From positions 2,426 to 66,425 of the forward strand of contig JAPKAX010000001.1 of the NCBI GenBank assembly GCA_028825025.1: 64,000 nt of DNA, given 5' to 3'. Below the pieces are notes generated by a model. That model was given only the letters and a program-made list of their open reading frames with translations, searched no databases and was not told the origin of the DNA. Of this stretch, positions 1 through 64,000 are shown piece by piece. The stretch is from Rhodospirillales bacterium (lineage in GTDB: Bacteria > Pseudomonadota > Alphaproteobacteria > Rhodospirillales > Casp-alpha2). Each line of letters opens with the position of its first letter. Position 1 is the stretch's first letter. Both the position numbers and the translations under genes were made by a program.

Positions 1-1
1 T

Positions 2-547
2 GATCAAGCCTTAGCCGCCAACAAAAGCATTTTGTTAACGCATCTCAATGAAGAGAAAGCTGCAAGTGTTACAGCCACGCCGTTTGATTACGACGCTATT
101 TCCCAAACCGGCATAACTGGGCCGTGGGTTGCGCCCACGGGTACAGCAAAAGTCGCGATCGTTAGCGCCGGGACATCCGACATGCCAATTGTTGCAGAAG
201 CCCAGCGCACATTGGCGTTTCATGGCACCCCGTCTAAATCCTTCGTTGATGTTGGTGTTGCCGGATTATGGCGATTGCTCAACGTTCGTGATGAATTGGC
301 CCAATTCCCCGTTGTCATCGCCGTTGCAGGCATGGAAGGCGCGCTGTTTTCTGTTTTAGGTGGATTGATCCCTAGCTTGATAATCGCCGTCCCCTCATCG
401 GTTGGCTATGGCATGGCGCGTGAAGGTGAAACCGCATTACATTCCGCCTTGGCATCGTGCGCCCAAGGCTTGGTCGCGGTTAACATCAACAACGGCTATG
501 GAGCTGCCTGTGCAGCAACCCGCATTTTAAGCGCCCGCTCAGAATAG
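2..547 (+). CDS. larB: LarB-type (PurE-fold) nickel-pincer cofactor biosynthesis protein, 5' end outside the window
   Basis: The frame is open from nt 2 with no upstream stop. Motifs KVAIVSAGTSDMPIVAEA, VIAVAGMEGAL, AVPSSVGYG and NINNGYGAA fit the PurE/AIR-carboxylase-like LarB pattern. Only the C-terminal ~180 aa are present. Confidence 0.75.
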   Translation, partial: DQALAANKSILLTHLNEEKAASVTATPFDYDAISQTGITGPWVAPTGTAKVAIVSAGTSDMPIVAEAQRTLAFHGTPSKSFVDVGVAGLWRLLNVRDELAQFPVVIAVAGMEGALFSVLGGLIPSLIIAVPSSVGYGMAREGETALHSALASCAQGLVAVNINNGYGAACAATRILSARSE

Positions 548-644
548 CGATTACACTTTACGTTTGATTGACTACCCCCTCATATTTAGAACTCATTGTT
601 AAGATTAAATTCAACCCTTAGGTTTTAAAATTTATATTTAAACC

Positions 645-1334
645 ATGTCAAATCTTCTGCGCGCCTTTTTTCCTTCGGCCTTCTGAGAAGTGTTTTTTAA
701 TCAGTACGCCAAAAATGCATGCCTTTAAAATAGGTGACCTGATCCTAACGTCAGAATAGTTCCCCCTTATAATAAAAAAGAAGATGGGAAAGCCACAGGC
801 ACATCCATTGATATGATGGAGCAAATGCTAGGACTTATAGACACAGACTTATAGCGCGAACGCATTACAATTCTAATATGGGCTCACAGTTACCGGGCGC
901 TCCAGAAAACGCCAGGAAGCGTTCTATTTGTTGTGACCCGAACATTAAAACGCGAAAACTTTTTCAATGGGTTAGCCCAGTCACGCAGGCAAAAAATGTT
1001 ACTGGATCATAACACAAACCGATCCAGCCCTATTCATTTTGCGATGCCAAACGAGCTTTAATTTTCTGCAGTCCGCGATGATGCCGCCGGGCAGTTATTG
1101 AGCAAGCTTCCTGGCAAGAAGCGAACCCGCGTCTCGTTGCTAAATGGACAGTTCGAAATCTAGGATCTATACACAAAACTCATAAAGCCCATTTACACCC
1201 TAGCCGGAGGTAAGCATTATTTTGCTTTTTACAAAGACACACCCGAAAGTATTATAAGGCAATTCCAATGCACATTAGACACCCTCGAAGTCAACGACGA
1301 ATATGATTGTATTCTTGCAAAATATTTAAATTGA
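645..1334 (+). pseudogene. Decayed family-3 periplasmic solute-binding protein gene
   Basis: No ORF over 60 aa here. Stitching frames gives MSNLLRAFF.., IVPPYNKKEDGKATGTSIDMMEQMLGLIDTDL*, and a clean C-terminal stretch LAGGKHYFAFYKDTPESIIRQFQCTLDTLEVNDEYDCILAKYLN*. This is a typical SBP_bac_3 layout interrupted by several stops and frameshifts. Confidence 0.55.
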
Positions 1335-1418
1335 TGAAGCGCTCAAAGCTGCTAAACCTTGCTTTACTTATTTAATACATACCGTTCTCACTTTCTAAAT
1401 GCCGGAACCCCTCATCCT

Positions 1419-2321
1419 ATGACCTCCACCCCAGACCACAATCGCGGCATCGTGTTGATGCTTGTTGCCATGGTGTTGTTCACCTTAAACGATGCCATTG
1501 GTAAGTGGTTGGTTGCAACGTATCCGGTGGGTCAGTTGTTGGCAATTCGTAGCTTTGCAGCCTTGGCTGTGTTGTTACCCATCGCGTGGCGCAATGGAGA
1601 TTTAAAGCAGATCATGTCGATCCAACAACCGGGATTACAGGCCCTTCGTTTGGTTTTGGTGATCGCTGAGGTTTCTTGCTTTTACTGGTCAGTTAAGTTT
1701 TTACCCCTAGCAGATGTGTTCATGTTCTATCTGGCATCGCCGCTGTTTTTAACTGCCTTTTCTGTGATTTTTTTACGCGAACATGTGGGTATTCGTCGGT
1801 GGGCTGCACTGGGCGTTGGTTTTTTGGGTGTCATTTTCATATTTCCACCCAGCGATGCCGTCTTATCTTTGCCCGCGCTCGTCGCCCTCGGCGGCAGCGT
1901 TGCATTAGCACTGATGCTAACCCTTACCCGCTCTTTAAGCTCTGGCACCGGCGGGTTAACACTCATTACATTACAAACCTTGGCGGTTGGTTTGGCCGGA
2001 TTATCAACCCTTCCAGTTGCTCCTTTAGTACCTGAATTGGTGTGGGTAACCCCGGACATATTAGATTTCAGCTTGCTCTGTTTGTTGGGCTTCGTCGCCA
2101 CATCCGCCCATTTCATGATGAATTCCGCAGTCACATCAGCACCTTCTGCCGTCGTTGCACCGTTCCAATACACCTCTATTGTTTGGGCTATTATTTTAGG
2201 TTATTTAATTTGGGACGATTTTCCAGAAACTCAAGCGTTTATGGGGGCATCACTAATTGTCGGCAGTGGTTTGTTTGTACTATATCGAGAGCGAAAAAAA
2301 AAGAAACTTAGTTCCCCTTGA
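1419..2321 (+). CDS. DMT superfamily (EamA-like) transporter
   Basis: Ten-TM-like hydrophobic profile. The N-terminal motif GIVLMLVAMVLFTLNDAIGKWL is typical of EamA/RhaT family proteins. I chose the ATG at 1419; the ORF-track start at 1359 is a TTG upstream. Confidence 0.8.
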   Translation: MTSTPDHNRGIVLMLVAMVLFTLNDAIGKWLVATYPVGQLLAIRSFAALAVLLPIAWRNGDLKQIMSIQQPGLQALRLVLVIAEVSCFYWSVKFLPLADVFMFYLASPLFLTAFSVIFLREHVGIRRWAALGVGFLGVIFIFPPSDAVLSLPALVALGGSVALALMLTLTRSLSSGTGGLTLITLQTLAVGLAGLSTLPVAPLVPELVWVTPDILDFSLLCLLGFVATSAHFMMNSAVTSAPSAVVAPFQYTSIVWAIILGYLIWDDFPETQAFMGASLIVGSGLFVLYRERKKKKLSSP

Positions 2322-2404
2322 TTGGTAACCTACATAGGATACATCATTTGAACTAGATTAAAAAATGACCCATAAGGAACGCCCCGATTCTTAACAAACT
2401 CCTA

Positions 2405-2921
2405 ATGTTTTCGCCTATTTTATTTGCCATTGGGTTCCAGTTTTAGTTATCAGCCAAAAGCAACACCCGACGGGTGAACCACCATCCGAACAAGCCCCTA
2501 CTTTCCGTGCCATTAAAGCACAACCAACCACTTTAATCTCCCGTGTTTTGGGTTTTGGCGTCGTTAGCCCCATCTAAAATATGGAATGCCAGCGCATTGA
2601 AGATACGGTTGATGGCATCAACAGTATTCATGAAGTAGCAAGCGTGGTGGTCAACGATTCTATATTGCTGGTAAACTTCATCAAGCATTACCATTGCGAC
2701 ACTAAATCCGTTCCAGATGTTACCCCCAAAGCCAGCCAAGCCCGTTTTCGCGCTGTCTTTTTAGCCTCAGCAACCACCATTGTTGGGCTTATGCCAATGC
2801 GATCTGAAACCAACTTACAAGCGTAAATTCTAATCCCCTTAGTCACAAGTCTCTGTTTAGGGCTTTTGGTTTCAACCGTCTGGTGTTTTTTTTGGTGCCT
2901 GCTGTATATGCTATCTTTTAA
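2405..2921 (+). pseudogene. C-terminal remnant of an RND (AcrB-type) efflux permease
   Basis: Fragments VVVNDSILLVNFI, RFRAVFLASATTIVGLMPM, then LIPLVTSLCLGLLVSTV in another frame, ending VPAVYAIF*. These match the last TM helices of RND permeases. About 900 upstream codons are absent and the frames are broken. Confidence 0.6.
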
Positions 2922-3025
2922 TATATGGGGTGGGCAAAGCTCGATTAAATCTACCTTTACGTCTTGTTGTTGCGATGGCCGGTGTTTATAGAGTTAAGCA
3001 ATACAATCACAAATACTGAGGTCCC

Positions 3026-4135
3026 ATGGAACACATACGCCACACAGACACAAACGTCTTTTTAGCACCTGAAGCCCTGATTACCTACGTAACAGAAATA
3101 TTTAAAACTGCCGGATGTTCCGCCAAAGAAGCGGCCTGCATTGCCAACCGCTTGACCGGGGCAAACATGCGCGGCCACGACAGCCATGGCGTAATCCGTG
3201 TTCCACGCTATGTTGACGCGTTGCAAAAGGGCTTAGTCAATGCCGATCAAACAGTTGATGTGGTTACAGAAAACGATGTCATGGCGGTGCTGGATGGTAA
3301 GTTTGGATTTGGCCAATCTATTGGCGAACAAGCCGTCGATACGGGTATTGCCAAAGCCAAAGCTCACGGAATTTCGATTATTGCATTACGTAATTCGGGT
3401 CACGTGGGACGAATTGGCGACTGGGCTGAACGCGCAGCTGAAGCCGGACTGGTATCGATCCACATGGTCAACGTCAAAAACTCATTGCTGGTCGCCCCCT
3501 TTGGTGGCCGCGACCGCCGTATGAGCACATCACCTTTTTGTGCTGGCATTCCGATGCCTGGTGAAACTCCGGTGATTTTAGATTTTGCAACCTCTGCCGC
3601 CGCCGAAGGCAAAGCTATGGTCGCACTAAGTGGTGGTAAACCATTGCCAGAAGGATCAATGATCACCAAAGATGGAGAGCTTTCCAACGATCCTGTACAT
3701 TTGTATGGAGAACAATCGGTTGCTGGCAACCCCAACCCCAATATCGGGCCGGGCGCGCTTCGGACTTTTGGTGATCACAAAGGATCGGGTATGAATTTCT
3801 TAATGGAAATTTTGGCCGGTGCATTGACCGGAACCGGTGCAAATGCGCCCATTCCTGATTTGAGCGTCCGCAAAGTTGGAAACGGCATGTTATCGATTTA
3901 TATGTCGGTTGAGATTTTCAGGTCCGCTGATGAATTTGCCAGTGAAGTTCGCGATTATATCGAGTTCGTTAAAAGCTCCCGCCCCGCAGAAGCGGGCGGC
4001 GAGGTTTTGGTTCCCGGTGAAAAAGAATTACTAACAATGGATGAGCGTAATATAAGCGGCCTTCCGTTAAGCCCGAACGCCTGGGCCAACATTCAGGCCT
4101 GCGGCGACAGTCTAGGCGTCAAAGCTCCAGAATAA
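3026..4135 (+). CDS. Ldh_2 family (malate/L-lactate/sulfolactate dehydrogenase type 2) oxidoreductase
   Basis: 369 aa. Contains the GHDSHGVIRVPRYV motif and the NSGHVGRIGDW segment characteristic of the Ldh_2 family. GAGG lies upstream of the ATG. Confidence 0.8.
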   Translation: MEHIRHTDTNVFLAPEALITYVTEIFKTAGCSAKEAACIANRLTGANMRGHDSHGVIRVPRYVDALQKGLVNADQTVDVVTENDVMAVLDGKFGFGQSIGEQAVDTGIAKAKAHGISIIALRNSGHVGRIGDWAERAAEAGLVSIHMVNVKNSLLVAPFGGRDRRMSTSPFCAGIPMPGETPVILDFATSAAAEGKAMVALSGGKPLPEGSMITKDGELSNDPVHLYGEQSVAGNPNPNIGPGALRTFGDHKGSGMNFLMEILAGALTGTGANAPIPDLSVRKVGNGMLSIYMSVEIFRSADEFASEVRDYIEFVKSSRPAEAGGEVLVPGEKELLTMDERNISGLPLSPNAWANIQACGDSLGVKAPE

Positions 4136-4191
4136 CGAAGGTGATCGCTAATCACAGCGCCCCTTAGATTAGACCTCATTGATTTCATATA

Positions 4192-4860
4192 TTATTTCGG
4201 AAACTTTTTCTTTAACACCAAATACAATGGCTTCGCGGATTTTTCTTGAAGGCCATAATGTTTGAGTTGTGTCGCCACGCGGAGCACAGTTGATGTCGTC
4301 TTTATCTCTATTCGATTATCCAAACGTTGCCGCCAATTGGCGTTTATTTTTCCATTAACGACGCCCTCTTTAACGAAGTTATCAATAAACAAATCACTCG
4401 CATAGAAGCCATCCAACCGACCCCAGTCCATCATTCGGAGAACGAATCACTGTGGCTAATTTGAATGGATTTCATTCCATATTTTTCACCAAACAAACGG
4501 TATAAAAACCGACCCGAAGCAAACCTGTTTGATTTTTCGTGCAAATCAGCAATGGTTTCTGTTTTTTATGTTTCGGAAGTCTGAACAACAATTCGGCTGC
4601 AACCAATCGCACCTAACTAAATCGTATTCTTGATGGCTTTCGTCGATGGTCCCGTGATCGTGAAATCAATAGCCCCCTTAATTAGACCTCAACTTTGCCG
4701 TGGTATAGGTAACAAAATATCATTAAAAGGGATACCAGTTCGCTTCTTAATAAACGAAGAAAATCTCCCAAAAAGGCCTTCGTTTTTACCGTCCTTCGTC
4801 ACTCGACCAAAGGGATAAAAATCAATAATTACAAAAATGGCCTTACTTTCAAATACTTGC
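4192..4860 (-). pseudogene. Decayed family-3 solute-binding protein gene
   Basis: Minus-strand stitching gives FGRVTKDGKNEGLFGEIF.., KRTGIPFNDILLPIPRQS, GLIKGAIDFTITGPSTKAIKNTI, ETIADLHEKSNRFASGR, GEKYGMKSIQISHSDSFSE. These are followed by the 80-aa ORF MMDWGRLDGFYASDLFIDNFVKEG. There are at least three frame changes. Confidence 0.5.
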
Positions 4861-5035
4861 ATAATTCTTCATGGAAATACTACGATTAAACTAAGCCCAT
4901 AAATCCACATAAACCTTCGCAGGTACTCACCTTGCATATAACTTAAACATCAATCCAGCATGATCAACATACAACTAAACAGCACTAGTTGAATCATAAT
5001 ACTGTTACGAAATGTAACTGTTCTGACCTATACGA

Positions 5036-6841
5036 TTATCCACCTAAGTAATCAGAAATAATCTCAATAAAGGGTTCAGCGAATTTTTCAGTCTTTGATT
5101 TTCCAACCCCATTTACGTCCAAAAAGGCAGTGGTGTTTTGAGGTTTTTGGTAGGCCATATCGACCAGTGTTTTATCGGTGAAAACAACATATGCCGGAAC
5201 GCCGCGTTCTTGTGCCAAGGCAAGGCGGCGGACTTTGAGCATATTATATAGCTCTTCATCCGATTCGGATAACCCAGTTGATAAGGTTTTGCGGCTGCGG
5301 TTTTGACGTTCGGCCGGTAAACATGCCACTTCTTCCCGGTAGTTAAATTCGGCTTTACCACGGGTCAATTTAAAGCCTTTTTCAGAAACGCTTATCCCGC
5401 CATGTCCTGCCATATCTAAATCTAAGAACCCAGCCGCCACCAATTGGCGGATAATTGAGCGCAATTGATCTTTGCCGAACGATTTACCCGCTCCATAGTC
5501 GGTCAATTGATCATGATTAAATTTCCGAATTTTATCGGTATTGGCACCCATCAACACATCAACAATATGGACTGCTCCAAACATCTGCCCCGTTCCTTCG
5601 ATGGCTGACAATACTTGAGCCGCAATCGAAGCCCCATCAACCATTGTTGGTGGGTCAATGCAGACATCGCAATTGTTACAGGCATCAGATTTTTCGTCAA
5701 AATAACTAAGCAACGATTGCCGGCGGCACGTTGAGGCTTCACAAAAGGCAATCAACTGATCCAAGCGTTTGTGTTCACGGCGTTTATGGTCATCTGCCGA
5801 TTGTTCTTGATCAATGAACATTCGGCGCATGCGGATATCATCCAAGCCATACAGCATTAATGTTTCAGACGGCAACCCATCGCGCCCGGCACGGCCAATT
5901 TCCTGATAATAGGCTTCCATGCTGGACGGCAAATTGGCGTGAAAAACGTAGCGCACATCGGGTTTATCGATGCCCATACCAAAGGCAATGGTCGCGACCA
6001 TAACGACGCCTGGGTCGGTCATGAAAATATCTTGATGGGTGGAGCGATCATTGGCGTCCATGCCCGCATGATACGGAAAGGCGCGAATTCCATTGGTGTT
6101 TAAAAAGATTGCTGTTTCTTCAGTTTTTTTTCGCGACAAACAATAAACAATGCCACTTTCTCCTTTGCGGGCTTCGATGAATTGAAGAAGTTGCTGCTTC
6201 CATACACCCCGAAGCGCGACGCCTAAGCGAATATTAGGCCGATCAAATCCAGATACAAACACATCCCCATCACCACCGAACAACCGATCTGCAATATCTT
6301 TTTGGGTCGCGTCGTCCGCCGTAGCGGTCATGGCGGCTAAAGCAACTCCAGGGAAGTGATCGCGCAATTTTGCCAATTCTTCATAATCAGGGCGAAACGA
6401 CGGGCCCCAACGTGAAATACAGTGGGCTTCATCAATAGCAATCATAGCCACTGGCAATTTGCCAAGGGCTGATATCATGCGCGGCGTCATCAAGCGCTCG
6501 GGTGAAATATACAAAAGTTTAATTTCTCCCGCCACAACCTTTTTCCAAGTAACCACGTTCACATCATAACTGCGCGATGAATTAAGCGTTTCAGCAGCAA
6601 CACCAGCTAATTTAAGGGCGGATACTTGATCTTCCATCAAAGCAACTAAGGGCGATACAACCAGCGTCAACCCGCCTTTAACCAAAGCGGGAACTTGAAA
6701 ACATAAGGATTTTCCAGACCCCGTTGGCATCACGGCCAAAACGTTGCGGCCCGCTAACAGAGAGATAACCACATCTTCTTGACCTGGGCGAAACACTTCA
6801 TAGCCAAAGGTGTTTTGTAGAATTGATAGTGCTTCAGTCAT
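5036..6841 (-). CDS. recQ: ATP-dependent DNA helicase RecQ
   Basis: 601 aa. Contains FGYEVFRPGQ, Walker A MPTGSGKSLCFQ, DEAHCISRWG (DEAH box), the zinc-binding cysteine cluster CRRQ..CNNCDVC, and a C-terminal HRDC domain. Confidence 0.95.
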   Translation of the reverse strand: MTEALSILQNTFGYEVFRPGQEDVVISLLAGRNVLAVMPTGSGKSLCFQVPALVKGGLTLVVSPLVALMEDQVSALKLAGVAAETLNSSRSYDVNVVTWKKVVAGEIKLLYISPERLMTPRMISALGKLPVAMIAIDEAHCISRWGPSFRPDYEELAKLRDHFPGVALAAMTATADDATQKDIADRLFGGDGDVFVSGFDRPNIRLGVALRGVWKQQLLQFIEARKGESGIVYCLSRKKTEETAIFLNTNGIRAFPYHAGMDANDRSTHQDIFMTDPGVVMVATIAFGMGIDKPDVRYVFHANLPSSMEAYYQEIGRAGRDGLPSETLMLYGLDDIRMRRMFIDQEQSADDHKRREHKRLDQLIAFCEASTCRRQSLLSYFDEKSDACNNCDVCIDPPTMVDGASIAAQVLSAIEGTGQMFGAVHIVDVLMGANTDKIRKFNHDQLTDYGAGKSFGKDQLRSIIRQLVAAGFLDLDMAGHGGISVSEKGFKLTRGKAEFNYREEVACLPAERQNRSRKTLSTGLSESDEELYNMLKVRRLALAQERGVPAYVVFTDKTLVDMAYQKPQNTTAFLDVNGVGKSKTEKFAEPFIEIISDYLGG

Positions 6842-6859
6842 GAAAAATTAAATCTTCTA

Positions 6860-7618
6860 TTACTTGCTAACGGGAAACCCATCTTTGATCCACTTTGAAA
6901 TGCCATCGGTGACATTATAAACTTTCTCAAAACCCCGTTGACCTGTCAAAAATTTTGAGATGACAGTTGACCGGTTGCCGCTACGGCAAATTATAATTAC
7001 TTCTTCTTCGGGGCTAGTGGCGGTCATCATTTGAGAAATGAAAACTTGGTTGAAAGCACCTTTCTTATCAAACGCTGTGACTTTATGGCTACCTTTAATA
7101 ACGCCCGTTGTGTTCCATTCATCTTGGCGGCGGATATCAACAATTTTCACCCCCCGGTCCAATAATTCTTTTAATTTCAAATTATCAATATTGGAATACC
7201 TTGCACCTTCAACCGCCAGCAATTCAACTTCGAACTTTAAGGTCGCCTTGGGTGGGATCGCTTGCCCGGCACCCCGTGAGCCATAGCCCAAATGTGGGGG
7301 GATAATCAGCATTCGTTTACCACCAACACGCATTCCTTTAACGCCTATGTCCCAGCCCTTAATTACCTGGCGCGCACCTAGCGTGAACGTAAAGGGCTTG
7401 CCCCGATCATGGCTCGAATCAAACTTTTTACCGCTTTTCTCTAGCCATCCGGTGTAATGAACAGTCACCTTTGCATTGTCTATGGCTTCTCTACCCTTAC
7501 CCAACTTAAGGACTTTGATTTCAATATCTTTTTTGGCCGCATGTGCCGACGGAGCAATAAACAATGCAGCCATAAAAAGAGCTGCCACAGAGACAAGGTA
7601 AGCTTTAATCGTGGGCAT
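6860..7618 (-). CDS. Secreted FKBP-type peptidyl-prolyl isomerase fused to a C-terminal rhodanese domain
   Basis: ATG at 7618 is preceded by AGGAAA. Signal peptide [31 protein letters not shown] core [40 protein letters not shown]. Then a rhodanese domain with active-site loop CRSGNRS. Confidence 0.85.
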
Positions 7619-7661
7619 CGGATTTCCTGTCGTGGTTAAATTCAACACGGTTCTTTTAGGC

Positions 7662-9212
7662 TTATGTATGACGCTCGACAACCCCATGCGACGTTAGCTT
7701 CATGCCAGTCATTGTGCGTTCATCGTTTTGCATGCGCCACGATAACAACTTTTGCGTATAGACCAACATCTGGGCTGCAAACTTTGGATCATCCGCCAAA
7801 TTGATCAAGTTTTGAGGATCCTTTTCCAAATCAAAAAACAGTGGCGGCAATCCGTTGAAGTGAACGTACTTAAATTTATCATCACGGATCACATTTAAGG
7901 TGCATTGATCCATCGATATACCAAGCGCTTTTTCTATTTTCGGATCATCAACACTCCGGTAATCAAATTCCCAATGCACTTCAGTGCGCCAATCAGCAGG
8001 GGCATCGCCCTGGCAAAAAGGCATTAATGAGCGGCCATCGCACTGGCGCGGTATGTCCGATCCTAACCAGTCCAGTATTGTCGGCATAATATCAACGGAT
8101 TCTGTAAATTGAGATACGCGCGACCCTCTGGATGAGTTTGCATCTCTTCGGGGGTTGCGGATAATTAGGGGGATTTTATAACCTTGATCGAAATAACCGC
8201 GTTTACCAAATAGCCAATGATCACCCAAAAGCTCCCCATGGTCCGACGTAAAAATAATCAAGGTTTCCTCATAGACACCCGTATCTTTCAAGTTTTGAAT
8301 TAATTGCCCAACATAATGATCCACTTTGCTAATCAGGCCATAGTAGGTGGCGCGCACTTGGGCGACATCGTGGTCGTACATATCGTCGCCAATGCTTGGA
8401 TATATCCAATGATCATTCCAGTAACCGTCCTCCTTTAAAGCTTCCCTAATCCACGGATGCGCATGGGCTTCTGCTTCTACTGTTTCAGCCCGAACTGGCA
8501 TAGGCACTTGAGACGCTGAATACATTTTATTATACGGCTCAGGGGCGACAAACGGGGGGTGTGGGCGCAAATAGGACACATGCGCAAACCAACTGTCCGT
8601 TTGTTTGGAAATATATGATTGCACTTTATTAGTCAAAAACGCCGTCATCGAATGATCCGCAGAATATATAGGTGGCGGGAACGTCCGTCCATGGTCATCG
8701 GCATCATGATAATCTGTTAAGTGATAAAAGATTTGGCTCTGCTGCTCTGGTATCTCATAACCCTTCGCTTTCAAATCTTCGATCCACGGCATCATATCAT
8801 CCAACAGCAAGGTTTCAGCCCGAAACCCTGGCAACACGCCTCCATACACAGAGCGGGTCAATTCATCGTGGGACGTCGTTCTTGGGTCTCGGCTGGTATC
8901 AGTGTAGCCAAACAATACTGGATCATACCCCGCTATGTGGGCTTCCAAAGCAATGTTTGAATGGCGCTCATCCAACGGCGTTCCATTTCGGCACGAACGA
9001 TGGTTTTGCAAATACATACCGGTCAGCAAACTGGCGCGCGCCGGGCCGCATGGTGCGCACACCGCATAATGGTTCTCGAAACACACGCTATCAGCAATCA
9101 ACGCATCCAAATGAGGGGTTTTAACGCATGGATGACACATGGCAGAAAGGCAATCAGCCCGCCATTGATCGGCCGTAATTAAAAGAATATTGCGTATCTG
9201 CTGTGTCATCAT
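7662..9212 (-). CDS. Cys-type sulfatase-family hydrolase, phosphonate-monoester-hydrolase (PMH)-like, no signal peptide
   Basis: Start [20 protein letters not shown]. Formylglycine signature [16 protein letters not shown]. Also TSDHGE.LGDH and IPLIIR blocks of the alkaline-phosphatase superfamily. The overall pattern resembles cytoplasmic PMH enzymes rather than exported arylsulfatases. Confidence 0.8.
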
Positions 9213-9389
9213 CGCTCCGGCTATCGTAAATACTTTTAAAAGTTGCGATAAAATTAAATGGTTTTCAATAGATGTTATCAAAGATCTTGATTTTGGCCCC
9301 CATGAATCCACAACATTGACCTACCTGGCCAATTGGTTCAGGTATACATCTATATCTATATTACTCTTCTAAAAAATTGAGATTTTTTC

Positions 9390-9917
9390 ATGACGACCGT
9401 GAAGCAAATGTATAGTGCCGATGAAATAGCTGACCGGATCGACGCATTGGCGGCAGAAATAGCAACCGAAATTTCAGGCCATTTGACCGTTATTGGCGTG
9501 TTAAAAGGAAGTTTCATTTTTTTAGCCGATTTGGTTCGGGCGCTCGATCTAGCTGGGTTGCCTTGCCGGGTGGAATTTCTACGCCTCAGCAGTTATGGCA
9601 ACAACCAAAAAGCATCGGGCGATGTGGTGCTGATTGGGGGATACCCAGATGTCGACAATGATGGAACCATTTTGATGGTTGATGATATTGTCGATACCGG
9701 TAACTCCATCACATACGCCATAAACTTATTAAAAGCCGGCAGCACAATGACCATAAAAACGTGCACACTGCTGGACAAGCCGTCGAGACGGGAAGTGGAT
9801 GTGGATATAGATTTTGTTGGCTTCACCATTCCCGACGAATTTGTTGTTGGGTATGGCATCGATTACGCCGAAAACTATCGGTCTTTACCTTATTTAGGCA
9901 TTGTCGAAAAAGAATAA
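9390..9917 (+). CDS. hpt: Hypoxanthine phosphoribosyltransferase
   Basis: 175 aa. Contains the PRPP-binding motif ILMVDDIVDTGNS and the C-terminal VVGYGIDYAENYR motif typical of Hpt. Confidence 0.9.
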   Translation: MTTVKQMYSADEIADRIDALAAEIATEISGHLTVIGVLKGSFIFLADLVRALDLAGLPCRVEFLRLSSYGNNQKASGDVVLIGGYPDVDNDGTILMVDDIVDTGNSITYAINLLKAGSTMTIKTCTLLDKPSRREVDVDIDFVGFTIPDEFVVGYGIDYAENYRSLPYLGIVEKE

Positions 9918-10056
9918 GACGTAGTAAGAAGCGTCTTGTCACAAATATTTAGATTTAATAGTTAGATAACTGGCAGGAAGGTTCGCTTATTGATTCTTAT
10001 ATCTTACCAATTCTGATAGTTTGCCTAAAACGGCATATTTCTAGTAGAAAGAGAAA

Positions 10057-10082
10057 CCGCCCCTAACGTAAGCTAGGGGCGG
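10057..10082. terminator. Stem-loop between convergent hpt and cspA (likely cspA terminator)
   Basis: CCGCCCCT (10057-10064) pairs with AGGGGCGG (10075-10082) around a 10-nt loop. It lies 13 nt beyond the cspA stop. The minus strand is followed by a TTTCTCTTTC tract. Confidence 0.5.
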
Positions 10083-10094
10083 AATCAGAATTCT

Positions 10095-10304
10095 TTACTC
10101 GACGACAGACAAGTTCTCTGCAGAGGACTTGCCGTTCTGTCCAGCTTGAAGCTCATAAGAGATCTTCTGGCCTTCGTTGAGTGTGCTCAAACCAGCACGC
10201 TCAACAGCAGAAATGTGTACAAAAGCATCGTTGCCGCCATCTTCTGGCTCGATGAAACCAAAACCCTTAGTTGGGTTGAACCATTTTACGGTACCTGTAG
10301 TCAT
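10095..10304 (-). CDS. cspA: Cold-shock protein (CspA family)
   Basis: 69 aa from the ATG at 10304, with AAGGAA upstream. [33 protein letters not shown] carries the RNP1/RNP2 motifs. A long AT-rich upstream leader is typical of csp genes. Confidence 0.95.
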
Positions 10305-10622
10305 AGTTATTTCCTTAATAGATATAAAGTATATTTCGAACCACACAAAATGTGCAACCCAAGTCAAAACGAGTACATTGTCAGGAATTTAACTAAGCTA
10401 AGCGGCAAACCGATTATTTAGGCAGCCAAACGAATGCAACACGATAAAATGTGTATATACCTTTTTTATCAAATGTCAATAGTTATCGTGATTAAGTTGT
10501 TCTCGCATCAAAGTGATACAAGTCAAATTCAATACTTACATCCAAATAAACATAGCCAAACATTGCACTTTACCGCCAAATTTCCTATTGCTAAGCCAAC
10601 TTTTTTAACTAGGAGAAATTAA

Positions 10623-12419
10623 ATGAGTAAGCCAACACACACATTACGTTCGCAACAATGGTACAACAATCCAGACAATCCAGGCATGACCGCTCTATAT
10701 TTAGAGCGTCAATTGAACTACGGCCTAACATTAGAAGAGCTACAATCCGGCAAACCGATGATTGGTATTGCTCAAACCGGGTCTGATTTATCCCCTTGCA
10801 ACCGTCATCACATTGAACTTGCAAAACGTACCCGCGAAGGCATTAACGCAGCGGGCGGCATTTGTTTTGAGTTCCCAACCCACCCCATTCAAGAAACCGG
10901 CAAACGCCCAACCGCCAACTTAGACCGTAATTTGATGTATTTAGGCTTGGTCGAACTTTTATATGGTTTCCCTATCGACGGCGTTGTTTTAACCACCGGT
11001 TGCGACAAAACCACACCTGCTTTGTTGATGGCCGCCGCTACTGTTGATATTCCAGCCATCGCCTTATCCGTTGGCCCCATGCTGAATGGTTGGCACAATG
11101 GCGAGCGCACAGGCTCTGGCACCATCGTGTGGAAAGCCCGTGAAATGTTAGCGGCTGGTGAAATCGATTATGAAGGTTTTGTTGAGCTCGTTTCTTCGTC
11201 CGCTCCGTCTGTTGGGTATTGCAACACCATGGGCACAGCAACAACTATGAACTCATTAACAGAAGCTTTGGGCATGTCGTTACCGGGTTGTGCTGCAATT
11301 CCAGCGCCATACCGCGAACGTGGTCAGATTTCCTACGAAACCGGAAAGCGTATCGTCGAGATGGTCATCGAAGACCAAAAACCGTCCGACATCTTAACCC
11401 GTGAAGCATTCGAGAACGCGATTGTTATCAACTCAGCCATTGGCGGTTCCACCAACGCGCCGATCCACTTAAACGCCATCGCGCGTCACATTGGTGTAGA
11501 ACTGGACGTATCCGACTGGCAAGACGTTGGCCACGACACCTCACTGATCGTTAACCTACAGCCTGCTGGTGATTACTTAGGCGAAGATTTCCACCGCGCC
11601 GGTGGCATCCCTGCTGTTACTGGTGAATTGATCAAAGCTGGTAAATTACCACATCCAAACGCCATGACAACGAACGGAAAAACCATTGGCGAGAACTGTG
11701 GCAATAAGCTGAGCGTCAACCAAGACGTGATTTATCCCTACGACAAACCAATGCTTAAGAACGCAGGCTTCATTGAATTGAAGGGTAACCTGTTCAATTC
11801 AGCGATCATGAAAGCCAGTGTGATTTCAGCTGATTTCCGAAAAACATATCTGTCTAACCCCGATGACCTAAACGCATTCGAAGGCCGCGCCATCGTTTTT
11901 GACGGACCGGAAGATTACCACCATCGGATCGATGATCCAGATTTGAACATCGACGTCAATTGCATGTTGTTTGTGCGCGGTGCAGGCCCGATTGCCTATC
12001 CGGGTGGAGCTGAAGTTGTCAACATGCAGCCACCAACCGCCATGATTAAAGCCGGCATCACGTCCCTACCCTGCATTGGTGACGGACGCCAATCCGGTAC
12101 CAGTGGATCACCTTCAATCTTAAACGCGGCTCCAGAAGCAGCAGCCGGTGGCGGATTAGCGATCATTAAAACTAATGACATGGTCCGCATTGATTTGAAT
12201 GAAGGCTCTGCCGACATAATGATTACCGATGAAGAAGTCGCAGAACGCTTCAAGCAGTTAGAAGCCGATGGCGGATATCCGATCCCTGAAAACCAAACCC
12301 CTTGGCAGGAAATTTTCCGCGATCGGGTCGAGCAGTTTGACCAAGGCATGATTATGCGGGGAGCCGACAAGTACCAAAAGATTCACGTAACCAAAGGCAT
12401 CCCGCGCGATAACCACTAG
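10623..12419 (+). CDS. IlvD/Edd family dehydratase (sugar-acid dehydratase type, e.g. pentonate dehydratase)
   Basis: 598 aa. N-terminus [22 protein letters not shown].., cluster-ligand region SPCNRH and [10 protein letters not shown], and C-terminal ITDGR-like [10 protein letters not shown]. The N-terminal extension resembles arabinonate/xylonate dehydratases more than canonical IlvD. Substrate not assignable. Confidence 0.8.
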
Positions 12420-12521
12420 TGCTATTAGCCCCCGTTTTATTCCATATTCCTTATTCCCTAACTCCTTGTGGGGGAGGGTTAGGTTGGCTGGATTTACTAA
12501 AAAAACTCTCGGCGATACCAT

Positions 12522-13445
12522 ATGAACAACTACCTCGTTACCGCCCTCTATAAGTTTGTCGCCTTAGAGGACTTCGAAGCCCTGCAACCGCCCCTGTTGG
12601 CAAAGTGTCAGTCAGAAGGGGTTATGGGGACTTTGCTGCTTGCTCGTGAGGGCATCAACGGCACCATTGCCGGGCCAGAGAACCGCGTGCGCAATGTTCT
12701 AGCCTACATCCGCGAAGATCCCCGGATGGGCGATTTGGTTCACAAAGAAGCGTGGGCCGAAAAGCTTCCTTTCCTGCGTATGAAAGTCCGCTTGAAAAAA
12801 GAGATTGTGACCATGGGGATTGAAGATATCGACCCAGTCCATTTCGTCGGCACCTATGTCGAGCCGGAAGATTGGAACAAGCTGATCTCAGACCCCGACG
12901 TCATCGTCGTCGATACCCGCAACGATTATGAGGTTGAGATCGGAACCTTTAAAGGCGCCATTGACCCGCAAACCACGTCGTTCCGAGAATTCCCCGAATG
13001 GGCCAAAAACAGTGACTTGCTCGAAGGCAAAAAGAAAATCGCAATGTTTTGCACCGGCGGAATTAGGTGTGAAAAATCCACCGCTTATATGCGTCAATTG
13101 GGCGTTGAAGATGTGTTTCATTTAAAAGGTGGCATTTTAAAATATCTAGAAACAATGCCAAAAGATGAAAGCCTCTGGGAAGGCGAATGTTTTGTTTTTG
13201 ATGAGCGGGTATCGGTTGGCCATAGGCTGGAACAAGGCTCCTATGACATGTGCCACGGGTGCCGCCACGCCATAGACGACGACGACAAAAAATCAGTACA
13301 CTACGTCCCCGGCATCAGCTGCCCCAAATGCCACAACAAACTCTCCCAAAACCAAAAGGCCCGCTTTGCCGAACGCCAAAAACAAATCGATTTGGCAAAG
13401 GCACGCGGTGAAGTGCGCATTGGGCAGGCAGTTCATGAGAAGTAA
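12522..13445 (+). CDS. trhO: tRNA uridine(34) hydroxylase TrhO (rhodanese-domain YceA/UPF0176 family)
   Basis: 307 aa. YKF..L.D N-terminus, rhodanese core with [11 protein letters not shown], and a C-terminal Cys cluster CHGC..CPKC. Confidence 0.85.
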
Positions 13446-13478
13446 TTTTTTTATTATTGGATATAATTCCTATTAATA

Positions 13479-13486
13479 TTAAATTT
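13479..13486. repeat. Left copy of the 8-bp target-site duplication TTAAATTT
   Basis: Immediately abuts the left inverted repeat. An identical octamer abuts the right inverted repeat at 14204-14211. Confidence 0.8.
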
Positions 13487-14203
13487 GGGGCTGTACCAGA
13501 TAACACATAAAAAATGTTATCATGGGTATTGTGAGAAAGAGCTGTTTAAGCAGGCATAAACAGGGCCGACTTGTTGAGCATTTTGTTGCTGGAACGACAG
13601 CCAGATGTGCCGCTTCACTTGTTGGTGTAAACTTCAAAACCACCGCCTATTATTTCCATAGGTTACGCGCAATTATTGCCTATAACCTTGAGCAAGAAGC
13701 CGACATGGTTTTCAGTGGCGAGATCGAAGTTGATGCAAGTTATTTTGGCGGCAAGCGCAAAGGAAAGCGTGGTCGAGGTGCTGCAGGAAAAGTCCCGGTA
13801 TTTGAGCTCTTGAAGCGTGGAGAAAAGGTCTACACGAAGGTAATACCTAATGCTTCGTTAGCAACTTTATACCCCATCATTAAGCATAAAGTTGTGCCTG
13901 ACAGCATTGTCTATTCTGACTGCTGGCGGGGCTACAACGTACTGGATGTCTCGGCCTTCAAGCACTTCCGTATCAACCACTCAAAACTGTTTGCAGACAA
14001 AGCTAGTCATATCAACGGAATTGAAAACTTCTGGAATCAAGCCAAGCGTCATATGCGCAAATTTAATGGTGTTCCAAAGGAGCATTTTGGACTATTTTGA
14101 AGGACTGTGAGTGGCGTTTTAACAACAGTGACCCTTCAGCTTAATTAACGCAGTTAAGACAATGGGTTAAAGGTAATTTGAACTAGTTATCTGGTACAGC
14201 CCC
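13487..14203 (+). mobile_element. IS1595-family insertion sequence (small IS1016-like type), 717 bp
   Basis: Perfect 18-bp terminal inverted repeats: GGGGCTGTACCAGATAAC at 13487-13504 and its reverse complement at 14186-14203. Flanked by the 8-bp direct repeat TTAAATTT. Encodes an ISXO2-like DDE transposase. Confidence 0.85.
13522..14186 (+). pseudogene. IS1595-family transposase with a frameshift and a premature stop
   Basis: 192-aa ORF (..EIEVDASYFGGKRKGKRGRGAAGK.., SDCWRGY, INGIENFWNQAKRHMRKFNGV) stops at KEHFGLF*. The expected continuation LKDCEWRFNNSDPSA*LTQLRQWVKGNLN* is in the +2 frame. That is consistent with loss of one T in a T-run near 14092, and it carries an extra in-frame TAA near 14139. 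Confidence 0.8.
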
Positions 14204-14915
14204 TTAAATTTTCTCGAACGCATTCAGTAATAACCTGATTGCGCTCCACATTTATATATGTTTTGAAGAGAGATAACTGAGTATTAAATTGTGTAAAGAA
14301 CAGGTATCCATCAAAGCGCGCAATATGGCAGAGAGCTTCAGGTTCTAATTGTCCGTACAGTTGGTTAATTGCCTTATAAAAATTACACATTCGCATTTCA
14401 ATTTCTTTATCAGGAAATTGTTTATACTTGTCATCCCAGTGATGTTTCTCGCCCGTTGTTAGTGCAAAAGTTTTATCTGCAATATAAGTTCTTTCTCTTG
14501 AATTATTTCGAATATATGCGGCCTTCGCTTGTGCAATAGATTGTGCAACGCCGCTTGGCCTCTGGCTGTGCAGTAACCTCCCCCTTTTAAGCTTTCTCCG
14601 CGAGACTGACCTGAGACAAAGTGTCCACTCGTTTCTGTTCTTTGACAAAAGGTTTTATATGTTCGCCCAAAAAAATTCCTGTCACTGATATAAAGGTTTC
14701 TTTGGGTTGTTTTTCAGAAGCCCTTTGTATTCTTGTGCTATTACTTGTGCTTCTACGAGGCTAGATGCTTCAGGTCTTTTTGCCCAAATACCCCTCTCAC
14801 GTAAGGCATTGGCGAGCGGTACCGGTTCACCATTGTCCTGAACGCATCCTGTTAAAGTTTCTTGAAAACCGTCTTTTGTATCTTTAATTGTTATTTTTAT
14901 CAGACGAATATGCAC
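14187..14915 (-). pseudogene. ORFan reading frame interrupted by in-frame stops (unknown function)
   Basis: The 77-aa (14682-14915, GTG start) and 153-aa (14187-14648, TTG start) ORFs are in the same frame. They are separated only by in-frame TGA and TAA codons. The 3' end runs into the IS right end. No recognisable motif. The region is AT-rich. Confidence 0.3.
14204..14211. repeat. Right copy of the 8-bp target-site duplication TTAAATTT
   Basis: Identical to 13479-13486 and directly flanks the right inverted repeat. Confidence 0.8.
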
Positions 14916-14977
14916 GTCCTACAGCCTGTCCTGTGTATACAAAGGGGTAAAACTTTTTTAAAGCTGCCCATCCACTT

Positions 14978-15190
14978 TTAATATTCTTTTTTAGAATCGA
15001 TTTCAGGAATGCCTTCTTGTTGATCTAAAAAACCGGTTGTTAGCTCAAAAACTTGGTCGGTAATAACTGCTTCTTCTTCATCTTTTTGAGCAATGGCAGC
15101 TTTGGTTTGTGAAATGAGCTGTTGCAGCCGTGTCTCATCAAACAGATCACTCGCCCCAGCGGGGGACATTGCAAAAAAAAATATTAGCAA
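14978..15190 (-). CDS. Small hypothetical secreted protein
   Basis: 70-aa ORF with a hydrophobic N-terminus (upstream frame reads ..IRLLLLIFFFAMSPAGA/SDLF) followed by an acidic helix-like tail. Non-ATG start. No known motif. Confidence 0.25.
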   Translation of the reverse strand: MLIFFFAMSPAGASDLFDETRLQQLISQTKAAIAQKDEEEAVITDQVFELTTGFLDQQEGIPEIDSKKEY

Positions 15191-15226
15191 AAGTAATCGG
15201 ATCGTCAGAGCCTCATTAGCTGCGTG

Positions 15227-16147
15227 TTAGATCGCTCCACCCACGTACGGTTTCAGCGCTGCATAGACAGTCGTATGAATGGGCGTTGGGACGTCTTGTT
15301 GTTTGCCAAATCTGTGGATCGCGCCGGACAGCCATTCGAGCTCCAACTGTCGCCCAGCGATCAGGTCATTTGCTAAAGATGCCATGATCGGGGCGGAGGT
15401 ATCAAGCCACTCCAACGTGCGTTCACAAATATCATCAGGGAACGCGACGTCCATGGCGCGTCCCACCGCAATGGTCTCGGCCATAGCATCGCAATAGACG
15501 CCGCGCATAATCGGGTCGGCGCGGACGACGCTGGTATCGGTTCGGCTGAGCGCGGTTATACATGCGTTTGATGTCATTAATACGAACTTTGACCATAGCA
15601 TCGCCTGCATGTCTGAGCTGACCACGGTTTCAATCCCCGCTGCCTCAAGCGCCTCGGCAAAGGCTTTAACCCGTGGGCTAACAGTCCCGTCAACTTCACC
15701 AAATTCAATTTTGGTTTTCTGGTTGGTCCGCCTGACCACACCCGGCGCTATCAACGATCCCGCCACATAAGCAGCCCCGCCTAAGCTTCGGCCTTTACCC
15801 AAAACGCCATCAACAATAGCCACGCTTTCAACCCCGTTTTGCAACGTGATCACATAGGTGTCGTCGCCCATCATTGGTTTGCATAATTCAGCCGCACTTT
15901 GGGCGTCATACATTTTGACGCAAAACAAAATCGCATCGACCGGGCCAACGGTTGCCGGGTCATCCGTTGCATGGCCCTGGTCGATGGTAAATTCAGAGCC
16001 GCCGAAATCTTCAATCTTTAATCCTTTTTTACGCATCGCCTGCAAATGAGCGCCCCGCGCAATAAAGACCACCTCTTTGCCCGCCCGCGCCAAACACGCG
16101 CCATAGTATGCGCCAATGCCACCAGCACCCATAATTGCTATTCGCAT
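15227..16147 (-). CDS. 2-dehydropantoate 2-reductase family (PanE/ApbA) oxidoreductase
   Basis: 306 aa. N-terminal Rossmann motif MRIAIMGAGGIGAYYG and a C-terminal ApbA_C-type helical domain (..ASLANDL..GR..ELEWL.G). Confidence 0.8.
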   Translation of the reverse strand: MRIAIMGAGGIGAYYGACLARAGKEVVFIARGAHLQAMRKKGLKIEDFGGSEFTIDQGHATDDPATVGPVDAILFCVKMYDAQSAAELCKPMMGDDTYVITLQNGVESVAIVDGVLGKGRSLGGAAYVAGSLIAPGVVRRTNQKTKIEFGEVDGTVSPRVKAFAEALEAAGIETVVSSDMQAMLWSKFVLMTSNACITALSRTDTSVVRADPIMRGVYCDAMAETIAVGRAMDVAFPDDICERTLEWLDTSAPIMASLANDLIAGRQLELEWLSGAIHRFGKQQDVPTPIHTTVYAALKPYVGGAI

Positions 16148-16170
16148 CTAATTTCCTAACGGTATCTTGT

Positions 16171-16983
16171 TTATTTCAAACCCGGCTTAAACGGATCATC
16201 AACGGCTTCAAACGTCACAAAGTCGCCACCTTGTTTCAAATCACCAATCAGGTTTCCGGTATCCGATGTTTTGGTCGCCAAAATCTGTTCCGCAAAATCT
16301 TCGGATTTATCTTGTGGTTTATAACCCAACCGGGTTGCGTTGGAATTATCCCACCACGAGCGTGCGTTATCAGACATCCCGTAAACGATTTCATATTTGA
16401 TATCTGGATGATCCAAGCCAATGCAAACAAGTTGAGCCAAATCGCGCGGGCTCAGCCAAATGCTCATGCGGCGCACATCAATGGGTTCAGTGCCGACATT
16501 ACCAATCCGAATGCACATGCTCTCAACCCCATATTTATCGGCATACAAACTACTCAACGATTCGCCAAAAGCTTTGCTCAAACCGTAGCGGCTGTCGGGA
16601 CGGGGCGCTGTTGTGTGGTCGATGGTGTTGGTCCTCTCATGGAAACCAACGGCGTGGTTGGAACTTGCGAAAATAACCCGCTTTGCGCCTTCAAGCCGGG
16701 CCGCTTCATACAGATTATAGGTGCCAATGAAGTTGGCTGTGTGGATTGTATCCCAATCTGCTTCAACCGAATACCCGCCCAAATGAATAATCCCATCAAC
16801 CCCTGCAACGGCTTTTCGGGTGGCGTCCATGTCAGTCAAGTCAGCTTGAACAAATTCTTCATCTGGCCCACATTCAGCCAAGGGGCTGCGGTCTGATAAG
16901 CGCAATTTGTAGCGGCCTTTTAACTCTGCACGCATGAATGTGCCAACGCCGCCGCCTGCGCCTGTTAGAAGTATCGTTTTCAT
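16171..16983 (-). CDS. udh: Uronate dehydrogenase-like NAD-dependent epimerase/dehydratase family protein
   Basis: 270 aa. Contains LLTGAGGGVG, IIHLGG.SVE, NLYEAAR, FASSNH..G, PDS.YGLSKAFGE and SWWDNS..LGYKP.D. This is the block pattern I associate with Agrobacterium/Pseudomonas Udh. Confidence 0.75.
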   Translation of the reverse strand: MKTILLTGAGGGVGTFMRAELKGRYKLRLSDRSPLAECGPDEEFVQADLTDMDATRKAVAGVDGIIHLGGYSVEADWDTIHTANFIGTYNLYEAARLEGAKRVIFASSNHAVGFHERTNTIDHTTAPRPDSRYGLSKAFGESLSSLYADKYGVESMCIRIGNVGTEPIDVRRMSIWLSPRDLAQLVCIGLDHPDIKYEIVYGMSDNARSWWDNSNATRLGYKPQDKSEDFAEQILATKTSDTGNLIGDLKQGGDFVTFEAVDDPFKPGLK

Positions 16984-17014
16984 TTTTTATTTTTCCTTAA
17001 ATTTATTGTTTTAA

Positions 17015-17415
17015 AAATGCCATATCACCGAATGACGTGCATGATGTTTGGGGGTGTCCGTGATCGCCCTACCAGCCTTTAATCAATACCTTATCGCCGA
17101 TAATTTTATCTTTATAAGATTACATTTTTTTGCCGCGTTTGTGCTTGCGCAAATAAGCCTTACCAGTAAATAACCCCTTAGCAGATATGGCCATATCAAG
17201 CAATGCGCCACGGGTGGCCGACATATTAACATGCTCATCCTTAGCCGTTCCACTGACTATATACGGGGGGCCAGGACGACAACCATTGGATTTTAAATTC
17301 ACCTGAAAAAGTGCCAACAAAAGAGTTGGCTTCTTGAGTATAAGAGAGCTTTGATGATACTGAGGCTAATGAGTAAAGCAGTGACGAATAGGCTAATAAC
17401 AATAAGCGTTCTCAT
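17015..17415 (-). pseudogene. Decayed small secreted-protein gene (function unknown)
   Basis: ATG at 17415 gives signal-like MRTLIVISLFVTALLISLSII.. ending in a stop. The next frame holds the 66-aa ORF 17120-17320. That frame continues past its TAA as SYKDKIIGDKVLIKGW*GDHGHPQ... So there are at least one frameshift and two in-frame stops. Confidence 0.2.
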
Positions 17416-17550
17416 TCTGTATCTCTATTATCGATAAAATTATACGACAAACATTAGGTCACTCAGAATTAAAGGCGCAATACCTATTTCCTAAACCACA
17501 AAAACGCGTTAAGTTAAGCGCTCAGAAATACTCGATCAAGGGCAGAATAC

Positions 17551-18204
17551 GTGATCCAACAAACCCCACCCCTTCTTTATTCTTTCCGCCGTTGCCCCTA
17601 TGCCATGCGCGCCCGGTTGGCTTTGTACATGTGTGGACAAACCGTTGAATTTCGGGAATTGGTGTTGCGTAACAAACCTAAACACATGGTGGAAATCTCA
17701 CCAAAAGCTACAGTCCCAGTTTTACAATTGTCAGACGGCCAAGTGATTGATGAAAGCTTAGACGTGATGTTGTGGGCTTTAGCTGTGAATGATCCTGCGC
17801 TTTGGCTAGCCCCTCAATTGGGCACCAAAGACCAAATGATGACCCTGATACGGCGCTGTGAAAATGAATTTAAAACCCATTTAGACCGTTATAAATATGC
17901 CAATCGTTATGAGGATGCCGACCCCGCTCAGCATCGCAGCCAAGCGTTAAACTTTATCAACGAACTGAACGGGCGTTTGGCCGAAACGCCTTATTTATTT
18001 GGCACCCGCCCAGCTTTGGCTGATTATGCCATAGCCCCCTTCATCCGCCAATTCGCCAACACGGATAAGGAATGGTTCACGCAAACGCCGTATCCCGCGT
18101 TGCACACATGGCTCGATTGGTTTTTGAAATCAGACCCATTTACAGCAATCATGGAAAAACTCAAACCGTGGCAGCCAGAAGATGAGGTTATGTATCGATT
18201 TTAA
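17551..18204 (+). CDS. Glutathione S-transferase family protein
   Basis: 217 aa with a GTG start. Thioredoxin-like N-domain LYSFRRCPYAMRARLAL..VPVL and a helical C-domain. Confidence 0.8.
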   Translation: MIQQTPPLLYSFRRCPYAMRARLALYMCGQTVEFRELVLRNKPKHMVEISPKATVPVLQLSDGQVIDESLDVMLWALAVNDPALWLAPQLGTKDQMMTLIRRCENEFKTHLDRYKYANRYEDADPAQHRSQALNFINELNGRLAETPYLFGTRPALADYAIAPFIRQFANTDKEWFTQTPYPALHTWLDWFLKSDPFTAIMEKLKPWQPEDEVMYRF

Positions 18205-19090
18205 GGGGTATTGAAAAGCGCCGCAGAAAAATAAAGCGCTACGGTTGTCCCGACCCCAAATTCACTTTCTAAAACCAGCTTGCCACCATGAAGTTTGGTG
18301 AACACGTTGGCCAAATGAAGCCCCAGTCCAACGCCATCTTGTGTCACGTCAGATCCTTAACAGGCTTGAGCAAAGGATTTCAGCACATGTGCTATATCTT
18401 CTTCAGCAATACCGTTCCCTGTATCAGAAATGCAGAGGACACCCACCCTCTTCCAATTCAGCAGTCACTTTTATCACCCCGTTCGGTGCGTATTTAATGC
18501 TGTTGGATAACAGGTTCAGGAGTATTTGGTTTAGCTGGGCTTCATCAGCAGTCAACTTCGGGATCAAGGGGCTCACTTCAGTCGATATTGATGACCCCCC
18601 CCCCCGCCGCTTTGACCTGTTCTGCCACCATGAGGGCACAAACTAGGGCCATATCAGCAAGCTGAAACGAGATTGAGTTAAGCTCTAAATTACCCGTTTA
18701 AATACGCGAAATATCAAGGATATCGTTGATATAATCTTTATATTTATTAATCCCCAAGGGCCCAAAAATTGATCGCTCATTATTTCAGAAAAACCCATAA
18801 TTGCTTTGAGCGGTGTTCTCAGTTTGTTACTCATGTTGGAAAAAAAGTGGTCTTTGTCATATTTGCCTCTTCCACAGCCTCTTTCGATACGTGCAGTTCC
18901 TGTGTCCGTTCAGCAACACGCTTGCTCAAGTTGCAAGTTCTGATTTTTAAAAAGCTGCTGGCTCGTCTCAAACTCCAGCTCGACCTCTTTAAGTTCAGTG
19001 ATATCGGTTTTAATGGCAACATATTGAAATGGCTTTCCGGTTCCATCTGCGGGATCAATGGATCGCTGCAGCACATGCATTAAATCTCTC
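18201..19090 (-). pseudogene. PAS-histidine kinase, 5'-truncated and internally broken
   Basis: Stitched minus-strand pieces: PAS end DGTGKPFQYVAIKTDITELKEVE, HisKA FFPTMSNKLRTPLKAIMGFSEIM, DILDISRI*TGNLEL (in-frame TAA), N-box LNQILLNLLSNSIKYAPNG, G-boxes ISDTGNGIAEED..FAQAC*GSDVTQDGVGLGLHL (in-frame TAA). There are several frame changes. Confidence 0.75.
18595..18605. repeat. Homopolymer C11 (G11 on the coding strand of the kinase pseudogene)
   Basis: Eleven consecutive C at 18595-18605. The kinase reading frame changes within about 20 nt of this tract. Confidence 0.9.
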
Positions 19091-19505
19091 AGTTGGTGTT
19101 TCAGACAGAATGGACAACTCGTGGTTCAGCATGCCTAAAGATGTCGTTTTGAACTTTCTGCCAGCTCCGGGTGAAGATGCCCTAACCTGTGGCCCTGACC
19201 AGTTTTCAATGGCAAATGAATAAATGGATGTTGGAATGATGAAATCTACCGGGTATGTCGATGTTAAATTTGAGCACGTCGATATGCCGGTCATGGTTGG
19301 AAAAACAACCGAAGACGCCATGGGTTCCCAGTTGGCGATCGGTCCGGCTGGTGAGGTGTTCTGTAAAGTGAGACAAGAAGCCGAAGACAAACGCAGCCAG
19401 ATCGAATCCGCCTTAAGCGATGCCATCATCGCTCAGAAAGCCGAAGCTGACTGCATTGTTATGGTTTCATCATCATGGGTGATTTCAGTCACTAATCCGG
19501 GTTAG
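19090..19505 (+). pseudogene. C-terminal remnant of a class I SAM-dependent methyltransferase
   Basis: Reads ..DRMDNSWFSMPKDVVLNFLPAPGEDALTCGPDQFSMANE* then MDVGMMKSTGYVDVKFEHVDMPVMVGKTTEDAMGSQLAIGPAGE..SSSWVISVTNPG. This matches the tail of a methyltransferase family as I recall it. The SAM-binding N-terminal half is absent. Confidence 0.4.
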
Positions 19506-19553
19506 GTGTGAATTCATCCTTTAATTCTACTGTCCACCCCGTATGATCACACA

Positions 19554-20324
19554 ATGGATAACGAACAAAAACCCAAAGGTTACGGATCAGCTTTAGACAA
19601 AGCCTTGGCGGTGTTGGAATTGATTACGGAGCAACGCCAAGCCGTTGGCTTGCCTGATTTGGCTGTCAAAATGGATATGCCGCGTCAATCGGTGCATCGA
19701 ATTTTGCTGCAATTAGAAGAGCTAGGATTGATCATCCGGGATGTGTCCAGGGACCGATTTTTTGTCGGACCTCGCTTATCACAGTTGTCGGTCAACGCCT
19801 TGTTTTCTAAAAACCACAGCATGCCAGCCCGCGTCATTTTGCAAGAACTGGTTAATGACATTCAAGAAAGCTGTAATATTGGCGTATTGGATGGCATGGA
19901 CTTTGTCTACTTGGACCGGATCCAATCGAAGCAATCGTTGCGCATTCATTTAGATGTCGGGAATCGCGTTCCAGCCTATTGTACATCCGGCGGCAAAGTT
20001 TTGTTGGCTCATTTAGAACCGAAAATGCGCCGTAATCTTGTTGAATTAAAAGAACTGCAAATCCACACCAAAACGACCTTAACAACGTTATCTGGTTTAG
20101 AAAAGTCCTTCAAAGCAGCTCTCAACTCAGGATATTCCGTGAACAATCAGGAATTTACCGCCGGAATAGTTGGTGTTGCCGTTCCGATCACAGATTCCAC
20201 TGGGCGCGCCATAGCGGCCCTTGCTTGCCATGCTCCTTTAGCCCGAATATCACTAGATCGGCTTGTAACCTATGTCCCAAAGCTGCAAGCATCGGCCCAA
20301 AACTTAGGTCTCTATTGGAGTTAA
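19554..20324 (+). CDS. IclR family transcriptional regulator
   Basis: 256 aa. N-terminal wHTH (SALDKALAVLELI....GLPDLAVKMDMPRQSVHRILLQLEELGLI) and a C-terminal IclR effector domain (..GIVGVAVPI.D..G...AAL). Confidence 0.9.
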   Translation: MDNEQKPKGYGSALDKALAVLELITEQRQAVGLPDLAVKMDMPRQSVHRILLQLEELGLIIRDVSRDRFFVGPRLSQLSVNALFSKNHSMPARVILQELVNDIQESCNIGVLDGMDFVYLDRIQSKQSLRIHLDVGNRVPAYCTSGGKVLLAHLEPKMRRNLVELKELQIHTKTTLTTLSGLEKSFKAALNSGYSVNNQEFTAGIVGVAVPITDSTGRAIAALACHAPLARISLDRLVTYVPKLQASAQNLGLYWS

Positions 20325-20419
20325 AAAGATCATTTCCATTGACTCCTTTTTAATATTACTGTAAAAAAATTGACACAGCGTCCCATTTTTTACACAAAAT
20401 TCTTTAAGGACATCACCTC

Positions 20420-21847
20420 ATGACGAAAGCCGCCGTTGCCAATACCACCGATAATCCTAAACTTATTATTGAGGGTTTAATTAAACGGGGCCGCACAGCC
20501 ATGTCAAAGTTCGAACATGCTGATCAAGCACGGGTTGATGAAGCAGTAACGGCACTGGCATGGGCCATATATGAACCAACACGTGCCAAAGAACTGGCAG
20601 AAATGGCGGTTATTGATACAGGGTTAGGCGACGTTGAAAGTAAAATCATTAAGAACACACGGAAAACCTTTGGCACCCTGCGCGATTTAATCCGCGCCAA
20701 AACCGTAGGTATTATTGAAGACAACCCGGTGACGGGGATCGTTAAATATGCCAAACCGGTTGGCATTGTGGCTGCCATTGCACCCTCAACCAACCCCGCA
20801 GCAACGCCAGTCAACAAAGCGATGATGGCTGTAAAAGGGCGAAACGCAGTGATTGTTGCCCCGTCCCCTGCTGGTGCGACCACAACAGAAAAGACCGTTG
20901 AATACATGCGAGCAGAATTGAAAAAAATTGGTTTGTCTGAAGATTTAGTTCAGGTTTTGCCGTCGCCTGTGAACAAAGAACTCACCCAACAATTAATGAA
21001 CCAGTCCGATTTAATTGTTTGCACCGGATCCCAAAATAACGTGCGCCGGGCCTACTCATCCGGCACCCCGGCTATTGGCGTTGGCGCTGGCAACGTTCCA
21101 GTGATCATCGACAGCACCGCTGATTTAACTGATGCGGCGCAAAAAATTCAGGCATCCAAATGCTTCGATAATGCAACATCATGCAGTTCTGAAAACTCCG
21201 TCACTATTGTTGATGATGTTTATGACGATGCCATTGCCGCCTTAAAAGCAGCTGGCGCTTATGTCTGCACCCCAGAAGAAAAAATCAAAATCCAGAACAC
21301 TCTTTGGGTGGGTGGCCATTTGAACCGCCACGTTATTGCTAAAGACGCAGACGTATTGGCAAAGACCTGTGAATTGGCAACCGAAGCCCAATCGGCTAAG
21401 TTTTTTGTTGTTGAAGACGAAAACAAAGTCGGTAAAGATCATCCATTTTCAGATGAAAAACTATCCCTGATATTGACCGTATATCGGGTCAAGAATTTTG
21501 CTGCAGCAAAAGACCATGTTCAAAATATTTTGAATTTCGTTGGAATGGGCCATTCCGTTGGCATACATACAAAAACCGAAGAGCACGTGCGAGCATTGGC
21601 TGAAGATTTAAAAGTCGTCCGGGTTTTGGTCAATCAAGCCCACACTTTTGGCAACGGTGGCAGCTTCACCAACGGCTTGAACTTCACTCTATCCATGGGC
21701 TGTGGCACTTGGGCGGGCAATTCAATTTCTGAAAATTTAAACTATAAACATTTCATCAACATTACTCATCTCGTTCGTGAAATTCCCGAAGACAAGCCTT
21801 CGGAAGATGAACTATTTGGTGGCCACTGGCAGAAGTACGGAAAATAA
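20420..21847 (+). CDS. CoA-acylating aldehyde dehydrogenase (EutE/PduP/SucD/SauS-type)
   Basis: 475 aa. Contains APSTNPAATP, GAGNVPVIID, and the catalytic Cys in KCFDNATSCSSENSV, the hallmarks of acylating ALDHs. Separated from the next gene by 3 nt. Confidence 0.8.
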   Translation: MTKAAVANTTDNPKLIIEGLIKRGRTAMSKFEHADQARVDEAVTALAWAIYEPTRAKELAEMAVIDTGLGDVESKIIKNTRKTFGTLRDLIRAKTVGIIEDNPVTGIVKYAKPVGIVAAIAPSTNPAATPVNKAMMAVKGRNAVIVAPSPAGATTTEKTVEYMRAELKKIGLSEDLVQVLPSPVNKELTQQLMNQSDLIVCTGSQNNVRRAYSSGTPAIGVGAGNVPVIIDSTADLTDAAQKIQASKCFDNATSCSSENSVTIVDDVYDDAIAALKAAGAYVCTPEEKIKIQNTLWVGGHLNRHVIAKDADVLAKTCELATEAQSAKFFVVEDENKVGKDHPFSDEKLSLILTVYRVKNFAAAKDHVQNILNFVGMGHSVGIHTKTEEHVRALAEDLKVVRVLVNQAHTFGNGGSFTNGLNFTLSMGCGTWAGNSISENLNYKHFINITHLVREIPEDKPSEDELFGGHWQKYGK

Positions 21848-21850
21848 ATC

Positions 21851-22990
21851 ATGAATTTCGAAGAATTTGCAGCGAAACCTTTGTTAGCGGTGGCGGGAAT
21901 ATCCGTGCCAAAGTCACAATTAGCGACCACACCAGATCAAGCTCGTGAAGCAGCAAAAACCATAGGCGGCGTTGTCATTAAAGCGCAAGTCCCGGTGGGT
22001 AAACGTGGCAAAGCAGGCGGCATTCAATTAGCTAGCTCCCCCGATGAAGCCCACATGCACGCAACCAACATCATTGGCATGGAAATAGGTGGCTTGACGG
22101 TGGAAAAAGTTTTGGTTGAAGCTAAATCTAATATTGCCTTTGAGTATTATGCAGCCATTTTAAACGATCCGGAAACAAAAGGCCCGATGCTGATGTTTTC
22201 CACCGAAGGTGGAATGGATATCGAAGAGATTGCTGAAAACACCCCTGAAAAATTGCGCAAACACGCTATTGATATTCGCGTTGGGCTTCAGTTAGCCGAT
22301 TCAAAAAGTTTGCTGTATGGCTTGGAATTACAAGGGGCCAACGATAAAGTCGCAGATGTTTTGATGAAGCTGTATGATGCGTACCGCGCCAATGATGCGG
22401 AGCTGTTGGAAATCAATCCGCTAATCCAAACCACTGATGGTGATATTTTCGCACTTGATTGTAAGTTTGTGATGGACGATTCAGCAATCAAACGCCACAC
22501 AGAATTAGCCACCCACGGAACGCCCGAAAAGCTAACGCCGATCGAGCAAGTTGGCGAAGACAATACGATTAAATATATCGAACTCGACGGCAATGTTGCC
22601 GTGTTGGCAAACGGTGCCGGATTAACCATGACCACCATGGACGTTGTCCGCCACCATGGCGGCAACCCTGCCGACTTTTGCGAGATCGGTGGCGAAGCCT
22701 ACACCAAAGGCACTATCGCCCTTAAAATGGTGCTCGAAAAACCCGGTGTTAAAAGCTTGGTTGTCAATTTTTGCGGAGCCTTTGCGCGCTGCGATGTGAT
22801 GATGGAAGGCCTTTTGAATGCATGGGAAGAATTAAAACCAGAATTGCCCGTGTTCTTTTCCATTGCTGGCACCGGCGACGAAGAGGCGATTCGGATGCTG
22901 AAAGATCGACTGGATATGGACCCTTATCCCAATATGGACGCAGCCAGTAAAGCCGCTGTTGACGCGGCGAATGCAGGAGCAATTTCATGA
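21851..22990 (+). CDS. ADP-forming acyl-CoA ligase beta subunit (succinyl-CoA synthetase beta-like, divergent)
   Basis: 379 aa. ATP-grasp N-half (..IKAQVPVGKRGKAGGIQLA..), LEINPL, and the ligase CoA domain VLANGAGLTMTTMD..GGNPADFCEIGG. Divergent from canonical SucC in the C-terminal third. Confidence 0.8.
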   Translation: MNFEEFAAKPLLAVAGISVPKSQLATTPDQAREAAKTIGGVVIKAQVPVGKRGKAGGIQLASSPDEAHMHATNIIGMEIGGLTVEKVLVEAKSNIAFEYYAAILNDPETKGPMLMFSTEGGMDIEEIAENTPEKLRKHAIDIRVGLQLADSKSLLYGLELQGANDKVADVLMKLYDAYRANDAELLEINPLIQTTDGDIFALDCKFVMDDSAIKRHTELATHGTPEKLTPIEQVGEDNTIKYIELDGNVAVLANGAGLTMTTMDVVRHHGGNPADFCEIGGEAYTKGTIALKMVLEKPGVKSLVVNFCGAFARCDVMMEGLLNAWEELKPELPVFFSIAGTGDEEAIRMLKDRLDMDPYPNMDAASKAAVDAANAGAIS

Positions 22991-23862
22991 GAATTCTACG
23001 CAAACACCACCGCGTCATAATCCAAGGCATCACTGGAAAGCAAGGCACCTTTTGGACTGAACGCATGCAAGAATATGGCACTCAAGTCGTTGGTGGCGTA
23101 AACCCTAAAAAAGCAGAAACTAGCCATTGCAACGTCCCGGTTTATGCATCCGCCATTGATGCCATGAAGGTCGGTGAAGGGTTCGATTCCTCCATCATGT
23201 TCATCCCGCCCTTAAGCGTTAAAGATGCCGCCATGGATGCGATTGAAGCCGGCGCTAAAAATATTTGCATTTTGACCGAACACATTCCGGTTCAAGACGT
23301 CATGTATTTTATGGCCGCCGCCAAAGAACACGGAACCATGATCACCGGGCCAAACACCGCGGGCTCCGTCACCGTAGGCGAATGCTTCCAAGGTTTCATG
23401 CCCGCGTTCAACGAACGGATCTTCAAAAAAGGTTCCGTTGGTGTGATGTCCCGGTCCGGTAGCTTAGGGACTTTGATGTGTCAAAACATCGTCTCAGCCG
23501 GCTATGGTCAATCGGCATTCATCGGCATTGGTGGCGACCCGATCATCGGCACCACAACCCGCGACGCATTGGAAGCTTTAGATAATTTCGTGGGCACGGA
23601 AGCCATTGTTATGGTCGGAGAAATTGGTGGATCGATGGAAGAAGACGCAGCTGAATATGCGCGTTCCATGAACAAACCAACCTTCGCCTTCATTGCAGGC
23701 GGTGCCGCCCCGGCTGGAAAAAAAATGGGCCATGCGGGCGCGATTGTCATGGGAAACAAAGGAACTTATGCATCCAAGAAAGAAGCCCTGGAAGGCGCAG
23801 GCGTTATGGTTTTAGATACGCCATCACATGTAGGTGACGCACTTAAAGAAGCTTTGGGATAA
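22987..23862 (+). CDS. ADP-forming acyl-CoA ligase alpha subunit (succinyl-CoA synthetase alpha-like)
   Basis: 291 aa. ATGA overlap with the beta gene. Contains IIQGITGKQG, SRSGSLG, IGIGGDP, and the phosphohistidine loop MGHAGAIV. Confidence 0.85.
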   Translation: MRILRKHHRVIIQGITGKQGTFWTERMQEYGTQVVGGVNPKKAETSHCNVPVYASAIDAMKVGEGFDSSIMFIPPLSVKDAAMDAIEAGAKNICILTEHIPVQDVMYFMAAAKEHGTMITGPNTAGSVTVGECFQGFMPAFNERIFKKGSVGVMSRSGSLGTLMCQNIVSAGYGQSAFIGIGGDPIIGTTTRDALEALDNFVGTEAIVMVGEIGGSMEEDAAEYARSMNKPTFAFIAGGAAPAGKKMGHAGAIVMGNKGTYASKKEALEGAGVMVLDTPSHVGDALKEALG

Positions 23863-24361
23863 GGAGTGATACCCTTCACTTACTAATATGTAATGCTTTG
23901 TTAATCTGTACTCACTCTACGAAATGGCAACCCAACAGAAACGGTGGCACACAAACCCATTGACCTTCGGGTAACACCAAGGCGGCGGAATTATCGAAAG
24001 GATTTTCAAGATATTTAGCGAATTAAATAATGTTTTTTGACCTATGGCGCACTTGGGTAGAGCTCTTTTCCTTCATACCACTCGGGTAACCCTTTCGCGG
24101 CAATCTTCCTGCCTGTGACCAAGGCTTTGAGCGTTGGCAATTTCTATTGAGGCTGAAAAAAAGAAAGCCAAATGGGCACTATATTTGGCGATAAATATGA
24201 GCGCGTTGAACTATATCGCCGTTTGCAAAACATCCAATAAGCAAAACCTCTCCAATCGATACGTAAGTTTACGTGGATGATCACTTGATTATGGACCTGT
24301 TTGTATATACTCAATTAGGCCAATGATTTTTTCAAAATGCACACACGATTGGAAATAGACG

Positions 24362-25318
24362 ATGAAACCAGAATTGTTGTTTTATGGGAGCCCCAAACCC
24401 GGAATGATGGACCTACTTAGTCCAAAGTTTAATATAACAAACGCCAAAGATATTTCTGATGACGCCACCTATTGGGAAGAAAAAGCAACTGAAGTCGTCG
24501 CCATCGTGATGACCGGTCATGGCAACTTATCCGACGATTTAATGGCAAAGTTACCAGCCCTTAAAATCATCTCGAGCTTTGGTGTTGGCTACGATTCAAT
24601 CGATGCCGTATCCGCTGCCAAACGGGGCATTGTAGTGTCGCACACGCCAAACGTATTGAACGCCGATGTTTCCAACACTGCAATCATGTTGATGCTAGCG
24701 GTTAGCCGGAGCTTGGTTGTTGATGATGCGTATTTGCGCGCTGGTCGTTGGCTCAAAGACGGTGCAGCGCCGCTCCGCCAATCCATGGACGGACGCAAAG
24801 TTGGCATTGTTGGTTTGGGCCGCATTGGGCTAGAGATCGGGCGCAAACTTGAAGCCTTCGATATGGATATTTCATACCACACCCGCAGCAAAAAAAATGG
24901 CGCTGCCTATCGGTATTACCCAAACTTGATTGAAATGGCAAAAGACGTCGATTTCATGGTTGTGATCACACCGGGCGGAGCCGCCACTGATAAACTCATC
25001 AGCCGCGACGTTATGAATGCTTTGGGCAAGAATGGCACCTTAATCAACATCGCACGCGGCACCGTAGTTGACGAAGCTGAAATGGTTAAAGCCTTACAAG
25101 ACGGCCGCTTAGGTGGAGCCGGGTTAGATGTGTATGAGGCTGAGCCAAAAGTTCCAGAAGCTTTATTTGCACTGGATAACGTTGTTCTTCTTCCCCACGT
25201 GGGAAGCGCCACCATCGGCACCCGACAAGCCATGAGTGATTTGGTTATTGAAAATCTATTTAGCTTTTTCGATACAGGAAAAGCCGTTGCACCCGTACCA
25301 GAGTGTGTGGATTTGTAA
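24362..25318 (+). CDS. D-isomer-specific 2-hydroxyacid dehydrogenase (glyoxylate/hydroxypyruvate reductase-like)
   Basis: 318 aa. Contains GIVGLGRIGLEIGRK (NAD fold), NIARG..VDE, GAGLDVYE.EP and LPHVGSAT. Confidence 0.85.
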   Translation: MKPELLFYGSPKPGMMDLLSPKFNITNAKDISDDATYWEEKATEVVAIVMTGHGNLSDDLMAKLPALKIISSFGVGYDSIDAVSAAKRGIVVSHTPNVLNADVSNTAIMLMLAVSRSLVVDDAYLRAGRWLKDGAAPLRQSMDGRKVGIVGLGRIGLEIGRKLEAFDMDISYHTRSKKNGAAYRYYPNLIEMAKDVDFMVVITPGGAATDKLISRDVMNALGKNGTLINIARGTVVDEAEMVKALQDGRLGGAGLDVYEAEPKVPEALFALDNVVLLPHVGSATIGTRQAMSDLVIENLFSFFDTGKAVAPVPECVDL

Positions 25319-25330
25319 GGACAAACCAAC
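25306..25330. repeat. Founder copy of the 25-nt motif TGYGGATWTGTARG.. (natural 3' end of the dehydrogenase gene including its TAA)
   Basis: TGTGGATTTGTAAGGACAAACC is 21/22 identical to 26061-26082. The preceding TTGCACCCGT (25287-25296) recurs at 26002-26011. Confidence 0.7.
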
Positions 25331-25344
25331 AATTGAAAGAACAA

Positions 25345-25855
25345 GTTACTTAGCCCAAATACTGGCTTCAATCTGACGCTTAAAATTCTGCCCAACCCAT
25401 GGGTATAGCGGAATAGTAACGATATTGCTGACGGTTTGACCGTCATTCGATATTGGAAGTCGGTATGCCTTTTAAAAGTGGATGGGCTTATCATCATTGG
25501 TTGAATATTCAACAAGCTTGGGGCTTTTGTCTTAATCACTACGGAATACGTATCGATTGAAACTTGCCTAAATCGTTCGGGCACTTCAGCCATGGATTTT
25601 CCAGTATAATTTGCCCGAAAAATATCGACCAAACCGCTGCCCCAAAACAATAAAACCGTTTCAATGTCACCATCAAAACCGACAACAATGGCATAGGAAA
25701 AAAGCCGGAATGGTATACGCATCATATCGAAATCACGCCACGTCAGGCCAACTGTAACTTCGGGGGTAATGCTTTTCCAATACGTAAATACAGGTTCTAA
25801 TTCTGTAGGGACTTGACCAGAAGAAACGATTCCTGACGTTATTCCAACGCTCGTA
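25345..25855 (-). pseudogene. Decayed PAS_5 (DUF1457-like) small PAS-domain gene
   Basis: Minus frame reads ..VPTELEPVFTYWKSITPEVTVGLTWRDFDMMRIPFRLFSYAIVVGFDGD...FRANYTGKSMAEVP... Then a frameshift, with the alternative frame RLPISNDGQTVSNIV. No in-frame start codon precedes the conserved YW block. Confidence 0.4.
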
Positions 25856-26010
25856 TTATATAAATCTTACACATGTTTAGCCAATAACAAGGATATATTA
25901 CAAGCAGATATGGAAGTAAATCCTTCCTCACCTTTGTAATATGAACACATGTTACAAACCTAGGGACCCCAAACCCAAACAAATGTCTTCATTTCTATTC
26001 ATTGCACCCG

Positions 26011-26085
26011 TGCGGATATGTAGGGGCAAATCACCTGCGAATTTGTTAGTGTAAACTGCCTGCGGATTTGTAAGGACAAACCGCT
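26011..26085. repeat. Three head-to-tail degenerate 25-bp repeats
   Basis: R1 TGCGGATATGTAGGGGCAAATCACC (26011-26035), R2 TGCGAATTTGTTAGTGTAAACTGCC (26036-26060), R3 TGCGGATTTGTAAGGACAAACCGCT (26061-26085). Pairwise identity is about 18-19/25. They lie just upstream of the carbonic anhydrase ORF. Confidence 0.75.
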
Positions 26086-26091
26086 TAATGA

Positions 26092-26793
26092 TTGCGTATA
26101 ATAATAAAGAGTATCACATCAACGCTTGCAAAGAAAAGAAGGCTTCCATTGAATTCTATTGAAAACCTAAAAACCGGGTTCAAAAACTTTCGCAACAATA
26201 CATTTGAAGGCAAATCCGAGCTTTGGGAAAATTTTGTCGAAAACGGTCAAGACCCCAAAATAGCCGTTGTTGCGTGCTCTGATTCGCGCGTCGACCCCGC
26301 AATCATGATGAACACCGATGCAGGTGAGATTTTCGTCATCCGAAACGTTGCCAACCTAGTTCCGCCCTATGATGAGAATGAGGGATATCACGGCACCAGT
26401 GCGGCGCTTGAATATGCGGTTCAACATTTGAGAGTCGAACACATCATCGTTTTGGGCCATGCCTATTGCGGTGGAATCAATTCTTTATTTGGACCCCGGA
26501 AAGTCGGCGTTGAAGGCCACTTCTTTATTCCACCATGGATGTCGATTGCCGAACCTGCCCACCGCCGGGTCCGAGCTACCATGCCCGATGCCAGCGAAGC
26601 CGAACAAGCAAGGGCCTGTGAAAAAGGAGCGGTTATGGTGTCGATGGAAAACTTAATGACCTTTTCCTGTGTCCGCAAAAAAGTCTATAAGACCGAACTG
26701 CGCTTACATGGTTGGTACGTTGATATCAAGGCGGGAACCTTAAGCTGTTATAATGCTGATTCGAATCAGTTTGAAATTGATGGCGATACTTAA
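26092..26793 (+). CDS. Beta-class carbonic anhydrase
   Basis: Contains CSDSRVDP, FVIRNVANLVPP, ALEYAV..L.V.HIIVLGHAYCGGI (zinc ligands C, H, C). The ORF-track start is a TTG at 26092. A TTG at 26149 preceded by GAAGG (MNSIENLK..) is the more likely start. Confidence 0.85.
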   Translation: MRIIIKSITSTLAKKRRLPLNSIENLKTGFKNFRNNTFEGKSELWENFVENGQDPKIAVVACSDSRVDPAIMMNTDAGEIFVIRNVANLVPPYDENEGYHGTSAALEYAVQHLRVEHIIVLGHAYCGGINSLFGPRKVGVEGHFFIPPWMSIAEPAHRRVRATMPDASEAEQARACEKGAVMVSMENLMTFSCVRKKVYKTELRLHGWYVDIKAGTLSCYNADSNQFEIDGDT

Positions 26794-28010
26794 TCAGGTT
26801 TCCAACGCCGGATCATCAATGTGTGTTGGCGGCCTTTAACTTGGACAATTTCAAGCGGACCGAAAGCATCATCAGCTAGTTTGGCATCGACAATGACTTA
26901 ATTGCCCTTTGCTGCTGAACATAAACGACCCAACACATTTACGGTGCCTCCAATTACTGTAAAATCTCGGCGGTTTTCAGGACCAATAGCGCATGGAATC
27001 ACCTCGCCTTGAAAAATACCAATCCCAAAGGGCCATGGGAAATTACCACCGTTGACTACCGTTTGCATTTCACGCGCCGCCTGAACCGCCCGTGCACCCC
27101 CCTGGTCCCCATCGAAACGCGCCAAAACCGCATCCCCTATCATTTGATCAAAACCACCGTCCTGCTGTTGGATGATTTCGACTTGCAGTGTCATCAACTC
27201 ATTTAAAAAAGCGACGACGTCTCAATGTGAATTGTCTTCAGAAAAGCCTGTGAAATCTTGAATATTTGAAAACAGCAAAGTTATAATCACACTCTGGCAA
27301 GCAATTTGGCCAATGTTGTCAACATTGAGCGCCACATCAACTGCGGTTAAAGAAACAAACGATTCAATCCGTTTACGCAATTCATTTATCGCTTGGGTTC
27401 TGGCATTAATATAGGCCTGCGCTCGACCAACGATCTTATCAAGGGCCAGTGCCAAAAGGAGCAAAAGAACCGCCGAAATTTTACAATCGGGACTGCAGCA
27501 TTGATTGAAATTGGATTCAGGTAGCCAACTAGCTCTTACAATTCAAAGACTGAGCGAAATGAGTCTGCCTCATCAAAAACCAGAACATATAACTCATACT
27601 GCTTCGTCCCGTCTGGAGATACTTTGGTGACAATTTCAGATGCCGAATTTTTTATTTCATTACACAAAGAATCCCCATATTCCATGCTGCCAATTTCTTT
27701 TGCGTGGGTCGCAAATAATACTGTTCGGTTTAAGTCATAGGTTTTTAATTTTGAGAGTTTAAGCTCTCAGACCTCATCCTCAAATGCTTTCGCTAATTAT
27801 TTACTATAGACAGCTAGCGTTGTTCGTTCGTCCCCTTGTCCAGACATCAAGGCGTGCCAGTGCAGGGACCTTCTCTTAAACCGCCCGTGTAATGGTTTGA
27901 GCCCGGCGCTGAGCTAATCCTAAATATATCTGTTCGACTACGTGGCTGGCAGTCAGACCAATAAGCACAAAAAAGACGCCAATGAAGCGGCGCCGGAAAA
28001 GGGCTTTTAA
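26790..28010 (-). pseudogene. Membrane-anchored sensor adenylate/guanylate cyclase (class III), broken
   Basis: Pieces on the minus strand: TM-like N-terminus FIGVFFVLIGLTASHVV; a sensor-like block TYDLNRTVLFATHAKEIG..; ITLLFSNIQDFTGFSEDNSH* followed by DVVAFLNELM; catalytic core DQMIGDAVLARFDG..AREMQ..GIGIFQGEVI.CAIG...RDFTVIGGTVNVLGRLCSAAKGN*VIVD (in-frame TAA). Confidence 0.7.
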
Positions 28011-28093
28011 AGGAAACGGTTAGTCTAATGTCATAATAAATTTGAAGACACCTCAAGAATACAAGTTACTAAGTCTTAAAACTAAAACAAAAT

Positions 28094-28130
28094 AATCCCA
28101 TCCCAAAGCATTTAGCTTAGGGATGGGATT
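28094..28130 (-). terminator. Rho-independent terminator of the DsrE-like gene
   Basis: AATCCCATCCC (28094-28104) pairs with GGGATGGGATT (28120-28130). On the minus strand the stem is followed by ATTTTGTTTTAGTTTT. It lies 17 nt past the stop codon. Confidence 0.7.
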
Positions 28131-28146
28131 AAAAATGATATTTGCT

Positions 28147-28599
28147 TTATGGACGGATATAAGACCAGCCATTTTCTTGCAATTCGATCAACCGGATAAC
28201 CCCTGATGGAACCATTTTCGCTTCCGAAATCAAGGTGACTTTTTTACCTGATTTTTTGGTCATTTTGGCATGGGTATTCCCGCACGCGGAAAACGCAATG
28301 TTATCAAGCTCTAGGCTCATAGCCGCAATCCGCGCTTTTACAGGGGACGTGTCGGCACGCAACATGTGCAAGCCAGGGCCATAGGTAACGATTTCAATGT
28401 CAACCGTATCGCCTTTCGACTGATAATATTTATTTACATTCTGGGCATTATTTAACACCAAATTCATACGGCCCTTATCGTTTTCGTCCACATGAATGGC
28501 AACTTTATGGTTTTGCCCAGCCGCATAAACAGGTGCTGAAAGTACCCCCAGCACAAGGACAAATACCATAAAGAAGGGAAGTAAGTTTCGTTTAAACAT
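28147..28599 (-). CDS. DsrE/DsrF-like family protein with signal peptide
   Basis: ATG at 28599 is preceded by GAGGAA. Signal peptide MFKRNLLPFFMVFVLVLGVLSAPVYA. The mature part (KVAIHVDEND....VTYGPGL..L......ACGNT) fits the DsrE fold family. Confidence 0.7.
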   Translation of the reverse strand: MFKRNLLPFFMVFVLVLGVLSAPVYAAGQNHKVAIHVDENDKGRMNLVLNNAQNVNKYYQSKGDTVDIEIVTYGPGLHMLRADTSPVKARIAAMSLELDNIAFSACGNTHAKMTKKSGKKVTLISEAKMVPSGVIRLIELQENGWSYIRP

Positions 28600-28714
28600 C
28601 GTTGGTTCCTCACTCATCAATTAAAGACAATTTAGTATAACATTATTAACTTTAAATAGGTACCAACAGGTATGTGATCGCAAATAAATGATTTTATCAA
28701 TATAGAATGACGCG

Positions 28715-29040
28715 TTATGCCACAGGCTTGGGCAAAAAAACGCCAAACAAAGAACCTTCGCCCTCGATGCTTTCGACATGAAGACGGCCGCCTTGCTTTT
28801 CTAACAAGTCCTTACACAACTGCTAACTCAGACCTGTTCTGCTTTCACCGTTCGTCCCAACGGTCGATGTTTTTTCACCTAAATTAAACAATAATTCGAC
28901 TTTACTTTGCGCCATTCCAACGCCCGTATCAATAGCGTCAACGTCTATCCATTTTCATTTTGGTGTGACTTTGATCCTAATCGTATCTCCAGCGTTCGTG
29001 AACTTAATAGGATTTTCGATTAGGTTACGCAAAACGGTAT
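28715..29040 (-). pseudogene. HATPase_c tail of a histidine kinase (fragment)
   Basis: The minus strand reads VLRNLIENPIKFTNAGDTIRIKVTPK*KWIDVDAIDTGVGMAQSKVELLF..GESRTGLS*QLCKDLLEKQGGRLHVESIEGEGSLFGVFLP. N, G1 and G2 boxes are present with two in-frame stops. No HisKA or sensor part lies upstream. Confidence 0.6.
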
Positions 29041-29045
29041 CCAAC

Positions 29046-29561
29046 ATGCACAGCATAAAACCTGAAGACCCAGCAGAGCTCGCGCCTGACTTTTTAGACA
29101 TTTACGCCTATTGGAACGATTTACGAAACGATCGCTTTGCTCCGTCGTGGGGAGAATTTAAACTCCAAGACTTAGATTTAGCATTCATTCCTTGGTAAAT
29201 TGTTATTGATGTTTTTACGACCCTTTGGACTTGATTTACAGGTTCTGGGGAACAGAGCGGGCCCGCTTGCAAGGTATGACTATACAGGTAAATCCTTATT
29301 TGTTTCGAACCACAGAGAGATGCAGAAAAAACAACGAGTGAATGCCAAGCGGTTATTGAACAGCGCTGCGCCATTTATACCATATTAGACTCCTTAGGAA
29401 ATAAGGGCGATGCCCACGTCCAATACGGTTTTTTACGCTTACCTTTAAGAAGTGATGGAAAACCCATCGAAAAAATATATGGTTATAGTCGCAATAAAGG
29501 GGCCCACGACTTTCTTCATAACGTGTTTGGCACCAAAATCCCCTATACTTTCGATACCTAA
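29046..29561 (+). pseudogene. Decayed PAS_5 (DUF1457-like) small PAS-domain gene
   Basis: MHSIKPEDPAELAPDFLDIYAYWNDLRNDRFAPSWGEFKLQDLDLAFIPW* then the frames change. The tail ..GDAHVQYGFLRLPLRSDGKPIEKIYGYS.. ends at 29561. It is a paralog-type match to 25345-25855. Confidence 0.5.
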
Positions 29562-29590
29562 CCAATCCGTATATTGCAAAGGATGCCCCC

Positions 29591-29923
29591 ATGAACGAAG
29601 CTCAATTCAAACAAGAGTTGGCTGAAAAAGTATACGCTGAAGCATCCACAGTGACGTATGATCCTAACTTTTCCAACGACATGCACACCCACAATTTCAC
29701 CACGTATCTTTTAGTCCAATCAGGCACAATTATTCTGGTCACCGAAGAGGGTTCAACGGCTCATCAAGCAGGCAAAACCTGCCAACTCAATTCAGGCATC
29801 GTTCATGCTGAACAAGCTGGCTCTGAAGGCGCTGTGTTCTTGGTCGGCAAAAACAAGGCAAAGGCTTGCGCCCAGCCTTCTTTTCCTAACGGGTGCCCTT
29901 TGCTACTTGTAATTTCCCGTTGA
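29591..29923 (+). CDS. Cupin domain protein
   Basis: 110 aa. H.H-containing cupin motif (NDMHTHNF..YLLVQSG) and second motif GIVHAE. The last ~13 codons overlap the convergent gene, so the C-terminal tail may be a stop-loss extension. Confidence 0.6.
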   Translation: MNEAQFKQELAEKVYAEASTVTYDPNFSNDMHTHNFTTYLLVQSGTIILVTEEGSTAHQAGKTCQLNSGIVHAEQAGSEGAVFLVGKNKAKACAQPSFPNGCPLLLVISR

Positions 29924-30614
29924 CGCCATGGCGGTCAAGGAGCCCTTCAACAAAGCCGTTGCTTGTAAGTTCTTCAACGATGCTTTGCAGATATGCAGCC
30001 CCGGCCGTGTTCTCAAGCTTCGTTCCCAACGCCTGTTGGATTGTTGTATAGCAGCCATCCACAACGCGAGTTCCATCCATCGACTTTGCATTTTCAAGCA
30101 AGGCCGGACGCAGACCAGCAAGCGCATCAAAGCCCTCGGATTTGAACAGTTCGAACGCCGCCGAAAGTCCTTCGGCCCTGTGCAATGTCGCGTTCTTTAA
30201 GCTACGTGTGAGGTATAAATCATAAGCCGCCCGGTCTGATACAGCGATCCGCGTACCAGCACTATCCACCGCTTCAACAGTTTGAAATTTTGAGCCTTCC
30301 GGAACCAGATACGTCCCCTCGATCTCTACATATGCTGCAGTGAACGAAATGCTTTCGGCGCGCTTCGGCTCGTCAGCGATCAAGCAAATGTCCCAACCAT
30401 CTTCCAATCCCGCATCGGCCACAGCACCGGGCGATGCGAAGGTCTTATACGATACGCCAACGCCCAACCGCCGAGCAATTTCAGCTGCCATATCCGGCGA
30501 CACACCAATAGGATCGCCATTTTCAGCCGTGTCTGTCACCAACAACATGTTGGCCAAGTTGACACCGACGCGAAGAATTCCATTGGGGGCGAGTTCCGCT
30601 TTGATTTGATCCAT
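29886..30614 (-). CDS. Family-3 solute-binding-protein-like protein lacking a signal peptide
   Basis: 242 aa. LRVGVNLAN.LL, GVSPDMAAEIARRLGV, and the two-lobe SBP_bac_3 pattern. The N-terminus MDQIKAELAPNG is hydrophilic, with no leader or lipobox. Confidence 0.7.
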   Translation of the reverse strand: MDQIKAELAPNGILRVGVNLANMLLVTDTAENGDPIGVSPDMAAEIARRLGVGVSYKTFASPGAVADAGLEDGWDICLIADEPKRAESISFTAAYVEIEGTYLVPEGSKFQTVEAVDSAGTRIAVSDRAAYDLYLTRSLKNATLHRAEGLSAAFELFKSEGFDALAGLRPALLENAKSMDGTRVVDGCYTTIQQALGTKLENTAGAAYLQSIVEELTSNGFVEGLLDRHGVNGKLQVAKGTR

Positions 30615-30619
30615 TTATG

Positions 30620-31011
30620 TCGTCCTTATTAAAAAAATCTAAAAACTTATCCGGCCCGCAAAATTGCCCCATAGGCGTGGCGCGGGTGTGGTGTTTGATG
30701 TGCTCCTTGCAAAACTTCCAAAGCGCTTCACACCAGCTGGCCGTGTTGACCAATGCTGTAGCGGATTATCGCTTCGTCAGAAAAGGCGGTGAATTCATTC
30801 ACTTGCAGTCAAATCCGCATCAGCACCCGTTGTTGATCATCTTCCCCCTGCAACTTATGCGCAGCGCAGCCTTTTTAACTGATTGCAAGGCCCGTTCGAT
30901 ATCGTCTAACTGAGGTGTCATTAATTTGTAATTACACGATAAGTCCTTGGAGAAATCAGAACCGGTCCAAACGGTGGCATTGGCAAAAGGCATTGTTGAT
31001 AAATCTATCAT
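30620..31011 (-). pseudogene. N-terminal remnant of a TauD/TfdA-family dioxygenase (tentative)
   Basis: The 63-aa ORF MIDLSTMPFANATVWTGSDFSKDLSCNYKLMTPQLDDIERALQSVKK resembles the start of TauD-like proteins. Downstream frames are broken. No HxD...H iron motif is present. Confidence 0.3.
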
Positions 31012-31027
31012 GGGGTCTCCAGAAGGC

Positions 31028-31807
31028 TTAAAGGCGGAAGCTTGGATCGTTTTTATCCATCAGCCGAACGTAGGAATCAAACTCAAGTTTGCCCGCGGGC
31101 AGCCCGTCATTATTTTTCAGAAAATCTTTTGTTAGTTGCACCGATTGCTCTAACACACCATGCGATGGGGTCACCAATTCAGCACCCCCCGATTGCGCTG
31201 CAATTTGCACTTCACAGGCGCGCTGCAATCTGAACATTAAAATGAACGCTTCTTCAACAGACTTACCACACGTCAAAATGCCGTGGTTGCGTAAAATCAT
31301 TGTGTTTTTATTCCCTAAAGAAGCAACCAAGCGTTCGCGCTCGCCCAAATTCATGCTCGGACCTTCATAATCATGGTACGCCACTTGTCCCCAAAACCCA
31401 GTGCCCGGCATGCTGACGGGCAACAACCCCTCTTTTTGCGCGGCAACGGCCATGCCCGCAACCGTGTGGGTGTGGATAATGCAATTGATATCAGGGCGTG
31501 CGCCATGAATAGCGCTGTGGATAACGAACCCCGGTTTGTTTACAGGGTAATCCGGGCCTGAAACTTTATTGCCATCGTGATCTATTTCCAACAAATTTGT
31601 CGCCGTCACCTCGTCATAACGCAAACCCCACGGATTGATCAGAAAATGATCCGCATTTTCTTCTACCCGCAACGTCAAATGACCATAAATGGTTTCACAC
31701 CAGCCCAAATGATCAACAATCCGATACGCCGCCGCCAAACGCTGACGCTCCGTCATCGCATCGTGCAAAACCCGAACCTCCGCCTGAACCTGGCTCATAC
31801 CAATCAT
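31028..31807 (-). CDS. Class II aldolase/adducin family protein
   Basis: 259 aa. Contains IHSAIHGARPDINCIIHTHT (metal-binding His cluster) and LRNHGILTCG. Confidence 0.85.
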   Translation of the reverse strand: MIGMSQVQAEVRVLHDAMTERQRLAAAYRIVDHLGWCETIYGHLTLRVEENADHFLINPWGLRYDEVTATNLLEIDHDGNKVSGPDYPVNKPGFVIHSAIHGARPDINCIIHTHTVAGMAVAAQKEGLLPVSMPGTGFWGQVAYHDYEGPSMNLGERERLVASLGNKNTMILRNHGILTCGKSVEEAFILMFRLQRACEVQIAAQSGGAELVTPSHGVLEQSVQLTKDFLKNNDGLPAGKLEFDSYVRLMDKNDPSFRL

Positions 31808-31881
31808 CCCTTACCTATTTTATTAAGAAAAGAAGTCTACCAACGTAATTCCATTTTTGCAAAGAGAGCACAATATCACCC

Positions 31882-32859
31882 TCAAATATCAACGCCAACT
31901 CTGAGCACTAACTTTCCGTGCACCAACCGAGTTTCTAGGGTACGGAGGGCTTCTGGGAGTTCGTCGAAGTTGAAATCGGTATCGACCATTGGTTTGATTT
32001 CACCAACCCCAAGCATTTCAATCAGCCGTTTGTTGACGCGTTTGAGCATGGGGCCGTCACGGTCGTGGCTCCAATGAACGCCCCTAGCGGCAGCGCGGTT
32101 TTGTTGCAAGTGGAGACCGTCAAACTTTGGTGTCGTTCCAGATGCAAACCCCACCACCAACAAATTCCCATCGCGCGCTATGCAGCCCAAACTCTGTTCA
32201 CCAATCACGCCGCCTACCGGATCAATAATGTGATTTGCCCCCCTGCCTTTGGTGGTGGCGTTGATTTGTTGAACCCAGTCTTCATCGGTGTAATTAATGC
32301 CAACGTCAGCCCCGTGGTTGTCCGCTGTTGATAATTTTTCGCGGCTACTGGCCGTTGCAATGACGCGTGCCCCCATGGCCTTTGCAATTTCAACCGCCGC
32401 CAAACCAATGCCGCCCGCCGCTGCGTGGACCAAAACCCAATCGTTGGGCGTCACCACAACGCATTCAGCCAGGGCCACCATCGATGTTGTATAAACAACG
32501 GGCAGCGCAGCTGCGGTGGCAAAATCAACATCGTCTGGAATTTGAATTGCCATATCGCTGCGGACAATCGCTTGTTCTGCAAAACCAGCCCCATCGACTT
32601 TGCTAGCAATCCGGTCGCCTTTTTTCCACGGGCCTCCGTCTGGTGTATCGATCACAACACCGGCCACTTCTTGACCCGGAACGAACGAGCGCGGCGGTTG
32701 GATTTGGTCGGTGCCTTCTATCATCAACAAGTCTGAAAAATTAAGCGCCGCCGCCCGAACGTCGATCAAAACTTCATTGTCGCCCGGATCAGGTGAAAAC
32801 CCTTCTTCTATTGCTAAACCGTCGATGCCGAATATATCGCCTGAAACCCAATGTCTCAT
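31882..32859 (-). CDS. NADPH:quinone oxidoreductase / zinc-type alcohol dehydrogenase superfamily (MDR) protein
   Basis: ATG at 32859 is preceded by AAGGA. Contains VLVHAAAGGIGLAAVEIAKAMGARVIA (the nucleotide fold typical of Qor-like MDRs) and the N-terminal GroES-like domain. Confidence 0.8.
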   Translation of the reverse strand: MRHWVSGDIFGIDGLAIEEGFSPDPGDNEVLIDVRAAALNFSDLLMIEGTDQIQPPRSFVPGQEVAGVVIDTPDGGPWKKGDRIASKVDGAGFAEQAIVRSDMAIQIPDDVDFATAAALPVVYTTSMVALAECVVVTPNDWVLVHAAAGGIGLAAVEIAKAMGARVIATASSREKLSTADNHGADVGINYTDEDWVQQINATTKGRGANHIIDPVGGVIGEQSLGCIARDGNLLVVGFASGTTPKFDGLHLQQNRAAARGVHWSHDRDGPMLKRVNKRLIEMLGVGEIKPMVDTDFNFDELPEALRTLETRLVHGKLVLRVGVDI

Positions 32860-33135
32860 GACATTATCCTTTTCTATAACAAAACGTACCATAAGGTGTC
32901 CGGTATCGTGAACGCGGTTTTCATCAAAGCGCTGGGCTTGTTTATGTCACACTAAATATGACAAATGCCCGTATTGTGATACAGCAAAAATTTGACGACA
33001 CTCAGAATTGGTGGTTTTATTTCCTAAGTATTCTGACGTATTTCACTTTTAAAACGCGGTGCGAGACTCTTTTGTCTTTCCCAGTTTAAAATGTATCATA
33101 TTAAAAATAATTTCGTTGTTAAAGGAGAGATCTTT

Positions 33136-34113
33136 ATGAAAAATTTAACAAAAATCGCAACAATTGGTGCTTTAGTAAGTTTTGCTTTCAGTGCAGCCCA
33201 AGCCGCCGACATGAAAAAAGTTGCGATCTCAACAATCGTAGAAGTCCCCGCATTGTTAGACACTAAAAAAGGGATTTTAGAAGGTTTGGCTGAAAAGGGA
33301 TTTGTTGTTGGTAAAAACATAACGTTAGACTATCAAAACGCTAACGGAAACATGCCGACACAACAACAAATTGCCAAAAAATTTATCGGCTCAAACCCCG
33401 ATATTATCATCCCCATCACCACACCAACGGCGCAAGCCATGGTCGCGGGAACGAAAAATATCCCCATCGTTTTCACCGCAGTAACAGATCCAATTAAAGC
33501 AAAATTGATCAATACTTATAAGAATAACGGAACCAATGTAACCGGCGTTTCAGACGCAGCCCCCATTGGCGCACAACTTGATTTGTATAAAGAGTTGGTC
33601 CCTGGCCTTAAAACAATCGGATTTATCTATAACCCCGGCCTAGATAACGCATTGGCGGCTTTGGCTGTAATTAAAGAACAAGGCAAAATGCGAGGAATTA
33701 GCGTTATGGAAAGTCCCGCACCAACCACCAACGAAGTGATTTTAGCGACCAAAAAATTGGTTGGTAAAGTTGAAGCAATTTATGTTCCCAACGATACAAC
33801 CGTAGTTTCGGCTTTAGGTGCCATCGTTAAAATTGGCCAAGACGTTGATTTGCCTGTCTTTACCGGCGAAACAGGCGGCGTTGCAAAAGGTGCTGCGGCA
33901 TCGATTGGCCTCGACTACGTTGAAGTTGGCCGGGTCACGGGGCGTATGGCTGGCGACATTCTTAATGGCGCTAAGCCTGGAACAATGAACGCGATTATCG
34001 CTTATGAAGCGGTTAGCAAATTCAAGGTTGCAATCAACATCGGGTCAGCCAAAAAAATGGGCCTAACATTCTCTAAATCGGTTATGGACCGGGCAACGGA
34101 CATCACCAAATAA
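33136..34113 (+). CDS. ABC transporter substrate-binding protein (ABC_sub_bind/PF04392 type)
   Basis: ATG at 33136 is preceded by AAGGAG. Signal peptide MKNLTKIATIGALVSFAFSAAQA. Blocks PDIIIPITTPTAQA, IVFTAVTDP and VTGVSD are typical of this family. Confidence 0.8.
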   Translation: MKNLTKIATIGALVSFAFSAAQAADMKKVAISTIVEVPALLDTKKGILEGLAEKGFVVGKNITLDYQNANGNMPTQQQIAKKFIGSNPDIIIPITTPTAQAMVAGTKNIPIVFTAVTDPIKAKLINTYKNNGTNVTGVSDAAPIGAQLDLYKELVPGLKTIGFIYNPGLDNALAALAVIKEQGKMRGISVMESPAPTTNEVILATKKLVGKVEAIYVPNDTTVVSALGAIVKIGQDVDLPVFTGETGGVAKGAAASIGLDYVEVGRVTGRMAGDILNGAKPGTMNAIIAYEAVSKFKVAINIGSAKKMGLTFSKSVMDRATDITK

Positions 34114-34120
34114 GTATTAC

Positions 34121-34166
34121 AGGGCGCAGATGGTCATTACATATGGCCTATCTGTGCCCTTTTTCT
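34121..34166 (+). terminator. Intercistronic hairpin plus T-run between the SBP and permease genes (partial terminator/attenuator)
   Basis: AGGGCGCAGATGG (34121-34133) pairs with CCTATCTGTGCCCT (34147-34160). The 13-bp stem includes two G-U pairs and is followed by TTTTTCTT. Confidence 0.6.
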
Positions 34167-34199
34167 TGAATTCGACAGAGGTCTTAAAGGCCGAACTCT

Positions 34200-35108
34200 A
34201 TGTCCCTTTATGAAATTCTTGGCACCCTAGAAACCGGCTTTATTTTTGGCCTTGTGGCCTTGGGTGCATATCTTACATTTAAAATTCTCGATTTTCCTGA
34301 CTTAACCGTTGAAGGCAGCTTTCCGTTGGGCGCTGCCGTTTGTGCGGCGTTGATTGTTCAAGGCGGCTGGAACCCATGGGCGGCAACAGGCTTTGCTGCT
34401 GTGGTTGGTTTTGGTGCTGGATATGTCACAGCTTATTTGAATGTTCGGTTTAATATTTTACATATTTTGGCTGGCATTTTGGTCTCGATTTCGCTTTATT
34501 CGATTAATTTACGGATTATGGGTGGACCCAACGAGCCGCTATTAAACGTAAAAACCGTATTCACAGCCTTCGAAGATTTAGGCTATCCCGGATACATGAT
34601 AAACCCGGTCTTTTTGGGCATTGTGGTGATTGCAATTAAATTAGCATTAGACGCTTTTTTGGCCACCGGGTGGGGCATGTCCATGCGCGCTGCGGGGGCC
34701 AATCCAGCAATGGCCGAAGCCAACGGAATAAACGTCGGAAAGATGAAATTATACGGCGTTGGTTTAGCCAATGCTTTGACCGCGCTTGCGGGGGCTTTAT
34801 TCGCCCAAATCTTTGGTGCCGCAGATGCTTATATGGGTATTGGCGTAATCATTGTCGGCTTGGCATCTGTTATTGTTGGGATGTCGATTTTGCCATCAAG
34901 AACTATATTTTTAGCCACAACCGCCTGCATTCTTGGCGCTATATTGTACCGTTTGGCAGTTGCGGTTGCCCTGAACGCAGACTTTTTGGGTCTTTATGCA
35001 TCTGACGTACAATTGGTTACTGCGGTCTTGGTCATGCTGGCGCTTATTGGGCAACAATCAGGATCATCGCTGTTTAAGATCTTAAAAAAGGGAACGAAAA
35101 ATGATTGA
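34200..35108 (+). CDS. ABC transporter permease (partner of the PF04392-type SBP)
   Basis: 302 aa, multi-TM. The pattern GSFPLGAA..., MRAAG.NP.MA...GI is typical of this uptake family. Confidence 0.8.
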   Translation: MSLYEILGTLETGFIFGLVALGAYLTFKILDFPDLTVEGSFPLGAAVCAALIVQGGWNPWAATGFAAVVGFGAGYVTAYLNVRFNILHILAGILVSISLYSINLRIMGGPNEPLLNVKTVFTAFEDLGYPGYMINPVFLGIVVIAIKLALDAFLATGWGMSMRAAGANPAMAEANGINVGKMKLYGVGLANALTALAGALFAQIFGAADAYMGIGVIIVGLASVIVGMSILPSRTIFLATTACILGAILYRLAVAVALNADFLGLYASDVQLVTAVLVMLALIGQQSGSSLFKILKKGTKND

Positions 35109-35895
35109 ATTAAAAGACATTCACGTCACCTTTAACAAAGATACACCGCTCGAAACTAAAGCGCTTCGAGGCGTTGATTTGGCTGTTCCCAAAGGCGAGT
35201 TTTTGACCGTAATAGGATCGAATGGGGCGGGCAAGTCAACATCGTTGAACGTTATGGCAGGGATTGCGCCAGTTTTGCAAGGAAGCTTGCGGGTTGGTCA
35301 AAACGACATGACCAATTGGCCGGTCCAAAAACGCGCGCGCTCTATATCGCGGGTGTTCCAAGACCCCAAAATGGGCACTTGTGAAGATTTAACAATATTG
35401 GAAAACTTCGCCTTGGCTTATGGGCGCACAACACCTAGGGGGTTTAAGTTTGCTGTTGACCCCTCTATACGATTATCCGTGGCGGAGCGCTTATCGTTGC
35501 TTAAATTGGGCCTTGAAGATCGCTTAGATGATAAGGTCGGGCTGCTATCGGGCGGTCAACGCCAAGCCGTTAGTTTGTTAATGGCAACCACTGGCGACAC
35601 ACAGGTTTTATTGTTAGATGAACACACCGCCGCATTAGACCCCAAAACAGCTGATTTTGTATTGCAGATCACAAATTCCATCGTTCGGGAATTAAAATTA
35701 ACCGCCGTTATGGTCACCCATTCGATGGCTCAGGCCCTGAATACAGGCGACCGAACAATCATGTTTCACCAGGGCAAAATCATATTTGATGTGGCTGGTG
35801 CGGAGCGCGATAAAATGACGGTTGAAGACTTGTTGCACTTGTTTAAGCGAGAACAGGGAGAAGAATTGGCGGATGACTCGTTGTTACTGGGTTAA
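35101..35895 (+). CDS. ABC transporter ATP-binding protein
   Basis: Walker A GSNGAGKST, signature LSGGQRQ, Walker B LLLDEHTAALD. Overlaps the permease gene by 8 nt. Confidence 0.9.
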   Translation: MIELKDIHVTFNKDTPLETKALRGVDLAVPKGEFLTVIGSNGAGKSTSLNVMAGIAPVLQGSLRVGQNDMTNWPVQKRARSISRVFQDPKMGTCEDLTILENFALAYGRTTPRGFKFAVDPSIRLSVAERLSLLKLGLEDRLDDKVGLLSGGQRQAVSLLMATTGDTQVLLLDEHTAALDPKTADFVLQITNSIVRELKLTAVMVTHSMAQALNTGDRTIMFHQGKIIFDVAGAERDKMTVEDLLHLFKREQGEELADDSLLLG

Positions 35896-35914
35896 TTACA
35901 TTTAAGGATACAAA

Positions 35915-36523
35915 ATGGCTTGGATTGAAACGGTTCCATATGAAGAATCAACGGGAAAATTACGCAAATTGTATGACCGTGTAAAAGGACCCGATAATAA
36001 CGTCGACAACATTATGATGGCCCACAGCCTGCGCCCCCATTCCATGGAAGGCCACATGGCTATCTATAAGTATGTATTGCATCACACCAACAACACCGTG
36101 CCAAAATGGTTTTTAGAAACCATTGGCGTCTGGGTGAGCTTGCTGAACAAATGTAATTATTGCGTAGATCATCATTTTTCAGGTTTGACCCGATTGGTGG
36201 ATGACGACGCGAAATCAAATAAAATTTGGAAAGCATTAGATACAGGAAGCTTAGATACAGGCCCCTTTGATGAGCAACAACAAGCAGCGCTAAAATACGC
36301 CAAAGCCCTGACCTTAAACCCTGACCAAATCACCGAACAAGATATAGAAGTCCTACGTAAAACGGGTTTGAATGATGGCGAGATTTTAGAAATCAACCAA
36401 GTTACAGCGTATTTTTGCTACGCCAACCGAACCGTGATGGGTCTAGGCTGCACGATCAGAGGTGATGTTTTAGGATTATCGCCCAACAATTCAAACGATG
36501 AGAATGATTGGTCGCACAATTAA
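35915..36523 (+). CDS. Peroxidase-related / carboxymuconolactone decarboxylase (CMD, AhpD-like) family protein
   Basis: 202 aa. Contains N.C.YC..HH (NKCNYCVDHH) and the second CMD-like repeat ILEINQVTAYFCYANR. Confidence 0.75.
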   Translation: MAWIETVPYEESTGKLRKLYDRVKGPDNNVDNIMMAHSLRPHSMEGHMAIYKYVLHHTNNTVPKWFLETIGVWVSLLNKCNYCVDHHFSGLTRLVDDDAKSNKIWKALDTGSLDTGPFDEQQQAALKYAKALTLNPDQITEQDIEVLRKTGLNDGEILEINQVTAYFCYANRTVMGLGCTIRGDVLGLSPNNSNDENDWSHN

Positions 36524-36589
36524 GTCTCAAAACACAATTACCAACTCCTATCGTGTCCCCCAACGTAGCAACGCAGAAAGAAACTGGAA

Positions 36590-36772
36590 AGGGTTGTTAT
36601 AAGCAAATGGGGTTAAGTGATTTGATTGCGGCAGATCAGGAAACCTATCAACCTTGCCTTAAGGCTGGCCCGCGACCCAACCTTTAGAAACCAAATGTAG
36701 TCTGATAATAAAGTCAATTCAGACAAATTGTTTGAACTAAAAGTGTTGTTAGAGAACTGGAAACCATTTTAA
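36590..36772 (+). pseudogene. Tiny C-terminal remnant resembling TPR/SPINDLY-type glycosyltransferases (tentative)
   Basis: Frames give ..KQMGLSDLIAADQETYQ.. and, shifted, LARDPTFRNQM*SDNKVNSDKLFELKVLLENWKPF*. This resembles the usual ..lGl.eliA.s.eeY...a..LA.dp..l..lr...LFD...f...lE tail. Confidence 0.25.
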
Positions 36773-36838
36773 TTAAGGTGTATAGTCAGATGCAATATAC
36801 TATAAATTCAGAACCCTAATATCGTTTGGCTAGAGCCT

Positions 36839-37942
36839 ATGACCCGCCCAATTCCTAAAAAAACCATCGCCGACCTCCCCTTTCTACCGCCGCCTGTGAT
36901 GGCTGAACCTGACGCCATGTTGATTGATGGTGATTTGCGCTTGAACTTAAACGAAGCCCCTATTCCACCATCACAAAAAACTATAAGTGCCATGATGAAA
37001 GCACTGGTCGAAGTTGGGAAATACCCAGACCATTCATGCGATGCCTTGCAAACCGTATTATCTGATCGTTTGGGCATTTCTAAAGATCAATTGTTCTTTG
37101 GTGGTGGATCAGGCGAATTATTATTGGCAACGTCTTTAATTGCCATCGACCCCGGCGATGAAGTGATTGTACCCCTACCCACGTTCCCAACTTTTGGCAA
37201 AGGCGTTGCAGTATCAGGCGGGCGGGCCATTGGCGTTCCGGTTAACGAATTTGGCATAAATGATGTGGAGGCCATGGTCACAGCAATCACACCCAATACC
37301 CGGGTCGTCTATGCTTGCACTCCCAACAATCCAACCGGTGGTTTATTAAGTTCGAATGACATTGCGTATTTATCTCAGTCTGTTCCAGACGATATCTTGT
37401 TATTGGTCGATGAAGCCTACCATGAATTTGGGGCCTATGATGGTGGGGCTGATTGTTTGAAAATTTTATCCGAGCGCACCGGACTTTGGGCCGTCACACG
37501 GACCTTCTCGAAAGCCTATTCCATGGCCGGCATGCGGGCTGGGTATGGAATAGCAAGTTCAGCCCAATTGGCCATGGGGTATCATAAAGTACGTGGCAAT
37601 TTCACCATCAACAGGGTTGCCATTGCCGGAGCTGTTGCAGCCTATAAAGACACAGATCACCGCGATTCTTATTTGACTGAAAACGCTCATCAACGGAACC
37701 GTTTAAGCCAAGGCCTTGAAAAATTAGGCTTCACTCCCTTCACATCCAGCGCTAATTTTGTAACCGCACAATCACCCCAACCGACCGAAGGCATGGTTGC
37801 CCATTTGGGAGAAAATCATATCTTGGTGCAAGCTTTAACGTGGCCTGGCGTGGGCCCTTGTGTTCGCATTGGCGTTGGCAATAACGACGATATAAACACC
37901 ATACTGACGGTACTCAAAAACTACTTATCTGGCCACAAATAA
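36839..37942 (+). CDS. Class I/II PLP-dependent aminotransferase (histidinol-phosphate aminotransferase family)
   Basis: 367 aa. Contains NPNNPTG-like TPNNPTGG, DEAY.EF and RTFSKAYSMAGMR (PLP lysine). Confidence 0.8.
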   Translation: MTRPIPKKTIADLPFLPPPVMAEPDAMLIDGDLRLNLNEAPIPPSQKTISAMMKALVEVGKYPDHSCDALQTVLSDRLGISKDQLFFGGGSGELLLATSLIAIDPGDEVIVPLPTFPTFGKGVAVSGGRAIGVPVNEFGINDVEAMVTAITPNTRVVYACTPNNPTGGLLSSNDIAYLSQSVPDDILLLVDEAYHEFGAYDGGADCLKILSERTGLWAVTRTFSKAYSMAGMRAGYGIASSAQLAMGYHKVRGNFTINRVAIAGAVAAYKDTDHRDSYLTENAHQRNRLSQGLEKLGFTPFTSSANFVTAQSPQPTEGMVAHLGENHILVQALTWPGVGPCVRIGVGNNDDINTILTVLKNYLSGHK

Positions 37943-38138
37943 ATCTTTAATTGTTCCAAATTCACGTAAATTATTTTACATTATGCTCATATTATTTTTA
38001 AAATTCCGCATACCAGTTTTAATTGTTACCCGTATATCGTTTACATTCAAAAGTTAACTTTTACAAATCGAAACAAAACTATGATTTAGTTTTTTCCTAA
38101 AATAAAATGTATAGATTGACGCCTAGATCAGTTCTAAT

Positions 38139-39089
38139 TTGAACCCAGACGGTGTGTTAGGAATTTGCATTGGTATCGTCCATAAAAACCCTGCACATCA
38201 ACGCAACTTGTTAAGCAATCCAGAGAAACTTCTGCATAGCGCTATGATTAAGTTAGGTAGTGAAGTATTATCGTTACGTGTGTCTGCTGTTATCAATAAC
38301 GAAGGCACTTTTATTGGTGCAATGACTTCATGGGATGTCATAACCGAACTCGTCACGATAGCAGATGATTTTAAAGAGACTGTATTGGGTATTTCCAAAC
38401 TGGTATCTTCATCAGGAACAGAATTACAAGCATCATCCCAATCCCTAGCAACATTGTCCGAGCAAACAAATCATCAATCAGCAACAGAAGAACTATCAGC
38501 ATCCATATCTGAAATTAGCAATCAATTATCACAAGACGCATCGTCCTTATCACAAGCTTATACCACAATAAGCGATGCAGGGAAATCTGTTCGGAAGCTC
38601 GAAAGTATGGCTTCTAAAATTGGTGAAATTGTTCGTTTGATTAGTGACATTGCAAAACAAACCAATCTGTTAGCGCTGAACGCGATGATCGTAGCCGCAT
38701 GCGCCGGTGAAGCGGGCACGGGCTTTGCTGTTGTTGCTTCGGAAGCTAAAAACTCAGCCAACCAAACGGCCCGTGCCACACAAGATATTACAGACCATGT
38801 GAGCGGCTTCCAAGATGCGGCGACAGGCGCGGTACAAAACATCGAAAAAGTTGCGGCACAAGTTTTAGAAACATCAAAGGTTACAACATTCATTTCTCGT
38901 GCCACAGAAGAACAATCGGCGGCAGCGCAAAAAGTCTCTCGGAATGTCGAGATGGCAAGAAAAGCAGCAACAAAACCTGGGGAAGTTGCATCTGAGGTAA
39001 AAAATTCCTGAGATCAATTAGCAGAGAATGCGGTCGCTATGAAAAAACAGCTTGGAGAGTTTTTGAATAAAATTAGGAACACTTTCTAG
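38139..39089 (+). pseudogene. Soluble methyl-accepting chemotaxis protein, degenerate
   Basis: The signalling hairpin reads QTNLLALNAMIVAACAGEAGTGFAVVASEAKNSANQTA. The near-invariant consensus is NLLALNA.IEAARAGE.G.GFAVVA.EV+.LA, so the E, R and V/L positions are altered. An in-frame TGA sits at 39009-39011, followed by the expected tail DQLAENAVAMKKQLGEFLNKIRNTF*. The gene has a TTG start and no HAMP domain. Confidence 0.55.
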
Positions 39090-39212
39090 AGCGTTCAATG
39101 GTATTCGCATGAATTAAAACCCTGCGCTTGCTTGATAAGCCAGGTTAGGTAAAATATTATTTAGTGAGTTCAAGCGGTGCGACTTTTTACATTCAGAAGG
39201 CGATTATCAACT

Positions 39213-40604
39213 ATGGAACTTAAAACACTTTTAGACGACGGTGTGTATTTAACTGAAGCCGCCGACATTGCCAAATACCGTGTTGATATTGTTGGTGACA
39301 TTGAAAGCACACCGCGCGGCGTCATGCGCCCACGAACAACGGAAGAAGTCTCTAAAATCATGGCTTGGTGCCATACAAATAATGTCCCCGTCATCCCCCA
39401 AGGCGGCAACACTGGGCTTTGCGGTGGCTGCATTCCTAAGGACTTAGACAGTGCCGTTATTCTGTCGACGGATCGGATGAACCAAGTGCGTGATCTGGAT
39501 GTTTTGGGCAACACAATCACGGTTGAAGCAGGTTGCGTGTTAGCCGATGTTCAAAAATTAGCGTTGGATGCCAACCGGTTTTTCCCAGTTACCCATGGCG
39601 GCCAAGGCTCAGCCCAAATTGGCGGCAACTTATCAACCAATTCAGGTGGAAATAATGTTCTTAAATATGGCACCACACGGGCGCAGGTTTTAGGGCTTGA
39701 AGTGGTATTGCCGGATGGACGTATTTGGAATGGTTTGCGCGCCTTGCATAAAGACACGGCCGGAAATGATTTAAAGCAAATTTTTATTGGTGCCGAAGGG
39801 ACGCTTGGGATCATTACCGCTGCAGTCTTGAAACTTCGCCCCCAAGCTGTCAGCCGCGAGACGGCTTTGGTTGCGATAAAAGAACCCGCCGATGCTTTAT
39901 GGTTGTTACGCAAACTTCAAGATTATGTTGGGGAAACAGTTTCTAGCTTTGAGCTCATGTCAAAAAATGCTGTTGACACTTATTTTTCATTTAAGCCAGA
40001 AGCTCGCAATCCGTTTAACGAAAGCCATCCGTATCTATGCATCATGGAAGCTGAAAGCCCGAGCAAATTTTTTGATCTACGTGGTGCTTTTGAAGCCGCT
40101 TTAGAAGAGGCGTTTAATGAAGGAAAAGCAATCAACGCCGTGATTGCTGAGGCCGACCAGCATCGAATGGATTTTTGGGCAATTCGGGAAGGTATGGCCG
40201 TTGCCATGGTAGAAGACGAAAGCTGCCTGAAAAGTGACACCTCTGTTCCCGTTGCCCAAATTGCCGAATTTGTTGCTAAAACCACAGCCGAGTTCGAACG
40301 CTTGGTACCAGGTATGCGCGCAACACCATTGGGCCATATTGGCGACGGCAACATTCACTTCAATGGTCAACGCCCGTTTGATATGGACAAACAAACGTTC
40401 ATCAGCCATTGGGATAAGTTAAAAAATGCCGTTGAGGACATATCAGTTGAACTTGGCGGCTCCGTTTGTGCTGAGCACGGCGTTGGCCGGATCAAAAAAA
40501 AAGCCGTAGCTCGGGTTAAATCTGACGTGGAAATGGATTTATTCTGGACCCTTAAAAAGGCTTTAGACCCAGATGGAATTTGCAATCCAGGTGCGGTTCT
40601 CTAA
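39213..40604 (+). CDS. FAD-binding oxidoreductase (GlcD / D-2-hydroxyacid dehydrogenase family)
   Basis: ATG at 39213 (MELKTLLDDG). Contains VIPQGGNTGLCGG, the FAD_binding_4 pattern, and C-terminal GSVCAEHGVGR..K. Confidence 0.85.
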   Translation: MELKTLLDDGVYLTEAADIAKYRVDIVGDIESTPRGVMRPRTTEEVSKIMAWCHTNNVPVIPQGGNTGLCGGCIPKDLDSAVILSTDRMNQVRDLDVLGNTITVEAGCVLADVQKLALDANRFFPVTHGGQGSAQIGGNLSTNSGGNNVLKYGTTRAQVLGLEVVLPDGRIWNGLRALHKDTAGNDLKQIFIGAEGTLGIITAAVLKLRPQAVSRETALVAIKEPADALWLLRKLQDYVGETVSSFELMSKNAVDTYFSFKPEARNPFNESHPYLCIMEAESPSKFFDLRGAFEAALEEAFNEGKAINAVIAEADQHRMDFWAIREGMAVAMVEDESCLKSDTSVPVAQIAEFVAKTTAEFERLVPGMRATPLGHIGDGNIHFNGQRPFDMDKQTFISHWDKLKNAVEDISVELGGSVCAEHGVGRIKKKAVARVKSDVEMDLFWTLKKALDPDGICNPGAVL

Positions 40605-41103
40605 TTTTTTTTAACATAAGGCTGAATTAACGAATCACTTTGTATGTTATAATTTGGCATAAGTTTCGATCGCCTGAATATAAAGGATTGTGTTCTTGAG
40701 TTAAGATTAAGCCGAAAGCACCCAGTTTTCATATGCAAGTTTAGCAAAAGCAGATACTCCATTAGTTGACGTGGTCCTTGAAAACTTTGCTAGAACATAT
40801 CCTAAGATCATCTAACTAATTAGCAAAAATTAAGATATTTTTGTTCAGGAGATAGCGCTTACATTGGACCGTATTGTTGGACGAACCCACACCTAAGATG
40901 CCATTGTTGACTATACTGCAGAACTTTGGGAACATTTATTCGATTTCGGGGGCAAAGACGAATATTACGAAGTTTTTAGCAACGCGCTTCGACATGGAAT
41001 TGAGCATATAATGGGAGCTGACGCTCCACCACGTGCCAAGGTTGCATGGCCAGATGGCTGGCAGATATTTTGAGGCATCATACGCGAGGCCGCATTTTCC
41101 CAA

Positions 41104-41612
41104 ATGAGCGACCTGGCACCAGAGTCAACCAGCAAAGAACCACCATCGGCTACTCCACTGCTAGAAGAAAAAAAGGGAGCATCGACGGAAGAGATTGAAC
41201 TTCAAGCTCAGAGCTTAAGTATTGAGGTCTGGAATATCAACAGCGCCGCAGCACAAATATCTGGTGTCGCTACTAAATAAATTTATGATGAAGTACGTAA
41301 GATTTCAACTCTGGTTCAAAATCTAATTGATAGTTTGCGCGAACCCTCAAATGAAAAGACAGAAACAAACACTCAGAACCATATTTCTTTTCATTGGTTC
41401 AGAGTATTGAAAAAGTAGGTCTAATTTCTAAACGCATTGAAGAAGTTGCAGCAGAGACAAACATGCTTGCATTAAACGCAAAAATTGAAGCCGATAAAGC
41501 GGGCGATCGAGGCAGAAGGTTTACGGTCGCTGCTGGCAAAGTCAAAGCCTAGGCATAGCAACCATCAAATGCCACCCAAGAGATTAATGACTTAATTGAG
41601 AAATTAAACTAA
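41104..41612 (+). pseudogene. Methyl-accepting chemotaxis protein remnant
   Basis: Pieces: [91 protein letters not shown]. More unidentifiable sensor debris lies upstream (about 40860-41100). Confidence 0.5.
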
Positions 41613-41658
41613 GGCGCATAATAATTAGCAGTAATGACCCTATAGATCAGTCATCCCA

Positions 41659-43334
41659 CTAACGATCTAAACTTGGCAAGATCAATCCGTTTTTGCGTGC
41701 GCATTCAATAGCAATGTTATATCCCGCATCCGCATAGCACATAACGCCGGTGGTGGGGTCATTCCACAAAACCCGTTTAATTCGCCGCGCCATATCTTCA
41801 GTACCATCACAACAAATAACCATGCCGCTGTGTTGACAAAACCCCATACCAACACCGCCGCCATGGTGAATACTGACCCAGGTAGCACCCGATGCGCAGT
41901 TTAAAAGCGCATTCAAACGTGGCCAATCAGATACCGCATCAGAACCATCTTTCATCGACTCCGTTTCCCGGTTGGGGCTAGCAACAGAGCCGCTGTCTAA
42001 ATGATCACGTCCAATAACTACAGGGGCGGAAAGTTCACCTGACGCGACCGTTTCATTGAAGGCGAGCCCCAACTTATCTCAAACCCCTAAACCAATCCAA
42101 CAAAATCCGTGCAGGCAAGCCTTGGAACGAAATCCGTTTGCGCGCCATATCTAACCAGTTGTGTAAATGTTCATCATCAGGAATGAGCTCTTTAACCTTT
42201 TGATCCGTTTTATAAATATCCTTCGGGTCTCCAGATAACGCCACCCAACGAAACGGACCAACGCCGCGGTAAAACAAGGGGCGAATATAGGCCGGAACAA
42301 AGCCTGGAAAATCGAAGGCATTTTTTTGCCCTTGATCAAACGCCACTTGGCGGATGTTGTTTCCGTAATCCAATGTGGGTACGCCCGCATTCCAAAAATA
42401 GAGCATCGCTTGAACATGTATTTTCATAGATGCACAAGCCCCCGCTTCAAACGCTTTTGGATCACTTTCACGTTTTTCGCGCCATTCTGCTAGGCTCCAC
42501 CCTTGGGGCAAATAGCCATTAACCGGATCATGCGCTGATGTTTGATCAGTCACCATATCGGGCGTAATACCACGCTTAAACATTTCAGGGAAAACGTCCG
42601 CCGCCTTGCCTAACAAACCAACCGATAGGGCGCGGCTTTCGGAGTGAGCTTTGTTTAAAATCGGCATGGCTTCATCAATAGATTTTGCACGCTCATCAAC
42701 ATATTTGGTGCGAATGCGGAAATCAATGCTATCAGGATTACACTCAACCGTGATACACGATGCCTCAGCCATAGTCGCGGACAAAGGCTATGCGCCACCC
42801 ATACCGCCCAAACCACCCGTTAAAATCCATTTACCAGATAAATCGCCACCATAATGTTGGCGCCCAGCTTCAATAAAAGTTTCATACGTGCCTTGCACAA
42901 TGCCCTGTGATCCAATACGAATCCACGATCCAGCGGTCATTTGGCCGTACATCATCAGGCCCCTTTTATCCAATTCATTGAAGTGATCCCAATTTGCCTA
43001 ATGGGGAACGATATTGGAATTGGCAATCAAAACCCGGGGCGCGTCGGTGTGGGCTTTAAACACCCCCGACTGGCTTACCTGATTGCACCAACATGGTGTC
43101 ATCTTCTTATAAAATCTTCAATCCAGCTGCGATTGCATCGAAATCTTTCCACGTTCTGGCCGCCCGGCCAATACCATCATAGACCAGCAATTCGTTGGGA
43201 TTTTCAGCCACCTCTGGGTCCAAATTATTCATCAACATACGAAGCGGGGCTTAGGTCACCCAATATTCTACGTTCAGTTTTGAGCCTCTTGGGGCGCGGA
43301 CTTCGCGGGTATTGTGGCGTAGATTTGAAGACAT
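41659..43334 (-). pseudogene. hutU: Urocanate hydratase, broken into at least four frames
   Basis: The ATG at 43334 (GGAGA upstream) gives MSSNLRHNTREVRAPRGSKLN... ORF pieces 42788-42973 (..[25 protein letters not shown]), 42074-42784 and 41659-42072 (..[31 protein letters not shown]) are collinear with HutU but sit in different frames. Confidence 0.85.
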
Positions 43335-43348
43335 AATTTTATTCTCCG

Positions 43349-44158
43349 TTACGGGTTCAAGCGACCATCAAAGGCCAATGTTTCTAAATTTAGCAATAAC
43401 GCTTTTAAATATGGGCGAATTTTTACAGCTAAATCCGGACGGTAGCTCCAAGGCGGAACCTCGTCCATATAAGCGCGTTGGCCCAGTTCCATTTGAATAA
43501 CGTGAACGCCGTTTGATGGGTCGCCATAATGGCGCGTCGTCCAGCCGCCTTTAAACCGTCCGTTCAGGGCATGAGGAAAGCCGGGCACATCTTTACACAC
43601 ATCAACCACCATCGCTTCTACCAGCGCATCACACGTCGCCCCTTCGTTGGTGCCAATGTTAAAGACGGGCAATTCGCCATCGAATAAATAAGGGATGTTA
43701 GAGCGGATGGAATGGCAATCGTACAAAATAGCAACGCCATGTTTAGCTTTTACACGCTCAATTTGTTTCGCCATGGCGGCATGATACGGGGTGTGGAAGT
43801 TGGTTAAGCGATCTGAAATCTCAGCTCCATCGGGCTCACACCCATCCAAATAAATCGGCTCGTTATCAAAGGTTGTGGGTGAGCAGACACCTGTTGTATT
43901 TTGACCGGGGTATAGGCTTTCACTGTTGGGATCTGGATCGCGGTTGGCATCAATGACGTACCGCGAGAAAGTAGCTTTGACCACGGTTGGGCTGGTCAGC
44001 AGCCCTTTATACAAATCATCAATCCACCAATCCGTATCGTCAACGCGTTGCCCCAACGGGTTCAAGCGCACTTTGATATCGTCTGGTAGGTGTTGGCCCA
44101 CATGGGGCATACCCAATATAACGGGGCTTGAGCCTTCTTCTACGATCACCGGCTTCAT
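43349..44158 (-). CDS. hutG: N-formylglutamate amidohydrolase
   Basis: 269 aa. Contains [12 protein letters not shown], and HS....PVFNIGT typical of the FGase family. 4-nt overlap with hutH. Confidence 0.8.
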
Positions 44159-45705
44159 ATTTTAAACTCCATTGTTGGTAACACGCCATCACTGAGCAGA
44201 TCGATGAACGCATTGGAACGAACCAGATCATTGCTGCGTTCAATGTCGGGGGCTAGATAACGATCATCACCCAGCGTTGCGACATCTAGGCGCAAGCGAG
44301 CAATTACTTTCTGCAATAGCGCGCTGGTTTTTAAGGGGGCGCGAAATTCAATACCTTGCGATGCGGTCATCATTTCAATGGCAACAATGCGGCCCAAATT
44401 ATCGGTCATATCCAGCAATCTGCGTGCCGCATGACAGGCCATGGAAACGTGGTCTTCCTGATTGGCGCTGGTTGGCGTTGAATCAACTGAACAGGGAGCT
44501 GCCTTTTGTTTGTTCTCACTCATCAACGCTGCGGATGTTACCTCAGCAATCATTAAACCTGAATTTAAGCCGGGGTTGGGCGTCAAAAAAGCGGGAAGCC
44601 CAAAATTCATCGCAGGATCGACCATCAAAGCAATACGGCGCTGACTGATAGCGCCGATTTCAGCAATCGCTAAAGCAATTTGATCCGCCGCAAAAGCCAC
44701 TGGTTCCGCATGGAAATTGCCGCCCGATACGATTGACCCATCGCTTAAAAGGATCAGCGGGTTATCGGTTACGGCGTTAGCTTCAATTTGTAGCGTCCGC
44801 CCTGTTTGGCGCAATAGGTCTATACACGCGCCCATGACTTGCGGCTGACAACGGATGCAATAGGAGTCTTGAACGCGGTCATCATCAAGCCGGTGGGATT
44901 CCCGTATTTCTGATTTATCCATTAAAGCCCGCAACGCATAACCCGCGTCGATTTGACCGGCATGGCCCCGAAGTTGATGGATTTCATCTCTAAAGGGGGC
45001 TGATGATGCCATGATCGCATCGGTTGATAAGGCACCGGATACTAAAGCCGACATGGCACAGCGCCACGTTTCAAAAAACCCTGCCAATGCCAATGCAGTG
45101 GAAACTTGAGTACCATTAATCATGCCCAATCCTTCCTTAGGCCCTAGCACTATGGGTTCTAATCCTGCTTTTTTAAGCGCTTCAGCACTGGTCATTCGTG
45201 CGTCCTGATAGATAGCTTCTCCTTCGCCGATCATGGTCGCAGCAAAATGTGACAAGGGGGCCAAATCACCCGAAGCACCAACCGATCCCTGACCGGGAAT
45301 AACAGGGCTAACGCCTTTTTCTAACATGTTTTGGATATGCTCAATAATTTCCCAGCGCACCCCCGATGCGCCCCGACCCAATGACATTAATTTCAATACC
45401 ATGACCAAGCGAACGATGTTTTCAGATAACGGCTCACCAACGCCACAACAATGGGATAAAATTAAGTTACGCTGTAACTGAGTAGTATCTTCAGGCGGAA
45501 TACGAGTGCTGGCAAGCTTTCCAAAACCCGTATTTACGCCATAAACAGCGGCATCACCATTAGCAGCATCGCAAACAATTTTAGAAGCAGCTTCAATATT
45601 GGGTCGGAAATTTGGGGCCAATTTAACGGCAGGGCTTTGCCAATAAAGAATACCAAGATCGGCTAACGTCACATGGCCCGGTTTCAAAATCATTTCTGCG
45701 GTCAT
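44155..45705 (-). CDS. hutH: Histidine ammonia-lyase
   Basis: 516 aa. MIO-forming [14 protein letters not shown] motif, and YGVNTGFG. Intact frame. Confidence 0.95.
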
Positions 45706-46879
45706 TTCATCTCCCCTCCGGCAATCCGCTGATACAAAGGGTTGAACCCAATTGCGTAACTCAGTTCAACCCGGTTATCGGTATCCCATATGGCTAAATC
45801 ACAGACTATCCCATCGTCGATAGTACCGATAAACCCATCACGTCCCAGTGCTTTAGCCGCATTGCGCGCGATCCCAGCCAAGGCTTCAACCGGGGCCATT
45901 TGGAACAGCGTACAAGCCATATTCATGGCGAGCAGAATTGACGTCAATGGCGATGATCCGGGTTTACAATCATTAGTAATCGCCATGCTAACATCATGTT
46001 TTTGGAACAAATCAAACGGCGGCTGATTAATATCGCGCAAAGAATAATAAGCACCGGACAATAACACTGCCGCCGTCCCTGCTGCTTCCATGGGTTCTAT
46101 TCCAGCTTCGTCCACATGTTCTAAATGGTTCGCCAACAAACCACCGAACTCAGCGGTCAATGCCGCACCACCGAAATTGTTTATTTGTTCAGCATGAAGT
46201 TTTATTGGTAAGTCATGGACTTTCGCCGCTTTAAATACCCAGCGGACCTGATCTATTAAAAACCTAATTCCTTCACAAAACGCATCGACACAATCAGCCA
46301 ACCCCAATTTTGCGATAGCTTGTAATTGGGTATTACATACGTCATCAATATAAGTCTCTTCATCGCCATTCGCTTCTGGTGGTAAAGCATGCGAGTCCAA
46401 ATATATGGTAAGTACCCGAACATCGCGAATGTCAGCCAAATCGCGTGCAGCTTCTAGCATTTTAATTTCAGTTTCTGTATTCAAGCCATAACCCGATTTA
46501 ATCTCAACCGGGGCAAAGATTGATCGATCAACTGCTGTTTGCTTGCTTGGTGGGTTGCGGCTACGGTTGAGATAATTCCACCGTCTGCGTTGGGTATTTC
46601 TTCGTAAGACGCCCCGTTTAAGCGCTTTTCAAACTCTTGGGCGCGTTTTCCAGCATGAACCAAATGGGTGTGGCAATTGATCAAGCTAGGCGTAACCCAA
46701 CGGCCCTCAAAATGGATCTCTTCTTCAACCGGTATATTGGGTAATTTATCATCTGGGCCAACCCAAACAATATTGCCGTTTATACAAGCAATTGCACTGT
46801 TTTCAATAATTCCGTAGCCACTACGATCAATGGTGGCAAATCGAAAATTTTGCCATTCACGGTTGATTTTAATTGCCAT
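45702..46879 (-). pseudogene. hutI: Imidazolonepropionase, split in two frames with an internal loss
   Basis: The N-terminal ORF 46481-46879 (..[14 protein letters not shown]) ends ..[12 protein letters not shown]. The expected [21 protein letters not shown] continues in another frame into ORF 45702-46484 (..KLHAEQ.., DHLEH). The segment normally preceding EIKSGYGL appears shortened. Confidence 0.8.
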
Positions 46880-46895
46880 TTATATTTCTCCGTTC

Positions 46896-46911
46896 AATTG
46901 TATATACAATT
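46896..46911. promoter_or_regulatory. Candidate HutC operator: perfect 16-bp palindrome AATTGTATATACAATT
   Basis: Located in the 94-bp divergent hutI/hutF intergenic region. The core GTATATAC fits the GT-M-TA-K-AC consensus described for HutC-subfamily GntR regulators. A weaker related site, ATTGTATGTATAAT, lies at 46934-46947. Confidence 0.6.
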
Positions 46912-46973
46912 AACTTGGCGTGTCGACAAGCCTATTGTATGTATAATTAAACGGGATGGGAGTCTAAATCGCA

Positions 46974-48329
46974 GTGCGGTATTTTTTTGAGCATGCGTTG
47001 TTAGCAGAGAACTGGGCTAAGGACGTATCTGTTGTGTCGGATGCCAAAGGCGACATCACATCCGTAACCCCAAACACAAAAGATGTTCGCTCAGACCACC
47101 GTGCAAAAATTGCCTTGCCCGGTTTGCCCAATGTTCACAGCCACGCCTTTCAACGAGCGATGGCTGGTATGGCTGAAGTTAAGGGCGCAGGCGATGATAG
47201 CTTTTGGACATGGCGCAAAGTCATGTACCAATTTTTAGAACGCCTAACACCCGACGATCTATATGCGATTGCGTCTTTAGCCTATTGTGAGATGCTAGAA
47301 TCTGGCTTTACCGCTGTATCCGAATTTCATTATTTGCACCACGATGCCTCAGGGTCTGCGTATAATGACATAGGTGCCATGGCTTTTGCGATAGCGGAAG
47401 CGGCACAAACATCAGGTATCGGACCGACGTTTTTGCCGGTGTTTTATGCCAACAGCCAATTTGGCGGAGCCCCACCAACTGACGCCCAACGCAGGTTCGT
47501 TAATTCTCCTGATCAATTCGCAACTCTGCTCGACCGCATAGATCATATTGCCACCAGCTTGCCCGACGCCCAAGTGGGCATTGCGCCGCATTCTTTACGC
47601 GCCGTTACACCCGAAAGCTTGGCCGAGGTTTTGACCCTAAAACCAAACGGCCCCCTACACATCCACATTGCCGAGCAAACCAAAGAGGTTGATGATTGCA
47701 TTCAATGGTCGGGCCAGCGCCCGGTGGAATGGTTGCTCAATCATCAAAACATCGATCAGCGCTGGTGCTTGATCCACGCAACCCACATGACACAAACAGA
47801 ACGACAAACCATTGCCCAGTCAGGCGCGGTTGTGGGCCTGTGCCCAATTACCGAAGGCAACTTAGGCGACGGAATATTCCCGGGCGTTGACTATGTTCAG
47901 GACGGCGGGCGCTTTGCAATAGGGTCAGACAGCAATGTTTTAATTAATGCGGCGGAAGAATTACGCACCTTAGAATACACGCAACGCTTTCGAGACCGGG
48001 GCCGCAATCTATTGGGTACAGATAACACGTCAACCGGGCGGGCCTTATTCGATCATGCTTTGTCTGGTGGAACGCAAAGTTTGGGCCGGAAAATTGGAAA
48101 AATAGATGTTGGATTCCGAGCTGACATTATAACCTTAAACACAGACCACCCTGCCCTTGTCGCCTTAATCAACGACGGCTGGTTAGACGGTTGGATATTT
48201 GCCGCCAATAGCCCCGCCATTTCAGACGTATGGGTTGGCGGGAGGCATGTTGTCAGCGAAGGAAAACATCATAAACGCGATCAAATAAGAGCCCACTATT
48301 CACAGACAATGAAACGCCTAACAACATGA
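46974..48329 (+). CDS. hutF: Formimidoylglutamate deiminase
   Basis: 451 aa with a GTG start. Amidohydrolase fold: PGLPNVHSHAFQR, HIHIAEQ, CLIHATH, GSDSN. Confidence 0.85.
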   Translation: MRYFFEHALLAENWAKDVSVVSDAKGDITSVTPNTKDVRSDHRAKIALPGLPNVHSHAFQRAMAGMAEVKGAGDDSFWTWRKVMYQFLERLTPDDLYAIASLAYCEMLESGFTAVSEFHYLHHDASGSAYNDIGAMAFAIAEAAQTSGIGPTFLPVFYANSQFGGAPPTDAQRRFVNSPDQFATLLDRIDHIATSLPDAQVGIAPHSLRAVTPESLAEVLTLKPNGPLHIHIAEQTKEVDDCIQWSGQRPVEWLLNHQNIDQRWCLIHATHMTQTERQTIAQSGAVVGLCPITEGNLGDGIFPGVDYVQDGGRFAIGSDSNVLINAAEELRTLEYTQRFRDRGRNLLGTDNTSTGRALFDHALSGGTQSLGRKIGKIDVGFRADIITLNTDHPALVALINDGWLDGWIFAANSPAISDVWVGGRHVVSEGKHHKRDQIRAHYSQTMKRLTT

Positions 48330-49081
48330 ACAAGCACCCCCTCAATATATATGAATTGGACGGGAACGGTCCATTGTTTCGGCAAATTAACCGTGCCATT
48401 TCTCGGCCTATATTGTCGGGCAAAAATGCGCCGGGAACACGGCTTCCGTCCGAGCACGCGTTTATGGAAATGTTCAGCACATCGCGCATGACCGTTAACC
48501 GCGCCTTGCAATTATTAGCAGACGACGGCTTGGTTACCAGACATCGGCGCAGTGGTACTTTTGTAGCAAATCAAGTTGTTGAGCATTCGGTGATGGAGCT
48601 GAAAGATATTGTTGATGAAGTGGAAGCATCGGGCGCTGTATACGAGTATCAGCTTTTAGATTTGAAAACGATTACTGCAAATGCTGAGTTGTCCGAAAAA
48701 TTAGGGACAAAAAAAAGAGCCATGCTTTTGTATATTTTGTGCCGACATTACAGCGACAAAAAGCCGATCTTGATTGAACAACGCTATATCAATATTTCTG
48801 CTGCGCCTAAGTGTTTAGACGAAAGTTTTTCAGATACTTCCCCCGGCCATTGGTTGATTAAAAACGTGCCTTGGTCCATGGCTGAACATATAATTTCAGC
48901 CCTGAACGCAACCGATACCATAGCAGAATATTTAGAGATCATACCCGGCGACGCCTGCTTATCGGTAGACCGAACCACATGGCACGACGGGGGGCAAGAT
49001 GGTGAGAAGATTACATGTGTAACGCTGACATACCCTGGTGACAAACATCGACTGATCAGTAAGTTCACGCCAGGACAATAA
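48326..49081 (+). CDS. hutC: Histidine utilization repressor (GntR family, HutC subfamily)
   Basis: 251 aa. wHTH (LPSEHAFMEMFSTSRMTVNRALQLLADDGLV.R..G.GTFV) plus a UTRA effector domain. 4-nt overlap with hutF. Confidence 0.85.
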   Translation: MNKHPLNIYELDGNGPLFRQINRAISRPILSGKNAPGTRLPSEHAFMEMFSTSRMTVNRALQLLADDGLVTRHRRSGTFVANQVVEHSVMELKDIVDEVEASGAVYEYQLLDLKTITANAELSEKLGTKKRAMLLYILCRHYSDKKPILIEQRYINISAAPKCLDESFSDTSPGHWLIKNVPWSMAEHIISALNATDTIAEYLEIIPGDACLSVDRTTWHDGGQDGEKITCVTLTYPGDKHRLISKFTPGQ

Positions 49082-50017
49082 TCACTTTTCCGGCTGAGTT
49101 TTTGTGATAATCCGTTTGGCGAATGCTGTATCAACTTCTTCGGCGGCTTGGGTAATGATTTCAATTTTTAATAACAACGTACGCCAAGCCGATACTTTGG
49201 CGGGCATTTGAAAGTCGGCACGGGACAAGCCAAACTTCCTTTCAGCGATATTAAATGTTGTGGAGAATGTTAAATCCGCAACGCTTAATTAAGCCCCAGC
49301 TGAATAAGGACCCATAGGTATGATCTCTGTCATCCGCTCTAAGCGATCTATCATCAAGTTTGCCGCATCTTGGAAAGCTGTTTCTTCAACTTGATAATCA
49401 GTAACTAACTTAAACAGGGAACGTATCACCGCGGGTCGCTTGCTCGACTAAATAAGCCAATGTCGAATTACAAATTTTTGAGTTCTGGTTATTAAGCAAA
49501 CTAACAATCACATCTTCTTTACCTGTTTCAACCAAAGCATCAGAAACGCTTTCGCTGATTTCTTAACGCAAGGTTATTTCCAAATGATGTTCTTTTGTTC
49601 TCTGGTGGATGATCTTTATGAGATCAGTATCTTTCAGCACGCATGAGTGTGTTAAAATAGGGAAGGCAATCTGAATTGTATCACTGGCTAAATAAATAGC
49701 TAAGGATTAAGGAATATCATCGTAGTCGGCTATTTGATCACTAATCGATTGGCGGATAGAAACTTCAGCTTCTTGAAAAAGTGTCTCTATTACTTTGAGC
49801 ATCAAATCCTTTTCCAATCACTCAGAACAGTTTTCTAGTCTTGAAAAAGGTCTTTAATAACAGTAACCAGCTCATTTTGGCTATGAACCGAGCGATCACG
49901 AGCAAGCTCGATTAAGTATTCAATGTTATTTTTGTGCGCGTCCATTAACTCTATCTTCACCCAAAGCCCCCTGGCTCGGTCTACACGAGATATATATATG
50001 GCCGAAATGACAACCAT
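49082..50017 (-). pseudogene. Decayed DUF2336-family gene
   Basis: Stitched minus frames: ..YLIELARDRSVHSQNELVTVIKDLFQD*, then DLMLKVIETLFQEAEVSIRQSISDQIADYDDIP*SLAIYLASDTIQIAFPILTHSCVLKDTDLIKIIHQRTKEHHLEITLR*EISESVSDALVETGKEDVIVSLLNNQNSKI... This matches the repeated helical pattern of DUF2336 proteins, with many stops. Confidence 0.5.
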
Positions 50018-50099
50018 ATGAACATAACATTGTAATGATATTAATTAATGTAACGGCATCGAAAAAGCAAAAGAACGGAGGGTATGAAGCTCAGCCTTA

Positions 50100-50915
50100 T
50101 TACAAAGTCAAAGCCTTGGCCGGATGGGCTGGATCATCTGCACACCCATTGATAGATTGATCCATATTTACAAGCGACCCAGTCATCATCCCTGATTCTG
50201 GACCCGCTAAAAAAGCAATGGTTCTGGCGACTTCTGTTGGCTCTAACAAGCGCCCAAACGGTTGAGCTTCTGCAGCCACAGCAAGCCAATCATCCGGAGC
50301 GTCATGAACCTTTTTTTGGATTGCGTGTTCGCCAGGCGTATTCATCCAACCAATATTCAAGCCGTTCACCCGAATGCGATTGCGCAACAAGGAATGAGCG
50401 GTGTTTTTGGTAAACACTTCCATCGCCCCTTTGGACGCTGAATAGGCAGATAAAAACGATTGTCCGCCCAAACCTGACATCGACAACACATTAACGATAG
50501 AGCCTTGAATGTCATCGCGGATCATCAATTTAACAGCATCCTGAGTCAGAAAATAAGGAGCACGGACATTGATCGCAAACATCCGATTAAACAGCTCGGA
50601 GCTGGTATCAATCAACGTTCCCCGATCTGTAATTGCGGCGCAATTGATCAAATGGTCCAGCCAACCAAACGTTTTATCCGCCGCATCAATAACCGCCCGG
50701 CAGGCATCCACTTCACTTAAATTAGCTTCTACATAAACGGTTCGGCAGCCGTATTTCGTCAGCTCATCAGCAACCCGCTTACCGTTGGCTTTGTTACGCC
50801 CACAAATAACCAAGCCGCCGGCTCCGCGCTCAGCAAACAAACGGGCTGTGGCTTCACCTAAACCTTGTGTGCCACCAGTAATAACAGCAATTTTTCCATC
50901 AAAGGGCCTATCCAT
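50100..50915 (-). CDS. SDR family oxidoreductase
   Basis: 271 aa. TGGTQGLGEA cofactor motif, NCAA, and the catalytic YSASKGA. Confidence 0.85.
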   Translation of the reverse strand: MDRPFDGKIAVITGGTQGLGEATARLFAERGAGGLVICGRNKANGKRVADELTKYGCRTVYVEANLSEVDACRAVIDAADKTFGWLDHLINCAAITDRGTLIDTSSELFNRMFAINVRAPYFLTQDAVKLMIRDDIQGSIVNVLSMSGLGGQSFLSAYSASKGAMEVFTKNTAHSLLRNRIRVNGLNIGWMNTPGEHAIQKKVHDAPDDWLAVAAEAQPFGRLLEPTEVARTIAFLAGPESGMMTGSLVNMDQSINGCADDPAHPAKALTL

Positions 50916-50919
50916 AATT

Positions 50920-52736
50920 TTACCTTTTATACGCCAATACGTTGCATTTTGCGGCCCGGCATATGATCAGCCTGGGCAGAGCGGACTTTTCGCGTTCGCT
51001 CACTTTTGGAACAACAACGTCCCACCAGGCGTCGCCACTTGACCATACATAGGCATTGGTGGTGACGCAAATAAGAGTTGTCCTATCCGTCGTTTTAGCC
51101 GATTTCAGAGCAGCTTCTAAGTCAACAATGCTTTCAACGTTACGGGTTAATGCACCCATAGAAGCGGCGTGTGCGGCAAAATTGACCTTGACCAAATCCT
51201 TAATACGAAAATCTTCCAATTGGTTATTAATTGACTTTACATCTTTAAATTTTTGCAAGCGATTGATCACGCTAAAGCTGCCATTATCGCATACAACAAG
51301 AATAATGTTATGACCCGTCAGTACGGTTGAATAAATATCAAAATTCATCATCAAATACGATTCGTCCTCGCACAGGGCAATCACATCGTGCGATGGGTCT
51401 GCCAATTCACAACACTCCATAATCATAATCATAAGGTTCCCGGTGATTTAATTCACCAGTTTTTATTGAATTCACCCGGCAAACCACCCCCCGCCGTTAG
51501 GACCAAATCATCATCAGCCGCAACCGAATTCTCAACGCTTAACATTTGCGCATACGACATCGGGTTGGCATTGGTTGGCTCTATGGCTTCATCAACGATT
51601 TGGTTCGATGTGACATAAAGCTCTGGCGCGCGTGCCATGTGGATTTCATCGACCCGCCAGTCGCCCAAATTGGCCTCGATTTCACTAAAAAATTCACTGG
51701 CATCACCAATCACCCGCACCGCCCGATGTTTGACCTTATCGAAGCGCACCGCGTTGATCAATAAAAACTGAGCATCTTCAGCAAAAACCGTCCACAAGCC
51801 GGTTGTGAAATCTTACAAACGCGTAACGACCTAAATCAGCAAAAGCGTTAGCAGAAGATGAGCCAACAACACCGACGGGGCCTATGATATTGGGGTAACA
51901 GTGTGTCATGCAGCTCCACCCGGCAATGTTTTCACTAATTGGAATGCCTCGACTTTTGGTAAAATTCATTAACACCTTTTCAGCGCCGGAATAACGCACG
52001 CCGCCGCCTGAAATAATCAATGGTTTTTTAGCACTTTTAAGCAGCTAAACCGCATCGGAAACCGACGCCAAATCAGAACGTTGGCGGGGTATGCGGTGCA
52101 AGGTGGGCTTAAAAAACGCTTAGGGGTAATCAAATGCGCTTTCTTGGATGTCTTGGCACAAGCCAATAAACGCCGGGCTACAATCGGCCGAGCCAACATC
52201 ACAGCAACGGCTTGGAGCAAAGACGATATAATTTGTTCCGGCCCCAATAGCGGGTGACGGCTTTAAAACCATCGTTGACGCTTATTGTTGGGCTATTACA
52301 ATGCTTTGTTTGTTGCAAAACCAGTTCTGTGTCGGCTTGCAAACGAATCGTCAGCAATCAACAACAACGGCAAGCGGTTAGCATGAGCAAAACCCGCAGC
52401 CTTGGTCATGTTTGTAGCACCGGGGCCGATGGAGCTGATAGCGATCATAATTTGGCGGCGCAATTTAGCCTTTCCATAAGCAACGGCGGGCAACGCCATG
52501 GAGTGTTAATTTTGCCCACACCATGTGGGCAATTGGTCCTGCACCCGTTCCAACGCTTCAGCTAAACAGGTCACGTTTCCATGGCCAAAATTGCCAAAAG
52601 CACCCCCAAACAACGGAACTCTTTGTCCATCGATTTCAGTGAATTGGTTACATAAATAGCGGACCAACGCCTGCGCCATTGTTAATCGAACAATGCTAAT
52701 ATATCTTCCCCAAAGTCGTGATGGATCAGCCGTCAA
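50920..52736 (-). pseudogene. iolD: IolD (3D-(3,5/4)-trihydroxycyclohexane-1,2-dione acylhydrolase, ThDP enzyme), heavily fragmented
   Basis: Six collinear ORF pieces (52506-52736 VRLTMAQALVRYLCNQFTEIDGQRVPLFGGAFGNFGHGNV; 52296-52499; 52017-52247; 51778-52020; 51453-51797; 50920-51432 ..DESYLMMNFDIYSTVLTGHNIILVVCDNGSFSVINRLQ..WWDVVVPKVS). They follow the IolD order but lie in different frames. Confidence 0.8.
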
Positions 52737-52793
52737 CTGGATGTATTATAGATATCGTAGCGAATTACTATTTTTGTTTAAAGGGAGTTTAAT

Positions 52794-53789
52794 ATGATCA
52801 AAATGGCGCTTTTTGGCTGTGGTCGCATTGGCCGCTTACATGCCCAAAATATTGCTCAAAACCAAGGCGCTGAACTGATGCAGGTTTATGACGTGCAACA
52901 GCTATCCACTGATCAATTGGCCACCCTTCATAACTGCGAAGCCGCTCTGTCTGTTGCGGCAATATTAGCTAATTCCGACATTGATGCGGTTTTAATTGGC
53001 ACATCAACGGATACCCACGCGGATTTAATAGAAAAATCAGCCAAAGCGGGCAAAGCGATTTTTTGTGAGAAGCCTATTGATTTAAGCCTCGATCGGGTCA
53101 AGCAATGCGAGGCAACAATTACGCCGTATAACGTACCATTTCAAATTGGTTTTAATCGGCGGTTCGACTCCAGCAATAAGTCTGTAAAAAATGCCTTGGT
53201 GACAGGTCAGATTAGTGATTTACAACAAGTTATTATCACATTGCGCGACCCCGAAATGCCCCCCCAAAGCTATATGGAAACATCGGGCGGCATGTTTCGC
53301 GACATGACCATCCACGATTTTGATTTAGCGTGGTTTATGTTGGTGGAAGAACCAACCGAGATTTTTACATCCGCAAGCGCGCTCGTGAACCCCGAAGCGT
53401 GTGCCGCTGTTGGTGACATAGATTCCGCCATGATCCAAATGAAAACCGCATCCAGTAAATTATGTCAAATCAACAATTCCCGCCAAGCCGTCTATGGATA
53501 CGACCAATGGGTTGAGCTTTTTGGTAGTAACGGTATGTTGATTTATGACAACCAACGCCCCCATGACTTAAAATCTTTCAACGCCACTCAAACCGGAAAA
53601 CCTAAACCGTATCAGTCCTTTTCCTTAGAGCGTTACGCAGAAGCTTTTGTTACCGAATTGAACGCTTTTATTGATTGTGTATCTAATAACAAACCAACGG
53701 AAGTTGGATTTGAGGATGGGGCCAAAGCCTTGGCCTTGGCAGAAGCTGCTTATCAACCCTTAGAAACTAGAAAATCCGTTCACCTATAA
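52794..53789 (+). CDS. iolG: Inositol 2-dehydrogenase (Gfo/Idh/MocA family)
   Basis: 331 aa. Contains MALFGCGRIGRLHA and CEKPIDLSL. The length and context next to iolD support IolG/IdhA. The exact substrate is inferred. Confidence 0.7.
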   Translation: MIKMALFGCGRIGRLHAQNIAQNQGAELMQVYDVQQLSTDQLATLHNCEAALSVAAILANSDIDAVLIGTSTDTHADLIEKSAKAGKAIFCEKPIDLSLDRVKQCEATITPYNVPFQIGFNRRFDSSNKSVKNALVTGQISDLQQVIITLRDPEMPPQSYMETSGGMFRDMTIHDFDLAWFMLVEEPTEIFTSASALVNPEACAAVGDIDSAMIQMKTASSKLCQINNSRQAVYGYDQWVELFGSNGMLIYDNQRPHDLKSFNATQTGKPKPYQSFSLERYAEAFVTELNAFIDCVSNNKPTEVGFEDGAKALALAEAAYQPLETRKSVHL

Positions 53790-53806
53790 ATGCCCGAGGA
53801 CACCCT

Positions 53807-54766
53807 ATGTCTTACACCCCCTTCGAAGATTACCCGGTCAATTTAACCGCCGTCGATATCAGCCCCTACAAAGCGGGTAACACCGGAGTTGACTATATCA
53901 CCACGTTTGATAGTGGCGAGCCGGGTTTGCATGTTATGATATCAGCGATTCTTCATGGCAACGAAATTTCAGGCGCGATCACGCTCGATCATTTGTTAAA
54001 AAAGGACGTCCGCCCCCTGGCCGGGAAATTGAGTTTCGCCTTCGCCAACCCTGAAGCTTATTTGGCCTTTGATCCCAACAACCCTTGGGCAAGCAGGTAC
54101 ATTGACGAAGACATGAACCGCGTTTGGTCGGAAGACGCATTAGGTAGTGGGCGCACGTCGCTTGAACTTGAACGCGCCCGCCAAATGCGCCCAATCATTG
54201 ATCAAGTCGACATGCTTTTAGACCTGCATTCGATGGAACACCCGATCCCTGCAATTATGATGGCGGGCAGGCACGCTAAAGGCCAGCAATTGGTCAAAGA
54301 TATGGCAACACCTGAATTTGTTATATTGGACCGGGGCCACTCTGCTGGCAAACGTTTGCGCGATTATGGTGAATTTGATGACCCCATGAGCGGCCGAATT
54401 GCGCTTTTGTTTGAAGCCGGACAGCATTGGGAAGAAGACAGTAAAATTATTTCCATCGATATGGCGTTGCGGTTCTTAAAGCTGTTTGGGACCATCGACT
54501 TGGATACCTTGATGGATGATCATTTGGAATTACCCGAAGATCAAAACTTGATTGAAATGACCCACCCCATCACCATCGCCACAGACAGCTTCCGTTGGGC
54601 GGATAATTTTACGGGGCTTGAGTGTTTTCAAGATGCAGGGTCGCTTATTGGTTGGGATGGGGATAAAGAAATATGCACCCCGTATGACGATTGCATCCTG
54701 ATCATGCCGAATTCGAGTTTACACAAAGGCGGAACGGCTGTGCGCTTAGGCAAGCAGATTAATTAA
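53807..54766 (+). CDS. Succinylglutamate desuccinylase/aspartoacylase (AstE/AspA, M14-like) family protein
   Basis: 319 aa. Zinc motif ILHGNEISG and the DLHSM block. Confidence 0.75.
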   Translation: MSYTPFEDYPVNLTAVDISPYKAGNTGVDYITTFDSGEPGLHVMISAILHGNEISGAITLDHLLKKDVRPLAGKLSFAFANPEAYLAFDPNNPWASRYIDEDMNRVWSEDALGSGRTSLELERARQMRPIIDQVDMLLDLHSMEHPIPAIMMAGRHAKGQQLVKDMATPEFVILDRGHSAGKRLRDYGEFDDPMSGRIALLFEAGQHWEEDSKIISIDMALRFLKLFGTIDLDTLMDDHLELPEDQNLIEMTHPITIATDSFRWADNFTGLECFQDAGSLIGWDGDKEICTPYDDCILIMPNSSLHKGGTAVRLGKQIN

Positions 54767-54842
54767 AAGTCATTTGCTTATAACGCCGTATATGAGCATC
54801 TTTGTGTCAACAGAATTAAACCCAAACAGGTAGATATAAATC

Positions 54843-55766
54843 ATGAGCACAGACCCCGTTATTCTTCACCATTACCCGCAATCACCAGTCACTGAAAAAG
54901 TCCGGGTGGTGCTTGGAATGAAGGGGTTGAGCTGGAAATCCGTCGATATTCCAAGGCTCCCTCCAAAACCAAATTTAACGGCCCTGACCGGGGGCTATCG
55001 CTTAACGCCTGTGATGCAAATTGGGGCTGATATTTATTGTGATACAAAGTGCATTATCCGTGAATTGCAACGCCGGTTCCCATCCCCAACTTTGTTTCCG
55101 GGCGGAGCCGAAGGCATGGCGTGGGGCGTTGGTGAATGGACGGATGGACCGCTGTTTAAAGACGTTGTGACCGTTGGCTTGGTCGAAATGATACCCAATA
55201 TGCCGCCAGAATTTTTGGCAGATCGGGGCCCGCTTTATTTTGGTGATGGTTTTTCAGTTAAAGATGTCAAAGCTAATTATCATCATTGTTTAGCCAATAT
55301 TCGGGCTCAATTTTGTTGGATGAACGAACGCCTACAAGCCCGCGATTTCATGTTGGGCTTTGAGCCGGGCCTACCAGATGCATTAGCGTACTATTTGGTT
55401 TGGTTCTTGCGCGATCGAATGAACGACGATGGACACTTTTTATCGCAATTTGAAAACCTAATAAAATGGGAACAGCGCGTTAAAGCCATTGGCCACGGCA
55501 CGCCTGAAACCTTTAGCGATTTGGACGCACTAGAGATCGCTAAAAATGCAACACCTCAAAAACCCCAGCAAGCCGATTCCGATGATCCCTTGGGCTTAAG
55601 TATTGGCGATCAGATCAGCATAACACCAGCACACGGTGGCGTATCTGTTCAGGGCGCGCTAAACAGCATATCTGCCAATCACGCGACCCTATTGCGAACC
55701 GACGATTTGGCCGGCGATGTTTGTGTGCACTTCCCACGGGTTGGATACCGAATCACGACTGATTAG
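54843..55766 (+). CDS. Glutathione S-transferase family protein
   Basis: 307 aa. Thioredoxin-like N-domain (LHHYPQSPVTEKVR..LG..G..W..V......P...LT.GYR.TPVMQIG) plus an extended C-terminal domain. Confidence 0.7.
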   Translation: MSTDPVILHHYPQSPVTEKVRVVLGMKGLSWKSVDIPRLPPKPNLTALTGGYRLTPVMQIGADIYCDTKCIIRELQRRFPSPTLFPGGAEGMAWGVGEWTDGPLFKDVVTVGLVEMIPNMPPEFLADRGPLYFGDGFSVKDVKANYHHCLANIRAQFCWMNERLQARDFMLGFEPGLPDALAYYLVWFLRDRMNDDGHFLSQFENLIKWEQRVKAIGHGTPETFSDLDALEIAKNATPQKPQQADSDDPLGLSIGDQISITPAHGGVSVQGALNSISANHATLLRTDDLAGDVCVHFPRVGYRITTD

Positions 55767-55863
55767 AGGTTTATCATACATCAATGCGGCAATCCCCTAA
55801 GCCTGCTATACATAAACACTCATGCATAGTCGACGATCCATCATCTGATTGAAGGAGGGAAAT

Positions 55864-56309
55864 ATGTTTGCGAATCCATCATTGGTTACACGCATAGCCA
55901 TGGAAAAGGGCTTGGCTTCATTGGCGGCTTAAGTGACTTTATACTGCTGCCTTATTTGTGGCCCAAAGGTGATTTGATGACGCGCTGGGGAATTTTGCTT
56001 TGGTACACAACGTTTGGTGCCATTATTGACGTGTTTGGCGTCTTCACGTGACATCCGATATTGCTGCTCTCAATGCCGTGGTGGTTCCTAGTCGTTGTGT
56101 TGGGCGCGTGGCTCAATTTCGCCATTAGGTTTTTCACCCTTGATATCATGAGCGCCATGCTAACATCGACCTTTGGCCCAAATGGTTTTTTTCTATCGCC
56201 TCACTGGTTTGTTTTAGAAGGGGCGGCCTTTGGCCTTTTGATCGATTATGTAGCAACCAAGTTTGGTGGCGAAGGTAAACAAACCATGCATGATCAATCC
56301 GAAAGCTAA
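55864..56309 (+). pseudogene. Frameshifted small membrane-protein gene (unknown family)
   Basis: ATG at 55864 gives MFANPSLVTRIAMEKGL.. The next frame gives GFIGGLSDFILLPYLWPKGDLMTRWGILLWYTTFGAIIDVFGVFT*. The third piece is the 82-aa ORF 56061-56309 (MPWWFLVVVLGAWLNF..). The pieces are collinear hydrophobic segments in three frames. Confidence 0.3.
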
Positions 56310-56412
56310 ATCATTTCCACAGAGTCTTAGACCTTGCCGCTAAGGTTGCTTACAATAGTCTTATAGTTATAAGTGCCCATGAGTTTAAGGGCTGTGGTGT
56401 GGAGGCGTTTGA

Positions 56413-57477
56413 GTGTCGAAACTAAATATCGATAAACCGGGGCATTCAAACACCGATGCAAACGCATATGCGGCTATCGATTTAGGCACCAACAATTGCC
56501 GACTACTGATTGCCCAACCAACTCCCAATGGCTTCGATGTGGTTGATGGGTTCTCAAAAATTGTGCGTTTGGGCGAAGGCGTTGCCGCGACTAATCGATT
56601 AAACCCAAATGCCATGGGCCGCACCCTAAATGCGATCAGGTCGTGCGCTCAGAAAATTAACAACTGGAACATCAAACGCATTCGCTGCGTTGCCACAGAG
56701 GCTTGCCGTCGGGCCGAGAATGGTGAAGAATTTTTAAGCCGTGTCGCTCATGAAACCGGCCTATCGTTTGAAATTGTCACCCCTGATTTAGAAGCCCACT
56801 TAACCTTACACGGGTGCATTCCTTTGTTTGTTCCCGAAAAGCCAAAGATCCTGTTATTCGACATTGGTGGCGGCAGTACTGAAATTGTTTGGGCTGAAAT
56901 GACCAACCCCTACACTCCCCACATTCTGGGTGTCTTATCGTTTCCTATGGGTGTTGTGACTTTAGCCGAAACCTATGGGGTTGATTTATTAGAATCAGAA
57001 AAATTCAATCAAATTTGCGTTGATGTTGCTAAAATTTTAACTCCCTTCGACAGCCAACATCAAATATCTGATGCCATTGAAGCCGGGCATGTTCAAATGG
57101 TTGGGACATCAGGCACGGTGACAACGTTGGGGGCGTTAACGCTGGGATTGGAACGCTACGAACGCAATCGCGTTGATGGGTTCCAAATGTCATTTAAGAC
57201 CATACACCAGCAAATATCAAAGATTGTTAGCATGGATATGGATGCCCGGCGGGGCATCCCTTGCATTGGCCCAGAACGTGCCGGTCTAATGGTTATGGGC
57301 TGTGCATTGTTGAAAGCAATATGTACAAAATGGCCTGTTGGGGAGTTACGCGCAGCAGATCGGGGCATTCGGGAAGGATTACTGGTGGAAATGATAGAGA
57401 AAGACAGACATAATAATATCCCTTCGGAAAACCCAAGCTCCGCAAACCCGATAACCCCAACTTACATACGCAGATAA
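56413..57477 (+). CDS. ppx: Ppx/GppA family phosphatase (exopolyphosphatase-like)
   Basis: 354 aa. Contains AAIDLGTNNCRLLI, DIGGGSTE and GTSGTVTTL (ASKHA fold motifs). It is shorter than E. coli Ppx, which is usual for this lineage. Confidence 0.8.
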   Translation: MSKLNIDKPGHSNTDANAYAAIDLGTNNCRLLIAQPTPNGFDVVDGFSKIVRLGEGVAATNRLNPNAMGRTLNAIRSCAQKINNWNIKRIRCVATEACRRAENGEEFLSRVAHETGLSFEIVTPDLEAHLTLHGCIPLFVPEKPKILLFDIGGGSTEIVWAEMTNPYTPHILGVLSFPMGVVTLAETYGVDLLESEKFNQICVDVAKILTPFDSQHQISDAIEAGHVQMVGTSGTVTTLGALTLGLERYERNRVDGFQMSFKTIHQQISKIVSMDMDARRGIPCIGPERAGLMVMGCALLKAICTKWPVGELRAADRGIREGLLVEMIEKDRHNNIPSENPSSANPITPTYIRR

Positions 57478-57488
57478 CGAGAAAAATT

Positions 57489-58232
57489 ATGGATAAATCG
57501 ACACGCAAAGGCGCTACGACTGGTAAAGGTCGTGGCGCACAAGTTGCAAAACGCAACTTATCAACCCGCGTTAAATCTGCCAAGGGGCGCAAAATATCTT
57601 CTACTCTGTGGCTGCAACGCCAATTAAACGACCCGTATGTAGCGGAAGCACGCCGCTTGGGCTACAAATCCCGCGCTGCATTTAAAATTGCTGAACTCGA
57701 TGATCGGTTTGATTTTTTAAAACCTGGCAAACGAATTGTTGATTTGGGCGCAGCGCCCGGCGGTTGGACTCAAATTGCGGTCGAGCGGACCAATGCTTTG
57801 GGTGTGGGCAAACAGAAACAGGGTTTTGTTGTCGGCATGGATTTGCAGGAAATGGATACCATAGCGGGTGCCACCCTGATCACCCATGACTTTATGGAGA
57901 ACGATGCGCCTGACATCTTAAAAGAAATACTTAAAGGTCCAGCCGACGTTGTGTTGTCAGATATGGCGGCACCGGCAACGGGGCATACAGCAACAGACCA
58001 TATGCGGATTATTGGATTGTTAGAGGTTGCCCTTGATTTTGCCCAAGATGTGTTAGCTCCGGGGGGTGTATTCTTAGGAAAAGTCCTGCGCGGCGGCACT
58101 GAAAATGACATTTTGACATTGTTAAAACGTGATTTTCATATTGTGAAGCATGCAAAACCGCCTGCGAGCCGTGCTGATTCTGCTGAATCTTATGTCATTG
58201 CAACCGGTTTTCGGGGTCAAAGCTCAAAATAA
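57489..58232 (+). CDS. rlmE: 23S rRNA (uridine2552-2'-O)-methyltransferase RlmE/FtsJ
   Basis: 247 aa. Basic N-terminal extension, then WLQRQLNDPYV..A...GY.SRAA.K, DLGAAPGGW, and DMAAPATG. Confidence 0.9.
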   Translation: MDKSTRKGATTGKGRGAQVAKRNLSTRVKSAKGRKISSTLWLQRQLNDPYVAEARRLGYKSRAAFKIAELDDRFDFLKPGKRIVDLGAAPGGWTQIAVERTNALGVGKQKQGFVVGMDLQEMDTIAGATLITHDFMENDAPDILKEILKGPADVVLSDMAAPATGHTATDHMRIIGLLEVALDFAQDVLAPGGVFLGKVLRGGTENDILTLLKRDFHIVKHAKPPASRADSAESYVIATGFRGQSSK

Positions 58233-58292
58233 ACGATTTCATTTCGGAATTCTGTTGGTTCTCACTTGGCAAGGGCAAACCCATGTGTATGA

Positions 58293-59810
<1,518 letters not shown>

Positions 59811-59831
59811 GACTGAGCTTAAAGGTCACTC

Positions 59832-61151
59832 ATGACACCCGGTGCGCGCATCCAAGCGGTTATTGAAATACTAGAGCAAGTCTGGTCCGGCAATCAGGCC
59901 GCCGACCGGGTGGCTGATATGTATTTAAAAAAGCGTCGCTACGCGGGGTCATCTGACCGGCGGGGTATTCAAGGCACGTTATATGGAATTTTACGCCGCA
60001 GATCGCGTTTGGATTGGTGGTTTGAGCGTTCCGGCTCGTCCCTAACCGCAGGCCCCCGCTCTCGTCTGATTGCTAATTTGGCCTTATCGGATAAATCATC
60101 GCCCGATGAAATAGCCGCCTTGTTCAGTGGCCAAAACCATTGCCCTGATCCTTTGAGCGAGACGGAACACCAATTAGCCGATGCATTGCATGGCAGGCCA
60201 CTAAACCATTCCGACATGCCAAGCTCTGTTGCTTTGGAATACCCAGAATGGATGCACGCTTCTTTTTCTACCCTGTGGGGAGATAAATTGGAAACTGAAA
60301 TTTCAGCGCTTAATCAAACGGCACCGGTTGATGTCCGGGTGAACACCCTAAAGACAACAACAGAGGCGGTAAAAGCTGAACTCGAAAGCCAGTTTATTGA
60401 AACCAAATACACCCCCTTATCGCCCATCGGCTTGCGCTTAATTAGCAAAGCACGGCTGGGGGGAACCAAAGCATTTCGCGATGGCTTAGTTGAAGTTCAA
60501 GATGAAGGTTCACAAATTTTGGCGCTTTTATGTGATGCAAAACCGGGCATGTTGGTTATTGATTATTGCGCAGGGGCTGGTGGAAAAACGCTGGCTTTGG
60601 CTGCAAGCATGGGATCAAACCGGCGCATTGATGGGCAGCTTTTTGCCTTTGATATTTCGCAAAACCGAATCAATCGTATGGAGCCCCGTTTGAAACGCGC
60701 TGGTGCCACGGCTGTCCAACGCCACGCTTTAACGGGCCCAGATGATTCTTGGTTAAAAAAAGTAGACGGTTCTGCGGACCGGGTATTGGTTGATGCGCCC
60801 TGCACAGGGACCGGGGCTTGGCGGCGCGACCCCAACGCCAAATGGCATTTCACGCCAGAAAATTTAGCTGACATTTGCGCTCAACAGAAAACAATTATTT
60901 CTGATGCTGCCAAATTGGTAAAACCGGGCGGGCGTTTGATTTATGCCACGTGTTCTCTGTTACACGAAGAAAACGAACAACAACTTTTTGATTTTTTAAA
61001 AAATAATGATGATTTCAACTCGGTTCCAATTGATCAGGTGTGGTCTGAAACCATTGGCGGGGCACCACCAACCACCGGGTCCTGCTTGCGCTTAAGTCCG
61101 GCAAGCACGGGAACCGATGGGTTTTTCTGTACCGTATTAGAGCGCGCTTAA
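59832..61151 (+). CDS. rsmB: RsmB/NOP-family SAM-dependent RNA m5C methyltransferase
   Basis: 439 aa. Contains VQDEGSQ, DYCAGAGGKT, VLVDAPCTGTGAWRR (catalytic Cys), YATCSL and DGFF. Confidence 0.8.
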   Translation: MTPGARIQAVIEILEQVWSGNQAADRVADMYLKKRRYAGSSDRRGIQGTLYGILRRRSRLDWWFERSGSSLTAGPRSRLIANLALSDKSSPDEIAALFSGQNHCPDPLSETEHQLADALHGRPLNHSDMPSSVALEYPEWMHASFSTLWGDKLETEISALNQTAPVDVRVNTLKTTTEAVKAELESQFIETKYTPLSPIGLRLISKARLGGTKAFRDGLVEVQDEGSQILALLCDAKPGMLVIDYCAGAGGKTLALAASMGSNRRIDGQLFAFDISQNRINRMEPRLKRAGATAVQRHALTGPDDSWLKKVDGSADRVLVDAPCTGTGAWRRDPNAKWHFTPENLADICAQQKTIISDAAKLVKPGGRLIYATCSLLHEENEQQLFDFLKNNDDFNSVPIDQVWSETIGGAPPTTGSCLRLSPASTGTDGFFCTVLERA

Positions 61152-61156
61152 TCTCT

Positions 61157-61696
61157 TTAAGCGGCTTTTGTAGCAGCCTGTGATTTCAAATAACCCAACA
61201 TGGTATCCGCATCTGAAACGTCGAACGGATCGGTTGGGCAATTGTCTTCAAACCCATTTTCCACAAATTGCTTTGTGATCAGTCCATCTTCAACCAGCAT
61301 CGAATAACGCCAGCTGCGCATGCCGAATCCTAAGTTTGATTTTTCAACTAGCATTCCCATTTTTCGGGTGAAATCAGCATTTCCATCGGACAGCAAAAAG
61401 ACATTCTTAGCATTTTGGCTCAAGCCCCATTGATACATCACGAAGGCATCGTTGACCGACAAACAAATAACGGCGTCAACACCTTGGTCTTGAAATTGGC
61501 TATATAATTCTTCATAGCGCGGCAGATGGCTGGTAGAGCACGTTGGCGTGAACGCACCAGGAAGCGAAAATAAAACCACGCGTTTACCTTTGAAAAGCTC
61601 AAAACTATTAACGTCTTTCCACTCAAACGGATTGTCGCCTTCAATGGCATCATTCCGAACGCGGGTTTTAAATATGGTGTAAGGGACATGGTTCAT
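61157..61696 (-). CDS. Peroxiredoxin, Prx5 (PrxD) subfamily
   Basis: 179 aa. The PGAFTPTCS peroxidatic-Cys motif and VNDAFVM. Divergent from oxyR. Confidence 0.85.
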   Translation of the reverse strand: MNHVPYTIFKTRVRNDAIEGDNPFEWKDVNSFELFKGKRVVLFSLPGAFTPTCSTSHLPRYEELYSQFQDQGVDAVICLSVNDAFVMYQWGLSQNAKNVFLLSDGNADFTRKMGMLVEKSNLGFGMRSWRYSMLVEDGLITKQFVENGFEDNCPTDPFDVSDADTMLGYLKSQAATKAA

Positions 61697-61835
61697 TTTA
61701 ATTTCCTATGGTTTACAGTTATAAAAAGGGATGGGCGTTTGCGCCCTCGTCAAAAATAATATAGAGGTTTATAATTAATTGGTAAAATGAGTTAAACTAT
61801 ATATATTGAATGATTAAATCTGTTAATAGGAAATC

Positions 61836-62774
61836 ATGGCAAAGTTTAAACACTTACCAACCTTGACCCAACTACGCCACTTGATTGCCCTAAATGAGCA
61901 TCAACACTTTGGCCGCGCGGCTGAGGCGTGTTTCATTATGCAATCAAGCTTGAGCACCAGCATCAAAGAATTAGAACGAACGCTGGGTCAGCCCTTAGTC
62001 GAGCGCACAAAACGTAAAGTAATGATGCTGCCGTTGGGTATTGAAGTCACAGATCGGGCTCGTCATGTGGTGCGGAATGTGGAAGATATTTCCGATTTGG
62101 CGAATGCCGCCAGCGCTCCTTTAAGCGCCCCCATTCGGTTAGGTGTCATTCCATCCATCGCCCCGTTCTTATTACCCCGCGTTTTACCCGCCCTAAAAAA
62201 AGTCTACCCACATTTAAAACTGTATTTGAGGGAAGCCCAATCAGCGCCTTTGGTTCGTCAGTTAGAAGACGGCGAATTGGATCTTTTGTTGTTAGCATTT
62301 CCGTATTCAACACATGATTTGGAATGTAACATTTTTGCCGAAGATCCATTCTGGATCGCCTTCCCAAAAGGACACCCTTACAACCATAAAGAACACATCC
62401 TCATTCACGACTTAGACCTTGAAAACTTAATGCTTTTAGAAGAGGGGCATTGTTTGCGGGATCAAGCGCTGAGCGCTTTCGGACCTGTCCCCCCCCAAAT
62501 TCAAAACGACTTTCAAGCATCAAGCCTGCACACATTGGTACAAATGGTTGATAACGGCTTAGGCTTAACGGTGTTGCCCAAAATGGCGGTGGATACGGGG
62601 GTTACCAAGTCAACGCGGGTTCAAGTACGCCCGTTGGATGGGCCCCATACATCTCGGCAAATTGGCCTTACATGGCGAAAAACATCAGCCCGGAAAGCCG
62701 AATACGAGCACTTAGCTGGTTTTTTCAGAGATGAACTTGCAACCCCGTTGAGCCCCAAAAAGCAGCGAGGCTAA
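61836..62774 (+). CDS. oxyR: LysR-family hydrogen-peroxide sensor OxyR
   Basis: 312 aa. wHTH LRHLIALNEHQHFGRAAEACFIMQSSLSTSIKELE, and the sensing motif LLEEGHCLRDQAL. Divergent peroxiredoxin neighbour. Confidence 0.8.
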   Translation: MAKFKHLPTLTQLRHLIALNEHQHFGRAAEACFIMQSSLSTSIKELERTLGQPLVERTKRKVMMLPLGIEVTDRARHVVRNVEDISDLANAASAPLSAPIRLGVIPSIAPFLLPRVLPALKKVYPHLKLYLREAQSAPLVRQLEDGELDLLLLAFPYSTHDLECNIFAEDPFWIAFPKGHPYNHKEHILIHDLDLENLMLLEEGHCLRDQALSAFGPVPPQIQNDFQASSLHTLVQMVDNGLGLTVLPKMAVDTGVTKSTRVQVRPLDGPHTSRQIGLTWRKTSARKAEYEHLAGFFRDELATPLSPKKQRG

Positions 62775-62848
62775 TGCTTACCCAATGATCAATCAAGAGC
62801 CGACAACTATAAACCATTGAAACAAAACACATAAATTTTTCATTTTTC

Positions 62849-62877
62849 TTGCACAAATTTAAAACATCCGTTATCAT
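62849..62877 (+). promoter_or_regulatory. Candidate sigma-70-type promoter for the mini-ORF
   Basis: TTGCAC (62849-62854), a 17-nt spacer, then TATCAT (62872-62877), about 75 nt upstream of the ATG at 62954. Confidence 0.35.
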
Positions 62878-62953
62878 TTCTTGCTGGGCCTTAGGAAATC
62901 ATTAGAATTTTCAAGTCCAACAGGGAATACAAACAGAAGGGGGGAAGCACTTA

Positions 62954-63130
62954 ATGTCTTTCAGCAAATCTTCGACGAGCAAGCCAGAGCCGGAAACAGC
63001 TCCGGTTATTAAGAAACGCAAATGCCTAATGTGCACCAAAGACTTCACTTCTCAACACCTAGGCGAGCGGGTCTGCACCAATTGCAAAAGCACATCCGCA
63101 TGGCGTGAAAGCGGCTATTACGCGGCTTAA
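62954..63130 (+). CDS. 58-aa zinc-ribbon mini-protein (below the ORF-track cutoff)
   Basis: ATG at 62954 is preceded by GAAGGGGGGAAG. Translation: MSFSKSSTSKPEPETAPVIKKRKCLMCTKDFTSQHLGERVCTNCKSTSAWRESGYYAA*. It has a CxxC-X14-CxxC spacing and a basic linker. Confidence 0.55.
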   Translation: MSFSKSSTSKPEPETAPVIKKRKCLMCTKDFTSQHLGERVCTNCKSTSAWRESGYYAA

Positions 63131-63189
63131 TGACAATCCCCGTTCATCCTGTTTCCAACTTATATACGATTGAGAGACCGATAGCGTAA

Positions 63190-63888
63190 TCAGCTCGTTG
63201 TCAAAATGAACTGATTTGCATCCGCCATGTGCCCCGGCAATGCGCGCTGTAGCACCCGTGCGACATCAATAACATATTCCGTTGCCGGCTTTGAGTATCG
63301 TTGCGTTGATTTCAAATATTTAGCGATACCGGGCTGATCGACAACGCGTTCATTCAGCGCCTTGATATGCGGGGTCGTTTCCAAAATAGCTGGGCACCAT
63401 TCCAAATATCCTGATAACGCTTCAGCCAAAACTACGTCTGGAAACGAAAGGCGTGAACCGGCACAAACGCCATTACCATTTGCAGCCAAATGCGCTTCAA
63501 ATTTTGGCCCAAACTTTTGGAACTTATCATTCAAGTTTGCAATTGTGACTTCGGCTGTCGGCTGGAAGGCCGCCTGAAGCCCGGTTTCAGCGAAATCAGC
63601 AACGGCCCCAGCGAACATATCGCACATCACCGCATCCTGATCGTTGTCTCCATAAAACCCACCAAGCCGTGCTAAATAACGGATCATTGCTGCCGACTGG
63701 CTTAGGCATAATCCATTGATTTCAAGCAGTGGCATTTGGTCAAACGGCAGTTTTCCTGTCAATCGAAGGCTTGCGAGCTCTTGTGGCGTCGTCACTTGAA
63801 CGTTTGTAAATTGAATTTCATTCATGGCAAGCATCCAGCGTGTCGTTTCAGCTCGGCCACGACCTTTGAAATAAGTAAGCTCAGCCAT
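63190..63888 (-). CDS. Glutathione S-transferase family protein
   Basis: ATG at 63888 is preceded by AAGGA. MAELTYFKGRGRAETTRWMLA...FDQMPLLEINGL.LSQS.A..RYLA resembles sigma/alpha-like GST N-domains. Confidence 0.8.
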   Translation of the reverse strand: MAELTYFKGRGRAETTRWMLAMNEIQFTNVQVTTPQELASLRLTGKLPFDQMPLLEINGLCLSQSAAMIRYLARLGGFYGDNDQDAVMCDMFAGAVADFAETGLQAAFQPTAEVTIANLNDKFQKFGPKFEAHLAANGNGVCAGSRLSFPDVVLAEALSGYLEWCPAILETTPHIKALNERVVDQPGIAKYLKSTQRYSKPATEYVIDVARVLQRALPGHMADANQFILTTS

Positions 63889-63949
63889 GTTTTTTTCCTT
63901 CAAATAATGTTTGTATATAAAGATAGCGCTCAGAATTAAGTTCTATTTA

Positions 63950-64000
63950 CTAGATGCGCACGAACTCGGCTAGCAAATCTTCAATGATTTTTCCTTGTTT
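63950..64000 (-). CDS. 3' end of an unidentified gene running off the window
   Basis: The minus frame is open from the window edge: KQGKIIEDLLAEFVRI* with the stop at 63950-63952. Too short to identify. Confidence 0.25.
   Translation of the reverse strand, partial: KQGKIIEDLLAEFVRI

Follow-up and report, generated by a model that had tools for sequence, protein, structure and literature searches.

Gene decay falling hardest on signalling genes in an uncultured marine Rhodospirillales lineage that is probably undergoing long-running reductive evolution

Recently host-restricted bacteria such as Mycobacterium leprae and Sodalis glossinidius carry massive pseudogene loads, and so, reportedly, do the host-restricted luminous symbionts of anglerfish. 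Such bacteria have a known host, have passed through a strong bottleneck, and often show an expansion of insertion sequences (IS). Candidatus Endolissoclinum faulkneri, a tunicate symbiont assigned to the Rhodospirillales, has a very low coding density. Marine roseobacters have 3-5% pseudogenes and about 90% coding DNA, and the CHUG genomes resemble their relatives, with a coding density of ~91.7% and ~3.9% pseudogenes; the loss of chemotaxis and motility-type interaction genes in CHUG and in the Pelagic Roseobacter Cluster has been explained by a change of lifestyle that relaxed purifying selection (bioRxiv 10.1101/2021.01.15.426902). Streamlined genomes of the SAR11 and Prochlorococcus type (cf. 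PMC10837832) are ocean-water genomes in which signal-transduction genes are few, GC is lowered, coding density is very high and pseudogenes are nearly absent.

The DNA described here, hereafter the window, is the whole stretch of 64,000 nucleotides at positions 2,426-66,425 (forward strand) of contig JAPKAX010000001.1 in assembly GCA_028825025.1, a metagenome-assembled genome (MAG) of an uncultured marine lineage labelled "Rhodospirillales bacterium", with 46% GC. Intact genes cover 66% of it and remnants 23%. It shares with CHUG and the Pelagic Roseobacter Cluster a marine alphaproteobacterial origin, a GC content some 8-10 points lower than in sister groups, and an apparent loss of genes of the same kind; unlike in CHUG, the dead genes are, given this coverage, still visible and not yet purged. 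Ocean-water habitat, what seems locally to be a small set of signal-transduction genes, and lowered GC also recall the streamlined genomes, but in coding density and pseudogene content the window is their opposite. Features in common with recently host-restricted bacteria are, locally, many pseudogenes and a low coding density, an apparent loss of sensing and motility genes, old pseudogenes that were kept, and pathways lost stepwise. The differences are the lack of a known host, substantial diversity, apparently efficient selection and a single dead IS fragment. Candidatus Endolissoclinum faulkneri, compared here by description, shares the nominal order, extensive decay and low coding density, but it is an obligately intracellular symbiont, and its genome is far smaller and richer in AT.

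About 17 genes of the window are present only as non-functional remnants, which are fixed in a wild population and evolve neutrally (Table 1). The first-pass annotation, made from the letters alone, had listed 18; the window has 45 intact genes, and locally ~27% of gene-like features are pseudogenes. Sixteen of them are supported, 15 by homology to longer or uninterrupted family members (Pfam, NCBIfam, PDB, intact orthologues) and one, the small membrane-protein gene, by comparison with a sister species only. The lesions are common to about 25 independently assembled metagenome contigs (MEGAHIT and SPAdes assemblies as well as SPIRE-style scaffolds, drawn from several studies and samples) that are 98.9-99.8% identical. 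Within this population, intact genes have 3.6-3.8 SNPs/kb, as against 10.9-14.4 in remnants and 12.4-15.6 in intergenic DNA (Fisher p~1e-92), and pN/pS rises from 0.17 in intact genes to 0.73 in remnants. Aligned intact-gene sequence (183 kb) is free of indel columns, as against 37 in 61 kb of remnant, and 3 stop-changing SNPs fall in intact genes vs 15 in remnants. The earlier argument for real decay over consensus errors thus holds, on the shared lesions and the neutral evolution of the remnants. Also as first described, housekeeping genes (recQ, hpt, guaB, rlmE, rsmB, ppx) are intact, and the one-component regulators IclR, HutC and a LysR-type, OxyR-like protein survive.

Table 1. Remnants and associated features of the window (positions are those of the window)
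Feature	Position	Strand	Basis
Family-3 solute-binding protein remnant	645-1334	+	SBP_bac_3, weak, E=0.013, profile 10-130 of 132
RND (AcrB-type) pump, last ~95 codons	2405-2988	+	ACR_tran 928-1017 of 1021 at 2644-2907
Decaying DNA, identity unproven (claimed second SBP_3 gene)	4192-4868	minus	Divergence at intergenic rate
IS1595-family transposase fragment, C-terminally truncated	13504-14100	+	DDE_Tnp_IS1595 profile 3-136 of 153
PAS-histidine kinase remnant, N-terminus missing	18204-19098	minus	HisKA and HATPase_c profile matches
SAM methyltransferase, C-terminal half	19050-19505	+	Full-length homologue P0001, residues ~140-272, 60% identity
22-bp direct repeats flanking PAS_5-like segment	25306-25327 and 26061-26082	+	Repeat comparison
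PAS_5-like gene	25345-25866	minus	Aligns end to end with the PAS_5 remnant at 29046-29561, E=9e-7
Membrane class III nucleotide cyclase remnant	26794-28010	minus	Guanylate_cyc profile 9-143 of 183
Second histidine kinase, HATPase_c tail	28718-29101	minus	HATPase_c profile 6-110 of 111
PAS_5 remnant, three reading frames	29046-29561	+	PAS_5 E=0.0015, profile 8-133 of 137, frame-corrected
Spacer, claimed TauD-like head	30615-31027		No homology match
MCP1, short degenerate MCP-like gene	38139-39089	+	MCPsignal profile 11-161 of 172
MCP2 remnant	40705-41612	+	Intact 358-aa homologue, matched in two frames over residues 4-196 and 256-347
hutU (urocanase), three frames	41659-43320	minus	Three pieces vs intact 555-aa orthologue
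hutI (imidazolonepropionase), two pieces	45702-46879	minus	N-terminal piece = PDB 2puz residues 18-139
DUF2336 remnant, multiple frames and stops	49082-50099	minus	DUF2336 profile 1-83 of 262
iolD remnant, at least 4 frames	50920-52750	minus	Four colinear fragments on TIGR04377
Small membrane-protein gene	55830-56309	+	In-frame TGA at 56049-56051; sister-species comparison only

Signalling genes are hit hardest. No intact kinase, receiver, MCP, cyclase or PAS gene was found within the 64-kb window, and the split of 7 dead and 0 intact signalling genes vs 11 dead and 45 intact others departs from chance (Fisher p=5.8e-5), in a category that was set post hoc and includes PAS_5, which has no demonstrated sensory role. 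Three further dead pieces, a third MCP fragment and two truncated receiver domains, lie in the flanks, within the ~82 kb covered for this repertoire. The remnants match the HisKA, HATPase_c, MCPsignal, Guanylate_cyc and PAS_5 profiles, and the four nonsense codons quoted by the first-pass annotation (SRI*TGN, FAQAC*GSDV, AAKGN*VIV and EVKNS*DQL) are present exactly. At least 4 frameshifts and 2 TAA nonsense codons interrupt the PAS-histidine kinase, and its H-box reads MSNKLRTPL, with the phospho-acceptor His replaced by Asn; a 5-bp indel is polymorphic within it, and the sister species has lost the segment by deletion. The second kinase tail has two in-frame stops and 28 SNPs/kb, and the cyclase an in-frame TAA, 27.7 SNPs/kb and 4 indel columns. 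The PAS_5-like gene is broken by a single frameshift near 25475 and has a pN/pS of 2.7; the other PAS_5 remnant reaches 21.7 SNPs/kb. MCP2 has an internal deletion and a frameshift, and it is dead as proposed, but the extent first given to it (41104-41612) was too short. The proposal of relaxed selection on sensing is supported by these seven deaths, by the dead pieces in the flanks and by the intact MCPs of high-GC relatives. The pattern is not limited to sensing: histidine and inositol catabolism and transport genes are also decaying and, in the sister species, a sulfatase.

The comparison with this sister species shows that the genes were inactivated at different times. Its genes are 92.4-98.1% identical to those of the window, most of them 93-97% and overall about 94-95%, while identity falls to 82-89% in remnants and 75-88% in intergenic DNA; neutral divergence between the two species is about 16-18%. 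One spacer, upstream of cspA/ilvD, is an exception, at 93.7% identity. The cyclase remnant is 82.4% identical between the species, vs 95% in the adjoining genes, MCP2 82.1% (with 4 indels), and the N-terminal parts of hutI and iolD 84.3% and 85.0%; homologous remnants carry different lesions in the two. The cyclase, MCP2, hutI and iolD died before the split. After it, hutU, intact in the sister, died here, and a sulfatase (intact here) and an NTP-transferase there. Lineage-specific deletions of 755, 768, 1177 and 3053 bp separate the two species, and the 755-bp one removed the entire segment with the PAS_5-like gene from the sister, which keeps one copy of the flanking 22-bp repeat. Remnants are lost slowly, through deletions 0.75-3 kb long, and short direct repeats bracket at least one of these. 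Because the sister species shows reciprocal decay and deletions of its own, decay is old, ongoing and lineage-specific, and the "early-to-middle stage" first suggested fits poorly with remnants that were dead ahead of a split of this depth.

The nearest high-GC relatives have 53-57% GC, retain intact hutU and intact MCPs, and are about 90% coding: called genes make up 90% of L114, and 84-87% of L007 and L008 is covered by ORFs of at least 100 aa. GC in the window declines from genes (48.4%) to remnants (44.5%) and spacers (37.5%), and polarised SNPs are biased towards AT (206 GC>AT vs 88 AT>GC). To our knowledge, AT-biased mutation is nearly universal in bacteria, and alone it does not account for the GC drop. 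We think it probable that the window samples the core chromosome of a low-GC clade of uncultured marine Rhodospirillales in long-running reductive evolution, a view built on ~82 kb from a single genome region. The clade would have abandoned two-component signalling, chemotaxis and cyclic-nucleotide signalling, and selection on their genes would therefore have stopped; catabolic pathways would fail stepwise after the loss of one member (hutI, then hutU; iolD); and AT-biased mutation with weak deletion pressure would turn dead genes into AT-rich spacer, which would bring coding density down to 66% and GC down to 46%, from about 57%. The underlying change in lifestyle could be passive planktonic life or an unrecognised host association.

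The second of these options in its strong form is a clade restricted to a host (e.g. as symbiont of a planktonic eukaryote) and decaying by drift under small effective population size; we regard it as possible but doubtful. Host restriction, or else niche narrowing, had been offered as an example by the first-pass annotation. The local pseudogene fraction and coding density, a GC ~10 points below relatives, the disappearance of chemotaxis and signalling genes, and the retention of old pseudogenes that were not purged are all in favour of a host-restricted clade. Yet the lineage is found in many bulk ocean water metagenomes, Tara among them, and neutral diversity of ~1.1-1.5% with the low pN/pS of intact genes, values uncalibrated against relatives, suggests efficient selection and speaks, if only suggestively, against a small effective population. 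Furthermore, the transporters and catabolic genes of the window typical of a free-living heterotroph are still under constraint, and IS proliferation is absent: the 64-kb window contains one truncated IS1595 fragment and no repeated elements. This fragment is itself dead (192 aa at 13522-14100, pN/pS 0.56), and its site is empty in the sister species.

It is unlikely that decay is local, i.e. that we sampled a degenerating accessory region or island in an otherwise ordinary genome. The examined DNA is short, it contains an IS fragment, and its gene order is unlike that of relatives at 72-76% identity, all of which would suit an island. However, remnants are mixed with core housekeeping genes throughout the window and both flanks; a relative at 88% identity is syntenic across AstE-GST-ppx-rlmE-guaB-rsmB-prx-oxyR but compact; and intact genes share the GC drop (48% vs 57%).

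Even less probable is that some split genes (hutU, hutI, iolD, MCP1) still function, as multi-subunit proteins or through programmed frameshifting or readthrough. The two ORFs of hutI overlap by 4 bp, as such an arrangement might, but ~10 conserved residues are missing at their junction (~46484-46510), and most of hutI and of iolD is deleted in the sister species, 768 bp in the case of hutI. The premature TGA of MCP1, the codon of EVKNS*DQL, is present in the window as first reported but polymorphic at 39009-39011 (TGA, TCA, GCA or ACA), and the three alleles without it read on to the natural stop; still, the hairpin tip is degenerate in every strain (IVAAC instead of IEAAR), and the gene has a pN/pS of 1.34 and 15 SNPs/kb. 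The pieces of hutU have pN/pS of 0.55-0.65 and stop-changing SNPs, with 15.7 SNPs/kb overall. Diversity in iolD and DUF2336 is low (2-3 SNPs/kb), and population data alone therefore cannot establish their neutrality. Their decay is indicated instead by disruption of the frames and by divergence or deletion in the sister species: the iolD fragments fall on positions 63-120, 222-289, 310-425 and 453-600 of 616 of TIGR04377, and the DUF2336 remnant is deleted in the sister.

One further reading, that MAG assembly, polishing or strain collapse created the lesions and that the genes are intact in the cells, is effectively refuted. In its favour, the source genome is a MAG, both hutU frameshifts (1-bp insertions at 42102 and 43063 when compared with the intact sister gene) lie in homopolymers, and at single bases 36742 and 49813 the window disagrees with each of the six other contigs. 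However, identical lesions recur across samples, studies and assemblers, many are nonsense codons, truncations or kilobase deletions, and sequencing errors cannot give remnants a neutral density of SNPs, a pN/pS near neutrality and a divergence from the sister that matches intergenic DNA.

Two listed loci have a different standing. The claimed second family-3 solute-binding gene at 4192-4868 has no family match in Pfam or NCBIfam and is shown as decaying DNA only, with 16.7 SNPs/kb and indels; it is 84.7% identical to its counterpart in the sister species, which is the intergenic level. The TauD-like head is unsupported: nothing matched it in Pfam, NCBIfam, an intact TauD paralogue or 1.84 billion representative proteins; the spacer has 8.9 SNPs/kb.

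The remaining remnants follow the general pattern. The SBP_bac_3 frame is full-length (738-1331) and has three in-frame stops and 23 SNPs/kb. The RND pump tail has an in-frame stop, the remainder of the gene being deleted, and is longer by ~1.33 kb in the sister species, and the methyltransferase tail carries an in-frame TAA. The TGA of the membrane ORF is TGG (Trp) in the sister species, whose copy has two other stops and a frameshift, and the two are 88.5% identical, near the intergenic level.

The window has a GC content of 46% and holds 45 intact genes (Pfam annotation of all ORFs of at least 100 aa), with no tRNA and no RNA family recognised by Rfam across its length. Intact genes cover 66% of it, remnants 23% and other spacer 11%, and GC is 48.4% in genes, lower in remnants (44.5%) and lowest in spacer (37.5%). 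The housekeeping genes are intact, both those that the first-pass annotation had listed (among them recQ, hpt, cspA, trhO, ppx, rlmE, guaB, rsmB, peroxiredoxin) and the IlvD/Edd dehydratase, and the remaining intact genes cover many metabolic and transport functions. That annotation had also held that one-component regulators were the only ones to survive. Three are indeed intact (IclR, the GntR/UTRA protein HutC, and a LysR-type regulator adjoining peroxiredoxin), and Pfam finds in the window no intact two-component, MCP, cyclase or PAS gene, the domains HisKA, HATPase_c, Response_reg, GGDEF/EAL, cyclase and PAS being absent from all 45 intact genes. Every signalling gene in the window is dead, as had been claimed: seven of seven, against 11 of 56 others (p=5.8e-5), which makes signalling genes the most consistently lost class.

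To identify the remnants, we scanned every gap against Pfam as stop-free six-frame fragments joined by X, and further used frame-corrected conceptual translations, single fragments against NCBIfam and PDB, and intact orthologs from relatives. Homology bore out most of the identities first proposed (table), and the four nonsense codons originally quoted are all present. The second MCP remnant exists as well, and alignment to an intact homolog moves its start from 41104 to 40705. Two names did not stand. The "TauD-like head" matched only its own 63-aa ORF in Pfam, NCBIfam, the intact TauD paralog just beyond the window and 1.84 billion representative proteins, and the label is therefore rejected. 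The assignment of 4192-4868 as a solute-binding protein could not be demonstrated; neither this remnant nor the first SBP_bac_3 remnant matched the window's intact SBP_bac_3 gene significantly (E<=1). A chimeric query of five unconfirmed remnants matched the methyltransferase homolog only, its other parts (4192-4868, the PAS_5-like remnant, the TauD candidate and the membrane ORF) giving nothing at E<=0.001. Reassignment of a stop codon is dismissed, as all three stops occur as in-frame lesions and also terminate intact genes.

Features of the window and of related contigs (window positions unless a contig is named; identity is nucleotide identity of window and sister species unless stated)
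Feature	Position	Identity	State or evidence
AIRC-family ORF	1-547		truncated; end of a 220-aa gene (left flank of contigs L027/L028)
First SBP_bac_3 remnant			confirmed; weak but full-length match
RND pump tail		89.0%	confirmed
Claimed second SBP remnant	4192-4868	84.7%	
Sulfatase	7662-9209	89.0% (amino acid 79%)	intact and constrained; pseudogene in sister
Spacer, cspA to IlvD/Edd	10305-10622	93.7%	Rfam: no match
Long spacer	14101-15226		
153-aa ORF	14187-14648		no family match; pN/pS 0.93
Long spacer	16984-17550		
PAS-histidine kinase			confirmed; at least 4 frameshifts, 2 TAA codons, phospho-acceptor His to Asn, N-terminus gone
Methyltransferase C-terminal half			confirmed; 60% identity to full-length homolog
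IS1595 fragment			confirmed
Long spacer	23863-24361	86.1%	
22-bp repeat copies	25306-25327; 26061-26082		first includes stop codon of 2-hydroxyacid dehydrogenase gene
Degenerate third copy	26011-26032		
PAS_5-type genes (two)			confirmed; one a weak Pfam match, the other aligning with it end to end
Class III cyclase		82.4% (tail)	confirmed
HATPase tail of second kinase			confirmed
SBP_bac_3 gene	29886-30614		intact
TauD candidate	30615-31027		label rejected
MCP1	38139-39089		confirmed
MCP1 premature stop	39009-39011		polymorphic
MCP2	40705-41612	82.1%, four indels	confirmed
hutU	insertions at 42102, 43063	91.0%	confirmed; two single-base homopolymer insertions; intact in sister
hutI		84.3% (N-terminal part)	confirmed
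DUF2336 gene			confirmed
iolD		85.0% (N-terminal part)	confirmed; four colinear fragments of TIGR04377
GFO/IDH/MocA (iolG-like) gene	52794-53789		
Membrane ORF	55830-56309	88.5%	
Long spacer	62775-63189	88.1%	
Window one base short	36742; 49813		non-coding/remnant DNA
100-N scaffold gaps (L001, L012, L018, L019)	17036-17354; ~27130-27180; 38692-39174; 44470-44889; 54246-54500; 56128-56393		mimic deletions
Chemoreceptor, 594 aa	L114 15642-17426		intact; HAMP, MCPsignal, weak PilZ
ORF of 426-431 aa	L007 10764-12059; L008 3355-4635		conserved, between carbonic anhydrase and DsrE genes

The lesions are properties of a population. Exact-protein look-ups retrieved about 25 conspecific contigs, which stem from varied studies and samples and were built by different assemblers (MEGAHIT k119/k141, SPAdes NODE contigs, SPIRE-style scaffolds). 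They match the window at 98.9-99.8% identity, and its lesions recur in them. Among these contigs, intact genes show 3.6-3.8 SNPs/kb, no indel column in 183 kb aligned, a pN/pS of 0.17 and 3 stop-changing SNPs; remnants show 10.9-14.4 SNPs/kb (genes versus remnants, p~1e-92), 37 indel columns in 61 kb aligned, a pN/pS of 0.73 and 15 stop-changing SNPs; and intergenic DNA shows 12.4-15.6 SNPs/kb. It follows that the remnants are real, have become fixed in the population and are essentially neutral, and consensus error, against which the first-pass annotation had already argued, is rejected. The first MCP remnant (MCP1) behaves as dead despite a remaining ORF of 290 codons: it has a pN/pS of 1.34, and the hairpin tip, which is normally invariant, has degenerated in every strain (IVAAC for IEAAR). 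Its premature stop occurs as four alleles, TGA (window, L011, L016), TCA (L014), GCA (L013) and ACA (L015), unusually many states for one codon among contigs ~99% identical. The low diversity of iolD and DUF2336 reflects the low-diversity stretch at 49-53 kb in which they lie and no demonstrable constraint, so the population data say little about either; both are probably dead, judging from frame disruption and the sister-species comparison. Deletions in MCP1, hutH, AstE and the membrane ORF of three contigs (L012, L018, L019), taken as candidate strain polymorphisms, are actually 100-N scaffold gaps and were excluded. Several such gaps lie within remnants or spacers, where strain variation perhaps broke the assembly, and two others interrupt hutH and AstE, which are intact genes. 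At two positions the window is one base shorter than each of the six other conspecific contigs, which could reflect private alleles or small assembly errors in the window.

Contigs of a sister species (L006, L031, L033, L111-113, L117-125; GC 45.6-46.9%, GuaB 96% identical) allow the decay to be placed in time. Genes mostly share 93-97% nucleotide identity with this species and intergenic DNA 75-88%, with one spacer between cspA and IlvD/Edd standing apart; it may hold a conserved non-coding element, e.g. a cspA leader. The identities of the remnants (table) lie near the intergenic level; several genes had therefore died by the time the species split, or earlier. Remnants kept in both species bear different lesions: where the window's cyclase has TAA the sister reads GAA, and where the window's membrane ORF has TGA the sister reads TGG, each of the two loci in the sister having stops and frameshifts of its own. 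Some events are more recent and run in both directions between the species. They include the breakage of hutU in the window; the loss of the sulfatase in the sister, which looks recent and still polymorphic, its frameshifts differing by strain (L117, L119, L120, L122 and L125 compared); the splitting in the sister of an NTP-transferase just beyond the window; and a second IclR gene, intact in one sister strain and reduced to a 95-aa stump in the window's species.

Remnants are also erased by deletion. The sister lacks 768 bp of hutI, 3,053 bp comprising DUF2336, an SDR gene and most of iolD, and 1,177 bp comprising the kinase and methyltransferase remnants, and the window has in turn lost ~1.33 kb more of the RND remnant than the sister. 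A 755-bp PAS_5-like segment, flanked in the window by 22-bp direct repeats (TG(T/C)GGATTTGTAAGGACAAACC), is absent from the sister, in which contig L006 has one copy of the repeat and lacks exactly the intervening 755 bp; it was either excised by repeat-mediated deletion or inserted earlier with target duplication. Four long spacers (415-1126 bp) lack recognisable homology, two of them diverging from the sister at the intergenic rate, and may be remnants decayed past recognition.

More distant relatives have higher GC (L007, L008 and L114; 53-57% GC, 72-76% nucleotide identity, GuaB 88%) and are densely coding, at 90% by called genes in L114 and 84-87% covered by ORFs of at least 100 aa in L007 and L008. 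JGI Ga0335110_1596453 and JABMNT01 are examples of relatives at 57% GC. They retain intact hutU (555 aa), an MCP homolog (358 aa) and a HAMP-MCP-PilZ receptor (594 aa) directly after oxyR; the window has at the receptor's position just a GST gene and a spacer of 415 bp. The relatives compared yielded no intact ortholog of the cyclase. The slot between the carbonic anhydrase and DsrE genes holds a conserved ORF in L007 and L008 and the cyclase remnant, on the opposite strand, in the window; the ORF, considered as a cyclase ortholog, is unrelated to the remnant, and the content of the slot has therefore been replaced. A further relative (L032, 86% HutH identity) has low GC (45%) and lacks hutI.

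The decay continues beyond the window. In about 18 kb of flanks from the population contigs the pattern is the same: they contain a further MCP fragment, the third, of 111 aa, two receiver domains truncated to 96 and 81 aa, and a C-terminal fragment of an IclR. SNPs polarised with the sister species number 206 GC>AT and 88 AT>GC, which implies an equilibrium GC near 27%. The window's proteins correspond by exact-sequence look-up to NCBI MAG entries (MDE0991568, MDE0991594, MDE0991620) and are also present in JGI, ENA, Logan and Tara data, with a matching contig in the JGI metatranscriptome 3300012418; literature searches for the sample and assembly accessions gave no match, and no cultured relative is found among the best 120 GuaB homologs.

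The observation is thus confirmed as biologically real, and its best-supported reading is that of a low-GC marine Rhodospirillales clade in long-running reductive evolution, in which dead genes persist for long and are then deleted piecemeal. The data document the timing of decay relative to the species split, reciprocal losses, deletions, a GC gradient and mutational bias. The bias towards dead signalling genes supports the relaxed selection proposed in the first-pass annotation, and relaxation on sensing would have caused it. Catabolic pathways probably fail stepwise, failure following the first hit, and the pattern may be genome-wide. The host restriction first suggested is unsupported: many metagenomes of ocean water contain the lineage, neutral diversity is ~1.1-1.5%, selection on surviving genes is efficient and there is no IS expansion. 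An association with a planktonic host is rather unlikely. Classical streamlining requires high coding density and few pseudogenes, neither of which the window shows. For marine roseobacters, reduced pelagic lineages among them, the coding density is ~90% and the pseudogene fraction 3-5% (bioRxiv 10.1101/2021.01.15.426902).

A broader reading is possible, if rather doubtful: that a widespread ocean-water alphaproteobacterial clade, comprising this species, its more abundant sister and one or more other low-GC relatives, is undergoing prolonged genome-wide decay, about two-thirds coding, with a quarter of gene-like features pseudogenes and GC down by ~10 points, and with dead genes outlasting speciation despite large diversity and efficient selection on survivors. 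If so, a free-living habit would make this a natural example of genome reduction that is rich in pseudogenes and independent of host restriction, and cells that are not free-living would point to an unrecognised planktonic symbiosis; wider interest hinges on the genome-wide load and on a free-living habit. To our knowledge, such reduction has been posited for ancestors of streamlined plankton and seldom observed. Models of small marine genomes disagree between selection for economy and relaxed selection with drift, and are hard to test because, as far as we know, the lost genes are already gone in most reduced lineages. Pseudogene-rich reductive evolution with loss of sensing is itself a known phenomenon; here it is seen in a new, uncultured, apparently widespread marine lineage, and the contrast between the sister species is unusually informative. 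Decay intermediates are still readable here and comparable remnant by remnant, which makes measurable in natural populations 1) the order of gene death, e.g. hutI before hutU; 2) the size and mechanism of deletions; and 3) mutational bias and the functional bias to signalling genes. There is also a consequence for annotation: gene callers break the remnants up and report the pieces as numerous small "proteins", e.g. fragments of HATPase_c, Urocanase_C and MCPsignal, and MAG annotations that take them at face value would overstate sensory and catabolic abilities.

Two loci call for separate comment. The iolG-like gene, whose pathway partner iolD is dead, has 16 non-synonymous and 1 synonymous polymorphic sites, an excess that comes mostly from one contig, L022 (13 SNPs at 53000-53499), and could mark a recombination tract, misassembly of L022 or the onset of relaxation. 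The AIRC-family ORF that opens the window belongs in L027/L028 to a cluster of LarA, LarC (Ni_insertion) and AIRC (LarB-like) genes with a SelU-like gene adjoining; from this neighbourhood, it looks like part of the lactate-racemase nickel-pincer cofactor set rather than purE.
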